Source of the DNA: Lepidodermella squamata
Lineage: Eukaryota; Animalia; Gastrotricha
Assembly: GCA_047495785.1 (NCBI GenBank)
Contig: JBLDXI010000009.1
Span: 3,100,001-3,164,000, forward strand
Length of the DNA stretch: 64,000 bases
Direction of reading: 5' to 3'
A program made the translations under genes and the position numbers. The notes under the pieces were generated by a model, which was not told the DNA's origin, searched no databases, and saw only the letters and a list, made by a program, of their open reading frames with translations. Below, in pieces: positions 1 to 64,000 of this stretch. Position 1 is the first letter of the stretch, and each line of letters starts with the position of its first letter.

Positions 1-1643
1 CCAAAGAAGACAGAACCAGGTGTTAAGAGTAATAACGACGTGGAAAATGCTAACTTTGTCGAAAACAAAGAAGACAGATTTGATGAGCGCTTGGAAGAAC
101 TGCAGAAAGTTAGTCCGAACATCGACTGGGAAGAATCTTTTCGTGCGTTGGGAGGCATGGCGGACGTCCCATCACTCGGCTCAAAGGATCTTCGGGTTTC
201 CTTCCGCAGCAAAACCTATTTCGAAAAGCTATCTGAGCTAATCGGCCAGACCAAGGCTAAACTCGGCGCCGATCGTAGCAAACGTGTGTTTCAAAACTAT
301 GCTGTCCTAACAGCAATCGATGCATTCAACGATGAAATTGCCTGCGATATATCTGCACCCTGGTACCAGCTTCAGGCCGTCGCGCGGTCTACCGCTGAGT
401 CTGAGCGCCTTGATGACGAGGCGTACTGCAAGAATCTTAAATCTGTCCATCCAGCGTGCGATGACTTGGTCCAGCTGTACCTCGACGATCACTTCGTCGC
501 CCGTCGTTTCTTGAAACGATACTTCTCGAATGAAAACGTTGACTACCTATCGAACATGACTAATCTAGTTCTGGCAGAAATTCACGACGCTTTAGATAAG
601 GTGACGTGGTTGGACGACAAGTCAAAGGCCGCCGTCAAGCTCAAGATCGAACAGATGAAATTTTCGATAGGCTTCCCGCCAGGCTTGATGAGCGAAGCTT
701 ACGATAAGAAGTATGATGCTCTTACAGCCATGGGGCCAGATTTCGTGCACAATATTAAGGCTATTAGTAAATTCGTGAGCGTTCGCAGTTTGAGACAATT
801 TAATGGTCCTGTTAATCGACTCGAGGAATTGTAATTGTTTTTTAATGCTAAAAAGCTCTGGTAAAATTACATTTTTCTTTCAGCTGGCAAGGCAGCAAGG
901 TTGTGTTTCAAAATTCGCAATACAAGCGGACCCTAAATACGTTCGGCCTACTCGCCGGCCACTACGTTGCACCTTCTTTCCGCTTCGACTTTCCTGGTGC
1001 TTGGAATTGGGGGTTCCCCAGCCAAACTATTGGACATGGTTCGATTCATACTTTCAATTCTGAGTAACTTCAATTTATTTTCAAACAGAAATCATCCATG
1101 GCTTCGATAGCAGCGGAGTCGACTTCAATGCCTACGGTGAGGCTAAGCCGATTTTGGATGGGGCGGCGCTTGCTAAGTTCAAGGAGCAGCTGAAGTGCCT
1201 CGTCGATCAGTTCGAAGTACTGCGTCCGGAACCGCCCAAGTACGGTGAAGCCACTCTGGCTGAAAATGCTGCTGACAACGCCGGGCTGAAGTTCGCATAT
1301 GCAGCCTTCAAAAAAGCTTTCGGCGATGATGGACTCAAGAAGTTCGAAGTTCCAGGCGTTCCGCTGAACAACGACCAGATATATTTCGTCAGCAATGCGC
1401 AAAGTTACTGCCTAGTAGATAGTGAATCGGGGAAGTATAAGCTGACGCACGATGAGCATGCCTACCCTCCTTGGCGGTGAGTTTTCTCTACGGAAACAGT
1501 GATCAATTCATAACCTACTTGTTTACAGAGTTAATGAAGGCATGAAGAATTTTGAGCCATTCGCTACGGCTTTTAGCTGCCCAGTTGGTTCAAAGATGAA
1601 CCCAGAAGGATGGAAACGCTGCGATATCTGGGCACCCCAGTAA
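1..1643 (+). CDS. M13 family (neprilysin/ECE-like) zinc metallopeptidase, 5'-truncated by window edge
   Basis: Exons ~1-830, 884-1038, 1089-1476, 1529-1643 with GT-AG introns. Splicing rebuilds GHEIIHGFD (HExxH), ENAADNAG (GENIADNGG-like), DEHA and the C-terminal RVN...FSCPVGSKMNP...RCDIW signature. Also has VTWLDDKSKAAVKLKIEQMKFSIGFP. Confidence 0.93.
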
Positions 1644-1776
1644 AACACTGCTATAAAGTTCTACCAACGGCAACATTCCATTGCTAACAAATTAGGACAA
1701 TATTATTAAGAAATCACTTATTTATTTCCTTTCAAGAATAGGAGCTTAGGTAATAATGGCAATTTTTTAGAATAAT

Positions 1777-3450
1777 TTAGGTTCTGGTTTCGATTTTGAT
1801 TTTCGGAAATGACATGTAGGGCGTAATAAAGGGAAGGCCCCATTTCTTCTTTTCCGTTCTCCATCGGCGGTATGTAGCTTCTTTCTCGTCGCCATGAATT
1901 TCGATATCGTATTTTGTTACAATATGCCAAATCACCAGTTTAATCACAGCGAGAGCATATCGAAAACCAAGGCACTGCCTCCTAGGATTGAGACCGAATC
2001 GGTGAAAATCGAGCTCCGACTTGCGTTCGCCCATGTGACGGGTTGGGTCAAACTTTTCAGGCTCTGGCCATATTTCAGGATCAAAATTGATCGCTTCAGC
2101 ATCCAAGCAGATGAAGGCTCCAGCAGGTAAATGATACCCACCAAGAGTTATATCATCCAGCGTCTGCTCAGCGACTGTAATCGTTAGAAACGGCTTGTGG
2201 CGGCCACATTCGCGGATAACAGCATCAAGATAAGGCAAGGACAGCAAAGAATTACAGTCCACAACCCCGGACGAATCAACATTACTCGCAGCCTGTTTCA
2301 ATTCGGCATATAACTCGTCGAGAACATGCCTCTCGTGGGCAAGGGTGATCAAGTTAGTCATCAAAACTGCATTTGTCACGTCGTTGTTGAATAGAAGGTT
2401 CTCATTCATCGATTGAATAATCATCTCTAGATCACCCGGGTTGATCTCTTCAAATGGTGGTAAACGCTCGGGGAAGAGTCGGTGAAACACCTGGGCGAAA
2501 CATCCGCCATCCGCGATAGAGACCTTGCCGCTACGTAGCATTTCATACTTCTGCTTGTTGAATGCATGCCATTGATTTTTCAGTTTGAAGCAACGTCTCT
2601 TTCTGTCAGTCGGCAGCAACAGATAAAATCGTTGGTTGCAAATGGGATTGATAGTCGAATCAGCGCTAAGTGCACTCATTTCCATAGCCATGCGATAAAC
2701 TTCATCCGTCTCGCTCTCTGCTATCAATTTACCGTACATAAGCCGTTTCAATACGTTGAACGGTAGTTTGAACAGTTCACTCCAGAAGAAGTCGAGAATA
2801 GCGCCATCTGTCAGGTAAGTTTGGCACCATTTGTCCACCTCTTCTTGCAGGATGATGAAGTTATCCTCGACTGCTTTCGGCATGAAGTCTGGCTTGAACA
2901 TGGTCCGGCATCGTTGCCAGGTTTTGCCAGCTTCGAAACCGACTGCTTGCCCCATTAATTGACTGAGCATTGGGCCCATAACTGCCAAGCCATGGTCGCG
3001 GGATACGCTTTTCGCATTGTCTCGGTACCATTCAACAGCTAGTTTACTCTGAGCTAGAACTCTGTCATTACACTTCCTGCACAAGAGCTCTAAAATAATT
3101 GCAGAAAACTCACATAATCGGGGTGTTGTAATGGTAAATGCGGTAGATGGGTCCATATTTCTGCCGCTTAGCCAAGCCTTCGTAGTTCGGCTGAGCTAAT
3201 GCACCGAACGGGAAGTGGTCGAACGTTCCATCGCCCGGTATTGACTGCAGTAATGACCCGACCTTCCGATAGCTATACCAAAGCTTGATTTTGCGGTATA
3301 GATACCACGCAGCTAGAGTCACGGAAGCTATGAACGCCCGGGAAAAAGGTTGCGAAAAATTTATCCGATGAAATGCTGCTTACTTCCGAGAAGGATGTTT
3401 TGAGCTTTCCGCATAGGTAACGCAGAATAGTTTGCGTCAAGCTGGATCAT
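1777..3450 (-). CDS. Cytochrome P450, 521 aa, with atypical (fungal GliC-like) motifs
   Basis: Exons 3450-3384, 3327-3114, 3061-1777 total 1566 nt in frame. Has an N-terminal anchor, KYGPIYRI, WQRCR (WxxxR), ECGR (ExxR), FDPTRH and the heme motif FGLNPRRQCLG. Confidence 0.92.
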
Positions 3451-3704
3451 TATCTATGTACCACTGCGAGCTCAAGAATCGTTAATTATTAAGCAACTAT
3501 AACCTCTGATTGAAGCATGAATTAACATTTTCAAAAGCAAAACAATAAGATGAAATTGTAACTTGGAAATAACTTAAAACCCCAAATGTTGAGTTCGTCA
3601 AGCAAAAGATGAAGCTGAAATTTGAAGAGCGGAATTGAAAACTAAAACGCGAATTTTGTTGACATGTTGCATCGCTGGTTTCAAAAAATGTTATTTATTG
3701 GTTT

Positions 3705-4115
3705 CAACTCGATATGGGTGATGGGACTCCAGAAGTAAAGACACTTCTGCTTTTGTGATGATAAAAGTTACCATAACCGTGACCCCGCTCCAGGCACTTC
3801 AGTGATTAGATAACAAAATGCCTCATTACTTCATGGCCTAGATAATGAGCCCAAGACATGTTGCGGTCAGACCTCAAAGATTCTGGAAAAGACTAAAAGC
3901 TCAAGTGCGCAGCTAAAGCACCGAACTCCAGGACGGAAAAGTGACGTGTTTCTGCAACCTCTTCACGCACAAACTTACAGCGGCTGTGTTGAATGCATGA
4001 AGCTGTTAAGAATCAATTCAACGCCAACTGGCGAGACACTTGACTAATCAACAAAACCTGCGACTTCTTCAACGTAACAGGGCTAACGCCACTCCTAACC
4101 TGCGCAAAGGACAGC
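3705..4115 (+). mobile_element. Possible decayed hAT-type transposase fragment
   Basis: GC-richer patch. Broken frames give LDNEPK, CFCNLFTHKLTAAV and LINKTCDFFNVTGLTPLL, in the order of the hAT DN, CxxH and following-helix motifs, interrupted by stops and frameshifts. Confidence 0.25.
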
Positions 4116-7100
4116 CAATTTCGAGATTGTTATTTTATTTATTTGAATACTTGAATATGAGTAAATATTCATAATTTCATGGGTAATTCATGGGAAAATT
4201 GAGCGTTGAAGTTGTCCTGGTTTGATTGTCATGTCTTGATCGATTAAAACAGGTGAAAATTAAGCGAGAAAAATAGATAATATTATGCTCGAAAAACACA
4301 GCCGTGCGCTAATTCGAATCAAGGTAATCCATATTATGGTATTCAGGTCACTGCTTCATTCACGGTGCCGAGGATCCACAGCTGGGGATTCGCCTATAGC
4401 AAACAAGACTAATTGCGCAATTGTTTTATATAATCGTATAATTTGATCATCAGGCCTCGTTTCCTACTACCGTGAATTTTGGTATATAAAAGCTGGGAGA
4501 CAAGATTGGGCATACAGTTCCCTAAATTCCCTACTAGAAAATGTCCCAAGCTGAATTTCTTTTCACTTTCACGCCAGATTATTAGATATATTCAATGGCA
4601 TTTTCGCCGCATTTTAATTATTTGGAACTAAAAAATTTCAATTTTACGTAAGATTTTTTCACATTTTTCGGCTTTACATCTTAGCTGATAAGAATTTTCA
4701 AGTTATACGCACTAGAAAAACAACCTGGAGGTAAACATTGAATTCCTGTGCAGCTAATTGATTACATTCGTCTGCTGTAGTGCTAACTTCCCCCATAAAA
4801 CATCATTTTTCCAGCTTCATCTCGCCTTCCTTTGAATTTCAATTTGCTTAATTATCAAGCCTCTAGTCGATAGGTCTCACCAACTCATAAGCGTGTTCTC
4901 CTACATCAGCGGTCATTTCGCGAGTGCATCATCAGTCGAGTAGACCAATATCGACAAGTTTTCTTAGGACACAGTCTTAAACTTGACCTAATTAAGGTCA
5001 TATAAGGGTGATTTTTTTCTGGTGGGACAATAATTAGGGCGTAGCTAATTTTTGTTATCTTTTTCGTTATCGATTAATAGCAATTTTTTATTTCACTTCA
5101 ATAAGCCGTAATATTTCGACTCGCCCGTGATACCCAATTGTTCGTTCTAGAACCCAAGCAGGGAGTGCTCTTTCAAAGTCAGCAACCAGCTATTTTGTAG
5201 CCAGTGTAAAAAATCGGGCGCACCCGTAAGACCTAGGTAACGCGAGCGCAATTTTATTTACTCATATCAAGGTAGCTAAAATATACCCTCGAGGAATCAT
5301 ATTATATCGTCAAGTATAAACAGACCGCTTCGTGGCTGTGCGATTATTATCTCGCGTTCGAAATCACGCGCCGCGTGCGAAATTACAACACACAGGCAAA
5401 ATAATATATCGCTGTTCGAAAACAATACCTCACAACTGCCTGGCGCTGCTCGATTTCGCGAGTCCTGGTAAAGGTAAACCATTTTTATGCCTACCTATAT
5501 TATTATAGATTATGGAAATGGGCTTATTTAGAGATCATAACAACTCAAGACATAACGATAGCTCGCGCCTGTTGTTTTCTAGATTCGCGTATAACTGATC
5601 ACCTTATCTCTCGCTGTTTTGTTCAATCATGCTCGGTGGGCGGATGAAAAACATAAATTTAGGAAAATAGTAAAAAAATTCTACTACTTCACTACTAATT
5701 TTTGTGTGTAACAATTAAATTTCGTTTTATTTTTATTCGTTTTCTCGCCACTTGTGAACAATTGAGCCGGAATTTTTTTGGCTGGTTTTTTAACGCGTTG
5801 AATCCACATTGCGCGTGACTCTATTAATCTCGCATATATATTATGATCGCCCCTCAAGAACAAAGGACGGGAAAAAAATCGCGCACCGTGAGCACGAATT
5901 AAATTAACTGTCGGAATATCGATCTCTTATTATTCGCGATGAAATTTTTTTTATAATATTTTTTAAATAAGATTTTTCGAGTTCAAATATCGTATATTAG
6001 CTTGCACCAGCCGGAAACAACCGGTCTTATATACGAGTAAGCTCGATCAAAAATCATGACGCGCTTCACAATTCTGTCTCAATAGCTTCGCCTCGTTTCC
6101 TCGTAAAAATGTCAAAATCTTCGAAAATTCTCAATGAAATAATACTTCCTTGTTTATTCGGATGTGGCAGCTATTTTTCACCCTTAATAACTTTTCAATC
6201 ACACATTTTATAAACAAAAAAATCTATTACAGGAATATAGAATTTTATAGTGATGGTAGCGGCGGTTTTAAATTCATAATTAATGCCTTGAAGATTCGGA
6301 ATTATCATGCAAAAAAAATTCTAATTGAATGTAACAACCGGTCCCTCGCGGATAGTCGGTAAATAAAAGCGCTAAAAGAGCGAGGGAGCGGACGGATGGC
6401 GAACATCGGCCTGTGCTATAATAAAAAAACAAAATTACGGAAATTAGTCCGGGTCCAATCACCTTTGTAAGTGCACAATTCGAGAAATTCCCATCTGCTA
6501 TTGAGAATAATTTTTCACGCCCATTTACACCTTTTCCGTCTTTAGGTATAATTTACCTCATGTCTTCTTCATCTAGTATTTTATTTTCACTATATCGTCA
6601 AAAACTTGTCCGTACCTGGGATTTATTGTTGACATGTCATGCGCTATTTTCAGCTCATTAGAGCACCCTAATTTACGAGACAATCAATGTTTTTTCCTTT
6701 CCTTTCCCTGCGGAGATGAAAAATCGTAAAGAAGAGGCGGACGGTCATTTATTGTTCGTGGTCACTGAAAAACAACATTATTATAATAGCCTGAAAAATA
6801 AGTTGTTTGATATGCGGCTGCTCTATTATCATTTTGATGCTCCTTATTTGTTTCCCCTTGTGCCTTATGTATAGCTATGATGGGCCGAGATTCGATATTT
6901 TATAGCAATTTTTTAATGATGATGATCTGTTTTTATAAGCGCGAGGCGATTGCGCATATCTCGTGAGGCAAGACGTGACGCAACGTGGTATAGCGCTAAT
7001 AACGCAGCTTGCGATCCGCAAGCGACAAGATCCTGTGTAATTCTATCTGGTTATATTGGGCCGTTTTTAGGCGTTTATCCGATGCCTGCTCTCAGCAGCA

Positions 7101-7294
7101 GCAGCAGCAGGAATAAATTGAGTTGAGAACGCTATACCTGATTTGCGCGACCTTTTTCTGCAGGTTTTTTCACTTCAATGATTCCATCGCATTTTAGCGA
7201 CATCGTGTGCTATGAAGCGGCTGTCCGACCTCATTGAATAGCTCAGAGTGGTAATTCTGATATAATATCAATAAAATTCCTACATAATGCTCTA

Positions 7295-7489
7295 TTCCTT
7301 TCCTTTCCTTTCCTTTCCTTTCCTTTCCTTTCCTTTCCTTTCCTTTCCTTTCCTTTCCTTTCCTTTCCTTTCCTTTCCTTTCCTTTCCTTTCCTTTCCTT
7401 TCCTTTCCTTTCCTTTCCTTTCCTTTCCTTTCCTTTCCTTTCCTTTCCTTTCCTTTCCTTTCCTTTCCTTTCCTTTCCTTTCCTTTCTT
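7295..7489 (+). repeat. (TTTCC)n pentanucleotide microsatellite, about 38 near-perfect copies
   Basis: Seen directly; it produces the spurious FPFLS ORF 7287..7544. Confidence 0.98.
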
Positions 7490-7663
7490 TATTCCTTATA
7501 GCTTTTCATCTCCTTATTTTTTTAAACATTTTCAAATTTTATGATTAGGCTTTTACCATAGATAATGATTCTAGGATCGATATTCCGCGATTTAAGAGGT
7601 TCCAATCTCGATCATCACCATAGCCCTTCGAAATAGCAACACTTCATCACAGCTCCTGAAGAA

Positions 7664-10600
7664 ATGAACCTCCTGCTAAACGGACCAAAGGGCAGTTTTG
7701 TGATCGTCGACTACGTCATCCTGGTCCTCGCCGTCATATCAAACTGCGTCGTGCTTCAGGGCATTGTTCGGGCGAAATTCAACCTAGCCGGCTATCGGCG
7801 CTTTCTCATCTCCCTGGTCATCAGCGAGCTATATGTCTGCGCCGTTAATTTGGCCCTATTCATGTTCGAAATCCTTACGTGGTACATGCCGAACAATTTC
7901 GGCAACCACTGCGAGTCTCACGTTCTACGGTCGTTTCAGCTGGTTGGATTTTTCGGTAATTTTTCATGATTTCAAAAAAAAAGAAGCCAAAGCAGGAAAA
8001 TTCAAATAATTCCTTATTAAATTTTCCAGCAAATCTGCTCAATCTATTCGGCATGACAGTCGATCACTTCATAGGAATTGTACGTTATAAACGGCCTGAA
8101 TTGAGTCTTAATTTTAATTATTTTATTTTCCAGGTTTACCCGCTCAAATACCGATCGGTAGTTTTCCCAGATTTTTCGAGGATTTTTCTTCATTTGATTT
8201 TGTTTTAGTGGATGAATGCTTCTGCAGCTCGAACAGCCGTTTGTGCCATCTGGATTATTTCCTTACTATTAGGATTCGCCGACATGCCAGTCGCTACGGT
8301 CAAGTACTTTTCGCAAAAATCGACATCAACCGGCAAACCAGCTGTTTGCTCCGGAAACGTAATCTCCGACATTGTCGACATTCTGGAGAGCAGTGATTTT
8401 CTGTCGCAAAATCAAAACTTGCTATTCAGCCAGGGCGAAAGCGAGCGGCCGCGAGGTTCGAGCGCGTTGGGCGCCAACTTTTTCATGCGATACCCGAATG
8501 GGTCTGATGTTTTCAATACGAGTGACTACAACTACTACAACAACCCGGCGATGAGCGACCCGGCGCTGTATCCCTTTCTATTTCTTGCCCAGTCTGAATC
8601 TTACTACGATGAGAAATTACTCAGGTATGAAGTTTGCAGTAATTCACTAATTAAATGCAATAATTAAATTGTGACATTTTTTATTATTTTTTCCCAAATT
8701 TTTTAATTTTTCTGATGTCGGAATTTTATAATTTTTTATTAAATATCTTTATGTTATGCATTTTTTGGGCTATCTAAACCTGCCTAAACCTGCTCAGCCG
8801 AAATTTTATGTATCGCTGACGTTTAATCGTATAAATAAGGCGAGGACAAATACGACGGGACAAACATGAAAGTACACATAAGACGATCAATTCAATTCTA
8901 TACCAGGAGAAATAAGACGAGGACAATTAAGACAAATGAAAAGAATGATATTTAGGGTTACGCTTAGGGTTAGGGTTGCAGTTACGTTTAGTTACGATTA
9001 CGGTTAGTCTTATATGTCCCTCCTTAATTGTTCTCGTCTTAATTATTGTCCCGTTATAAAATTACAAATTAATTATCCTAATCGCCCTGGTCTTATTAGT
9101 ACCCTTTCCATCGCTGATTCTTTTCATTTCAATTTAATTTAATTTTTAAATGAATCTGAATTTTAGAGGAATAGAAGGAATTGATGCCATGTAATAATTA
9201 ATAAGGCGGAGCATTTTATCGGATTTCTTATTAATCGATAAATTCGGAAAAATGAATTTTTTGTGTGACTAATTTCAGACTGAAATCCCCATTAATTTTT
9301 CAATGATTTCTTCCTTTTTTTAGAGATACTCGAAGTGTCACGAAATCGAAAAGCAAGTCAAAAGCTCTCAAGCAGCCTCAGGCAGCAGCCATAACTTTCA
9401 GCTCATCTTCCTCTAGCCCTCGAAGCCAAGACATAACGTCGAAACCATCTCGGCTAACTGTTAATCATTCAAAACTGATTTTCTCTAACTTCAAAAACAA
9501 TATTCATATATTCATAGTTATCCTACGCGACGACTTTCAAGGCGACTACAACCACCCCACCAACTACGACATTTTTGTCGCAAATAACAACGACTTCGCT
9601 GTCGAGGCGCATTATTCAATCGCCCGAGAATGAAGTCGCCCTATGCGAGGCCCTGATCAAAGCTCAGAATAAAATGGACGACCACGGCTGGTGTTCACAA
9701 TATGGCCAAGATCCGTGGCTTGAAGTGTGCATGTACGTTAATTTTTTAGAAATTTTTCGATTTGATTTGATTTATTTTATTTTCTTTTAGAATGTCTCTA
9801 ACAATAGTATGCTTCATTTTCTTCTCTTTCTGCTACGGCAAAATATTCCGAAAGGTACAATTTGCCCCGTCTCGATGACGATTTCACCCGATTAATGATG
9901 ATTAATTAATCGATTTTTTTCGCAAAGGTGTTCGTTGAAGCGGAATTCAAGCGTCGAAAAACGAAAAAAATGGTCGTCACAACGTGTCTGCTGCTGAGTA
10001 CATTCGCAATTTGGTACGGATGATTATTGCACCTTCTGTCTAGGTCACATTTTTAGGACTGTCAGATAGTCCTTAAGTGTTATACCCTGGACCCCTGGAC
10101 CCACGCTCGGTATCCAGGTGTAAAAATTAAATAATTTGATTTGAAAATTCAATAAAATTCTGCTAAATTGAGAGAATGAGAAAAAAATGAGAATTTAAAT
10201 TTATTAAAATATTTTTTTTAACAGTTACCTGCCATTTATGCTCTACGAGTTTTTCATGATGTGGTACGATGACGCAGCTCAAGTTCAAAGTTCTACAACG
10301 TAAGTCCTAAAAATCAATAAAATTTGAGAAATTCTCTAGGAAATGATTGATTAAATTTGAATTTTCCTTTTACTAACTGCTTGATCATCGCATTTTATTC
10401 CATACTTCTCAGCCCCGATGAATCGGAATTTGAAGTCATAAGCTATGAAATGTAATGCTTACCGTAGTGTAAAAACCTTTAATTTTATTTAGTTTATTTT
10501 TAATTTTATCAATCAAGTAGAAGATGAATGAGTCTATTATCTGAACATAAACTCGTTCACATCACAATAATTCTGTTTCCGTTGAATCCTTTACTTTTAG

Positions 10601-11360
10601 CCTTAGAAAAATTCAACATTTTTCGGATTGAAATTAATTCTGATTTTTTCTATTTTATTTAATAAAGGTTTCTTCTCATTCACAACGGTAAAAGACTTCT
10701 TCAGTTGAAAATGTGGGACTCTTCAAATTTTTAATATTTCAGTTTTCAACTCGCTATTGCTTTCCTATCCTCTTTTCGATCCAATTATCTTCGTCGCGCG
10801 ATCTCCTCCTGTCATGAGGTAATCCTTATTCAAGGTGTCCCAAAGAAAAATAAGTTTAATTTCGATCCAGAAATGTTCTCGACCAATTCAGATGGTTGCT
10901 GCCCTGCTGCCCGGGGCCGATTCGATCCCGATTAAAGCAGACTCTATCAGAAACCAAGTATTCCTACGGTAGTGAAATGTCGAATCGAAGATCGACCCGC
11001 GTTTCAATTTCATACCCGAATACGAATCGAGAACGCGGCAGCAGTGTAACAGCTCACGAAAGTACGGCGACGAACACTGGCGATGAAAATCGGCCGGCGA
11101 AAAACGGCTCAGCCGCGTGTGAAGTGCCTCTGCTGCCGTTTGTCGCGGCGCCAAACGGCGGGCCCGCCGCAAATATTCACCATCTTAACATCGCCTCGCT
11201 CCACTTGCGAGACCCAAAGTGCTGCTGTAATGGAATTAACGGTATAGTCATTCCCCCGGCATCAGGTGACACCAAGGCGGTGAGAGTTAACGGAAATGGA
11301 GCAGCTGCGGCTCGAAAACTATACTTATTCGGCGCCGAGGCGGAAGATTACTATATTTAG
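7664..11360 (+). CDS. Class A GPCR paralog 1 (large ECL2)
   Basis: Exons ~7664-7955, 8030-8079, 8134-8157, 8209-8624, 9324-9459, 9518-9732, 9791-9853, 9928-10012, 10224-10299, 10668-10687, 10743-10818, 10871-11360. Motifs SLVISEL, MTVDHFIGIVYP, W4.50, WC, FCYGKIF, CYLP, DPIIF. Confidence 0.88.
8834..9104. mobile_element. Foldback/MITE-like element with degenerate TTAGGG core
   Basis: Left arm ATAAGACGAGGACAATTAAG pairs with right arm CTTAATTGTTCTCGTCTTAA around TTAGGGTTACGCTTAGGGTTAGGG at ~8952-9006. Confidence 0.6.
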
Positions 11361-13264
11361 TGCCTTATATCGAACTTAAAAGAAGACAACATGATGATAA
11401 TCTCCTTGCCATTTTATTTTTCATTTCTGTATGTGTTCCGATGGAATTAAATAATTCTCGCAAAAAAGGCCGACCGATAAATAAAAAATGAGGACGGAAT
11501 TGTGTATGTTTATTTAGGGTAACTACAAACCCAGCCGTAATTTTAATCGAATTATTATGTTCGGTTATATAAAAATGATATATCACGATATTTTCCGCTG
11601 TTTACTACTGGCGCGTATAATATTAGCGGCCGGAAAAATGTAGGTAGTAATTTGATTTGCGGCTAAAAAGCAAAAAAAATAGCTCCGCATGACCATTTAT
11701 TATTGCGATGAAAGGACGTAGTGGTTGATTTAATTTTGGGATAATGTTATATTTTAACATCTTATTTCCGCTGTTGATACTGCCTCTCTTTCCGGGTAGT
11801 TCGGATCACCGCACTCGTAACATGTTTCTCTTGATGGTCGGTCTTATGAAAAAATAATGACATCTAAAAGGGTCTGCGGGGATTTTCGATATGCAGTAAG
11901 TCTGACGAAATTTTTAATCCTCGACGCTTCAATTTCGATAACGCGTCATGGGCCACCTATGAACCTGTTTATTGACGGCTTCTCACTTTGCCTTGTAATC
12001 CTTTAAACCTCTCTAAATGATCGTTAAAATTAACAATCTCCTTGCGGATTATCCTGAAATCAGTCGCGAGTAGACGTATTGATCTCATCTATTTTTAGTA
12101 AAATTCTTGTTTTTTATCCCTTGAATATTTTTCTAAAATTTTATCAGAGCACAGGAAAATGTCGGACGCGCCTCCGTCTAGGCCACTTGGCGAAACCCTC
12201 AAAATAATTCCGAAAAATCGTCGAAATTAATATCCTGAACTTGCGGCGAAAATGTTAGGCTGCGTAGGGTGCGGATGAATCTACGCTCATTTTAGCCCTA
12301 TAAATGGCCTCCTGTGTTTAATTAATTTACGCATTAGACGTCAAAACAGTTCATCGTGCTTACAGAGGAAAATATCCGCTACGTAATCGCGACGTCGCTA
12401 AGTTCAAAATGTCTCAAATTTCGATAAAGACTATAAGTTACATGTTACAAGTTACATAAACGGGTTCCAAGTATTTCATTCAATTTTCAGAATAGCTGAA
12501 TTTTTTTTGGAAATAATACGCGGTAGGGGTTCATATATGTCTCTCGCTCTCTCGCTTTTGTTTTTGTTTTTGTTAAAAGATGGGACCAATACGGCTACTT
12601 TATATTATTAGGCGAGAATTTAGGACAATTACTTATTCATAAGCCATTACCAGCAATATTTACTACACATAGTTGTTGTTTGCCGATATGACCTGCTATG
12701 GACATTTCGAACTCTCCCACAGTATATATAAGCAAAAGCCCACGCCGCAACCCCGAAATTCGATACGCACGCATTTTAAGGCCGCAGTTTTTATTATCGG
12801 CTCAAATAATACACACAAAAATCGCCGCACGCTTTTTGCTGCGCAATAGCCAAATTTTACCATTATTTTTAGGATTCTTATAATTCCCTAATTTCTAAAA
12901 ATAAATTAGATTTTTCATTAATATTAATGTGCGGGATTTTTTTCGTGAAAAATTAAGAATAATATTAGATTTCCTAACTTTGAAAAGTATTTTTTTTTAG
13001 GAAATATGCTTGCTGTAAATTTATAATTGGTTCCGCTGAAGCTCATCATTAGTTTCGCTCAAAGAATTTCGTTTATTAGGACTCGTTATTAAATCCTAGA
13101 ATTTCGTCTCACTTAGTAGGTCTAGCAAGATTTAATCTTTCAATTATACCTTAGAATTTTAATCAACATTAAGTTATTTACGCAGATAAATATGACACCC
13201 CGTTGCGGCGTCGACTTGGGTCGCACTTGAGTGTTTTTCGCCCGTCAAACCTGGACCTGTACTA

Positions 13265-16200
13265 ATGGAGAATTTCGCCTCAGTGCCTCATGAACTTGGA
13301 AGCAACTTTGACTATGATAACCAGACCGCCGTAGCTCCATCTGTCGTGGAGGAGGAACAGCAGCAGCAGCAGATTCAAGACTTCTTACAGGGCCCGAAAG
13401 GGCCGTTTATTCTCTACGATTACTTTGTTTCTCTACTCGCTGTTTTCGTCAATATCATCGTTCTGCAGTGCATAATTCGAGCGAGGATAAACTTGACGGG
13501 TTACAAGTATTTTCTGATCAGCCTCGGCCTGTCCGACTTGTACCTGTGCATAGTCAATTTGTGCGTGTTCGCCACGCAGGCGGTTGTTCAGCATTACAGC
13601 GGCGAGACAAGCAAATGCTGGACCCAGGTGTCGCGTTCGCTGCAAATCGTCGGCTTCATGGCTAACTTACTCAACATTTGCGGCATGAGTGTCGACCATT
13701 TCATCGGAATTGTGAGTCATTTTTCGATAAGGCAATAAGTACATACCCGATATGAGAGTAAAAGAACATTATAATTTCCAATAATATACTTGCTAGCCAA
13801 ATGACCAAATGACCAAATAAGCAAAGCTTTGGACTTGATAGCTTTGACTTAATTTGGTCAAATAAAATAAATTTTAATTACCAAAAAACAATTTAATTCA
13901 CCTTTTTAAGAAAGTGAGAAATTCATGAAATTATGATTTTCTGAACTTCAGAAGCCGACAAACTGCTAAATTTTGAAAATGATAAGCCTAAAATATTGCC
14001 GGGTTTTTTTCACCTTGGAACCCGGTACCAATTCAAAGTGCCCAACTAGCAAATATTCTAACGAAATCATGAGAAGTACCGAATTTGAGGCACCTTCCTT
14101 TTTGGGATGAATCTGACTGAAATTCCTGGCTTTTTACCTTATGATCCTAATTCGATGGCTACCCGATCAAGAAACTTGAAAATTTATTAATATTATTTCT
14201 TATCATGTTGAGAATTGGGGAAAACTTCTTCCATTTCTTCCAAACCAACAATTTGAATTCAATTTACCCGACACTGGTTTTTCCAAGAATTAGAAATTTA
14301 CCTTTTTGCCAATCGCACTAATTATTCTAAAAAGTTTGGATCGGTTTGAATTTCGTCAGTTTGCTTCGATTCCCCTCCACAAATACTCCAGGCAAAGAAT
14401 AGTAATTTGTGGAGAATAACCCCATAATAATCAAGTTATCAAGGGACTTCATCACTTCTAGTTGACTTCATCGGATTTCACGTCTAGTTCAAAGGTCATT
14501 AGAGCTCGGAAACCTAATTGTTGGAAAATCGATTCTCTGTAAAGGCTTTGACCTTACCCAGCCGATGGATGGCATTGCCCACCTACCTTATTTGTTTCAA
14601 TATGTTCTAATATCGCTAATACTTGCCCATCCCTAATAGTAGCCCAGGGTTGAGGTGTCAAGCCGGTCCTAAACGTAAATAATGAACGATTCGCCAACAA
14701 TTAATTTTCGAATTTCGCTCAAAATTTTGACGTTAAAATTTTAGTAGCAAGGGCTGTTATAGGAAAAATCCTGCTTTCAACCAGCGAGACAAATTTGACA
14801 CCGAAGGTCATTTTGGATAATGTTAAGTCGCATTTTACTTCCGGATAGTTGAGTCATGTTCCGGATATAAAGACACTGATCGGATGGAAATTTCTCACTC
14901 GGGAAATTAGGTAAAATTTAGGGACAGCAATTTTAGTATAGGAATTCGACAACTAATAATGTTAAGGTGGGTTTTTTATTGTTAGCTAAACAATTTTAGA
15001 TATTTTAATTATCTTCTGAATTAAGTGCGAGGTCGCCGTAAAACGTAATTCAAAATTTCCCGAAATTTTCAGAATTATTCTGAATATTGCGATCTAATTA
15101 TTTTCAGATTTACCCGCTAAAATACCACCAAATAATGACCAAGCGATGCCTCCGCGGCATAATCGTGCTAATATGGACAACAGCCCTGCTCATCGGAACA
15201 GCCGACGTACCCGTCACCTCCTACATGTACTACTCGTCCATGCACGACCGGCCGGCTAGAATCGAAGGCTCGACGACGCCTGATATGATGAGCAACAAAG
15301 CGGCTAACATGAACTGTCCGACGAGCAGCGAGTCGCGGGAGCAAATGATTTCACCCGCGAATCAGCCGCATTCATCCATGGAAGATACAAACACAGACTC
15401 GACGTTGTGGATGCAGGTGATGAACGATTTTGACCTGGATTTCACAGACAACACCCTGCTTAGCGCACTCGAGCGTGACTTGCAGGAGTCGAAGAAAACA
15501 ACCGTTGAGACAACAACCATGTACGAGGTTACTACTGAACTAACAACTAGAAGCAGACGGTCGACAAATCGGAAACTGCTTAGATCGGTTGGAATTTCGA
15601 CTACTATAGACTCGCCGTTGTCGGATTTCAAAACAACAACTTTTGCGACTGTGCGAAAATTTGGGCCGAAAAAACCGAAGAAACCGGCGATTGCCAAGTC
15701 GGCCAAGTCTAGTCTGCTAAACAGAACAGCTCCGGACCTGAAATTAGTTGTGAAATCTAGGAAACCAGTTAGCTCAACAGAACTGAAAGCTCATCATGAC
15801 ACGTAAGTTGATCGAATTTTTAAAATTTAAAATCCTTTTTTGAAATTCAAAAATATTATAGAAAATCGAGAAAAAATCGATTTGTTTCCGATTTATCGAT
15901 TTTGAAAAAATTAATTTGTATTATTTTTATTGAAATTCTGTATTATTTAATTTAATTTTAATTTATTTTAATTTTCAAAAATCACCACTATTTTTTTTCT
16001 TTTAGATCACCGACTGCACCAGCGCCAATTGCTTCTCCTCCTACGGACAATCGTTACAGCTGTTTTGTGAATCAATTTTTGAAGGCTCTTGAGACAATTA
16101 GTGTTGAGCAGAGTTCGCAGAGTTGGTGCAATTTTTACAACACGAGAAACTGGCTCGAATGGGCTGTTATGACGTCGACCGTCATATGCTTCGTCTTCCT

Positions 16201-17759
16201 CGCCGTTTGCTACTGCAAAATCTTCAACGGCGTCTTCTTTCGCGACACTTACGGTCCGAAGAAAAATGTCAAAAAACTCGTCACTACGACGTTTTTGCTT
16301 CTTGGTGCTTTCACAATTTGGTAAGTGAAAAAAAAATCATTAGAAAAAATCCAAAAATTAATTTCGGAATTATTGGTTTTTTAGCTGGCTTCCTTTCATG
16401 TTGTTCGAAATATTCATGGTGAGTTTGACTTTCCTATATAGGCACAGTGGAAACCTGGAATAAATTTGGTTTTTTTAGATTTTTGCCTTGCAAATCAACT
16501 TCAGTATTGCGCATACATCCCCAATGTGAGTGAATTTTCAATTTTCTTCTAGTATATCTAATATTTTTCTCCGATTTTTCTATAGCTTTCTCATTGTTCA
16601 TAATAGTAAGTTCCTTAGACGACAAGACTTGGAAATATGTCTTCAACTTTATTTTCTAGTTTTCAATTCGATGCTCTTATCGGCTCCATTGATTGATCCA
16701 CTTATCTACTCTGCCAGGTTGTCCATAGTTCGAAGGTGAGAGGCTTCCGAAATTTACAAAAAAGTTATATTTTGTCGTAGTAAATCTCAAATTTGGTCTC
16801 TAAGAAGATGATGAGTCTCGGAAATTCACAGTACAACAAATTTAGCCTTTCACATTTTTAGGATTTTATAAATAATCAAAAAAATTCAGGTAAATCCTCA
16901 TCTCCTTAATTTTCTAAATTTTTAGTATATCAGCTGATTTTCATTATCTTGACAATTGGTGTATCTTTTAGCGGCGCCACAAAAAACTTACAAAATAATT
17001 TGGCCCCAAACGCCAGACACGTAAAACGGTGTCATTTCCCGGATAATTCTATTAAACTGTATTGCAGCATTTCCCAGAAGTTGAATTTTGCGACTTCTTG
17101 TGGGCAATATTTTTCGCAATTAAACCTACAAGGAGAGTCGTCCATCATTTTACCCGCGAATTTACCGGAGAAAACCCGGATGGTAACAGGGTCGGTAATT
17201 TTCGCTATTTGTCCCGGTTGGACCAAATTTCTCCGGATTTTTCTTACCCATTTTCCGGGTTTTTTTTCTTTTTTTGCCTCAATTTTTGATCATTAATGAT
17301 GAAATTAATGAAATTAATGATAAAGACACGTTTTCAGACGATTGACTGGCTCAAATTATTTGGTACCACTAAAAGTAGGACTCGTTAACTATTGCGCTTT
17401 AATTAATGATAAATTGACGTGAATAACTTTATCAATAATCTATTTAACATAACGCTTGTTTTTGTTTAAAATGCAGGCATTTAGCGAAGCAAATCAAAGC
17501 TCTGCTTGAGCTGTGCTGGCCGTGCCGCCGCGACGACTTCTACCGGTCTTCGATCGCGCCTCGCAACCGCCGCCGCTCGTCATCAGGCGTGTCCCTAGGT
17601 GGGTACGAAGCCGCCGCCCGCTCGCTCTGCTCCACGCGTCGATCGACCGTAACAAGTACAGATCGCGAGCGATTTCTCATGCCGAAAATGAGCCTTCTCA
17701 CGTTATCATCCGAGCAATCCGCCGTCAACTTGTGCGCAGATCATGGCAAAATCATCTGA
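13265..17759 (+). CDS. Class A GPCR paralog 2 (large ECL2, ~245 aa)
   Basis: Exons ~13265-13711, 15108-15802, 16006-16320, 16385-16418, 16479-16525, 16586-16605, 16660-16735, 17477-17759. Motifs SLGLSDL, MSVDHFIGIIYP, SWC, CWLP, DPLIY. Confidence 0.9.
14590..14770 (+). repeat. Dispersed repeat, second copy at ~59990-60165
   Basis: Shared AATAGTAGCCCAGGGTTGAGGTGTCAAGCCGG...AATGAACGATTCGCCAACAA...AAATTTTAGTAGC...CTGTTATAGGAAAAA in the same orientation. Confidence 0.7.
17160..17275 (-). repeat. Dispersed intronic repeat; copies at ~47013-47075 and ~50268-50345 (opposite orientation)
   Basis: Reverse complement TCCAACCGGGACAAATAGCGAAAATTACCGACCCTGTTACCATCCGGGTTT matches the sequence from 50268. 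Confidence 0.7.
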
Positions 17760-20712
17760 ATCATTGAAGAGAAAAATTCATCTCATCCGCATAAATATTG
17801 TCATTTTCCAAGATTTTAGCATCATTTTATTTGAAATAAATAAAATCATTTTTCAAGTGTTTAGTTTTCCGAAAAAATATCAATCACAGTATTGTTTGGG
17901 TTTTTGTTACCTAGAATCTCCTTTTTTCGATCAACATTTTTTGTCATCACTGTCATCGGTATATTTCGGGTCAAAAATGACAAAATTGTCATTCAAAATT
18001 TGCAATTCGTTGTGGGAATTTAGGGCCATTTTTTATACTAATGCTCATCAATTTTTTTCGTTAATTAAATATAACAATTATTTTTTATTTTTTGGTCCGC
18101 TGTAAACCCATTTTGCACCCAGGTAAAAGGATCGAAGTAACCGAAATCGATTCCAGCTCCATTAAATGACGACACCCAAGGTGCTAAAAAATATGCAATA
18201 ATTTAATTACAAACATGTAGGTATATTAAGTAACTTGTGTTTTTTTGTTCTATATGATTCAACCAATTTTTTCAGATACCGATTTTCAGCCAATAACAGA
18301 GAGCACTTCGGCAGTCACGCGTATTTGATCACCTGCCTGTAAAGATGCCTTAATAGCCTGCGAGTGATGCATCATGAAGCTGAGAGGTGATAAATATTTA
18401 TCAAGCCATTAATGTCGCTTTTAGATCCGCTTTTCGCCAAGTTTGACAAAAATATTACGCAGACAAAAATTGACAGAATTTATTCGCAGAAAGCAGTCTA
18501 AGTTTTTTAGTTTAGGTAGACTTTTTACCCAAAAGACACGTTCTTCTAATAATCTAACTGTCGGAGTTGGTTACCTATACCAGCTAATCTCACACGTGTC
18601 TTGCAATAAGCCAAGAATTATGATTGATTTTTCAGCGCGATAACAACCGTTTTTTTTCTCTAAAATTTTCAGAAAGCGCGTGACATATGGCAGTCATGTG
18701 ATTGCTTGTCGGCAAAAAACAGCGCGATATTAGGCGCAGATTATCTCGTTCACCTTTTTTGTTATTAAACAAATCGACCCCAGTATAGGTCAACCATCTG
18801 TCAATTTTTTTCGTAATAATCTGTATAATAAGTATAGATTTTTTACATAAGTTTTTCTCCGTCTCTGCAAGGCCTCTCTCAATTTTTCATGTCCCGTCTT
18901 CTTAGTCTATTTCCTAATACAGTTGAGAATAAAAATATTATCATTTCTGATCACCTCTTTTGTGCGGAGAAAATAATAATAATAATAATATTATTATTAT
19001 CATTTTGGTGCGCTAAAATTAAGTTTAAGACCAGGATTAGTACGCTCACTTGCACTGTCCCCGGACTTTTTCAAGTAATTTTCTGTTCATGAAATATCCT
19101 TTACGTGTGAAAGTTTATATTTCCGTAATTTATTTCGCGAAAGGTACTCACAGACCTATCTGTTTTGATGAACTATTAATATTTAAAACGTATGAGCTGC
19201 AAAAATGTGGCTTTGATTCCCCTTGTTTTCGCTGTAATAATTGATTTAGCCAGACAGACAGGCGTAACTATTACGAGCTTTTCTCCTTAAATTTTCGATT
19301 TTCTACATTGACTATACTTCCTTACATCAAAACTAGCCTTTTCGCATACGTATCTGATGTTATAATCGCGCTATGCACAAATCGCAAGTTAACGAGCAAC
19401 GATTTATGCATGGAATGAAAATATTATTGGTACACGGCGGAAAAATCGTTCTCCTCTTGAGAGTTCTCACTCTTCATAGGCGTAAATAGAACTCAGTATT
19501 ACCGATTTATTGTTTCCTATACTAAATAGGGTGTATTCGTGGTGTATTTGTGGCAAAATCCACGAGAAAGGCCCAAAATTGTAAGACATTTCGAACGTCA
19601 GAAAATTCGCAATGACGTCAAAGCCCTGGTGTAAAAAAAAGTTGGTATTAATAAAATTCATAAAATTCTACGTGAATTGAATATTCTCGCGCGGAAAATC
19701 AATGGCAGAAGATTTAACGCCTACACCAAGTTGTGAGCCGGTAGTGTGCTGGATCTTTTCACGCACACACAAACATTTTTTTACTAATTTTTTTGCGCGC
19801 GATAACCCCGCGTTCAGTCGATGTAGAATTTTCTGGATTTATTTGATGTAAAAACCGCCAGATTATTCGACAAAAAACTTTCATCATTGCGGTTGGTCCA
19901 AAATTTCTAAAAAAATTACTATTAGGACCTAAGAATTAGATGGGGTCTGTAAGTAATGATAAGATCGTATTGATTGATTGAAGTTTCGATTTTGATGATT
20001 TTCTAAAACGAATTAAAGAAAATCTTATCCTTGAAAAGCGCAAAATATTGGATTATTTTTAAATTGCTCTTATGCATAGTCGGCTTCAATCGAATTGAAG
20101 TAAGTCATAATCGTTGTCCTTCGTTACAAGTGCTACAACCACTGTAATCTTATTTTTTTATAAATGGTATGGTAATCTAGGGCATAAAGTTTGAGTTTCA
20201 CGCGATTCGACGCGAAGCCGCCATTCAATTTAAAGTACCTAATTTTAACATCAGCATCCCTTCTAACTTCTTAATCAGGCACGTTCGTTACATGTTTATC
20301 AACATTCTTTAGAAAATTAGATTAGGAATTTTTTGTCCAGCCATTTAGCTGAGTAGTATATATTGCAGCTACCTTACAGAAATACTTTCGTTTTGCAATT
20401 CGCCGCCTAGGAATGTCTGTTTCAGCCTACTTTCAAGCCCAAGGAATATTTGAAGTATTAGAGTCTATAAGCAGCTTTGAGTTGCTCTCATTTTCGATTT
20501 TCGACCAGAATTCTATTGGAAGCTTATAGCTTTTGTTACTATTTTTAACGCAGTAATTTAATTTTTTTTATTTTTAGGGAAAAATACTAGGATAATGAGA
20601 CTAGTTTTTGAAAATCGATTCGAATTTACGCATTACGGATGTAATTGAGCCATTATTCTCATCCACTCGCGTATATAATACACTGAGTCATTGTTGAGCC
20701 AGAATCTAGAAC

Positions 20713-23700
20713 ATGGCTACCATACTTGATGGCGCGAAAGGTGGATTCATCATCTTTGACTACATCGTTACAGCACTTGCTATTATTGGTAATAATCTCG
20801 AATTTTTCAAATGTTTAATTAATTTCGAAATTTTTGTCTCAAGGCAACTTTTTGGTGTTGGACAGCGTAGTCCGCGAGCGATTCAGCTTAATCGGCTATC
20901 GAAATTTTTTGATATCCCTCTCCATATCTGATTTGTACATCTGTTGTGTCAACATTGCCATGTTCATTCAAAACGCCATGCTTGCCTCGGCGCCGCTTCA
21001 ATACAGCTCAGGCAGCACCAAATGCACGTCGAATATCTTGAGATCTTTCCAACTGATCGGCTATTTTGCTAATTTAATCAATTTATGCGGAATTTCCATC
21101 GAACATTTTATTGGAACGGTACACATTTTTTAATTTTTTTGTTTTAAGTTTGAATTTTTTCTGTGATTTTTCAGATGTATCCCATGAAATATCGAGTGGT
21201 GCGTTTTAGTTTTATTACTTTGACCTACTTTCTATTCGTTTCTCTCGAAAATCTAGGTCATGAGCAAACGCGTTGCTCGAGCTTTCGTAATTGTTGTGTG
21301 GGCTCTATCGATCACTTTTGGTAATTAAAGCGACACCTATTTAAGACCTCAGAATAATTCGATAAAACTCTCAATAGGCATTATCGACTTCCCGATCGCA
21401 GCTATAGCTTTTCATTTCGGAAATGTTGGGACAAAAGTGCCAAAAGTAACTACCTTCGACAACGTCTGGCTGAATGGAACTCGCAATGGGAGCTCTGCGT
21501 TTAGTTACAAACTCGGCGGTGGGGTTGGCGATGGTCAGCTTAGATTAGCAGCTCAAACTACCGAAATCCCACTGGCAATGTCGATTAAATTTAACAACGA
21601 ATCAGCGCCGATAATGGTTGCTCAACCACATGATTTCGTCGCATCGTCTGGGTCAGGGTCGAGAGAAATGATAGCGGCCAGTGGCGAGTCCAGCCCAGAC
21701 GATGAAATCTCGCAAATCGACGTCGAACTGCTTTTAGATGCCATGTTTCCAACAGGGTTTGTAATTTACACAGCCTCCTTAATTTTTTTATAATTTCATT
21801 TTAGGACTAGCCATGATCGCCCGAGTGGGCCTAACGAAAGTGATGCTGAATATGCGCTGAGAAAATTGCTCACCGAGATGAAACAGAAGAGGTCGTCGCA
21901 GGTCACGTGGTGTTCCTATCATTCAAGGATACACATTTGGCTCGAAATCACGGTAAAAAATTGAGCAAACAAATAATTATACGATAAATTTCGAAAATTT
22001 ATTTCTAGGTCATGGCTTTTACGGTGCTGTGTTTTGTCTTCCTAATTATGTGCTACGGCGCCATCTTCAGAACCGTGAGGAGGTCGGCTACTCCTAAGCG
22101 GCGAACCGTAAAACTCACGGTGACTACAGCCCTATTTCTTGGCGCCTTTGCCATTTGGTAAATTATCCCTATAAAAATTCAATTTTTCAATTGATGACAA
22201 TTTTTAGCTGGCTTCCAATGATGATTCACGAACTTGCGATGTTGTGGTACTTGTTCACGGTTCAGCAGAAGCAAGCAAGTTCTGGGTCGGATTTAATGGA
22301 CAGCGGCAACGATGATAGCCTCGTACTTATGTCCAATAACTTTTCATCAACGTAAATTTGTGGAGCAAGTTTACGGATTTTCCAAAATGTTTTACTATTT
22401 TGTTACAGGAGCCTCATGCTACATTCCGCTTTCAATTCACTACTGATTTCCTATCCACTCATTGATCCTATTATTTACGCCATCCAAATTCCTGCAATTA
22501 AAAGGTATATTTATGTCTTATCATGTCGCACCTTATCAAAATTCTGAGTAACGATTTTTTCCATATGTTGAAAAATCTCTCATAATTGGCCATATGGCCT
22601 TGGGTATTCAGAAAAAACTCGAGAGCCCTTGGTGGCTCTCAAGACCCTGAAAAAAGAAGTTTTTGGCTGGCAAAATATAGTTTTTATGTTAACCTGGTTG
22701 TTATACCTGGAATTCGAGCGATCATAAATTAGGGATTTTCCTATAATTAGCCTTAGAGAAATGAAATTTTCCTCTGATCTGAAACCTTGATGTAAAATGA
22801 TAATGAACTGATCTAAAACGCCGAGCGAGCTCGGTGCAGCCAAACGAGCCGATTTCGTTGATATTTTGTTATCAACCAAGGGCTAATTTTTTACTGATAT
22901 GAAAAGGAAGGCGTCATCGAATACCGAGAGGGTTAAATTTTGCTATCGTTTCCCAAAATTTGCGGAAAAACGCCAATCAAATTGGAAATTTCTTGAAACG
23001 AAAATTTTGTTCCCCACTTTTAAGGCGGACTTCTTTTTATTAATTTTTGCAATTAATTCATTTCAATCAAGCGGACAATCAAGCAGAGAAATTAGCCGAA
23101 TTAGCTCGTTTTTCAGTTTCTCATAATCAATTTAAAATATCCGCCTTAAGATTTTAATTTTGATTTTACGCCTAAACTATTCAACTTCATCTCCCTGAAG
23201 ATGATTTCTGTTAGAAATCGAAACGTCGGAAATAAACTGTTAGCGCTAAATTTCATCAACCGTTTGTAATTCATTTCAAGTGTGCAATCTGATAAAAAAA
23301 AACCAAGTTGACGGCAGGTTCAGAAGAACAAAATAAATAATATTTTGTTGAAACTACTTCACAGAGAGGGCAAATACCCTGAAAATCTAAGGAATTCAGG
23401 AACTGCGTACGTTTGAATACTTTGCTTCGAAAGCTATAACAATTTTCATTTTTTTCTACTTGATTTTTTCTTGAAAATTTTGCCAAGCTTTTCTATTTAT
23501 TTTAAACGTGACATAATAGTGTTTTTATTTTAATTTTAGGCGGATTCTACACCGATACGCCTGGTTTTTGCCTTGCGTGCAGAACTATATCAAAGAATCG
23601 GCGGGAATTCATCGAAGCACAACGATGACGAATGACCATGCTGATTCATTCGCGAGACAACGCTCGCCGCAAACCAGCGTCGCGACAACAGGCGGCGCAA

Positions 23701-24311
23701 CGAGCCAGGTTGCCAATGACAACAACAACAGTAATAACAACAACCTCGACGCCGATTCTTTTATCGGACCCCTAATGCGCCACTCTTCGCCTAATAACGC
23801 CGGGGGTGGTGAAAAAGCCTCGGTCAGTTTTTCAAGTTCGAATGACAGCAAATCGCCGCATCGCCGGTTCAGCGCACCTGACCAGGATGAGGCTAACACA
23901 TCGACCAGTGAAGCGGAACAGCTGAGTGATAGAAAAATCGCGGCTTATTCATCCTTCAAAACAGGCGATGATGATGAGGATGAAGAAGAAGCTGAGTTCA
24001 ACAGCATCTATTCAAACACCGAAAACCAAAAATCAAGCGTAGTCGCGCTGATTAAGGCGACAATTCCGATAAGCGAGACCGCGTTTATTTCGCCTGGCAA
24101 TAAGGTTGCTAGAGCGCAGTCGCTATCACCAACGGACTCACTCAATCGAGCAGGCCTAGTTGCGCCTAATCGATTGGAGCAGTACTTGGAGCGGAAAAAC
24201 AGCGAGCGAAATGTATCACTGCTTAGCAATCGTCAGCCGGTTTTGACCGCCACGTTGAGTGTGCGAAGAACTTTGCCTACCCTTGAGTACGTCGACGGAG
24301 TCGAACCGTGA
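20713..24311 (+). CDS. Class A GPCR paralog 3 (large ECL2 without the extra Cys pair; long C-tail)
   Basis: Exons ~20713-20788, 20844-21118, 21175-21198, 21257-21320, 21378-21756, 21805-21952, 22009-22157, 22208-22351, 22409-22504, 23540-24311. Motifs SLSISDL, SIEHFIG, TWC, CWLP, DPIIY. Confidence 0.88.
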
Positions 24312-27300
24312 TGAACCGTTTATTAACTTGATGACGGGATCAGAAATTTGCTATAAATTATTGCCCCATGATTTTTTATATAAATGAATCACAATTTTAA
24401 TACTGATTGTCGTTATCAAATAAAATGATAATAAAAACGTTGATAACCGCGCTTCAGATTATTGAGATCAGAGATGAAACTTGACAAATTTTCAGATTTT
24501 CGTCAAATTTATTTAAGATGGCTTCTTTTACCGCAGTTTGCCTGTATTTGAGGATTCAAAAATGGGTGGTTTTGGGGTGACCCCTTATCGCTTATCGATC
24601 TATTTGGTGAAAGTGATAGTACACAGCCTTTGCGTTTCTGAAAGGTCCCCAGGATAGGCAATAATAGTGATTTTTGACATTTTTTACAACTACTTGGCAC
24701 GTTGCCTTGTTTTTGGCCTAGTTTTCCAATTCATGCTCACTTTTTTATATGATGCTCACTGCAATCTGATATTGCTTGCCATATTTATACAAGCCAAATC
24801 TTGTTATAGCCAAACTACTACTGATTCATTAGCAGAATATCTTCTAGCGGAACCTAATTTTCGATAGGCAAAAGGTCGATTTTCGAATATTTCCACGTAA
24901 TTAAGGCACGTTGTGAATTCTATTGTGAAGAATGCGTCTTACACAGAATTTTACGCTGAATTTTAAAGTGATTTATCTAGAATTATGCTGATCAATCATG
25001 ACATCATTGGAAGTTTCGAAAATTGGATTCAGTCCAACATTTGGTTCCGCTAAAAGTAAGACCCATTCATTAGCCATTTTGATTAAGATAGCCAGTTCGA
25101 ATGATTTGCATTGATTTTTTGAAGAGGATCCGTGATTCCTAATATTCAAAGTTGGGATTTTTTTCGGTCTGAATAATAAATTCCCATTTTGCACCTGAAT
25201 TTCACGTGAATGCCCTGCATGTACCATTTTTTTGTTTTTCCTTTGAATGTATACAGTGAGAGCAACTCTTGGGGGGAATGGCCACGCTAAATTTCATCAT
25301 AAATGTTTATTTATGTTGGAGATCGTCGGAAACGAGGCTGAAAAGCCCTAAGCAACCTCGGCAAAACTCATTTACTCGCAATGGATTACTGCTTGCTCCC
25401 TAAAAGGCAATGTTGATACTTTGATGTATATGACTGAACGGCGAGATAAATAAACTCATGAATTACCAGGGCATAGTGTTTTTAATAGGGTAATATTTAT
25501 ATGCCGCGTTGTTGATGATGATTAAGGTGGTCCGAAATCGGCTCCGAAAGTGCACTGAGTATAATATTTTTCAAATTTGGTTACAATCTCCCCTTACCTT
25601 AAGTTTCAAGTTTACAATATACAGAGGATTTCTATGCCCATGGAAACCATGTTATTACCTTTCAGCACCTGCAAAGCTAGGTCGCCCTGCCAAAAAACTA
25701 TTTCCCTGGACCTGTGCGTGAAATTGCTAGCAACCTGAGCAACCCCTCTGATAGGCTCTCCAGGTTGGGCACTTTTTTCTTTTTAAATTTTCCCGCTGCA
25801 AAATTATGTAGTCGCTGTTGTCAGATATTGGCACTATATAAATGGGAAATATAAAGCAATTAAGCGGAGATCGATATTCGACATTTGACCATCGAGTGTT
25901 GAGTGCCCTAATAATTCTGGCAATTATGGCAATTATGGCCAACTTCGGAAGATTATTCCATGATAAACACATATTTTCCGCTGATGCGCGGCCAAATTTA
26001 TCCCCATATGCGCTATTTCTGCATGTTTTGCAGCCTCCGCCTTATACCGGGCTATTACGCTGCTGCCAGGATTACTGGTTTACTTGACGTGGGTACGTTA
26101 TTGCAGCATTGGGGCGAATAATCGAAGAGTTAACCTGAATTTGAACCCAATGCATATAGAACGTAAATGTCCTTGAGAACTGGGCATTTATGCCTATCTT
26201 GGCAACATGTCTCTTTTGCTTATTATTCCCCGACTAAACAGCCGTATACGCATTGACGACTTTGACGACTTTGAACGCCTTCTTCGTTAATTTCAGCCTT
26301 TTCAAGTTTTAAATTCTAGATCACTTTTTTCAAAGGCCTTTTCAATGGTTGTATGTATACTTGACCTGGGAAATATTCCACACGGGCTTTTAGATGATTA
26401 TAAGTTTTTCACGCGCAAAAAACCACTTCAAGCCTCAAGTGATGACAAGCTCCATGACACGGCTACTTTCTCGCAAAAAATCGCATAGGCAAATATATAA
26501 ATGGAGAATGCCCTTTTCGAAAATAGTCTCACCCGGAGACATAACGCTTCATTTTACGGTCATTTCTTCAAGGTAAAAAGCAAACAATGCTGCATGATAG
26601 CTATGCTTTTTTTGCGACGAAGCGTTAAATTAACCCAACTTTAATAGTACAGCCTCCTAATTTAGTGTGACATGTCATTATAATTCAAATTTTTAGCAAG
26701 CAATAATGGCAAAATTTAATTAAAAGGCAGGACCGAAATATTTAGAAGGCACGTGCCATCTAATGTTAAATGACAGCAAATTATCTAAAAAAATTGCCAT
26801 GAATAATTTTTCAGCTGTGCTCATTCTATATTAGAAGCAATCTGCCATTGGTTTAATACTTGAAATTCGATCACCCTTAACTATTTTTTCTGCCACTATA
26901 CTTTCTCTATTACGACGCCTGAAATTGCGTTAATTTTTCGCTTTTGTTATTAAGGAGGATTTTTTATTAATTTATTTCGGAAGCCAATTTCGCTTAAAGT
27001 GAGCCTTAAAAAATGAACTGAAGAAAAATATGGTAATGTGGGACATTCAGGATCTTAAGTCTCGCTAAACATCCGCGTAATTATGATATCCGGCGCCGAA
27101 CTTGTTTTTTTGACCTATATCCATCATCAATTAATAGTTGCCAACAAATATTAAGCTTCTGCGTATAATATATTATTGTGATGTCTGTTTATTGAATGAA
27201 TTGAAATACATCTCTTTTTCATGATGTTGGAAAAAACGGAAACCTTGATTTTGACAAATTGTTGCTATCAGCCAACACTCAACATCGCGTATTAAAATAA

Positions 27301-28611
27301 CAGAGCAGCGCTTGCTATTCGAACTTGATTCGAACCGGCCGGTTGATGCAGTTGAGTGAAATTTTCAACTTGCGCTTTATTATCGTGATAATAATCTATT
27401 ACTGCGGGTGCGCGTATCGAATTTCGTCACGCATGGCTGCGCTTTACTACAAACAGCGCCTATATATTGTTTTTTTGTGGTGTTTTCTTTACCGCTTTTT
27501 GCACGTTGTAATTGTTAAGGTAAGATACTCGATTGTTTACCCAGATCGCCCCGCATTACAATTACATATTATCGTGTCTGCGCACCTTTTTCCTTCGAGT
27601 AAGTATAGAATTAACGCTAATGCTACCTATATAACTACTACACATCATGTTCTATACCACACGAGACATTTAGACAAAAAGGTATGGATATTACAGGCCA
27701 TAGCGTGTTATTAAAAAAATTCCTCATCGCATCAACGCGAGTTTTATCTCCTGTTCCAAGATTATTATAACCTTCCCCGTTATATTATTATATTAATACT
27801 TTTTCACGTACACTTTTAACACCCTTTGGCATAAGAGCTTGTCGTAGTTTGAGAAATAGGATTTTAGGCCGTGTAATTTAGGCTTGGCCTGCTGGTTCTG
27901 TTTTCGATTTTAACCTTGAAATTGAAAATTGCTTGGATTTTTTTCGAAATTAAGTCGCCATGTCCTTTCAATATTTGAGGTGTGAACGCGTAATATTGCC
28001 TGCTGCACTGTATAGCAAAAGCAAACTCTGTCAACCCTCACATTCGCGTTGTCGCGTGCTTCTTTCACTATACACACGCGACTTCTATACAAATGCAGCA
28101 GCAAAATTTTTTCAATTAACTGCCCACTACAAGGCTTTTTTAGGCTTTATCCACAAATATGTCTAAATTTAAAATCATTGAAGGTCCTCATCTTAATTAT
28201 ATTTTCCTTTGGGCAGCCATTTTTAATCCAACGTGAAAACATATCGATTGTTATAAGGCATTCTTTTTCAAGCATCGCAATTTTCTGTATTTTTTTAATA
28301 AAATTTTTGTTTTCGCGTGATAGCACCGTCAAGTGGCCACTCGACCCTCGCAATTATCACCCCATCTCACGAAAATCGTCGATTAACGATAATTTCGCCT
28401 AGACGCATCACTTGTTATTTTCTTTCATTTCCCTGGCAACGCACCAAAGTTAAACAAGACTCACTTTGCTAATTAAAGTGATATTTAAAGAATTTTTTTG
28501 GAAAAATAGGAACTATCGAATTTTACAGCGTCATCTCGACGTAATAATATGGCTATTTTACGAGCCATTATTTTGTTGAGCGTTCAACTTTGATCAAACC
28601 GCGACACCGAA

Positions 28612-31600
28612 ATGACACCGAAATTGGGGCTCGGCGTCGTTGGCGGCGGTGGCGATGTTTTCGTCATTCAGGGGCCGAAGGGCGTGTTCGTGATATTCGA
28701 CTACGTCGTATCGGTCCTGGCCGTTCTCATCAACATCATCGTTCTGCGCAGTGTTATCAAATCAAAAATACACCTCATCGGCTACAAGTATTTCCTGGCC
28801 TCGTTGGGCGTCTCGAATCTCTACCTGTGCTGTGTTAACATTTCAAATTTTGTCGTCGAAGCAGCGAGTTTGAACGGCTTCGACGGCACGTGCATCGGCC
28901 GCATTCTACGTTCTTTTCTCATGTCTGGTCTCATTGCGAATTTGCTCAATCTCAGCGGCATGAGCTTCGACCATCTTATCGGAATTGTAAGATTCAACTT
29001 CAAATTTAGGGAATTCCTACATTTTGTAGTATAAATTTCCCAACAAAATTTTTAGCGGAACTGAAATTTCCCGTTGCGGGAGAAAATTAAACCGGGTGTG
29101 ATTTTGTTTATAATTTTTTGGAATTTTACGATTAATTAAAGAAATTTGAAAAAAAAATAAGTTTGAATTCCCCGTTATTTTCTTGTATTAAAACCATTAG
29201 GTTTGGTCCTCACTTTCAGAACGCGAAATGGTCGTGATTTAAAAAATTACTCGAACAATAAACTTTTTAGGTTTGCCATTTGGCTTTTGTCAAATTGCAA
29301 AACTGGCGATAAAAATTCAAAAAATTATGAAATTGATTGAGCAACTACTGAGAGAATCAGACAAGCCAAAAATTGATTTTTTTGGTGGACGTGAGAAAAA
29401 TAAGTTGGACATTTTTCGACCGTATGCGTAGGAAATCTTGAAAGCTTTTTTTTAGCCATGTCATTTTTCACACAATTTAGAGAGAATTTACGAGGTAGAA
29501 AACATTGTTAAACACGTTTTCAACGAAAAATGTCCAAAATCAGGAAAAACGACATAGAAAACTAAGGCGTCCTAACGATTTTCGAATTATGATAAGTAAA
29601 ATCTATTCAAGTCGGGCAGAGCATTGTGCCCTAAATTTGGCCAATTTTTGGGCTCTTCCTACTTTGCCACCTAGGAAAAATATTGGAAAAAAACAAAATT
29701 ATAGAGGAGTTCTCAGGCTATCGAATGCCGGTTTCCGCAAGTCCGCACGATTTTCCCCGATTAATGGGGCAATCGAATTTATGAAGTTGCCGAATTCAGG
29801 GATTTTTCTCAAATTATCTTGCCTTTTTATTCGAGATTTCTCGTGAATTTTCAGATTTTTTACAAATTTTATAGGGGATTTTCAAACAATTTAGAAAAGT
29901 TTAAAGACTTATCATTCTATGATTAATCAATTTATAAAATGGTTAAATTAAAATTCGATTTTCTTGAATTATAATTGAATTATTTTTTCTGATTTTTTTG
30001 AACAGGTCTATCCATTCGCGTATAGCAGGTTGATGAGAAAATTCACAATGAAAATCTCAGTGGCTCTTGTTTGGTTCCTCGCCATCCTAATCGGATCCGC
30101 CGAGCTGTCTTTAGCCACGATTTTTTACATGATCCCGCAGCCCTCAAATAACCCCAACGCACTCGGCAAAAATTTCCTACTCGCCGACCAGAGATGTTCC
30201 CCGAGTGACATTGCGAAACTAGCAAGTGTCAACTCGACCTTTTTACTGAATCAAATTGAACTTGCGGGAAATTTCACAAACTTGAGCACTTCAATTGACT
30301 TCCCATTCGACGCGACTGAGCCGACGTTGGTTAAAAACTCGACAAATTTACTCGACGAAATGGGATTTGTCGATGAGGAAAAATTGCTGTTGTCCAACTT
30401 GCAGCGGCAACTTTTCTCAAATCGGCGATTGAGTAGAAGCAATTTAGCCCAGTCGAACGATAGCGATTTTCAATCAGGCCTGGCTGCTTTTAACGTATCG
30501 AACAATAACGAAACGGCGCAGTACGAATTTGACGACTACAGCAATTGCCTGTTGAAGTCGTTTTTCGAGGCGCTGGGCGAAGGTCCGGCGAAGCGGCTGT
30601 TCGCCGACCCCGAGTCGACGACTGCCCAGGCATCGTGGTGTGGCCACTATAGGAAAAGCTTCGCCTTTCTCGAGTACACCATCATGAGCCTAACCATCAT
30701 ATGCTTCACTTTTGTCGCGTTTTGCTACGCTAAAATTTTTCGCGAGGTGAGTTTTCATATTTCGGTACTTTGCCACCGTTTACGGAGCCAAAAATTAGGA
30801 TATTGAGAAAAATGCGAATATAAACTAGGACAGTCATATATATGAGGATAAAAAATTCAGAAAAATTGGCGGTAAAAATTATTTTTTATTCATTAGCTCC
30901 TCGTGAATATTCGCTCAATTCCCCTGTTGAGTTGAACTTTCTATTTTTAGATTTTTCGAACCCATTAAGCTTATTGGAGCTAAAAATAGCCGAAGCGCGT
31001 GTGCAATATTTTAGTAAAAAATTCTGAGAAATTAATTTTTTCCGATTTTATTGTATTTATTTAACAAATTAGGCCGAATATTATGCACTTCGGTTAAAAT
31101 TTTTCAGGATGATTAAATCAAAATTTGAATTTATTAGGATTTTGTAGTGTTTCGAGTAGGAAAGGAACATTAAAAGTAATTAATTAAAAGTAATAAAATA
31201 TCCGTTTAATTTTCTTGAAATTTATGCCTCAGGTATTTTGTAACCCCGAGCGGTCGAGGCGGAATGTCAGACGGTTGGTGATGACTACATTCCTGCTTCT
31301 CGGAACTTTCTGCATTTGCTACCTGCCTTTCATGCTATTCGAGCTTTCAATGGTAAGTCGGTTAGAGACATCATAGGTTAGGAAAATAATGTTTTTCCTA
31401 TTTTCAGGTTTTAGCGATGCATTTCGATATCGGTGCGGCGACTCGAATGCGGACAACTGAAAGCTGGTCAAGGTATAAGCCGGAAGCCAAGGCTTAAATG
31501 ACCTAAAAATCTCTTCATTTCAGCTTTATGATAGTCCACCATATATTCAATTCATTGCTAATCACTTCCCCGTTGTTGCAACCCCTGCTATATGCTGGAC

Positions 31601-32208
31601 GTCTTTCAATTGTTCGAAGGTCAGTTTTTCCGAAATTCTTAATTCACGATAAAATCAACTTCGAGCCTTGAAAATAAATAATTTTGTGAACATTATGTTG
31701 CCCATTGACCTTTGACCTTTCGATATACTAGACAAAGTTTGAACGATCGAAACAGGCGGTAAGATTCCTGAAATATTACTCCCCATAACCAATATCATAC
31801 AGCATGATTCACAGGCCTAAAAGTCTATTTACCACTTATAAATAAATTGGATAAAATCTTGGCTGACCTTAAAAAATCCCTGTCCTTAATGCTAAGCTTC
31901 TCAGTTTATTCCCCGACATTTTCCTAATTTTTTCGATAATTTTTTTCAATAGGCAAATAATGAGCGATATCAAAGAGTTCGCCCACGCTTGCTGCCCGTA
32001 TGGTATCAGTCGAAAGTGCATCGCGCGGATGCGCCTGCTATCACTGGGCGGCGAAAACTCTCGGCGAAGTTCGCAGACCTATCGATTGTCGACCCTGCAC
32101 GGCAAGTTCGAGTACGAAACAGGCGCGAGAAATCTGTGCGGCCGCAAACACAAGTCAAGCATATCCGTTCCGATCACAGCAGCAGCAGCAGCAGCGGCGG
32201 AACCCTAA
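28612..32208 (+). CDS. Class A GPCR paralog 4 (large ECL2)
   Basis: Exons ~28612-28986, 30006-30746, 31233-31352, 31408-31471, 31524-31619, 31953-32208. Motifs SLGVSNL, MSFDHLIGIVYP, SWC, CYLP, QPLLY. Confidence 0.92.
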
Positions 32209-32534
32209 AAAAATAATATTATAACACGATGATCCTCAAACACACGATTCATTCATTATCAATATTATCATAGAGTTCTATGAAAATTTCCCCTCTTTTT
32301 CGTTTTTTTTATCATCATCGTCATCATCGATCTGACACGTTGCGCAAACAATTACAAAAAATAACTACGCCTTTTAACTTCTCGGATTTTCGAAATTCGA
32401 TACAAAATAAAATCAAGATGTTGAATAACATTGTTCGACTAAATATTGACAAAGGGGACATTTCAAGGGTGAGTTTTTTGTTGCCAAGTCACGCGATGTC
32501 TGCTTTTTATAGCCTCGAATCGCGTAATAAAAAT

Positions 32535-33019
32535 GGTCATTTTTTAGTGTTTTGACAAGTGAAAAGGGGGGTTGGCGAATTTTTTCTGTATTTTCTAGAA
32601 CATGCATGAGTGTGTTGACTTGAAGAGGGAGGATTCTTGGAATCCTTGATGTTCTCACCCAGTTTTTCTTTATTTCAAATTTCAGACCTCTAGGAGGATC
32701 CGGGGAACCCCAAATTCTTCTCAGTTTAGGCATTTTAGCTTGGCTCCACCACAATTTCTGATTATCTAGCTTAATTCCCCACATCAGATTACCCTAAGAA
32801 AATAAAATGAGAATTTATTGCGTGAGGGATTAATTGATGCAATAAAATGTTTAAGGCGCATTTTTTTCTTTTAAATGAGCATTTATTAATGTAAACTTTA
32901 AAGTCAAATTTCTCAGCAGGCCTGATGGCTATCAACCTGTTCTTGATATCGTTCGACTCCTTATTAGTTGATCTCGAAATTAACATTTTTCGCCAACTTT
33001 TCACTTGTTAACACGGTCA
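32535..33019. mobile_element. MITE-like element, TIR ~TGACCGTTRACAAGTGAAAAG (copy 1, degenerate left end)
   Basis: TTGACAAGTGAAAAGGGGGGTTGGCGAA pairs with TTCGCCAACTTTTCACTTGTTAACACGGTCA. Confidence 0.6.
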
Positions 33020-33437
33020 TTTACTTTACCGATTAACAGCTCAAGATCGAGGTATAACGGCTAGATAGAGTAGCTCGTATACAGCTGACGCGGCGAGTTG
33101 GGTCGATTTCATCGATCCTATAAGAGCAGGTGAACAAATGCAGCGGCGTCCAATAATAGTCGTGAGACTCGCTCATCTTTCACGCGAGCGAAAAAGTTCA
33201 ATTTTTTTTATTTCGTATGTGTGTGTGTTATTTATTAGGCATAAAACACGCAGCGCAGTGCGGGTTTTTATTATCAAAGAGTGCTTTCCACGCAATTTTT
33301 TAGCGCTATCTCTCTTATTTCTCATCTATCATCATCATCATCGTAATCGCCAACATGCAATTTGTCGTGAAAGCCGCCGATCTACAGGATCCTGTCTAGC
33401 TGCGACTGCGAAACACAAGGAACAGCAACCAACCCCC

Positions 33438-36400
33438 ATGCAGACATCAACCAGCGGCAGTGGTTTAATGGCCGATTTAATGCCTCTTCCAAATTCGAAA
33501 GGCGTTTTCGTGATATTCGACTACGTCGTCACAATCCTAGCCGTTGTCGTCAATGTTGTCGTCCTGCGGGCGGTTGTGAAGGCGAGGATCCACCTGACCG
33601 GCTACAAGTACTTCCTCGCCTCGCTTGGCGTCTCCAACCTGTACCTATGCGGTGCCAATATCGCAATTTTCGCTGTTGAAGCTTCGAATTTGAGCGAGTA
33701 CAACAGCTCTTGCCTAGGCCGTGTTGTTCGCTCCGTTCAAATGTCGGGCCTTATTGCGAACTTGCTCAATCTCTGCGGCATGAGCTTCGACCATCTTATC
33801 GGAATAGTAAGTCATTTTTTCTGGGTTTTCTTTGAAATAGTTTTCTCCGCCCCGCTTTAACGGCGTGACGGTTGTTTTGAAGTTGGAGATCGCCAATTAT
33901 TAGCTGTCTGAGTAGCCAATCAGTCCGGGCCCTACGCGTTTATTCGTAGGTATCAATTTCACAGATTTTCATAGATCAAGGACCTTTCCTCATTACACTA
34001 ATTAAATGGGAAATTATATACAGACAACTGTTTCATGACCGTTGACAAGTGAAAAGTGGAGTTTCGCGAATAATTTCCCAGCTATTCGCCATAAATATAT
34101 TGATCTAAAGAAGAACTTTCATTATACCCTGAATCAAAATTTCTAGTAGATTCTACGAATTTCTGAGATGCTCCACTTTTTATCAAAAGAGTGGAAATCT
34201 TAAGATTAAGGCGGATTTTAGACATTTCGCGGCATTTTTTCCAAAATCGGCTCCTTGGTCTAATTTTAAGCTGATTTTTATACTGTTCGGCGCCTCGTTC
34301 ATCAATCTTGAAAGCGGCACAAAAAATCTCGGCTAACCCGTCTTTTCACTTGTTAACGGTCAATTGGGGTTGGTAGTTTCTCTTAATTTCTGTAAATCGT
34401 CGCATTGCGTTAGAAAGGAGCCAAATTCAATCTTTATTATTCATAAGAAATCCATTATGAACATTTAAATAGTGGCTCCTTTCAAACGCAATGCGACGAA
34501 ATGTTGACCCAGTCGTGAAAGCGTAGGAGTGAACACTTATTCAATCATAGTAAATTTTTACTCACGCAATCGATTTTCCGAAATATTCGAAATGATACCC
34601 AAGGGAATGTCTCTCGTGGCTTTTTAACCGCGAATTTGTCGTAAAAAATGCAAATAAAGTATTTATTTTGGGATGTTTTTTCTCATCAATTAAGAATTTT
34701 TATTAATTATGGGCTTTGATTGTAATGCGCAAAAAATTTCAAATATGCTTGGTCTTCGATCGATTTTTTAGTCATCGATCGGTCAGAATTCTCTGAAATT
34801 CATTACACGTGCTATTTGTCTTCATTTCTTCTAATGGCCTGCTAATATTTTTCAGAAACTTCCTCAAGATCAAATTCCTCGCCTATAGGGTGAATCAATT
34901 TCTTATAATAGCTTCAATAAATTTCTCCCAGGGTGCGCCTATATTGCAAATATATATTTTTGTTTGAGTAAGGTCTTCCTATATTGATCTCAACTTTTTG
35001 TTATCAAGCCCAATAGAAAATTAGTTTCCTACAAATCTAGTGTTAACAGCTAGCTAGAATGAAAATTCCCAAATTTATATTTAGACCCTTTTTCCAACTT
35101 CGATTTTTGAGTGAACTTGCGAACTTTTTAATTTTCAAACGCAATATTTCATAATCAATTTTTAATAAAAAAATATTATCTCATTTAATCGCTATTTTAG
35201 GCTCATCCTCTCGTCTATGGCCGTATTATGCGAAAGTGCACGCTTCGAATATTGATCGCTTTCCTATGGGTCATCGCAATATCAGTCGGTTCCGCCGAGT
35301 TGCCGCTCGCCACGCTTCACTTCTTCAGCCAACCGGTCGCGCAATCGGCCGGAGCCGCGGCGCCGCTCAACATCACCGGCTTCAACGACGTCTTTGAATC
35401 GATGAAAATCTTCCTCACCGGTCAAGAATGCCCGTCGCCAGCCGGCGGTTCCGGCGCTGGAACCACGCCAGATTACTCGTCCGAAAGTGATCTAGGCGAG
35501 TTTCTGAAAGACTCAAAAAGCGTGCAAGCTGCCAACTTAGTTTTAAATAGCACCACAATTTTCGATGCCGGCAATTCAACCGAACAATTTTCGGGTGATT
35601 TCTCCGGCGACGGGCCTTTTGCCGAGACGACTACTGTTAGGATATCGTCATCAAGCACCTATGCTAAGCCGTCAATTTCGGACGAAGATCTCGTTCAGTT
35701 GACGCGGAAACTCGTTGGGACGGATCGAACGCGGCAAGAAAGCCGAAGTCTCAGCTTTATTTTCAACCGGACAACGCCTGGCAGCATTTTGGTGGGCAAT
35801 GACACGAAAATTCCGTCGGCTACTTCATCGGCGACAGCCGGGCTCGGTTTCGAGGGCCTGGGCGAAGGCGCCGATGATTACAGCAGCTGTTTAATGACGC
35901 ATTTTCTCGACGCTCTGGACAATATTACGACGAATACCGATGACACGTTTCTAACGTTCAACCTCAAGGCGTCTTGGTGCAGTTTTTATAACAATACTAA
36001 TTTTGTCGAGTATGGCATCATGGCGCTAACTATAGCGTGCTTCGCTTTCATTGCCGTTTGCTACGCCAGTATTTTTCGAGAGGTCAGTTTATTTTGGGAA
36101 AAAAAGTTGAAGAAAATCTAAAAATCAGTGATAAATTCGGAATTTTTTGTTAGAGTTAGAGTGGCTTTATATCAAATTTAATTTTGAAATTTAATTAAAA
36201 AAAATATATTTTAAAATTGAAATTAAAATTGAAAATTTGAAAATTTGAAAAATTTGAAAATTTGAAAAATTTGAAAAAGGCTCTACATCGTTATAATTAT
36301 TAAATATTTAACGAGATAACATTAATAGCTTTTCCAGAGTGAATCTTAAGAATTTGTTTCGTTTCAGATATTTTGTAGAAAATCCGAAACGCCGCGGCAC

Positions 36401-37513
36401 AATGCGACGCGGCTTGTCATGACAACTTTCCTTCTACTCGGCACTTTTGCCCTGTGCTACCTGCCTTTCATGCTGTTCGAATTAATTATGGTAAGCTTCG
36501 AAGAATTTAGAAAACATCGGGAAAACATGGTAGGTTAGTATCCCAGGTGCACACGCCAAGGAAATAGCTTATATTTAACATTCCCTCAAATAATAAACAA
36601 GGCACGATAATAAACGAATGCCAGATGCTGTTTTTCTAAAAATAGCGCAAATTAAATATGGGCCCATTTATTAGCGCGTACTTAGGCATAATTAAAGAAT
36701 ATTAAACGATGGGCGCGCATCTCAAATTTTGGCACTAGCGCTGATAATTGCTCAAATTATTGTTTTTCGAGTTTCTACTAGTTCACCTTATCATTGCGCG
36801 TATTTATCGCGCGCATTGTTGTATTTTACGCGTATTTTTACGATGTATACAGAGCCGATATCGTTTTCAAGTATCGATTTGAAATTCGGTGATTTTTCCA
36901 AAATTTTGGAAGCTGAACTTTGGAATGGATCTTCATATCAGATTGTACCAGGGATAGCCGAAACAGAAAATCAGGCTTATAGTATGCATAGTTATCGAGC
37001 AAGAATGAAAGAAGTGTAAAATTTTGGAAATTTCACCATTAATAGCAGCCGTAAAATTTTGCAATAAATTCGTTCCATTTTTTGGTAGATTGATGGTACA
37101 TTTATCTTTCTATTTTTCTAGGTGATGCATGTTAACACCGGTCAAACCATTCAAATGAAAGGTTCTTGGTCAAGGTGACCCTTATTTTGGCTCCCTCATT
37201 TTTGGTTCCAATGGATATTTTTTTAGTTTTATGATTGCTCACAATATTTTCAACTCGATGCTTATGACATCACCTCTGCTACAACCGCTTTTGTACGCCG
37301 GGCGGCTAAAAATAGTTCGAAAGTAAGAAAACTTTTTTAGACAGAGTTAAAATTATTAACCTAATCTTATTATTTTTCAGACGAATTATGCTCGATTTTA
37401 AAGAAAATGCCGATTATTGTCGTTCGTTGAAGCGCTCGAAAAGCGGGCAGCAGCGGGCGCGGATTCACCGGCGCTCGCTCGGCATCAAACTTGACTACGA
37501 CACCGGTTCCTGA
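33438..37513 (+). CDS. Class A GPCR paralog 5 (large ECL2, ~235 aa)
   Basis: Exons ~33438-33806, 35201-36082, 36368-36489, 37122-37173, 37226-37322, 37381-37513. Motifs SLGVSNL, MSFDHLIG, SWC, CYLP, QPLLY. Start Met uncertain. Confidence 0.9.
34036..34362. mobile_element. MITE-like element, TIR TGACCGTTRACAAGTGAAAAG (copy 2)
   Basis: TGACCGTTGACAAGTGAAAAG ... CTTTTCACTTGTTAACGGTCA. Confidence 0.7.
34397..34499. mobile_element. 103-bp mini inverted-repeat element
   Basis: 27-bp arms TCGTCGCATTGCGTTAGAAAGGAGCCA and TGGCTCCTTTCAAACGCAATGCGACGA with one mismatch. Confidence 0.7.
36230..36278 (+). repeat. Short tandem (GAAAATTT)n-type repeat
   Basis: About 6 copies of an 8-9 bp unit seen directly. 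Confidence 0.8.
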
Positions 37514-38445
37514 AAGAAGTTTGTCCCGTCGCAACCAGATCATCGTCATCATACAATTAACCTAGTTCACCTTTCTTATTGCCTCAGCATCGTGATAATA
37601 ATATAATAAAGCGCGTATTTGTTTGATTTGCGATCGAGGTTGTTTTCAACGCCATATATTTTCCGTTGACTCGATTATAAGCCGAGATGTTTCATGAGGT
37701 CGAAATTGCTTAGATTCGATTTTCAATTTCACGACGGATGGCAAAACTTTCGACGTCGAAGATCCGTGCCTTTGGTAAAATTCAGGTACATTCAGGTGAA
37801 AATTGGGTAATTTTGGACTGTATAAAGATGCGACAGAGTGAAACATTTTTTTCTAAAATTTTTGAAACCCAGACGATGCGTCATCTGCTCTTCATTTTTA
37901 TCAAATTTGACTCAAAGCTCAGAAAAACTGAACATACACAATGCCATTATTGCATATGCAAATGAGCGTGTCCCAATAATTGTCTAACATTAGCAAAAAC
38001 TGTTTTCGATCGGCAAAAATCAGGTAAAAATTGTAAAATCACCCAATTTTACCGATAAACCGGGACTCACCTTACACACATTTGTACCGAAAATCATTGA
38101 TTTCTATATTAGGACTGGTTTTACATCCTCGGTTTTGTCCACAATTACCCGCCTTTACGATAAATCTTCATTTTGCGGTTTTCAATTAATTGTAAGGTCT
38201 AGTAAGGTTCCTGATTTTTTCAGGATCACATTTTAATTATTCAAGGCCTCATCAACGCTATGTAATAAAATGAATGTTCGTTGATAGAGTGACCCACAAA
38301 TTTGCAATGCTATAATTATCAACAGAGATAATAGCGAAAAAAACAAGGCGAAGCGGAGATAAGACACTTAACCTAACTAATCTCGGCCCCAAAACTGTGT
38401 GAATACCCTGCTTTGGTATATTAAAAACATTTTCAATGCTGAAAG

Positions 38446-40354
38446 ATGATACCTGCTCTGAAATGCGCGCTATTTTCATTCATCGTTTTAATATTCGTAA
38501 AAACATGCTATTCCGGTGTTTGCCAACGAACTAATTTGATTAGCAACCGAGTCGATGGAGCAATTGTCAACGAAGGTTATCCGAACATTTACTACAACAA
38601 TTCCCGATGTTTCTGGCACGTTTCGGTATCTCCTGGCAGCCAGATAAGGTATAAACAGAAAAATTGGGAAAATTCCATCTAAAACTTTATATTGATTAAG
38701 AATTTTTCTAACTATTAATTGGCTGGAATTGTGCCCTGGTTGTTCGTGTGATTACGTCGAAGTTTACGACGGCTCATCGGTTTCTGCGGCAAACCTGCTC
38801 AGCCACGCGTGTCGGGCTGGTTACAAAGAGACATTTGTGTCACCCAGCAACGAAATTCTGGTGTATTTCCACACTGATAGAGGCACTAATCAAGCCAAGG
38901 ATAACGATGTAGTGGGGTTCAAGCTCAATTTTCACGAAGGTAATCTTACGAGGTTAAGACTGAGACATTCAGCCTTCAAAATGAGTAATTAATTTAGTCG
39001 ACCAGGTGGAGGAAGCCTCGAACGTGTCGCCCACTGGCGGTAAGCAAGACAACAAAAACTCGAATTTTTCTTAATTAACATCGATATTTAGGTACAATAT
39101 ACGGCAGTTTAGATGCCGATAAATTCGCGTTCGCGAGTGAACTGATACCGTGGCGAGACGAGCTGCTTGATGAGTCCAATCCTGTGTTTAAAGAGGCGAA
39201 AACTCTATTCGAATCAGCGGTAATTTAATTGACTCATTTGCAGACTCCCCTGGAAAAGCGCGCAAATACCCAATTTTTCGAGAAATTTTGAGACCGCGCG
39301 CAACGATGTCAAAGGGTGACTTTCAGAAAATATGGCGGTTTTTATGCTGAAATAAAATTCAGATGATCCCCAATCGATTGATAATGGGGATTTCGAACGA
39401 AAAAAAATTGACGGGATAACTTTTACGCTTGCACAACAATTTTTGAGTTGGTCTAGGTTGTTTTTCGCGTTCCCCAATTCCCATCAATTTATTCGCCCGA
39501 GATCCCAATATTCAATCGATAGGGAATCATCTGAATTTTATTTCAGCATAAAAACCGCCAAATTATTCGAAAGTAGCCCTTTGACATCGTTGCGCGAGGT
39601 CTCTCAATTTCACAAAAACATTGGGTTTTTGCGCGCGCATTTATGGTGAATATGCAAATGAGCAAAAACTGTCTGATTCGTTGAATTCGAGCTTTTAGGT
39701 CAGAAAAATATTCCGAAAAGCCCGCATCAATACTCATATTCTCGACGTCATCCAATTCAAGTATTATTTCTATTTATTTTTAATATTTTTGGAATGATCC
39801 TATTTTCTAGAAAAATGAAGTCAAATTCCGGCAAAGAAATCACACGGGCTGATTATGTCTCCCACCTTAAAAAAATGCCTGCATCGGCAGCTGGTTTGAA
39901 GGAAGACGCTGCCAAGGAAAAATTAAGCGAACTATTGAACAAAGCGACGATATCGCTGAACCAAGCCGGGGTGTTTTACAGTCTTTTCACCAACGGGCCT
40001 CATAACGAAATTATCAGGCTGGCGATCGATCCGGCTGATGAGCGGGGTAAATAAAATGATAATAATATAATATTTAGCGAGTTAAAATCTGTCAAGTAAA
40101 TAAGGAATGAATTTTAATGATTTCTTGATATCATTTCTCCTCTCTTATTCATAGGCGCCAGTTCTAGCAATAGATTTTGGATGGTGGTTGGCTCAATAAT
40201 CGGATTGGCGTGCCTTATTCTCATTTCAATTGCACTGTGAGTCTCTCTTAGCCCAAAAACTATGGATTTTTTTTATCATCTTTACGTTTTTTTACGCAGG
40301 ACAATGCTCTTGAAACACTGCCGTATGTTGAGACCGCTTACCGAGGATATTTAA
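38446..40354 (+). CDS. Type I membrane protein: signal peptide, CUB domain, SEA-like domain, TM, short tail
   Basis: Exons ~38446-38648, 38701-38939, 38997-39039, 39092-39219, 39699-39760, 39811-40046, 40155-40236, 40300-40354. CUB motifs GYPNIYYNNSRCFWHV, CSCDYVEVYDG, SNEILVYFHTD, GFKLNF. SEA-like WRDELLDESNPVFKE...DVIQF...ADY. TM WMVVGSIIGLACLILISIAL. Confidence 0.85.
39233..39662. mobile_element. Long foldback element (~185-bp inverted arms) filling an intron
   Basis: GCGCAACGATGTCAAAGGG...GGCGGTTTTTATGCTGAAATAAAATTCAGATGAT pairs with ATCATCTGAATTTTATTTCAGCATAAAAACCGCC...CCCTTTGACATCGTTGCGC. Confidence 0.85.
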
Positions 40355-41080
40355 ACACTTATTTAAAGCACCTGAGTTGTGAATTATTTATCATAAATTT
40401 ATTTTCGCAGTTGAAGAATAAAATCACGAGCGTTTTCTTATTTTTCTTTTTCCTTCCATCTTGAATGTTACTATTGAGACATTCTCGACCTTACATTGAC
40501 TGTAGCAGTGGTACTTTCTGCAGGTTTGTTTTGATAATCTCGCTTCTACTCCTATCTTTTATTCTCACTGGGTGTCAATATTAGTTTCTCCCAAGCTCTG
40601 CTTCATAATGGCTATATGCAAAAGCACGACCTATTTCCCGCCCACCGCCTTCCTTGTCGGTATTCTGAGCCTTGAACAGTAGTTGTAGCTGCTTATCTCA
40701 ACGGTGTCCCAAAAGTAGCGCAACCGAAGAAAGTACACAGTGAAAAGAGAAAAGGGATCGGAAAGCTACAGAAATTTAAATGTTCGTTTCCTTGGAAATC
40801 AAGCCGAACCTCAACTCTCAAATTGACTCACTCAAAGAATTTACGGCTTAACTTGTTTACATAGCGTTACAAGCGATCTTTATTTACTTAGTACGCAATA
40901 TCTAACATGTTTAACCGTGGTCTAACCTTACTACATTTCCTTGTTGAGATTTACCATTTTTTATATTGCTGCACCAACTGATATATGCTTCTCATTAAAA
41001 TTACTGGTCTAGCGCTTGTCAATTTACAAAAGGGATTTGCATATAATGATGGGATACTTTTTACTGAAGTTTTTCAAAAT

Positions 41081-41216
41081 CTAACCCTAACCCTATTCCT
41101 ATCCCTAATCCTAGCCATAACCCTAATCCTATTCTTAACCCTAACCCTAACCCCAAGCGTATCCCGAACCCCAACCCTAACCAAAACCCTAACCCTAACC
41201 CTAACCCTGGTAAACC
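41081..41216 (+). repeat. Interstitial degenerate (CCCTAA)n telomere-like tract
   Basis: About 22 degenerate hexamer units seen directly. Confidence 0.9.
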
Positions 41217-41892
41217 CAGAAAATTCGTGTAAAATTTGTTACTAAAATACAGAAATTTTCTACAAAAGTAGTTGATAACTCGATAAAAATGGTTGCGCAA
41301 GCTATAGGACACCTTGAAAAATCAGTATTTTTTCTACGTATCAGAAAATTTTGCTATTTGGCTGCACTTGAAATCGCATATCCTATTGAAACTTCACTTG
41401 CACCTATAACAGGAAGTTTCAGAGCACAATTTTTCCTCCGCTGATGCACATTTTTCTTCACTTTCATTAGGTTTCCGTAAGGCTCTACATCACGACATGA
41501 ACATCTTCGAAAACACGACATTAGTCCAGTTTCCAAAGACAATTCAGAACTTTATTCTAGTAAGAATCTCAGAATCGATAATTCAGTGGACAATACACGT
41601 TTAATCGCCACCAAAGAATTCGGAAGTTGAGGCAATATTCTTCTTATCGTCAATATCAATAAAGCATGTCACATATATCGCGACAATTTTCCGGCAAATT
41701 TAATGCCGCGACAAAGCTTAATCTAGTTACCGAAACTTTTCAGGATGACTGGCAATTTTATATCGATTTTTTGCCCTAAAGTCCGACAATGTCCTCATTA
41801 TACCCGCTATATTCAATTTAATTAGTTCCGATTTGAGACTGCGCCAAAAGCCAATAAGCCAAAGTCAACTATTTTTTAGAGATTTTACAATT

Positions 41893-44800
41893 ATGCATGA
41901 TGATAATTACACGCAGTTTGACGTTAATTACGGCCCGGCTGCTTTTCTAACCGATGGACCAAAAGGTCTTTTCGTCCTGTACGACTACAGCGTGTCAATT
42001 TTAGCCATCTTCCTCAACTTATTCGTCCTTCGCAGCGTTGTAAAAGCTCGCATCAATTTAACCGGCTACAAGTATTTCCTGATATCAATGGGCGCCAGTG
42101 ATTTGTACGTGTCGTGCGTCAACGTGTCAATTCTTGTCGTCGACGCGGCGCTGATGCATAATTTCAACAGTAAATGCGTTGCTCAAGTCTTTCGAAGCCT
42201 TCAAATATCTAGCCTACTCATTAACCTGTTCAATTTATGCGGCATGAGCCTAGACCATCTTATTGGCATTGTGAGTTTAAAGTTTAAACATTCATTGTTT
42301 GTTCTGAGGCCTAATTATGTAATTAATTGCTCATGTAAATCGAAAAATCGAATAATTTATTGATTCAAAATGGACTATTTAAAATCGAATTATTGCTATT
42401 AAAAAAAATTAAGGAGGATTTTGTATAATTTCGAAGCTTTTCAATTAACTTCAAATTGAAATTGAAATTTTTGAAAAAAATTGAAATTTTGAAATTGAAC
42501 CAGCTACTTGATCCCGATGATTGTTGGGCATATAATTGGCTGGCAATATGGATTTTTGTTATTTTAAGAAATTTCAAAATCAGCCCAAAAAATTGGTTTT
42601 CGAACTTTTTTAATTTCGAAAATTTCACAAAAATATCAAGATTATTTAGCCTATACTGTCAAGCTCGCTCTTCTCGTTTTTTTCTCAGGTCTATCCACTC
42701 CATTACGATATCATTATGCGGCAAAGGAGGATGAAAACCGCTGTAGCTGTGATGTGGTCCGTCGCCATAATTCTAGGATCTGCTGAACTGCCTGTTACAA
42801 CCCTGGTTTACTTCTACCAACCCGACCCAAGCGTCGACCCTACAACGCCCACCAGTGTCAAAACCAAGTGCGAAAACGTTCAAGGTTCAACGCCAAGTGA
42901 CGCTGATTTAATTTTTCAACTCGCTAAATTCTCGCAAAATGGCTCACTGGCTCAAAGCCATCCTTTGCTTCAGGAGTTAATTCTAGAAGTCGAGCATGAA
43001 CAGGAATATTTGCTGGCGTTGGATAAGTCAAGCCGGGAGAGAATTACGCCGGTTTCGACGACTACAACTGAGCGATTGGGCGAGATTAAATTCATCAAAA
43101 GCTCTGATATGATGTCAATGCTTCGAATGAAACCTCTTTCGTCAATGGCGAAAAATCAGTCCGAAGACACTCTCATCTTGGCGGGAAAGCAAACTACTGA
43201 AAAGTGAGAATTATATTGAAATTCAAATATTTATGCATATTCTAATGAGCATAAACAATTTTCCGCCAGTTTCCCAAATTTAACTATTTTTTCCAAATGT
43301 TTTGGTAATTCCTTGCTAGCTTTGGTTTCAAATTGTAGAATTTGCGAGGACAAGCTATTTTTTTATCTTCGAAAAACTTTCGTTTAAAATTTTTAATTTC
43401 GATAAGTTGAAATTTCAAATTTTAAAAAGTTCAAAATTTTTAATTTTTAAATTTAAATTAGACCCCCAGCTTATTACGAATGCATGCTGAGCAGCATGAT
43501 GGACGTGTTGAACAAAGCCGCCGATTCGAGCCACTTGCACCACAGGCGGTCTTGGTGCCAGTTGTACCACAGCGTTTACTACCTCGAATACACCATCATG
43601 ACCTTCACTGTTCTATGCTTCATTTTCGTCGCCTTCTGCTACGGCCGCATTTTTCGCGAGCTGGTCAGCCGTCAGGAGGGCTCAAAGAAGCGATCTGTCA
43701 AAAAATTCGTCGGCACAACTCTACTGCTGCTCGGAAATTTTTGTCTATGGTTTGTTATTAGAAAAATCAAACAATTCTAGCTTCGGATCTAAATAAGCAC
43801 CCTTAAAGCGGAAAATGTCGATATGACCCCAATTTCAAAGATCTAAAACCCCAAAAATTAGGCAAAAATTGGAACGGCATTTTTAAGACTTAACCTTAGA
43901 TTGGGGTCCAACAAATTAATCTCTAAATTATTCCTATTTTATGCCGTTTCGAGAATCCGTGCTTGGCCGATATTTATGCACCTTATGACCTCACAACCTT
44001 TTATTTTAGCTACCTGGTACCGTCAATTATGCGGAATGTTTTCAATGTTTGGGATTCTAGGCTGATGTTATCGGAAAAATCACTGATTTGTAAAATCGAT
44101 AATTGAAATCGATATGGAAGTGGAAACTTCATATTGACCGACGATATCGCAATTTACGCATAATAGTGAGATCAATCGGTTGGCTGCGGTAATTGAAAAA
44201 TTAAGAAACTAAATCACGCACGCGCCCGAACTATTTTTAGCGAAGCTCGGGTTCAATGCGGCCAAAAATAAATAGTGTAACTCGCGCATGTGCTAAAAAA
44301 TGGTTTTGATAGACGATTTATCCACATCATACTCTCACTACTCATTTTTTCCTGGATTTTCTTGCGTGGAGCTAAGAGTGTCCTAGTTAAGAGACACATA
44401 TAATGAATATTTTCACATTCCAAAAATAAGGTATCATTTGAGCTATTTTTAGATCACTCCGGTCCTTATTCGAGCGAACTAATATTTGTAGAATACACTC
44501 GTACTGGAAATTTAGAATGACGTCATATCGATCTCACCATAATTTCTTATGCTTAAAATTATAATTCCAGAAAAATTTTAGGGAGACTGGAAAATCTCAT
44601 GATGAGCTAAATTTAAATGTGCACTTGTTAAACCCCTTCAAGTTTAAATTTCTGTTTATTTAACAGCTATTTAGTCTATATGGTGTTCGAACTTTCGATG
44701 GCCTTGTCAATATACCTCAACACTGGCGCAGGAAGCGATGGCTCGCCGAATCCGGGATCCATGTCGCCATCTGCAAGCTGGCCGAGTTTGATGATAGCAC

Positions 44801-44985
44801 ACAATGTCTTCGGATCACTCCTTATGACTTCACCTTTCATTCAGCCCATCATTTACGCTGGACGGTTGTCAATAGTTCGAAAGTAAGTTGCGACTATAAA
44901 TTATATTAGCTATAAAAGAGCCTTTCAATTTTTTTCCATCAACAGGCAAGTCTTCAAAGATCTTACCTCGGCTTCAACTCGCTGA
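41893..44985 (+). CDS. Class A GPCR paralog 6 (large ECL2, nearly tailless, P6.50 apparently Val)
   Basis: Exons ~41893-42270, 42689-43203, 43462-43749, 44667-44882, 44946-44985. Motifs SMGASDL, MSLDHLIG, SWC, CYLV, QPIIY. Confidence 0.88.
44065..44115 (+). repeat. Dispersed intronic repeat ATCGGAAAAATCACTGATTTGTAAAATCGAT; copies at ~46858-46920 (+), ~57295-57360 (-), ~62793-62845 (-)
   Basis: Four near-identical cores seen directly. Confidence 0.75.
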
Positions 44986-45673
44986 AATGTCTTCAAATTA
45001 AAATATTATAATGTTGTTTTTATTTTGAAGAAAATAATGGAAATAAAATTCAATAAGTTGAGTTTGACGTCATCCAAAGTGATCGATTTATTTTATTGGT
45101 AAGTTTTATTGGGACGCAAAATAAGAGCGAGACTCATCGCCGGCAGTTTCTTGTTTGTCCTCAGCGGGACACTTCAAGAAGAAGTGTGTTTTTTTTGTCT
45201 CAAATTTACGAGCTGAAAAATTTCCCAGCGGACTTGATTATTTATCCGATTTACGCAAATTTAGGCGGTTTTTTTTCCTGATAAAATGATTATATTGCGT
45301 GTGAAGTGCGTTTCATCTTGAAAGAATACCTACAGGTAGAAAAAGATATCGCTATGGGTAATTGAACCATAGCGATGGCGAAAAAATCGACAGCTAGAGA
45401 TTATTTCCGCTAAATTACACAATTTCAAGTGATTTCTTTTGATTTTGATTGAGGTTTACGCATGCCGGCTGATACTATTTAACTAGGACCTGCTGTGTAG
45501 CGCATATTTGAGGAGTCACAAAAATCGCCTTTCGGCTGTGATTATCAGTACAAACCCTGCTAATTTGATTTTACGCGCTCTGGTCGATACGCATTTGTAG
45601 CCAAGGTATTGAACATTTTATTGAAAAAAACTTTACCATCATTTTTTTACCGAATGAAGACACTTGGATAAAA

Positions 45674-48072
45674 ATGCTGGAATATGACACAGCCCCGCCC
45701 TACCCAACTATGCCAGCTCCGACTTCGTCCTTACCTATCATCCTACAAGGCCCTAAGGGCATATTTAAATTATACGATTACCTCGCAACAGCCGCTGCTA
45801 TACTAATCAATTTAGTCGTCCTTCACAGCGTGATTCGAACCCGAATCCACCTGACAGGCTACAAGTACTTCCTGGTGAGTCTAGGCGTCAGTGATCTATT
45901 CCTATCCCTGATCTACACAGCGATATTCGCGATTGAAATCATCCGAACTTACAATATTGATAGCAAATGCTGGGGCCAGATTTTTCGCAGCCTTGAAATG
46001 TCCGGTTTCATAGCGAATCTGCTCAATCTCAGCGGCATGAGTGCTGACCATCTTATCGGAATTGTCTACCCGTTTTCGTACGAAAAATACAGCCGTAAAT
46101 CGAATTTAAAACTGGGAGTTGCGATTTTATGGACGACTGCCTTAATTCTCGGCTCGGCTGAGCTGCCAATGGCTACGATTTTCTACTATTTATCTAGCCA
46201 AAGCACGAACGAATTCGCTAATTTCGGCGTTATGCAAGCTGCTAATTGTTCGCAGCAAAATGCTAGCCTGTCTATGAATAGTTCGAGCTTAATCTTCCAA
46301 GCAATGGGCCTTCGAGACCTGATGACTGCCAATGATGAAGAATTGGAGGAGGAGTACGATGCCCATGATTCGAGTTTAAATTTTTTATTTATTAACGATG
46401 ACGGAGTTACAACGACTGATGCTACAACGGTTGTGCCAGCTACAACTGAACCTATTGCTGAGAGACAGGAAATACCTTCGCCGGATTTTACGATTGATTT
46501 AGTTCAGGATGGACATCCTTCGTATACTACGTATTTCTATCTGAATGCTGGCAATAATTTCACCCTGCTTCGAATGGGGGATTTATTGAAAGAGGCCGAA
46601 TCGTTCGATAACGCAACAGAGATTATAGCTTCGGAAGCTCCAGTTCCCATGGAAATTCCTGTATACAGGTAAATTTCTGGAAAAAATAAATGCTTGGTCG
46701 ATTTATTTGAAACATTAAAACTGAAGTTGCAGCCCTTAATTTTCTGATTTTGAATTATTCCATTCTTTATCGATAATGACGCACCCTGGGACCCCAGGAT
46801 CTTATATTTAACGCTAAAGGTTATGTATAATAATATAATTACCATCCTAATAGACTGTCGATATCGGAAAAATCACTGAATTGTAAAATCGATAGAGGAA
46901 ATCGATATCTTGTCTGCAGGCCGATCTCTGAAAGTATTTTGCCATGGAAATGCCGATCAACTACGAAACTTGTCGAGCAGAATACAAAAATACGAACAAT
47001 TCCATTATAGATAGGTAAAATACCAAAAATTACCGAAATACTCCAATCGGGTTTTTTCGGGTTTTTTCGTGGGAATTGAATACCAAATGTTGCTAGTAGG
47101 TAAAATTTGGTAAAAAATACCAAAATCATTTACCAAAAATTAGCACCTCAAAAGTAGCTTATGAGACACCCTGTAATAAGATCTGCCGGTTACAGCCACG
47201 ACTAATGCATTGTGGGATATTTGGCTTTCAGGTTTGAAGCTTTAATTAGGTGTACGCTTTGGCGGTCCTATTTTTTAATTTTTTTAAATATATAATTAAT
47301 TTGTTTAGTTCCCCATCGAACACTGACTACACCTGTGTAGTAAACAGTATCTTGAATGCACTGGACAACGTTGGTAGCAACGACGATTCTGCGAATCCGG
47401 CTCAAAGTTGGTGCCGATTTTACCGAAACGCCCCGTATCTGGAGTACGCCATCATGGCGCTGACTCTGCTCTGCTTCACCTTCGTCATCTACACGTACTG
47501 CATGATCTTCCACGAGGTAAAAACCCGGACTTGTCTGAGCCTGAAAAAACTTCGGTTCAATTTTTGTACCAGGTTTTCTACAAACCCGAACCAGCTAAGC
47601 GAAATGTTAGACGCCTCGTCATGACTACGCTTATCCTTCTGGGAGTATTTTGTGTTTGTTATTTGGTAAAAATTCTAATAATTAATTATTGAAACGAGAA
47701 AAATAATTGAATTTTCCCTATCAGCCTTTCATGATTTTCGAATTAACAATGGTACTGGCTATGCACTTCAATGTCTCCGCCGCTATTCATATGAAAAAAG
47801 CGTGGCCAAGGTTTTTGATTTATATTTTCGAGTAATTTTTTTTAATAACGCATTTATTTTATTTTCCAAGCTTCATGGTTGCGCATAACATATTCAATTC
47901 CCTGCTGATAACTTCGCCGCTAATTCAGCCGCTATTGTACGCCGGCCGGTTGTCGACTGTACGAAGGTTTGACTCGTCTTTTCGCCCCCTGAATTTATCA
48001 ATAATTCACTCCCATTTCATTCACAGGCAAATATGGAAAGATTTGGCTGAATTAAAGTCACGATTTCGATAA
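45674..48072 (+). CDS. Class A GPCR paralog 7 (large acidic ECL2, nearly tailless)
   Basis: Exons ~45674-46668, 47308-47516, 47573-47664, 47724-47809, 47871-47966, 48026-48072. Motifs SLGVSDL, MSADHLIGIVYP, SWC, CYL|P, QPLLY. Confidence 0.92.
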
Positions 48073-49138
48073 AAATCATCTTTTAGCTTTATAAAAATTA
48101 TGAGATTTTTCACCTGCTTATCGCTTAATAAATAAACTCGAGTCGGACAGATGGTCTTTTTTATGCCTGCAGTACTTTTTTACTGGATCGTTTCCGGTTC
48201 CGGTTGATTGGAAAAAGCTCAAACCGCGAGACTCGTTGGGAAATTTGCGTGTGGTAATTCGATTTTTAAGCTGGCGAAAATGTAATTGAAACTCGATACA
48301 TTAGGATTTTTCGCAATTTATTATAACAATTTCTCGCATAGCGCGCAAAAAAACACTTGAATATCATATAAATATTTATATCAGCTATTGCTTTGTAAAA
48401 ACAAACGGCATGGAAATTCTTGTAAGATGAATAGAAAAAAATCTCCGCGCTAAGCTACAGATGAACACTTTGCAGCGATGATTTATCAATATGTATCTGA
48501 CAAGGTTGATTATAGTTATCATTTTTTTACAGCGTTGCATCGATTTTTATATCCGCAAATTCAATCTGAGCTGTGTTGAATAGTAGTAATAGTAGCAGCA
48601 GCCCACATTGCCGTGTTACGCACTAATCTGCAATATAACGCGCGCTTAAAAAATTTCATCGCACTCCTCGCCAAAACTGAAAGCAGCAACTTGCGAGCGA
48701 GTTTTTTGCCCAGTTTTTACTCTATTCGAAAAATAAAGAAACAATTATATACGTCCGCGCTTTCTTAAAAAAGAACTACGCGTTCTTGAAACGAACGTGT
48801 ACAATTCCGCTATTATTTTCAAATTAACAAAAGTGCGTCTCAATATAACGGCCGGGGATCGATAAAATTATTTTCAGAACGACGGCGGTTTAAACTCGAT
48901 TTTATTGTTTTCACCTTATTCGTATATTACAGCCTATATAATATCGAACACTTGGGAACTACTTGAAGTTCAATTTCTCAGACGATATCCTTATAGTTTT
49001 TCGCCGCCCTTGACATTCGTGGTGCGAGGGTGGTCACATGACTTGCGCGGGCGCACATTTATGGATGCTCATTAAATTTGGTTTATATTTCTTCAGATTT
49101 TTTCTAGGATATTGCACGCAATGACTTGAAACCCTGCC

Positions 49139-52100
49139 ATGCCATCGCCCGCAGCAACCTTAGCCCCAACAGCTTTCCTAACCGAAGGCCCGAAGGGGGG
49201 TTTTGTAATCTTCGACTACTCCGTATCACTTCTCGCCGTTATCGTCAACATCATCGTATTGCGAAGCGTAGTCAAGGCGAAGATCCACCTTATCGGGTAT
49301 AAATACTCGCTGGTCAGCCTTGGCGTCTCAAATCTCTACCTGTGCTGTGTTAACATTGCGATTTTCGTCGTTGAAGCCGCGCGGCTTCACAACTTCAACT
49401 CGGAGTGCTGGGGTCAGATATTTCGCAGCCTTCAAATATCAGGCCTTATCGCAAACTTACTCAACCTTTCTTTCATGTCGTTCGACCATCTTATCGGCAT
49501 TGTTTATCCTTTCATGTATCAAAAGGTTCGTTTAATCTATTTTTTACAAATTTATGCGAAAAAAATAACTTCTTAAGGTGGAATTTTTTATTTCAAAGTC
49601 TATGACGTATTTTGTCGTTCGGCTAATGAGCCCCGTCTACTCTATTAGGAAACGCTTCAAATCAAATTAAAATAATTAAGGAAAACAACAAGCAGTCCAA
49701 GTTTTCGGGATCCCGTGAGCGTATAGCGTGGCGTAGTGTCATGTGAGCCCTTGATTGACGCTTGTCCAATTGCCATTATTCTCAACATTTATCATTATCT
49801 CGTTGACGCGTGCTTTTTTTTCTCCGAATTCCTGAAGGACACGTCATCAATACAGTTACAGAAGTTGCCCTGAACAAGCCTATATGTCACTTGTACATTT
49901 TGTCCTCCTAATCCTTGATAGAATTGTGAGCAAAAGTAGAACGGAGCGAAATTCAAAGAATCTCACGATTCTAGATCAGATCACAAAATGTCCCATATAT
50001 AAGCTTAAACGGAGATTAAAGGTTACATTAAAATAAAAAAATCCCGATGCCCTAAGAATGCTAAAATAGTTATAAACAGATTTGAAAAAATCTAGAAATT
50101 TGGCCAACCCGGGTAAAATACCGAACCAGGTACCAAAATAAAGCCTGCCCATAAGCAGGACAGGCAAGAAACCTACACGCGAATGGCTTCAGAAACTAAA
50201 ATGAGAGATGGAGCGCGGGAAATGTTCAGGAAAATTCAAAGAAGCATGAGCATTGTAATCAAGTATATCCAACCGGGAAATATACCGAAAATTACCGAAC
50301 CAGTTACCATCGGGGTTTTTCGGGTTTTCTCGGATTTTTTTTCATTTGAGTTAAATCGCGGATAAAAGATTGAATATTAGAAACAATCATTTGCATTTCC
50401 TTAAAAAAGTTGCCAAATTAAATAATAGTTGGGACACTCTTTATACCGTAAAATACCGAACCAAACCAGAGACATTCCGAATTTTTCTCCCGTCAATTAT
50501 GAATCTCCTCAGTAATATCGCGGAAAAAGAGCGGAATAAATGATTTGATTAAAAATATTATATTAAAATGCCTAGTTAATAATTATGGGACACGTTGTAG
50601 TACGGCTTAAAATAGAATAAAATGTAAAACCTAATTTAACCCTGGATAAATTACATTGAATTGGCCCTGAAAAAATCGATAATTTTATGTTGCAAATTTA
50701 TAGGTGACGAGAAAGTGCGTAATCAAAGTGATAATGGCAATACTGTGGTCGATAGCGATTTTTCTGGGCTCGGCCGAGTTGCCGTTCACGACATTCCTGT
50801 ACCTCAGCGGTTATCAGCAGCCGGCGAATGCGAAGAGTTCATTCAATCGCAACAACGAGAACAACGGCCTTAACTGCTCGCAGTACTCGGACCGCATGCA
50901 GCTGCCCGATCTAGGCGAAGCTCTGTTCGCGCCGCCTTCGGTCCGCCTGAATGGAGACTACAACGAAGAAGTCCCGGCGCAGATGCATGAATTGCTGAAC
51001 TTCAACCTCGATACTACAACACTATGGGCAATGCAGAAAGAAATTTTAGGGGCGGAGGAGATTTTGAGCCGGGAGAGAAGCCGCGAAACTACGACTACAA
51101 CCATGCGAACTCCGAGCTCAAAATCAAAGTTGACGACGACAACATCGCCGAGGACGAAATCAAAACAAAAGCCGGGTAGAACTACGACAGTGTCCGGTAG
51201 AAGTCGAAAGAGGCATCGGCGTGATAATTTAATGTTGGACATGGACCGCGGCCAGCCGGGGTCTGAAGAGTACCAGTGTTTGATGCAGGAATTTATGGCG
51301 AAGCTAGGCAAGACAACGCGGAAAACGTCGCGCGTGAAATCGTCCGGTTTCCATAACTGGTGTGGAATTTACAAAAATGCGCCTTATCTCGAGTATGTCA
51401 TCATGTTTCTGACTATAACGTGCTTCCTTTTCGTGGCCTTCTGCTATGGCAAGATTTTCAAGGAGATTTTCTTCGCCGGCAACTCGGCCGGCCGGCACAA
51501 CGTTCGAAAGCTGGTCATGACAACTTTCATGCTTCTCGGAACCTTTTCAATTTGGTAATTTTTCATTAATTTTACATTTCAAATTTTATTACATTATAAT
51601 AATATTTTATTACATATAAAATACATTTTTTAATTTTTTTATGGAAAATTCCGAGTTTTTTATATTTAAATTGTTGAAATTTATCGGTTTTTCGAAGCCA
51701 TATTTGCGATATTGTTGATTATTTCCCATGATTTTTTTTATGTCTAGATTTTTCGAATTTAATGTCTTTTTTGGCCTGGACTGAGGACCCTAGACTAATA
51801 GTAATAACGGCACACTCAAAAAGCTCAGGGCTCAAAATTCGATTTATTTATAGGAAATATTACTGCTATAGCAACTATTATTGCTGGAGAGTCACTAAAT
51901 AATTTTTATTATTTTTTCCTAGCTATTTGCCTTTTATGGTCTTCGAGCTATCGATGGTCCTGGCGATGCATTTCGATCTAGGCTCGTCTTTCGTCATGAA
52001 AACGTCCCTTCCAAGGTAGAAACAAAATCATCTTTCAGCTTTCATCCTAATTTAACCCGATTTTATTCAGCTTTATGATCGCCCATAATATCTTCAATAG

Positions 52101-52484
52101 CTGCTTAATTACTTCGCCCTTACTCCAGCCCTTACTATACGCCGGTCGTCTATCGATTGTTAGAAGGTAATATCGGATTTTTTCAAAAAATTCACGATTT
52201 TAAAATTGTCCGCATAATATAGACAAATTCGAAATGATCTCAAGGACGCTGCTAACAAGTGCTGCCAATGTTTCTTCCCGGACGATGACGCATTTGCCCT
52301 AGGTTCGAGGCGAACAAGTCGCCGTAGTACGATATCACTTTTCGGCAGCAAAACGATGGAGTACGAAACCGCGGCGAAGAACTTGTGCGGCCACGGTCTC
52401 GGTAATGCCCGCAATTTGTGCGACCCAGCTGGTCTGGCCTCACCGCTCGAAACCCGCCAACTATCAACAGGCACGACACAATAA
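49139..52484 (+). CDS. Class A GPCR paralog 8 (large basic ECL2)
   Basis: Exons ~49139-49524, 50704-51554, 51923-52015, 52071-52166, 52223-52484. Motifs SLGVSNL, MSFDHLIGIVYP, NWC, CYLP, QPLLY. Confidence 0.92.
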
Positions 52485-53484
52485 AAGCGAAATAATTTTT
52501 TTTAAGAAATGTATGTGATTATCGACGGTATTTTAAGTAATAAAATCGATCTGCTTTTACAAGTTGTTTTTTTATTTTATTTATAGAAAGTCTACAAATT
52601 ATGTTTCGTCACGAGTTTCCGCCGGTACGCTAAGGTGTAGGCGAAATGCCTGTTTTGACGGCGGCTGAACTTCCTATGTTGAGAATACTATAAAGTTGTA
52701 TTTACTGTAGAATGCATGCGAGGCTTCGGACACTCGGCCACTCCTGCAGATTCAGATTGAAGTCTCAGTAATAAAAAAATGAATCTGCAAAACATTTTTT
52801 CCTTATATTTTTCATTTTCCAGAATATATCAGCCATAGACGTCTATAAATACCTGTATTCTTCTATTTTTGGCTTAGCTCTGCTAGTGCTAGCCTTGGCT
52901 TGAAAAATTCGTCGCGTTGAAGTAGTAAAATTAATCAATCTTTTTAGGGGCACTCACCACAATGCGACACATTCCGCTTATATTACAGCGATTTTAATCC
53001 ACATAGCATTCAATTTACTGAGTCATCGTCAGAGGTCGGATATGGGGCGACAACAGAGCTTCTCCGGATTCATCCTACGCTTAGGATTGATCCTAGACAG
53101 GAAAATTTTCGTCAGCAGTCGAAAAACTTTTTGAACAATTATCTCTTCCCAGTTCAGTTTTTATACATTCCTCCTATAATTTTTTGTTACTATCGAAAAT
53201 TTCGAAAAAAATCGATGTTAAAGCGATTTTCAATTACTCCGGCGGGAGCGTTGTTTTATGGGTAATTTTTTCTAATTTATTTCTTGACGATTTTTTCCAT
53301 TCAGCTTCAAAAAAATAATTTTTGACAGAAAACCGTTAGAATTTGTAAAACGCTTCAGAAATATACTCAATAGTAATTTATTTTATTACTATTAGATAAT
53401 CTTTTTTCCGATAGCGCAGTCATATTTTTCCGGATGAAATTCGGTAAGGTGCCAGCACCACAAATAAGAAAAAATTCGAGTCTC

Positions 53485-53552
53485 AACCTAACCCCAACCT
53501 TAGCCCTAACCCTAAACGGAACTTTGACACCTAACCCTAACCGCTAACCCCA
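53485..53552 (+). repeat. Degenerate (CCCTAA)n tract
   Basis: Seen directly. Confidence 0.75.
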
Positions 53553-54346
53553 ATTGCTAATCATCTTTTTGCTATAAAAGACTCATACATAACAAACGTT
53601 TCAGAAAGGTTATTCTGAAGAGCACTTCGAATATAATAATAATCATAATAATCTGACGGCTCTTGGGTTTCAGAAGAAAAATCACGATTTAAAATCGAGC
53701 GGAAGGGATATTTTTACCGATTCATGGGAGAACTCCAAATTTAGGTTTTAGATGAAACATATATTTCCAAATTACTCGAAGCATTCAAAATTTATTAATT
53801 TACAGGACAACAATTTGGTCAGATGAAAAAGGCCATTATTTTCTGTTTTTTTATTGAAAGTTGGCCCCGCCCTCATTTAAAATGTTTGTGTCAGTGGTTA
53901 GATTCAAAGACGTCACAGATTTAACTTGATTTGGCATGCCCTAACAAAGTTCTTTATTTAGCCTTAATTCTATCATATCACCATAGCTATAGCCGCTAGG
54001 TCTAAAAACTTGCCACTGATTATCTGTACACGCGAGATGATCCTACAGGATTTTACGCATCAATGCGTATCGAAACAATATCACCTACAAGTTTTTCGTC
54101 GTAGAATCACAAAAAAAATCGCTCGCACGGCTCAGACTTCTGCCGTTGATCCGTTCAATTAGGCATGAGATGTGTGCTTTAATCAAATAATTGAGCGCGC
54201 CTGTTATTTCCGGCACATAGCAGCAAGTCAAACTCTATCAACACCTTTCCTATAAAAAAATAGGTGTGATTTTTTTGTTATTTTCCTGAGAAAATGAGTT
54301 TTTTCTTTACATTTTTTCAAATTTTTAGAAATTAAAATGAAATAAA

Positions 54347-57300
54347 ATGTCTTTTCACGACAATCCAACGGCTTTTTTAACCGATGGGCCAAAAGGCATG
54401 TTTGTCCTGTTTGATTACTCGGTATCGCTAGTCGCTGTTATCGTCAACATTGTCGTACTTCGAAGCATTATCAACGCTAAAATCCACCTGACTGGCTACA
54501 AATTTTGCCTCGCAAGTCTTGGCGTGTCAAACCTCTACCTGTGCTGCGTGAATATCGCCATTTTCGTCGTTGAAGGAGCGCGGCTGCATAACGTCAACTC
54601 GGAGTGTTGGGGCCAGATTTTTCGGAGTCTTCAAATATCCGGCCTCATGGCTAACCTCCTGAACCTGTCCTACATGTCTTTCGATCACTTGATTGGCATT
54701 GTTTATCCCTTCATGTACTCAAAGGTTTGTTGTTGATTTTTGATGCATGCTAATTAAAATTTAATTGCCGAAAAATGTAAATAATCCTCATTTTTGCACA
54801 TACCTATGGGTATTTTTTACTTTGAAAATATCAAAAAAATATATGTTCGTGCACTCTCAGATTGGTATTAAAGCCCCTCTACTGAAGAATTTCCAGAATT
54901 TTCAAAATTAAAATTTCGAAATTTTTTATTTTTTATTGGGTAAGAAATGAATCATGGAAAAATATAGGGCGAATGCATGGGTTGATCGCAATAATCGTGA
55001 AAAATTGCGGGCGATTCATTCACCTAAGTCATTCATTCATACCTTAATGAATGACACAAAAATAAAGGGCGTTTCTTTGAACATTTAATTTTGCCTAGAA
55101 TTATAGTTTTTCGAAATGTTCGTCTTTTAATCAAATTTTCAGAAGAAAATCACTCGAATGAGGAATTGCACCCAATTTTCAAGGTAGATTTTGAATTATT
55201 TTTTTTTTGAATTTTTGAATTTTATTGAAATCGGAATTATTTGAATTGGAAAATTTGAGTTTTTACCAACTCCGAAAACTCCGAAAAGTATTTTTTACAG
55301 AATGGCGTGTGGTCTCTGATTTCGTCTTCTGATTAGGACTCGAATCGGTACAGTGGATATGAATCCATGATAAGGACGTCCGAATGCGTGGCCTCTGATT
55401 TTGGACAATAGTCAATATAGCCAATAGTCCTGATAAATAGCGGGACACGTTGTCAAGTTTCGAATGTCCTAAAATTAGACGCTCGATTCAACCCATGAGA
55501 GCTGGTCCAAGTCAGACCACAGCCCAATGCGTACAGCGTACCGAAACTTGATCAAATTTTCTTTTCTGGGTTCCGAATTAAATATTTCTGAGTTTTTTTT
55601 ATTTATTAGGTACTATTTTGAAAAAAAATCAGAAAAATCATTAATTAGTTGTTGGAATTTTCGCGACATTTCAGAGCAGAATTTCTGAAATGTCGTTACT
55701 CGTTACACGTTAAAAATATGATGATAATAATTGTTTGTAGGAAATAAAAGAAATTATACTGTAGTTATACTATGTTTTATTCCAGTGATTTTGTAATCTC
55801 TTTCGTAATTTTTTAGTTTTCGAGCAAAGTGGCTATCCGCATTGCTTTGGGACTTCTTTGGTCTGTTGCCATCCTACTCGGCTCAGCTGAACTTCCACTA
55901 ACAACAATAATGTACCTAACCGATTACCGGCAATCTAGCATCAACACTGAGATGCTCAACCCAGCAATGTCCCGCCTCGTCTCCCAAAGTGGGAAGGTCA
56001 ATTGTTCAGGCGACGCTCTCCACGGCTTCGACCCGATGACCCTATTAACCGACCCTAACTTCCAAATAAGCCATTTAGACCCTCGAATAATCATGTCACT
56101 GAAGGAAGACCTCGGCTTTCAAAACGGCGAGCCAACCTCGACAACCCTTGCTTTTTTGAACAATTTTATCAGCCAAAATTCCGAGGTGACTAACCGGCGA
56201 CGCCGCACCCCGCCGATTCTAATGAAAAACGGCCTAGTTCTATCGACAAAAGCAACGGCGAGAAATAGGTCGAAATCAACGACGAAGCAGTTTCGGACAA
56301 CGAGAAAACCGCCAGCAATTAGGCTAAAAACGTCGAAAATGTTCAAAGACGCCAGGCCGTCGTTGCGTAATAAAAATAAAGAGACAATTAAACGGATTCA
56401 AGATGCGACATCCAACAGCGCCCATCACCCTACTGTCCTGAAGCCGAATTACCCGTGTATTTTGCAAAGTGTAATCGGCGTGTTGGAGAAGAGCAAATCG
56501 GCGTCGAGAGATCAGGAAACAACGCAGTTTGAAGTTTGGTGTGGAATTTACAAAAATGCGTCCTACCTCGAGTATGCGATAATGGGCCTAACCGTGCTCT
56601 GTTTTGTCTACATCGCCGTTTGTTACGGCATGATTTTTCGCGAGATTTACTTCAAAGAAACAACCGCGAATCGGCATAATGTTAGAAAATTAGTTATGAC
56701 TACCCTTATATTGCTTGGAACTTTCTCGTTATGGTGAGTCGTTGATCTCGAAAATATGGGAATTTTTCCCGAATTTGCGCATTTCTTTATTAGCTACCTT
56801 CCATTCATGGTCTTCGAAATGGGTATGGCTCTAACTGTCCACTTTAATTTCGTCACCGAGGAGGATCTTCCAAGGCAAGTTTCTGAATATTGAGATTGTT
56901 CCCAGCTTTTTGCGTCCTCAAATTTTCAAATTATTGAAATTAAGGATGCTAGCACACACATTTTCTGAGTTTTTTTTTACGAATTTCGAATTTCATTTAT
57001 TTATCGATTTAGCTGAGCCCTGTAACGGTGGGGTTTTTTCTTCTTTCTTATATCTCGGAAGGTTCTCGATATTGCTTTCCTGCGCTGCTGATATCGGGAA
57101 AATCACGATGGCTAAACCTCATATTTTTGGTTTCCCAAGTTTTGGAATGTTGGAAAAACTCCACTGAAACATGCGAAGTACTTTGTTTTCGACCCCGTAA
57201 TAATAGATTCGCCAATTTCGTGAATGAAAGAATCCTGTTAGCTCATACTGTTTTATTATCACGCGTAGGGGGTCAGTTTACGGGCCATACTTTAGCCTGC

Positions 57301-58211
57301 AGGTCAGATATCGATTCCTATAGTGTCGATTTTACAAATCAGTGATTCTTCCAATATCGGAAGTCTCGGAAATCAACATTGAAAAATGTATGAACCTTGC
57401 TGATGATACCGGGTATGTCGCTTGAATAATGAGTGATTTTTTATCGAACGAGAAATGAATATAAGTACAAATCGCAAAAAGTTAAGTGCCAAGATGCAGT
57501 GCTGGAACTTTAATAGTGCTGGTGTAGTGTTTCGAATATATTGAAACACAGCGATAATATTTTCTCTGAAGGCCGGAGGATAACGCTCTCAAATCGACCG
57601 AATAGCAATCCAGCGATCCAATAGATCCAATTGGCCCGAATAATGAAAATGATAAAGAACTTTTGAAAAAATGGAAGACTTGAAACTCGAAATTACGTCT
57701 TTCAGAAAAAATCGATCGCTGTTATCCTTGGATCTTGGATGAATCATGAAATCTGACATTTTAGCACTAAATTTTTTATCATTTTGAACCAATTTTCGTA
57801 ATTTTGACCCAAGCATTGAAAAATTATAAAACACCTAATTTTCATTTTCTCTTTTAGATTCATGGTAGTTCACAATGTCTTCAACAGCTTCCTGATAATG
57901 TCCCCACTTTTACAACCTCTGCTGTACACTGGCCGATTATCGATAGTAAGAAGGTGCGGAATCCTCTAATTTCACCTTGCAATTTTGAATAATTATTACA
58001 ATATTTTTCGCGCTATTTTAGGCAAATTCTTGTCGACGCGCGTGAAACGTGCCGGTGGTGCTGTTCATGTTTCCAGCGGTTGAGCGCCGAGAAGTCGGAA
58101 GAGCGCCGGCGGAGTAGTGCGCTGTTGTTCTCTAAAAAGTCTGTCGAGTACGTAGCCGGTGCTAGAAATTTGTGCGGCGATGGCGAAAGCTCTGTCCGCG
58201 ATTCTTTGTGA
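54347..58211 (+). CDS. Class A GPCR paralog 9 (large basic ECL2; one GC-AG intron)
   Basis: Exons ~54347-54723, 55817-56733, 56794-56874, 57858-57953, 58022-58211. Motifs SLGVSNL, MSFDHLIGIVYP, VWC, CYLP, QPLLY. Confidence 0.92.
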
Positions 58212-58802
58212 CGACAAAAAATTATATTACACGCGCACGTCATGCCGCCGATATCTAGGTCATGTCGCATTAAATGCTTTCTAATTATCACGTGAAATAA
58301 GGTTTTCAATTCAATAAAATTTCTGAACAAATTCACGATACATGACCGATGTGAGTTAAAAACAGCCATGTCTCTGAATTATTTGTGTATCGAAAGACAC
58401 ACTGGCTGTATCGAAAATGGCAAAGACTACGACTTACAAGGAAGGGGCTTCTCTCTTCAATCCGACACTATTAATTCTTCGCTTTATAAATGAGTTCTGG
58501 AACGATTTTATTGAACTCTTATTTCCTGAGGAAAAACGATTATGGGAAAGGATAATAGATTATTTTCGAATGGAATGCATATATGGCAAATTCTTTCCAT
58601 TCACTCAACTTTGTCGAATTGTCACTGCTAATTATCCGTATTTTAACGGACTGACGATCAGGTGACGGCGTCTCTGTCGGGGCTAAGTTTTTTGTACGAA
58701 TTCGGACTGAGACAAATACGAGTATCTGACCGATTCGATAACATTTTCGATTTTTCGCTTCACGAGGCAGACATCTTTTTTAACAGTAAATAGTAAATTA
58801 CT

Positions 58803-59204
58803 TTTTCTGATAGTAAATTACTTTTTCCGCCGTAAACACTTTTTTCGACCCCAATGCTCGTTTTGCGTTTTATTTGAAGCGTTTCACACTGTTCATTTAT
58901 GTGTTAAATTGTAGGAATATTTCCTTTTTTATTATTTGAATGGATGATTAAACAAGACAGGCGGGTTGAGGGGCAAAATTGCCAATTTGCCACAATTTAA
59001 AGTGTACTAGAATTGGAGGTCATCAGTCCTTTATCCTATCAAGAATATAATGTAGACTAATCGCAATAATTCCTGCTCTATTAAACAATATATAAACAGT
59101 TTGAAACGCTAAATCAAGGGCAAAGGGAAAATACCGCCAGAAAAATGTAGGTAACGCCGAAGAAATGTTTACACTCGCGGAAAAAGTAATTTACTATCGG
59201 AAAA
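58803..59204. mobile_element. Inverted-repeat bounded element (~400 bp)
   Basis: TTTTCTGATAGTAAATTACTTTTTCCGCCGTAAACA pairs with TGTTTACACTCGCGGAAAAAGTAATTTACTATCGGAAAA. Confidence 0.6.
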
Positions 59205-59316
59205 TTATTATTTCATTGCCCTGGCGCGATTTTACTATTATCTTACTCTATTGTTACCTAAATACGTCTTCTTTAATTTTTGATAGTTATCCTTTTGAAT
59301 TTAAGGAAAAAATATA

Positions 59317-59668
59317 CCGTAATTTTTAGTATAACCAACTAATAAAGGCCGCACTCGTTCAATCACCGCACGGTTCAAGCGCTCTCAACGACCTAAAGCC
59401 GCCCCCTGACACCCTTTATAGACTCCAGGCACCCTCTCAAGTATGCTAACAGATTAAATTCACCTTAGGCGAGTCGGAAATTGACCCAATATTATGTGAT
59501 CCCTGTTTACTGCAAGCTAATTTTTAGGGGAAATACCATACTGCATATTAAAATTGAAACTTGGGAAAATTAAGGGCCGCACTCGATTAAAGACCGCACC
59601 CGCAATTTTGACCCATTCTCGAAAAACAGGAAAATTACTCGCCGCGGCCTTTATACTGAAAATTACGG
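59317..59668. mobile_element. Tc1/mariner/pogo-type MITE flanked by TA
   Basis: TA|CCGTAATTTTTAGTATAA...TAAAGGCCGC pairs with GCGGCCTTTATACTGAAAATTACGG|TA. An internal subterminal repeat GGCCGCACTCG occurs twice. Confidence 0.75.
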
Positions 59669-61509
59669 TAATATTTCATTTTACCCTGATTTCTTTTTTT
59701 TGCGATCAGAAGCAAGCTAATTAAACCATATCAATTAACTCGCGAGTTGACAATTATAATTGAATTCGGCCAAACACCACACCTACAACATTAGGTGTCA
59801 GTAGGTTCTAAGACAACTTCATATTTAAGCTTTTGCTTCGTTTTATATAAGTGAAGCTGTTCATGCATATGATATTCACGTCATTTTGCTGTTCATTCCC
59901 GTAAAGAAATTGAATTTCCGATATCTTGGCATTTACAGAGTCCAGATCCCTAACCCTAACCCTAACCCTAGAATCTAACATTTACGCAGTATTTGTTCCA
60001 TAATAGTAGCTAATAATCGCCATCAATAATAGTATCCCAGCGTCGAGGGGTCAAGTCGGTTCGAAAGCATAAAAAATGAACAATCCGCCAACAAATTGAT
60101 TATCAATTTTTTCAAAATTTCGAGGTTGAAATTTTAGTAGCCCAGCCTGTTATATAGGAAAAAATACGGTATTTACGAGCCGCAAAAATCGCGTGAATAT
60201 CAAATTTACGGGCGGCTATTCCGTTATTTTGTTATATAGCTCAGAAAATAGTTTATTACCATAAATAGGGCACGATAATTCGCATGACTTGAGCTGTTTT
60301 TAAAATCGATTAAAGTTTAGATAGCATCATCATCCTATTTAAAATATGGCAAAGAGCGGTTTCTTCCTAGATACTCTATCGAGTTTTGGCTGATTGCGAG
60401 GCATATAATCGATTGAAACTCGGAAATTAAATTTTTATTAGGTAGAGTCATATAACCGATTCACGAGATTAATCCTAATAATATAGAGCTCTTCATCTCT
60501 GAAAATGTTCAGTCTTAACAGCCGCTCTTCACCTTTAATTCTCTCGCTTCAAAAGCTAATTGAGATTCTCCCACATTTTTAATCCTTTGAAAATGTCTGA
60601 AAAATTCTAGGATTGTCAATCTTCTTTAGCTTAGCACAAGCGTCAAGCGTCGTCTCAAGTGAATGAGGCCGATTTCAATCGAAAAATCGATTCCGAAACA
60701 GCGCATAAATGTTAAAATTATGCGCGACGCTTCAAGCTCTAAAAGTGACATATGACACGCACCTGAATTCATTGAATTATTTATAATGCGAATTTTAAAA
60801 GGCTATAAAGCATCATCAGCTCTTCCACTGATTCATCGCTTGCTTTTATTAGTCCTCAGCTTTTTTATCACCCGAGCACTAATATGGGGATAGCAATGTG
60901 ATTTTAGGACGCTGTTGTCAGCTCTCAAATCTCATGGGGTTTCCATTCTTGTGTGTTGTGATAAAATTTATTCACTTCAATGTAATCTGAATAGAAGACA
61001 GCAGCTACTTGATCAGTGCTTCGCTATAGGTTGATCATTTCGAAATAGAGAGTATTTTTCGATCGGAACTGTCAATCAACGCCGCTTGTCTGTCGAAAAA
61101 AGTCAATCTAATAAATAAACCCCCTACTGTAATTCAGTATCTCAGACGTTGAGACGTACCTTAAGATAACGGGCCCGGTCAATTAGGCAATCATTTGAAA
61201 AAGGTCCATAGTACGAGCGCATTTATTAGTACCTATATCTGCCTCAAATTTGCGATGAAACGCCCTCCTTCTTGTGGGATAATACACGATAAAGCGATAA
61301 GTGCCCCGTCATTTTCTAAATTCGGTGATCATAACCAAGACAAAGCCTCAGATAATTAGTCACATAATCCGGGGACAAGCGCAGTATAATAACCGCCCCT
61401 GTGATGTAATGTACTTGTAGGTGCGTGTCATTTTATTCTTAGCAATTTTTTCGACGTTTTTCAAGACATATTTTTTTTCAAAAAAAAACATTGCGTTTTT
61501 CAGCAAAAA

Positions 61510-61735
61510 GCTGATTAGGAGCTGGGATTAGGGGTTAGGATTCTAAGGCCGAGTTTTAAGATTTTTACAAAGTTTGATTTTCAATGAAAGATTTTGTCCC
61601 AATTTTTCAAGTGTGACCTTATTTGCCCATAATTATGTGTTACTTTTTATGTATGCATTTGAACACAGATTTTTCAGTACTAACCCTAACCTTAACCCTA
61701 ACCCTAACCCTAACCCTGATCCTAATCCTAGCGAG
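61510..61735. repeat. Inverted pair of telomere-like tracts (TTAGG-type left, CCCTAA-type right)
   Basis: GATTAGGAGCTGGGATTAGGGGTTAGG ... CCTAACCCTAACCCTGATCCTAATCC. Another short (CCCTAA)4 lies at 59948-59971. Confidence 0.7.
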
Positions 61736-61941
61736 AAAAACCTCATTAAAAACAAATTTTAATTTAGAAAATATACACATAATTATATACAAATAGGCAC
61801 TTCGTCTCCAGTGAATTTCTTCAGCAAATTTTCTTGCCCATCCACATCATTGACCTTGCGCGTGATTCCCACTTGTTTTTTGAATAACTCGGGACTTATT
61901 TTTTAGCAGGAAAAAATCGATATTTAATCAAATTTTAACAG

Positions 61942-64000
61942 CACTGACTTGCCCGGCGAAGTCACATCATGCATCCGCGTGTATCCTCCCGAATGGATTA
62001 GGGCGTCGGCTATGATGACCCTGTTCGGCACTAAAGGAAATTTCGTCATTTTCGACGCTATCATCTCCGTTGCCGCCCTAATTGCCCATTGCCTAATTAT
62101 CGGCCCAACTCTACGCTGCAAATTGCGACTCATCGGCTACCGGCGGCTGCTTATCAATCTTACCATCGCCGATATTTGGGCTAGTACCGTGAATTTAGCC
62201 TTTTTAGCCTACCAGCTTGGTAATGAGTACAAGCCTGATTTGGTTCCTTACCAGAAGTGCGGCGCTAATTTACTGCGCAGCCTTCAGCTCACTGCCTACT
62301 GCATTAACCTATTCATTTTAATCGGCATGAGCTTCGATCAATTTGTTGGCCTGTCTTACCCGATGAGATACTCATACGTAAGTGATGAACTGCATAAGTG
62401 TAACCATCACTTGTTGATTGTTTCTTTCCCACAGCTTCTCAACACTCCATTGGCTAAATCATTGCCTTATGTCGCGTGGTTCATATCGCTTTGCATAGGT
62501 ATGCATATCACAATCCCAAGAATAGTCAAATTCCGAAGACTCGAAGACTGAAAAAATTACAAAATCCTCGGAATTAGCTACTTTCGAAAGTTTCATCTTT
62601 CAAAATTTTCAATGGAAAATTCAAGTTTTAGGATACAACATTTCCTTCCGATGGGCTTTTCAAGATTCTATTCCTCTCCCCTGAATCTCAATTTTTCTGT
62701 GTTAATGCCTAACCAGTAATTAATCTCAATATTGCACGCATTTTTCGGCATCAGCACGCATTTTTCAGCGGTAATTTTATGAGTAATACTCATCGATATC
62801 GATTTTTGGTATCGATTTTACAAATCAGCGATATTTCCAATATCACCGCCGAAATTGAGGTCCCATTATTATAAATTTTCTTATTTTTCACAATTTCCAC
62901 TCCAGTTTCCTAGCACCCTATGCATGTCGGAGAATTTTAGAGGTAAGCTTATTGGATAGCTGAAATTAAAAAAGCAAGGATTTGTAAACTCAATAATGAA
63001 AATCGATATCGGTTATAACTTGCGAATACCGTCGATAGCCCAAAATATCGAATGCCGAAAATTTTTGATAAACACGATAATGAAAATGCCTGTTGAACGT
63101 GATGGCAGACAAATCTTTAGGAATCAAAATTTTTTTTAAATTAAAAAAGAATAAAAAATAAATCAACTTTATTGGTTTAATCATGTATTTGAACCTTAGG
63201 CATTGTTTTGACCATAATTGCTCATTTCTTTTTTTGGGTAACCATTATTGTTGACTTTTTTATAGCATTTGCTGGATATCCAATAAATGCCCTTAGCTAT
63301 TTTGCCGCAAATGGGGAAAATGTCGACTTTCGAGGTAGGTTCCATTTTCAGAGATAGAACTTGGTAGAACTTGAACCTTATTTTCCATCTCTGTATTCAG
63401 AAACTATGATCGAAAATGGACTCGACGTTAGAGAACAGCGCTTTCGAACTTTAATCGGACTACAGCAAGATTCTGGCAAAATGAGCTTGCCAAAACTGCC
63501 GTTAAACTTATCAGCCGCAGACTTATTGGATCACTTGGCCCCAGATAACAAACGGCGAGAATTCTGCGACTTCAACCTTCAGAGTAAAATTATGCAAGAA
63601 TGCTTCGTCATGCTGCTGACTGGCATCAGCTTCCTGATATTGCCGGTTACGAGCGGCATAACGATCCGCAAAATTCGAAACCATTTAGGAGCACTACAAC
63701 AAAGTACATCGAAGCTTTTCGTAACTACGTTCCTGCTCATTGGATGCTTCATTTTATGGTAAGAATTTCTGTGGTTTCAAAATTCTCTATAATTTTGTTC
63801 TCAATTTCAGTTGGGTGCCCTGTAAGTTTAGGCCTGATCACGTTTTCATGACAGAATTGTTTTCCTTTACAGTTATCGTTTTCGAATTTGGCCTGCTCAT
63901 AAGTTATAGTTCTAAGAGTGGAGACGGCTCGAAATGGCCACTCGACAAACTTCTTCCTTTCCAGAACTTTCTTCACTCGCTCAACATGTGTTACCCTCTA
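61942..64000 (+). CDS. Class A GPCR paralog 10 (most divergent, shorter ECL2), 3'-truncated by window edge
   Basis: Exons ~61942/62012-62377, 62434-62498, 63266-63334, 63401-63758, 63811-63821 (11-nt microexon), 63873-end. Motifs GTKGNF, NLTIADI, MSFDQFVGLSYP, EFC, CWVP. Confidence 0.85.

What the first reader, a model, noticed from the sequence alone, without database searches (positions are those of the whole stretch)
1777..3450. Fungal GliC-like cytochrome P450 in an animal genome: candidate horizontal transfer
Seen: the I-helix reads NENLLFNNDVT instead of the animal (A/G)GxD/ET(T/S), and the heme loop reads FHRFGLNPRRQCLG with G to N and one extra residue. Other segments are SQLMGQAVGFEAGKTWQR, ECGRHKP and GYHLPAGAFICLDAEAIN. 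A single 1285-nt exon covers the catalytic domain and both introns are at the 5' end. Recalled from memory, not searched: GliC/SirC-type P450s of fungal epipolythiodioxopiperazine clusters have EMLFANLDVT, LLGxCVGLxxGxxW and FWRFGFGPRQC. Inference: a domesticated microbial-type P450 with host-sized introns, perhaps acting on diketopiperazines or other cyclic peptides.
Basis: partly seen in the sequence, partly recalled or inferred. Interest (0 to 1): 0.7.

Follow-up and report, generated by a model that had tools for sequence, protein, structure and literature searches.

The report
Orphan diketopiperazine-type P450 in a gastrotrich
This small invertebrate has a working cytochrome P450 gene of the family that oxidises cyclic dipeptides (fungal GliC is the studied member); its closest relatives are animal genes in rotifers and sea anemones that are fused to or sit beside a cyclic-dipeptide synthase, so it looks like an old animal gene that lost its partner, not a recent import from a fungus.

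Summary
A three-exon gene on the minus strand (1777-3450) encodes a 521-residue P450 with the odd I-helix NENLLFNNDVT and a heme loop carrying G-to-N and one extra residue.

A protein named GliC and other fungal P450s with EMLFANLDVT / FWRFGFGPRQC fall in one well-supported family with this gene (100/99).

A fungal donor is not supported. Joining it to the fungal clade is rejected (AU p 0.011).

Its sisters are P450-cyclodipeptide synthase (CDPS) fusion proteins of bdelloid rotifers (100/97). A sea-anemone member lies head-to-head with a CDPS gene. One clade of all animal members is not rejected (p 0.54).

The anemone and rotifer genes share three intron positions and phases. The window gene shares one of them.

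Other members are fused to CDPS or lie next to NRPS genes, so a cyclic-dipeptide substrate is a strong family-level inference.

I found neither CDPS nor an NRPS condensation domain in this genome.

The gene has a 94% identical copy kept under purifying selection (dN/dS 0.09) and appears transcribed.

Best reading: an old, patchily kept animal P450 lineage, now an orphan that probably oxidises cyclic dipeptides made elsewhere.

The parts
3384..3450 (-). Exon 1: ATG at 3450 and the hydrophobic N-terminal stretch (ILLG..., continued in exon 2) typical of a membrane-anchored P450. An alternative start is the Met at codon 13.
   Evidence: Read from the sequence. The C25 copy keeps the same start region and GTAAGC donor. 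The start codon itself is not confirmed by RNA.
3328..3383 (-). Intron 1 (56 nt, GT..AG, phase 1).
   Evidence: Sequence. It has no counterpart at the aligned place in the rotifer or anemone genes.
3114..3327 (-). Exon 2 (214 nt): the rest of the membrane anchor, a basic stretch (RKIKLW..YRK) and the start of the catalytic domain, up to ...YHYNTPI.
   Evidence: ORF 3110-3322 and the sequence. It has no Pfam hit on its own.
3062..3113 (-). Intron 2 (52 nt, GT..AG, phase 2). It splits the codon just before VLAQSKLAVEWY. This is the same aligned codon and phase as an intron of the Actinia, Rotaria and Adineta family members.
1777..3061 (-). Exon 3 (1285 nt, stop at 1779-1777): nearly the whole P450 catalytic domain.
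   Evidence: PF00067 E 5.7e-34. AlphaFold2 model with mean pLDDT 90.1 and pTM 0.91. dN/dS 0.09 against the C25 copy.
2374..2406 (-). I-helix motif NENLLFNNDVT. It carries the family signature E-x-x-L-x-N-x-D-V-T in place of (A/G)Gx(D/E)T(T/S). The acid is kept, the usual Thr is Val, and a Thr follows.
   Evidence: (alignment to CYP11A1).
2200..2211 (-). ExxR motif of the K helix (ECGR). E and R are invariant in the family alignment.
1966..2007 (-). Heme-binding loop FHRFGLNPRRQCLG. The Cys ligand is present. There is one extra residue before the Cys, as also in the C24 copy, the bdelloid rotifers, Gefionella and P0051. G is changed to N, as in the bdelloids.
281..4125 (.). Block duplicated on contig C25 (84% nt identity). 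It holds the 3' exons of the neighbouring M13 peptidase gene and the whole P450 gene in the same tail-to-tail order. Homology stops at 4125.
1..1642 (+). Neighbour, given as context only: the 3' part of an M13 (neprilysin-like) metallopeptidase gene with short spliceosomal introns. Its stop lies 135 bp from the P450 stop.
   Evidence: PF05649 and PF01431. A GT..AG joint 1037->1088 is seen in run X2.

Best explanation
The gene encodes an intact, membrane-anchored, eukaryote-type cytochrome P450 monooxygenase of 521 residues. It belongs to a patchy, eukaryote-wide P450 family.

The family is marked by the I-helix E-x-x-L-x-N-x-D-V-T. Its members are repeatedly tied to enzymes that make dipeptides. 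Fungal GliC, which bis-hydroxylates the diketopiperazine core in gliotoxin synthesis, is the characterised member.

Within the family the gene belongs to an animal branch. Its sisters are the P450-cyclodipeptide-synthase fusion proteins of bdelloid rotifers. A sea-anemone member sits head-to-head with a CDPS gene. The animal genes share intron positions.

The most likely history is an old animal P450 + CDPS pair, kept in a few phyla. In this animal (said by earlier notes of the scan to be the gastrotrich Lepidodermella squamata) only the P450 survives. It was duplicated and is kept by selection.

Inferred mechanism: electrons from NADPH-P450 reductase, a Cys-ligated heme, and hydroxylation or another oxidation of a cyclic dipeptide or similar small cyclic peptide. 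Since no CDPS or NRPS was found here, that substrate would come from food bacteria, the environment or non-enzymatic cyclisation.

Shown: the gene, fold, family, sister groups, shared intron, selection and missing partner. Inferred: the substrate class, the redox partner and the vertical history.
For: Gene and fold:
- PF00067 E 5.7e-34.
- AlphaFold2 pLDDT 90.1. Foldseek top matches are CYP17A1, CYP51 and CYP3A4, TM about 0.75.
- The family profile best matches eukaryotic E-class P450s.

Relatives:
- In the exhaustive search of 1.84 billion proteins, the best hit is Rotaria socialis P0015 (37% identity, E 2.3e-75, full length).
- P0015 and Adineta vaga P0202 are 795-aa P450+CDPS proteins (PF16715 E 3e-21 and 8e-21; TIGR04539 97 bits against a cut-off of 45).
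- In Rotaria one exon runs without a stop from the I-helix into the CDPS part.

Tree (68 rows, LG+C20+F+G4):
- the family: 100/99
- window gene + two paralogs + bdelloids: 100/97
- the fungal GliC clade lies in the other half of the family

AU tests:
- animals as one clade: lnL +1.1, p 0.54
- window clade with the fungal clade: lnL -37.2, p 0.011

Introns:
- Actinia: 30/ph0, 87/ph2, 292/ph0, 392/ph0.
- Rotaria and Adineta: 29/ph0, 86/ph2, 292/ph0.
- Window intron 2 matches the phase-2 one.

Links to dipeptide synthesis:
- The Actinia P450 lies about 700 bp from a CDPS gene, divergently oriented.
- Environmental fusions P0206 and P0110.
- P0032 lies next to an A-T-C-A-T NRPS and P0016 next to an NRPS A-T.
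- GliC = DKP bis-hydroxylase (PMC7891397).

Maintained and used:
- The C9 and C25 copies are 94% identical in protein, with dN/dS 0.09, dS 0.34 and no indel. Flanks are about 75% identical with many gaps.
- Run X2 covers 400-3600 only, the span of the two genes and not the DNA beyond, and skips an intron of the neighbour.

Not a chimera: two contigs carry the same peptidase-P450 order.
Against: - No CDPS was found in this genome (PF16715 best E 0.75; the Rotaria CDPS part and a CDPS profile found nothing). No NRPS condensation domain was found either. The family's usual substrate source is therefore missing and the substrate may have changed.
- The AU test only fails to reject an animal clade. 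In the free tree an unnamed intronless environmental pair (P0019 + the fusion P0206) is the weakly supported sister (86/60) of the gastrotrich-rotifer clade.
- Only one of the window gene's two introns is shared.
- Most family members come from unnamed metagenome or read-archive assemblies, so the family's range in animals is unknown.
- Animal CYP clans 2, 4, 7, 19, 20, 26, 46, 51 and 74 were not put in the tree as named rows. Their exclusion rests on the ranking of the exhaustive search.
- Splicing of the P450's own introns was not seen in the reads shown.
- No enzyme of the non-fungal half of the family has been assayed, as far as I could find.
Confidence: 0.6

Rival explanations
1. One reading: a GliC/SirC-type P450 moved from a fungus into this animal, then gained host-sized introns.
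For: - The gene is in the same family as fungal GliC-type P450s, which are full-length hits at 22-27% identity, E 1e-17 to 1e-27.
- The I-helix signature is shared.
- Language-model look-alikes are mostly Ascomycota clusters.
- Earlier notes describe several foreign-looking genes in this genome (not checked by me).
Against: - The fungal clade (12 rows, 100/99) lies in the other half of the family.
- A tree joining it to the window clade is rejected (p-AU 0.011).
- Closer relatives exist in rotifers (37%), a sea anemone, protists and giant-virus-like DNA.
- The C-terminal GLPF.TPY motif and the longer heme loop are shared with non-fungal members only.
- One intron is shared with other animals.
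Confidence: 0.04
2. Transfer from a protist or giant virus: a P450 (perhaps already fused to a CDPS) entered an ancestor of gastrotrichs and rotifers, or each lineage separately. Cnidarians got theirs separately, and the intron matches come from insertion at favoured sites.
For: - The family is very patchy: Balamuthia, Gefionella, Ancoracysta, chytrids, and giant-virus MAGs (a fragment lies beside the viral PolB gene in L035).
- In the free tree the nearest outgroup of the gastrotrich-rotifer clade is an intronless environmental pair that includes a P450-CDPS fusion of the same domain order (86/60).
- The Adineta gene lies near a chromosome end (13.22 of 13.89 Mb). From my own knowledge, foreign genes of bdelloids are concentrated there.
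- Bdelloids are known for much gene transfer (PMC11258130, abstract).
Against: - Three of three bdelloid introns match anemone introns in place and phase, and one matches the window gene. That is hard to get by chance.
- An all-animal clade fits the data slightly better than the free tree.
- The support for the environmental sister is weak.
Confidence: 0.22
3. Same origin as in the best explanation, but the enzyme no longer acts on cyclic dipeptides. After losing its CDPS partner it was taken over for another job, such as detoxifying food or environmental chemicals, or making a lipid or steroid-like signal.
For: - No CDPS or NRPS was found in the genome.
- The branch leading to the C9/C25 pair is long (0.70 changes per site).
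- The G-to-N change in the heme loop and the duplications fit a change of use.
- The genome has at least 98 CYP matches, so P450-based chemical defence is prominent here.
Against: - The family-specific I-helix, ExxR and C-terminal motifs are all kept.
- The heme-loop peculiarities are shared with the rotifer enzymes that are still fused to a CDPS.
- Bacteria, which gastrotrichs eat, commonly make cyclic dipeptides (general knowledge; CDPS distribution in PMC4159871).
Confidence: 0.3
4. Artefact: a contaminant contig or an assembly chimera joins a microbial P450 to animal DNA.
For: No single read or contig shown spans the whole 6 kb.
Against: - The gene lies 3.1 Mb inside a 5.65-Mb contig, 135 bp from an intron-bearing M13 peptidase gene.
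- The same gene pair in the same order occurs on a second contig at 84% nt identity.
- It has two GT..AG introns of the local size.
- Its GC content equals that of the neighbouring animal gene.
- Contigs of the DNA run X1 cover all 30 bins of 1-6000.
Confidence: 0.01

Closest known systems
Fungal GliC (and SirC-type) P450s of epipolythiodioxopiperazine gene clusters
   Same: - Same P450 family in the tree (100/99).
- Same I-helix signature (N-x-D-V-T in place of G-x-D-T-T) and full-length alignment.
- GliC oxidises a diketopiperazine made by a two-module NRPS (PMC7891397).
- Relatives of the window gene sit next to CDPS or NRPS genes.
   Different: - Only 22-27% identical, and in the other half of the family. 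A sister relation is rejected (p-AU 0.011).
- The fungal enzymes have FWRFGFGPRQC without the extra residue and lack the C-terminal GLPF.TPY motif.
- They sit in biosynthetic clusters. The window gene sits between a peptidase gene and receptor genes, with no dipeptide-forming enzyme found in the genome.
P450-cyclodipeptide synthase fusion proteins of bdelloid rotifers (Rotaria socialis CAM4986353.1 and relatives; Adineta vaga I4U23_031446). They are unnamed in the databases, and I found no paper on them.
   Same: - Closest relatives (35-37% identity, full length; clade 100/97).
- Same one-residue-longer heme loop with N for G.
- Same phase-2 intron.
- Same C-terminal GLPF.TPY motif.
   Different: - The rotifer proteins continue into a 280-residue NYH-type CDPS domain. 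The window gene stops after the P450 domain, 135 bp from the next gene.
- The rotifer genes have an I-helix intron that the window gene lacks.
Sea-anemone P450 next to a CDPS gene (Actinia tenebrosa 'cytochrome P450 3A6-like', P0204). The Nematostella CDPS is the characterised animal CDPS (Seguin et al. 2011, cited in PMC5816076 and PMC4159871).
   Same: - Same half of the family.
- An all-animal clade is not rejected.
- Shares the phase-2 intron with the window gene and three introns with the rotifer genes.
   Different: - About 26% identical to the window protein.
- Ordinary-length heme loop (FGMGPRKCLG).
- P450 and CDPS are separate, divergently oriented genes.
Bacterial CDPS-associated P450s (CYP121 of M. 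tuberculosis, CYP134A1/CypX of B. subtilis; NCBIfam TIGR04538)
   Same: The same logic: a P450 that tailors the product of a CDPS (PMC2922099). CDPS-P450 fusions also exist in bacteria (PMC5816076).
   Different: - Not the same P450 lineage. TIGR04538 scores 22.9 bits against a cut-off of 500.
- No bacterial B-class P450 is among the best PDB matches.
- The described bacterial fusion has the opposite domain order, with CDPS first.
Ordinary animal CYPs (clan 3 and the mitochondrial clan as sampled)
   Same: - Same fold and eukaryote-type architecture with an N-terminal anchor.
- The best solved-structure matches by sequence are CYP24A1, CYP3A4/5 and CYP11A1.
   Different: - It falls outside them in the tree (split 100/99).
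- The next-best CYPs of the same genome match only the C-terminal 160 residues, at E 1e-20. They have an ordinary heme loop, and most match AGxETT.

Membership tests
Cytochrome P450 superfamily (PF00067) | Profile match above the curated cut-off over the whole catalytic domain | tested here: met
   118 bits against a cut-off of 22.8, profile positions 49-448 of 462.
Cytochrome P450 superfamily (PF00067) | Cys heme ligand in the F-x-x-G-x-R-x-C-x-G loop | tested here: met
   FHRFGLNPRRQCLG at 2007-1966. The Cys and the flanking F, G, R and G are present, with one extra residue and N for the second G.
Cytochrome P450 superfamily (PF00067) | ExxR of the K helix | tested here: met
   ECGR at 2211-2200. 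E and R are invariant in the 44-row alignment.
Cytochrome P450 superfamily (PF00067) | I-helix (A/G)Gx(D/E)T(T/S) oxygen-activation motif | tested here: not met
   It reads LFNNDVT. The acid is kept and Val replaces the first Thr. The whole family departs from the motif in this way, so this does not argue against an active P450.
GliC-like / dipeptide-linked P450 family (the 44-row clade defined here) | Groups with GliC-type P450s, apart from other CYPs, in a maximum-likelihood tree | tested here: met
   Family clade 100/99. Other CYPs, including 7 of this genome, fall on the other side.
GliC-like / dipeptide-linked P450 family (the 44-row clade defined here) | I-helix signature E-[ILMF]-x-[LFY]-x-N-x-[DE]-[VIL]-[TSM] | tested here: met
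   ENLLFNNDVT. E and N are invariant in the family.
GliC-like / dipeptide-linked P450 family (the 44-row clade defined here) | Gene fused to, or next to, a dipeptide-forming enzyme (CDPS or two-module NRPS) | tested here: not met
   The neighbours are an M13 peptidase and receptor genes. No CDPS or condensation domain was found in the genome. The feature is met in relatives.
GliC-like / dipeptide-linked P450 family (the 44-row clade defined here) | Oxidises a 2,5-diketopiperazine | not testable with these tools
   Shown only for fungal GliC (PMC7891397). Inferred for the rest from fusions and gene neighbourhood.
Fungal GliC orthologue group (ETP cluster P450) | Falls inside or next to the fungal GliC clade | tested here: not met
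   It lies in the other half of the family. The constrained tree is rejected (lnL -37.2, p-AU 0.011).
   The best hit and sister group are bdelloid rotifers. A sea-anemone member exists. An animal clade is not rejected.
   Intron 2 has the same aligned codon and phase as in Actinia, Rotaria and Adineta. Intron 1 is not shared.
Animal CYP clan 3 / mitochondrial clan | Nests within the clan with support | tested here: not met
   It is separated by a 100/99 split from CYP3A-like, CYP9-like, CYP11A1 and this genome's clan-3-like genes. Other clans were not sampled as named rows.

The most novel reading that the evidence does not exclude
The last common ancestor of cnidarians and bilaterians already had a two-gene pathway for modified cyclic dipeptides: a tRNA-dependent cyclodipeptide synthase plus this dedicated P450. 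The pair survives as neighbours in sea anemones and as a single fused protein in bdelloid rotifers. In the gastrotrich it survives as an orphan, duplicated P450 that now works on cyclic dipeptides made by other organisms, for example bacterial signals or toxins in its food. This P450 lineage would then be an overlooked old animal CYP branch tied to non-ribosomal peptide chemistry.
Probability: 0.35. Interest if true: 0.75.

Novelty: new variant of a known kind. Interest (0 to 1): 0.6.

Why it matters
Animals are usually thought to make few non-ribosomal peptides. The one characterised animal cyclodipeptide synthase (Nematostella) has been treated as an isolated curiosity, with no known tailoring enzyme in the papers I could search.

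This gene led to a P450 lineage that is physically tied to a CDPS in two animal phyla: fused in bdelloid rotifers and adjacent in a sea anemone. It shares introns across three phyla. That makes an old animal pathway for modified cyclic dipeptides directly testable by expressing the rotifer fusion or the anemone pair and identifying the product.

For the gastrotrich, it gives a concrete substrate class to test for an otherwise unplaceable P450. It also removes one candidate from the list of supposed fungal transfers in this genome.

Tried and rejected
- **First word-index search.** The search with exon 3 gave only weak hits (24% to a locust CYP). It cannot see proteins longer than 747 aa, so it missed the 795-aa rotifer fusions. 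The exhaustive search found them.
- **Word search with the 13-row alignment.** It was swamped by candidates and returned mostly CYP3-like proteins, so it was uninformative.
- **NCBIfam.** Only far-below-cut-off matches to bacterial P450 models. The bacterial 'CDPS-associated P450' model does not fit.
- **Fold search.** Generic eukaryotic P450s only, and no solved member of the family.
- **Partner search in this genome.** I searched with the Pfam CDPS model (also at E up to 10), the Rotaria CDPS part, a profile of six CDPS tails and the NRPS condensation domain. Nothing was found. One 15-bit stretch on C14 at E 0.75 was taken as noise.
- **Reads.** The runs are stored as short contigs. No piece spans the whole locus and no joint over the P450's own introns was among those shown. 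Organism names are coded, so I could not confirm the species.
- **The C24 paralog.** I looked 1.4 kb upstream for its missing N-terminal third and found nothing.
- **Literature.** Searches for a rotifer CDPS or a eukaryotic P450-CDPS fusion gave nothing relevant. The search for papers on giant-virus P450s was not useful.
- **Joined protein not searched.** Under the operators' rule I searched the gene exon by exon, by reference (exon 3 as window:1780-3060:-, exon 2 as window:3113-3322:-).
Full report
**1. What is there**

The minus strand of 1777-3450 carries a three-exon gene.
- Exon 3 (3061-1777, 1285 nt with the stop) translates without interruption into 427 residues. These match the Pfam P450 model over nearly its whole length (E 5.7e-34).
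- Upstream, GT..AG introns of 52 nt (3113-3062, phase 2) and 56 nt (3383-3328, phase 1) join it to exon 2 (3327-3114) and exon 1 (3450-3384).
- The result is a 521-codon reading frame. Its start is a hydrophobic stretch followed by basic residues, as in membrane-anchored P450s.
- An AlphaFold2 model of exon 3 is confident (pLDDT 90.1, pTM 0.91). It resembles solved eukaryotic P450s (CYP17A1, CYP51, CYP3A4; TM about 0.75).
- The joined protein was not searched.

**2. It is part of the animal genome and is in use**

- The window lies 3.1 Mb inside a 5.65-Mb contig of a 121-Mb assembly.
- The P450 stop is 135 bp from the stop of an M13 peptidase gene with short spliceosomal introns. The rest of the window is an array of receptor genes.
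- A second contig (C25) carries the same peptidase-P450 pair in the same order. Homology runs over window 281-4125 at 84% nucleotide identity and then stops, so this is a segmental duplication and not a second haplotype.
- The two P450 copies are 94% identical in protein. They have no indel in 1281 nt, with dS 0.34, dN 0.030 and dN/dS 0.09. The flanks are about 75% identical with many gaps. Both copies are therefore under purifying selection.
- A third copy on C24 (42% identical, 354-residue open frame) lacks the N-terminal third. Contig C121 is an identical duplicate of that locus.
- Run X2, probably RNA, covers 400-3600 only, the span of the two genes, and none of 3600-6000. It skips a GT..AG intron of the peptidase gene. 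So the P450 or its near-copy is very probably transcribed, but I did not see its own splice joints.
- Earlier notes of this scan name the animal as probably the gastrotrich Lepidodermella squamata. I did not test that.

**3. What family it is**

- The word-index search found nothing close, partly because of its length window.
- The exhaustive search of 1.84 billion representatives gave 9 proteins at E up to 1e-30. The best is a 795-residue protein of the bdelloid rotifer Rotaria socialis (37% identity, E 2.3e-75, aligned end to end).
- All full-length hits share an I-helix of the form E-I-L-L-x-N-x-D-V-T and mostly F-H-R-F-G-L-G-P-R-K-C-L-G.
The named ones are from Penicillium, Halenospora, Ophidiomyces and Taiwanofungus. 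The recalled likeness is therefore real.
- Further named members come from:
  - a chytrid (Gaertneriomyces)
  - the amoeba Balamuthia
  - the protists Gefionella and Ancoracysta
  - a 371-kb contig with giant-virus-like gene content
  - giant-virus genome bins, where a fragment lies beside the viral DNA polymerase gene
- The 13 other CYP genes of this genome that I extracted have an ordinary heme loop, and 10 match the strict (A/G)Gx(D/E)T(T/S) pattern.

**4. Where it sits in the family**

I built a careful maximum-likelihood tree of 68 rows (LG+C20+F+G4).
- The family (44 rows) is separated from CYP3-like, CYP11A1, locust, bacterial and plant CYP782 sequences and from seven other CYPs of this genome by a split with support 100/99.
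- Inside the family, the three copies of this genome and the two bdelloid proteins form a clade (100/97).
- That clade lies in a 28-row half (99/92) together with a sea-anemone clade, the giant-virus-like clade and environmental sequences.
- The 12 fungal rows (100/99) lie in the other half.
- Forcing the window clade to join the fungal clade costs 37.2 log-likelihood units and is rejected (p-AU 0.011).
- Forcing all eight animal rows (gastrotrich, rotifer, anemone) into one clade gives a slightly better likelihood than the free search found (p-AU 0.54).

**5. Introns**

Exact spliced mapping gave the following.
- Actinia: introns after residues 30 (phase 0), 87 (phase 2), 292 (phase 0) and 392 (phase 0).
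- Rotaria and Adineta: introns after residues 29 (phase 0), 86 (phase 2) and 292 (phase 0).
- All three rotifer introns coincide with anemone introns in aligned place and phase.
- The window gene's intron 2 is the phase-2 one. In all four genes it splits the codon just before the conserved (V/I/L)-L-A-x-x-x-(L/A)-x-x-x-(F/W)-Y stretch.
- The window gene lacks the I-helix intron, and its intron 1 has no counterpart.
- Shared introns across Cnidaria, Rotifera and this animal argue for an old intron-bearing animal gene, and against the idea that the introns were gained after a recent arrival.

**6. What the family does**

- The Rotaria and Adineta proteins are P450s fused at the C-terminus to a cyclodipeptide synthase (PF16715 E 3e-21 and 8e-21; TIGR04539 97 bits against a cut-off of 45).
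- In the Rotaria DNA one exon runs from the I-helix through the heme loop into the CDPS part without a stop.
- The CDPS part keeps the Ser-containing G-x-S-x-G-N motif and Y-H of the NYH subfamily.
- In Actinia the P450 lies head-to-head, about 700 bp from a CDPS gene. That CDPS is 29% identical to the rotifer CDPS part.
- Two environmental members are also P450-CDPS fusions (P0206, P0110).
- Two others lie beside NRPS genes, one of them a two-module A-T-C-A-T enzyme.
- Fungal GliC bis-hydroxylates the diketopiperazine made by the two-module NRPS GliP (PMC7891397).
- The link between this P450 family and enzymes that make dipeptides thus recurs across the tree. The inference that members oxidise cyclic dipeptides is strong at the family level.
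- It is unrelated to the bacterial CDPS-associated P450s.
- Papers I could search list eukaryotic CDPSs in Ascomycota, Annelida, Ciliophora and Cnidaria, and describe CDPS-first fusions to P450 in bacteria (PMC4159871, PMC5816076). I found nothing on rotifer CDPSs or on a P450 partner of an animal CDPS.

**7. The twist in this genome**

Neither a CDPS nor an NRPS condensation domain was found in the 121-Mb assembly. These searches work exon by exon, and a blank is not proof of absence.

The P450 is therefore an orphan that has nevertheless been duplicated and conserved. The most economical reading is that it still oxidises cyclic dipeptides or similar small cyclic peptides that the animal does not make with these enzymes. 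Candidates are products of the bacteria it eats, or spontaneously cyclised peptides. A change of substrate is a serious alternative.

**8. Verdict**

- 'GliC-like' and 'diketopiperazines' are supported.
- 'Fungal origin' and 'horizontal transfer into this animal' are not supported.
- The main remaining doubt on origin is an old transfer from a protist or giant virus into an ancestor of gastrotrichs and rotifers. The data do not exclude it.

Noticed in passing
L024 4166-6747 (Rotaria socialis CAJNYU010003207.1); L030 10001-12571 (Adineta vaga CP075497.1): Bdelloid rotifers encode a 795-residue natural fusion of this P450 type (N-terminal) with an NYH-type cyclodipeptide synthase (C-terminal). 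The two species' proteins are 86% identical and both genes have three short introns. I found no paper describing it.
   Followed up: partly
L030 (Adineta vaga chromosome CP075497.1, 13.22 of 13.89 Mb): The Adineta fusion gene lies near a chromosome end. Its neighbours are short-chain dehydrogenase, alpha/beta-hydrolase, arginase-family and NNMT/PNMT-type methyltransferase genes, which may form a small biosynthetic cluster.
   Followed up: no
L026 8369-9312 (minus) and 10001-13509 (plus), Actinia tenebrosa WAHB01000801.1: In a sea anemone, a CDPS gene and a P450 of this family are divergent neighbours about 700 bp apart, and both contain introns. This suggests that the known cnidarian CDPS has a dedicated tailoring P450.
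   Followed up: partly
L031 5093-9856 (minus) and 10001-11410 (plus); L032 1009-2415 and 2534-4354: Two unnamed environmental members of the family lie next to NRPS genes. One NRPS is a complete two-module A-T-C-A-T enzyme 145 bp away on a gene-dense contig rich in ankyrin and F-box genes, of giant-virus or protist type.
   Followed up: partly
L035 8025-8450 (IMG/VR GVMAG-M-3300020192-26): A giant-virus genome bin carries only the C-terminal 141 residues of a P450 of this family, directly after its family-B DNA polymerase gene and near a collagen-repeat gene. It is probably a decayed copy.
   Followed up: partly
G000:C24:4158323-4159273 (L003 1480-2544, minus); G000:C121 (L004): A third copy, 42% identical, has an open 354-residue frame and a G (not N) in the heme loop but no N-terminal third within 1.4 kb. 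It lies between an ABC-transporter gene end and an unrelated gene. Contig C121 repeats this locus with 100% identity, so it is probably a redundant contig.
   Followed up: partly
G000:C24:3484101-3498797 (L005-L009, L012, L013): A tandem array of at least seven intronless, full-length (513-522 aa) CYP genes that group with CYP3-like proteins. The genome has at least 98 CYP-like matches in all.
   Followed up: partly
window 8200-64000, plus strand: A long same-strand array of related multi-exon receptor-like genes with large, low-complexity extracellular loops. This is the orphan GPCR array already noted nearby by the scan.
   Followed up: no
window 1-1642, plus strand: The M13 peptidase neighbour has its HExxH zinc motif split by an intron (…IGH | EIIHGFD). 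It is duplicated together with the P450 on contig C25.
   Followed up: no

What the first reader, a model, noticed from the sequence alone, without database searches (positions are those of the whole stretch)
7664..64000. Tandem array of ten GPCRs whose main ectodomain is a giant, hypervariable extracellular loop 2
Seen: ten co-oriented paralogs with conserved TM segments and short N-termini (about 10-45 aa). ECL2 is about 165-245 aa in nine of them and about 85 aa in paralog 10, with no alignable similarity in its middle. It is Thr/Ser-rich and often carries NxS/T sites. It is strongly acidic in some paralogs (7, 5) and strongly basic in others (2, 8, 9). Established: class A ECL2 is usually a few tens of residues, and C3aR is the well-known long exception. 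Inference: a lineage-specific receptor repertoire that diversifies a mucin-like module inside ECL2 on a constant 7TM scaffold, possibly for sensing proteases, microbes, host cues or mechanical contact.
Basis: partly seen in the sequence, partly recalled or inferred. Interest (0 to 1): 0.85.

Follow-up and report, generated by a model that had tools for sequence, protein, structure and literature searches.

The report
Receptor genes with giant outer loop
Ten neighbouring genes of an unidentified invertebrate encode cell-surface receptors whose main outward-facing part is a 160-240-residue loop between the fourth and fifth membrane helices. The loop differs in every copy, is kept in the mRNA and is under purifying selection. 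I found no description of a whole receptor family built this way.

Summary
The window carries ten co-oriented, multi-exon class A GPCR genes (Pfam 7tm_1) with N-termini of 13-50 aa. The TM4-TM5 loop (ECL2) is 159-239 aa in nine genes and about 81-87 aa in the tenth.

The loop is real coding sequence:
- Spliced RNA contigs cover the whole ECL2 exon of paralogs 8 and 9 at exon depth, with no joint inside.
- The same run holds 99% of the sampled words of paralog 5's ECL2 exon.
- A second individual differs from paralog 8's exon by 21 synonymous and 2 non-synonymous changes.

Architecture: a short arm, Cys1, about 120-180 aa of mostly disordered paralog-specific sequence, then a conserved two-helix module holding Cys2 and the canonical Cys3. 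Cys1 and Cys2 are always present together or absent together, which suggests a disulfide staple.

The family (DH[L/F] in place of DRY) has about 53 relatives among 1.84 billion representatives. All 20 whose sources I looked up are unnamed metagenome ORFs, and most complete ones also have a long ECL2.

"Mucin-like" holds only for Thr-rich patches. Active diversification is not shown, because the paralogs are old (dS saturated). Function is inferred. First-reader notes s1-391862 and s1-404958 describe the same architecture elsewhere in this genome.

The parts
7664..11360 (+). Paralog 1 gene (about 10 exons, 594 aa model)
   Evidence: tblastn to the P8 model and GT-AG junction search. The model is uncertain inside ECL2.
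8311..9718 (+). P1 ECL2 coding span, about 174 aa, with a putative intron at 8632-9517 that may hide a further exon
   Evidence: An open frame at 9307-9630 with basic, Ser-rich sequence is a possible extra exon.
13265..17757 (+). Paralog 2 gene (7 exons, 630 aa model)
15234..16153 (+). P2 ECL2 coding span, 239 aa, intron 15803-16005
   Evidence: The donor GTAAGT lies at the very end of the open frame, and the acceptor follows a T-rich tract. Lengths.
20713..22520 (+). Paralog 3 gene core (9 small exons). The probable C-terminal tail exon is the ORF at 23568-24311.
21416..21940 (+). P3 ECL2 coding span, 159 aa. It carries only the canonical Cys.
28612..32208 (+). Paralog 4 gene (6 exons, 548 aa model)
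30132..30668 (+). P4 ECL2 coding span, 179 aa, one uninterrupted exon, 7 sequons, net charge -7
33438..37500 (+). Paralog 5 gene. Start codon and ECL3 exon are uncertain. TM7 exon is near 37225-37322 and the tail exon starts at 37381.
35327..36004 (+). P5 ECL2 coding span, 226 aa, one exon, net charge -14
   Evidence: The RNA-like run X1 holds 99% of the sampled words of exon 35201-36082.
41893..45270 (+). Paralog 6 gene. The tail exon near 45130-45270 is recognised only by similarity.
42815..43582 (+). P6 ECL2 coding span, 170 aa, intron 43204-43461
45674..47966 (+). Paralog 7 gene (no intron between TM3 and TM4; tail exon not modelled)
46190..47438 (+). P7 ECL2 coding span, 203 aa, net charge -24, intron 46669-47308
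49139..52484 (+). Paralog 8 gene, 5 exons (49139-49525, 50704-51554, 51923-52015, 52071-52166, 52223-52484), 562 aa
   Evidence: RNA contigs show or imply all four junctions (joints and loose ends). Translation.
50806..51387 (+). P8 ECL2 coding span, 194 aa, net charge +10, Thr clusters, R-x-[KR]-R motif
   Evidence: RNA depth is 17-25 across it with no joint inside, against 0.07 in the next intron. Polymorphism is 21 synonymous to 2 non-synonymous across the exon. AlphaFold gives pLDDT below 55 over most of it.
54347..58217 (+). Paralog 9 gene, 5 exons, 556 aa, with one GC-AG intron (donor at 56875)
55919..56566 (+). P9 ECL2 coding span, 216 aa, net charge +16
   Evidence: RNA depth is 10-26 with no GT..AG joint inside. 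Charge and length.
62012..64000 (+). Paralog 10 gene, divergent and cut off by the window end
62520..63690 (+). P10 ECL2 region, about 81-87 aa of coding sequence. The exon structure is unresolved, and a second TM4-like open frame lies at 63200-63354.

Best explanation
The ten genes are an old tandem array of a lineage-restricted subfamily of class A (rhodopsin-type) GPCRs.

Shown:
- Each protein has a short N-terminus and an ordinary 7TM core with atypical switches. D-H-[L/F] replaces DRY, TM6 has CYLP or CWLP, TM7 has QPLLY or DPxIY, and position 2.50 is N or D.
- The arm of ECL2 between TM4 and the canonical loop cysteine is expanded to about 160-240 residues.
- This loop is translated, kept in mature mRNA and under purifying selection within the species. 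It is nevertheless unalignable between paralogs and between species.

Inferred anatomy:
- TM4, then about 12-34 aa, then Cys1.
- About 120-180 aa of mostly disordered, polar sequence with a paralog-specific charge, N-glycosylation sequons and, in six paralogs, Thr clusters likely to be O-glycosylated.
- A conserved helix carrying Cys2, a second short helix with 'W-Cys3', then TM5.
- Cys3 pairs with the invariant TM3 cysteine as in other class A receptors.
- Cys1 pairs with Cys2 and staples the base of the big loop.

Inferred function:
- The stapled loop replaces the missing N-terminal ectodomain as the receptor's main extracellular recognition surface. It gives each paralog its own partner or ligand-capture specificity.
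- The conserved two-helix module over the helical bundle passes binding on to the 7TM core.
For: GPCR class: Pfam 7tm_1 hits. The best solved relatives are MC4R, MC2R and aminergic receptors at E 1e-9 to 1e-6. The fold matches class A structures.

Loop length: two independent measures agree.

Loop in mRNA:
- Run X1 shows GT..AG joints at 51553>51922, 52013>52069 and 52164>52221, and near-zero depth in the largest, 368-nt, intron (0.07).
- The P8 and P9 ECL2 exons are covered at exon depth with no GT..AG joint inside.
- X1 holds 99% of the sampled words of P5's ECL2 exon, against 25% of a 9-kb genomic stretch.

Coding and constraint:
- 21 synonymous to 2 non-synonymous differences in the P8 exon (pN/pS about 0.03), and 5 to 3 in P9.
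- Open frames far beyond chance, and GC3 of 0.54.

Disorder plus helical module: AlphaFold gives pLDDT below 50 over the variable part. It predicts two helices before TM5, both in a relative and in P8 itself.

Cys1-Cys2 staple: 8 window paralogs and 5 clusters of relatives have both cysteines. 2 paralogs and 8 clusters have neither. None has only one, so ECL2 always carries 1 or 3 cysteines. The TM3 cysteine is invariant.

Family trait: relatives have a median TM4-TM5 spacing of 121 aa, against 25 aa in generic class A hits of the same search.
Against: - No ligand, partner, tissue or signalling data exist.
- The loss of R3.50 across the whole family leaves G-protein coupling open.
- Polymorphism evidence rests on 31 differences in two paralogs, from contigs of one other individual.
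- Full-length spliced proteins could not be folded, so the packing of the helical module over the pocket is not shown. The pLDDT of that module is only 55-85.
- Disorder predicted by AlphaFold on a shallow alignment is weak evidence.
- Loop sequence is not conserved between species (P7 against its relative P0001). A passive role with only compositional constraint would also fit that.
- Models of P1 and P10 are uncertain. RNA support covers only P5, P8 and P9.
Confidence: 0.55

Rival explanations
1. The loop is a passive glycosylated spacer or shield. It carries no specificity, and ligands bind the 7TM pocket as in ordinary chemoreceptors. The loop's sequence drifts freely as long as it stays polar and disordered.
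For: - AlphaFold confidence is low over the variable part.
- There is no similarity between paralogs or between species.
- Sequons and Thr clusters are present.
- dN in the conserved tail of ECL2 is 2-5 times that of the TM parts.
Against: - The variable part of P8 shows 15 synonymous and no non-synonymous difference. That is tighter than expected for a merely compositional constraint.
- Charge ranges from -24 to +16 between paralogs, so no single composition is kept.
- The co-occurring Cys1-Cys2 pair argues for a defined topology.
Confidence: 0.22
2. The loop is a protease-sensing or processed element. Cleavage inside it, for instance at the furin-type sites, gives a two-chain receptor held together by the Cys1-Cys2 and TM3-Cys3 disulfides, or exposes a tethered agonist.
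For: An R-x-[KR]-R motif lies in the variable loop of P2, P8 and P9. A disulfide staple spanning the site is inferred.
Against: - Seven paralogs lack the motif.
- Basic runs are expected by chance in the basic loops.
- No conserved candidate agonist segment follows the sites.
- No experimental hint exists.
Confidence: 0.1
3. The receptors do not signal through G proteins. They act as decoys, adhesion or scaffold proteins, and the loop serves as an interaction surface.
For: R3.50 is replaced by H, Q or N in every family member seen. W6.48 and N7.49 are often replaced too.
Against: - Other micro-switch positions are kept: N1.50, W4.50, P6.50, Y7.53, and helix 8 with Cys.
- From my own knowledge, many working chemoreceptor families lack DRY.
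Confidence: 0.1
4. Gene-model artefact: part of each long open frame is really intron, so the true ECL2 is short.
For: Five paralogs do have an intron inside ECL2. RNA was examined for only three paralogs.
Against: - RNA contigs run through the whole loop of P8 and P9 with no joint inside, and P5's exon is 99% held.
- Differences are 21 synonymous to 2 non-synonymous.
- The chance of 150 open codons is about 6e-5.
- The best donors of the internal introns sit at the very end of the open frames.
Confidence: 0.03

Closest known systems
Complement C3a receptor (C3aR), class A
   Same: It has a short N-terminus and a flexible, glycosylated ECL2 of about 172 aa, with the usual TM3-ECL2 disulfide (PMC10518620, read).
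   Different: - C3aR is a single receptor type, not a family trait with paralog-specific loops.
- Its canonical cysteine lies in the beta-hairpin right after TM4, so the insertion follows it (PMC10518620). Here the insertion precedes the canonical cysteine, which sits 9-10 aa before TM5.
- No second stapling disulfide is described for C3aR in that review.
- C3aR is not among the best 60 solved-structure matches.
Alpha-group class A receptors: melanocortin, adenosine, cannabinoid and aminergic receptors, plus unnamed spiralian orphans
   Same: - They are the best sequence and fold matches.
- Several paralogs have DPxIY in TM7, and TM5 has no proline.
- The nearest named outsiders are an uncharacterised Owenia protein and an 'ACTH receptor-like' protein of Argonauta.
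   Different: - E-values are only 1e-9 to 1e-6.
- Outsiders from the same search have an ECL2 of about 25 aa.
- R3.50 is lost here.
- From my own knowledge, melanocortin receptors have a very short ECL2 and lack the TM3-ECL2 disulfide. This family keeps both cysteines.
[quoted passage not shown]
   Same: It is a lineage-restricted, highly diverged class A orphan family that standard searches barely detect (PMC3261222).
   Different: PROF1 genes are intronless, with TM3 D[R/K][C/M] and TM7 [N/S][F/G]..[Y/F]. Here the genes have up to about 10 exons, with DH[L/F] and [Q/D]P..Y. The paper does not mention extracellular loops (no occurrence of the search terms).
Lineage-specific class A chemoreceptor expansions of Lophotrochozoa, and nematode Srw/Srx families
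   Same: They form tandem, lineage-specific arrays of diverged class A genes with variable extracellular loops (PMC11886862). There is a weak Pfam Srx hit.
   Different: Those expansions have an ECL2 of 25-30 residues (PMC11886862). The Srx hit is below Pfam's cut-off (22.3 against 23.8 bits).

Membership tests
Class A (rhodopsin-type) GPCR, Pfam PF00001 | Significant match to the 7tm_1 profile | tested here: met
   43.9 bits against a cut-off of 30.5 on the P7 ORF. Sub-threshold hits fall on the other exon pieces. Relatives carry PF00001.
Class A (rhodopsin-type) GPCR, Pfam PF00001 | Seven TM helices with N1.50, W4.50, P6.50 and Y7.53 | tested here: met
   The RNA-supported P8 model shows all seven segments and these residues. 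AlphaFold builds TM1-TM5 with pLDDT above 90 over TM1-4.
Class A (rhodopsin-type) GPCR, Pfam PF00001 | D/E-R-Y motif with R3.50 | tested here: not met
   The motif is D-H-L/F in nine window paralogs and D-Q-F in P10. It is D/E-[HQN]-[FY] in all relatives examined. This is a family-specific deviation and does not exclude the fold.
Class A (rhodopsin-type) GPCR, Pfam PF00001 | Cysteines for the TM3-ECL2 disulfide | tested here: met
   The TM3 Cys is invariant. 'W-C' lies 9-10 aa before TM5 in all paralogs. The bond itself was not tested.
C3a receptor / chemoattractant receptor group | Closest sequence relatives are anaphylatoxin or chemoattractant receptors | tested here: not met
   The best 60 solved-structure matches are melanocortin, aminergic, adenosine and cannabinoid receptors.
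C3a receptor / chemoattractant receptor group | Long insertion placed after the canonical ECL2 cysteine | tested here: not met
   Here the insertion lies before the canonical Cys. The C3aR layout is taken from PMC10518620.
PROF1 (flatworm orphan rhodopsins) | Intronless genes, TM3 D[R/K][C/M], TM7 [N/S][F/G]..[Y/F] | tested here: not met
   The genes are multi-exon with RNA-confirmed introns. Motifs are DH[L/F] and [Q/D]P..Y, compared with Table 3 of PMC3261222.
Nematode Srx/Srw serpentine chemoreceptors | Match to Pfam Srx or Srw above the gathering score | tested here: not met
   Srx scores 22.3 bits against a cut-off of 23.8. There is no Srw hit.
Mucin-domain proteins | Extended Pro/Thr/Ser-rich region, usually repetitive | tested here: not met
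   S+T is 17-26% and Pro 4-7% over the loop in P1-P9. Thr/Ser clusters of 8-29 aa occur in 6 of 10 paralogs. No tandem repeat lies in the loops.
Protease-activated receptors | Cleavage exposes a tethered agonist | not testable with these tools
   The only hint is the R-x-[KR]-R motif in P2, P8 and P9.

The most novel reading that the evidence does not exclude
In this family the ligand-recognition ectodomain has moved from the N-terminus into ECL2. It takes the form of a disulfide-stapled, paralog-specific loop that binds endogenous secreted partners or surface cues. In the basic paralogs, a convertase cuts the loop to give a two-chain GPCR held together by the staple. Candidate partners are the small secreted Cys proteins and the CUB-domain protein encoded inside the same array.
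Probability: 0.15. Interest if true: 0.8.

Novelty: new variant of a known kind. Interest (0 to 1): 0.6.

Why it matters
Class A GPCRs are thought to read their ligands with the helical pocket, short loops and sometimes the N-terminus. C3aR is treated as an oddity.

This is an entire expressed family in which ECL2 is several times longer than usual and carries nearly all the difference between otherwise similar paralogs. It also appears to be stapled by an extra disulfide.

If the loop sets specificity, it shows a second evolutionary route to a receptor ectodomain. It would also offer a natural set of scaffold-constant, loop-variable receptors for studying how ECL2 gates activation.

The family has no named member among the 20 relatives whose sources I looked up in 15 billion public proteins. 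Standard annotation therefore misses a sizeable receptor repertoire of this animal group.

Tried and rejected
- Frameshift or cryptic homology as the source of the variable region: blastn and tblastx between ECL2 exons find only the flanks, in the same frame.
- Positive selection from dN/dS between paralogs: unusable, because dS is saturated (1 to above 2) even for P8-P9.
- PROF1, Srx/Srw and C3aR membership: not met.
- Naming the organism: all family relatives whose sources I looked up come from ENA metagenome assemblies without names. Run and organism names are coded. I therefore call it only an invertebrate whose nearest named outside relatives are spiralian.
- Full-length fold of a window paralog: not done. 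The tools take only contiguous references, and a spliced protein would have had to be typed in. I folded a TM1-TM5 relative and the P8 TM4-TM6 exon instead.
- The protein-atlas feature search gave only generic 7tm_1, Srw and Srx clusters of mixed phyla.
- 'Opposite strands' joints in the RNA contigs also occur in low-depth intergenic DNA. I treated them as contig artefacts, not splicing.

Full report
**What is in the window**

The sequence is eukaryotic (38% GC) and carries multi-exon genes.
- Positions 1-3200 hold fragments of an M13 peptidase gene and a single-exon cytochrome P450 on the minus strand.
- From 7664 to the window end, ten plus-strand genes share the same conserved blocks.
- Pfam places them in the rhodopsin family. 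7tm_1 scores 43.9 bits against a cut-off of 30.5 on the paralog 7 ORF, with weaker hits on other exon pieces.
- A CUB-domain gene lies between paralogs 5 and 6.

**Gene models**

I laid two public runs on 50700-56690.
- Run X1 behaves as RNA. It shows GT..AG joints at 51553>51922, 52013>52069 and 52164>52221, and a depth of 0.07 in the largest, 368-nt, intron.
- Loose ends in X1 match the upstream exons of paralogs 8 and 9.
- This fixes a five-exon, 562-aa model for paralog 8.
- I used that model as a template and searched every other junction for in-frame GT/GC-AG pairs, scored by similarity and splice-site quality.
- Intron positions differ among paralogs. Paralog 7 has no intron between TM3 and TM4.
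- Paralogs 4, 5, 8 and 9 encode TM4-ECL2-TM5 on one exon.
- Paralogs 1, 2, 3, 6 and 7 have one intron inside ECL2. Its best donor sits at the very end of the long open frame, so almost the whole frame stays exonic.
- The models of P1 (a possible extra ECL2 exon) and P10 (two TM4-like exons, and the gene is cut off by the window end) remain uncertain.

**Checking the observation**

- N-termini are 13-50 aa.
- ECL2 is 159-239 aa in P1-P9 and about 81 aa in P10. A separate hydropathy-based measure gives 172-244 aa, and 87 aa for P10.
- Net charge runs from -24 (P7) and -14 (P5) to +10 (P8) and +16 (P9). P2 is only +5.
- S+T is 17-26% in P1-P9 (10% in P10), with 1-7 sequons per loop. Dense Thr/Ser clusters occur in six paralogs.
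- The variable part has no significant similarity between any pair except P2-P9, which I attribute to their shared basic, Thr-rich composition. For P8-P9, 76% identical before the loop, z is 1.1.
- DNA and all-frame comparisons find only the flanks.
- The open frames are not chance. Non-exonic stop-free runs average 15 codons, so 150 open codons has a probability of about 6e-5. The region shows coding-type codon-position composition, with GC3 of 0.54 against 0.35.

**Is the loop expressed and constrained?**

- X1 covers the ECL2 exons of P8 (depth 17-25) and P9 (10-26) with no GT..AG joint inside.
- X1 holds 99% of the sampled words of P5's ECL2 exon, but only 25% of a 9-kb genomic stretch.
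- Run X2 is DNA of another individual. It differs from the P8 exon at 23 sites, 21 of them synonymous (pN/pS about 0.03). In the variable part the count is 15 synonymous to 0 non-synonymous.
- A second haplotype over P9 gives 5 synonymous and 3 non-synonymous differences.
Each loop is under purifying selection today.
- Between paralogs dS is saturated. The array is old, and the lack of similarity needs no ongoing diversifying selection.

**Anatomy of the loop**

- Eight paralogs have three loop cysteines. Cys1 lies 12-34 aa after TM4. Cys2 sits in a conserved 'Y-x-C' helix. Cys3 sits in 'W-C', 9-10 aa before TM5. P3 and P10 have only Cys3.
- Among relatives from other organisms the count is likewise always 1 or 3, never 2. 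In total 13 sequences or clusters have both Cys1 and Cys2, 10 have neither, and none has only one.
- The TM3 cysteine is invariant. The pattern therefore argues for two bonds: TM3-Cys3 (canonical) and Cys1-Cys2, which would close a loop of 117-181 aa. This is inferred, not shown.
- AlphaFold on a TM1-TM5 relative gives pLDDT above 90 for TM1-4 and below 50 for the variable part. It predicts two helices just before TM5.
- The P8 exon gives the same picture, plus one amphipathic mid-loop helix at moderate confidence.
- An anchored alignment suggests that Cys1 and a Thr-rich patch keep their relative positions.
- R-x-[KR]-R motifs occur in P2, P8 and P9 only.

**The family**

- A profile of TM1-TM3 was run against 1.84 billion representatives. 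It finds 53 proteins at E<1e-10 and then a gap to generic class A receptors.
- All 20 whose sources I looked up are unnamed ORFs on metagenome contigs.
- One 22-kb contig carries a syntenic, more compact array.
- The relatives share D/E-[HQN]-[FY] in place of DRY. Their median TM4-TM5 spacing is 121 aa (range 29-167), against 25 aa in the generic hits.
- The nearest solved structures are melanocortin, aminergic, adenosine and cannabinoid receptors, at weak E-values.
- The nearest named proteins are spiralian orphans.

**Comparison with what is known**

- C3aR is the textbook long-ECL2 receptor, at about 172 aa, flexible and glycosylated (PMC10518620). Its insertion follows the canonical cysteine. 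Here the insertion precedes it, and the sequences are not close.
- PROF1 of flatworms differs in gene structure and motifs (PMC3261222).
- Lineage-specific lophotrochozoan chemoreceptors have an ECL2 of 25-30 aa (PMC11886862).
- Full-text searches for a long or large ECL2 returned C3aR and unrelated cases only.
- First-reader notes of this scan describe the same layout elsewhere in this genome. These are s1-391862 ('Cys-anchored domain in ECL2 and a DH[FV] motif') and s1-404958 (16.7 kb beyond this window). None had a follow-up, and I could not test them.

**Verdict**

The loop is a real, expressed, lineage-restricted ectodomain within ECL2. It is only patchily mucin-like, and it is not shown to be actively diversifying.
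- Recognition of paralog-specific partners, with a conserved helical module coupling to the bundle, is the most likely mechanism. It is inferred.
- Rivals are a passive glyco-shield, a protease-processed two-chain receptor, and non-G-protein roles.
- Novelty: a new variant of a known kind.

Noticed in passing
window 38443-38989 (+), possibly on to about 40051: A CUB-domain gene lies inside the GPCR array between paralogs 5 and 6. Pfam CUB scores E 5e-5 and 2e-7 on two adjacent open frames. It could be a secreted partner of the receptors or an unrelated insertion.
   Followed up: partly
window 41081-41208, 53487-53550, 59948-59970, 61680-61730: Short degenerate arrays of the telomere-type hexamer CTAACC (GGTTAG) lie in the intergenic DNA. 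They sit about 280-800 bp upstream of the start codons of paralogs 6, 9 and 10. Their meaning is unknown.
   Followed up: partly
window 50737-51501 against 51555-51922: In individual X2 the P8 ECL2 exon differs at 23 sites in about 850 nt (synonymous divergence about 11%). The adjoining 368-nt intron differs at 2 sites plus one 1-nt deletion, and 53871-56368 is identical. This could be a recombination breakpoint between deep haplotypes or balancing selection. It is not resolved.
   Followed up: partly
window 56875: Paralog 9 uses a GC-AG intron (donor GCAAGT) where paralog 8 has GT. Intron positions also differ widely among the paralogs, and paralog 7 lacks the TM3/TM4 intron.
   Followed up: yes
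window 62435-62548 and 63200-63354: Paralog 10 has two open frames that each look like a TM4 segment. They could be mutually exclusive exons or a leftover of an exon duplication.
   Followed up: partly
window 23568-24311 (+): A 247-aa Asn/Ser/Asp-rich open frame follows paralog 3. It begins with a helix-8-like segment, so it is probably a long cytoplasmic tail exon of that gene. A weak MGC-24 sialomucin hit is below threshold.
   Followed up: no
window 7295-7487: A perfect (TTCCT)x38 microsatellite lies about 180 bp upstream of paralog 1's start codon.
   Followed up: no
window 1777-3156 (-) and 40-1480 (+): A single-exon cytochrome P450 (Pfam E 5e-34) and M13 peptidase exons flank the array. 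Another first-reader note (s1-422934) suspects that the P450 is of fungal origin. I did not test this.
   Followed up: no
L001 (ENA metagenome contig, 15.8 kb held): A related organism carries a more compact syntenic array on the plus strand: a P1-like 3' end, a P2-like gene, a P4/P6-like gene, a P7/8/9-like gene and a fifth, unassigned gene. A further P1/P3/P10-like gene lies on the minus strand.
   Followed up: partly
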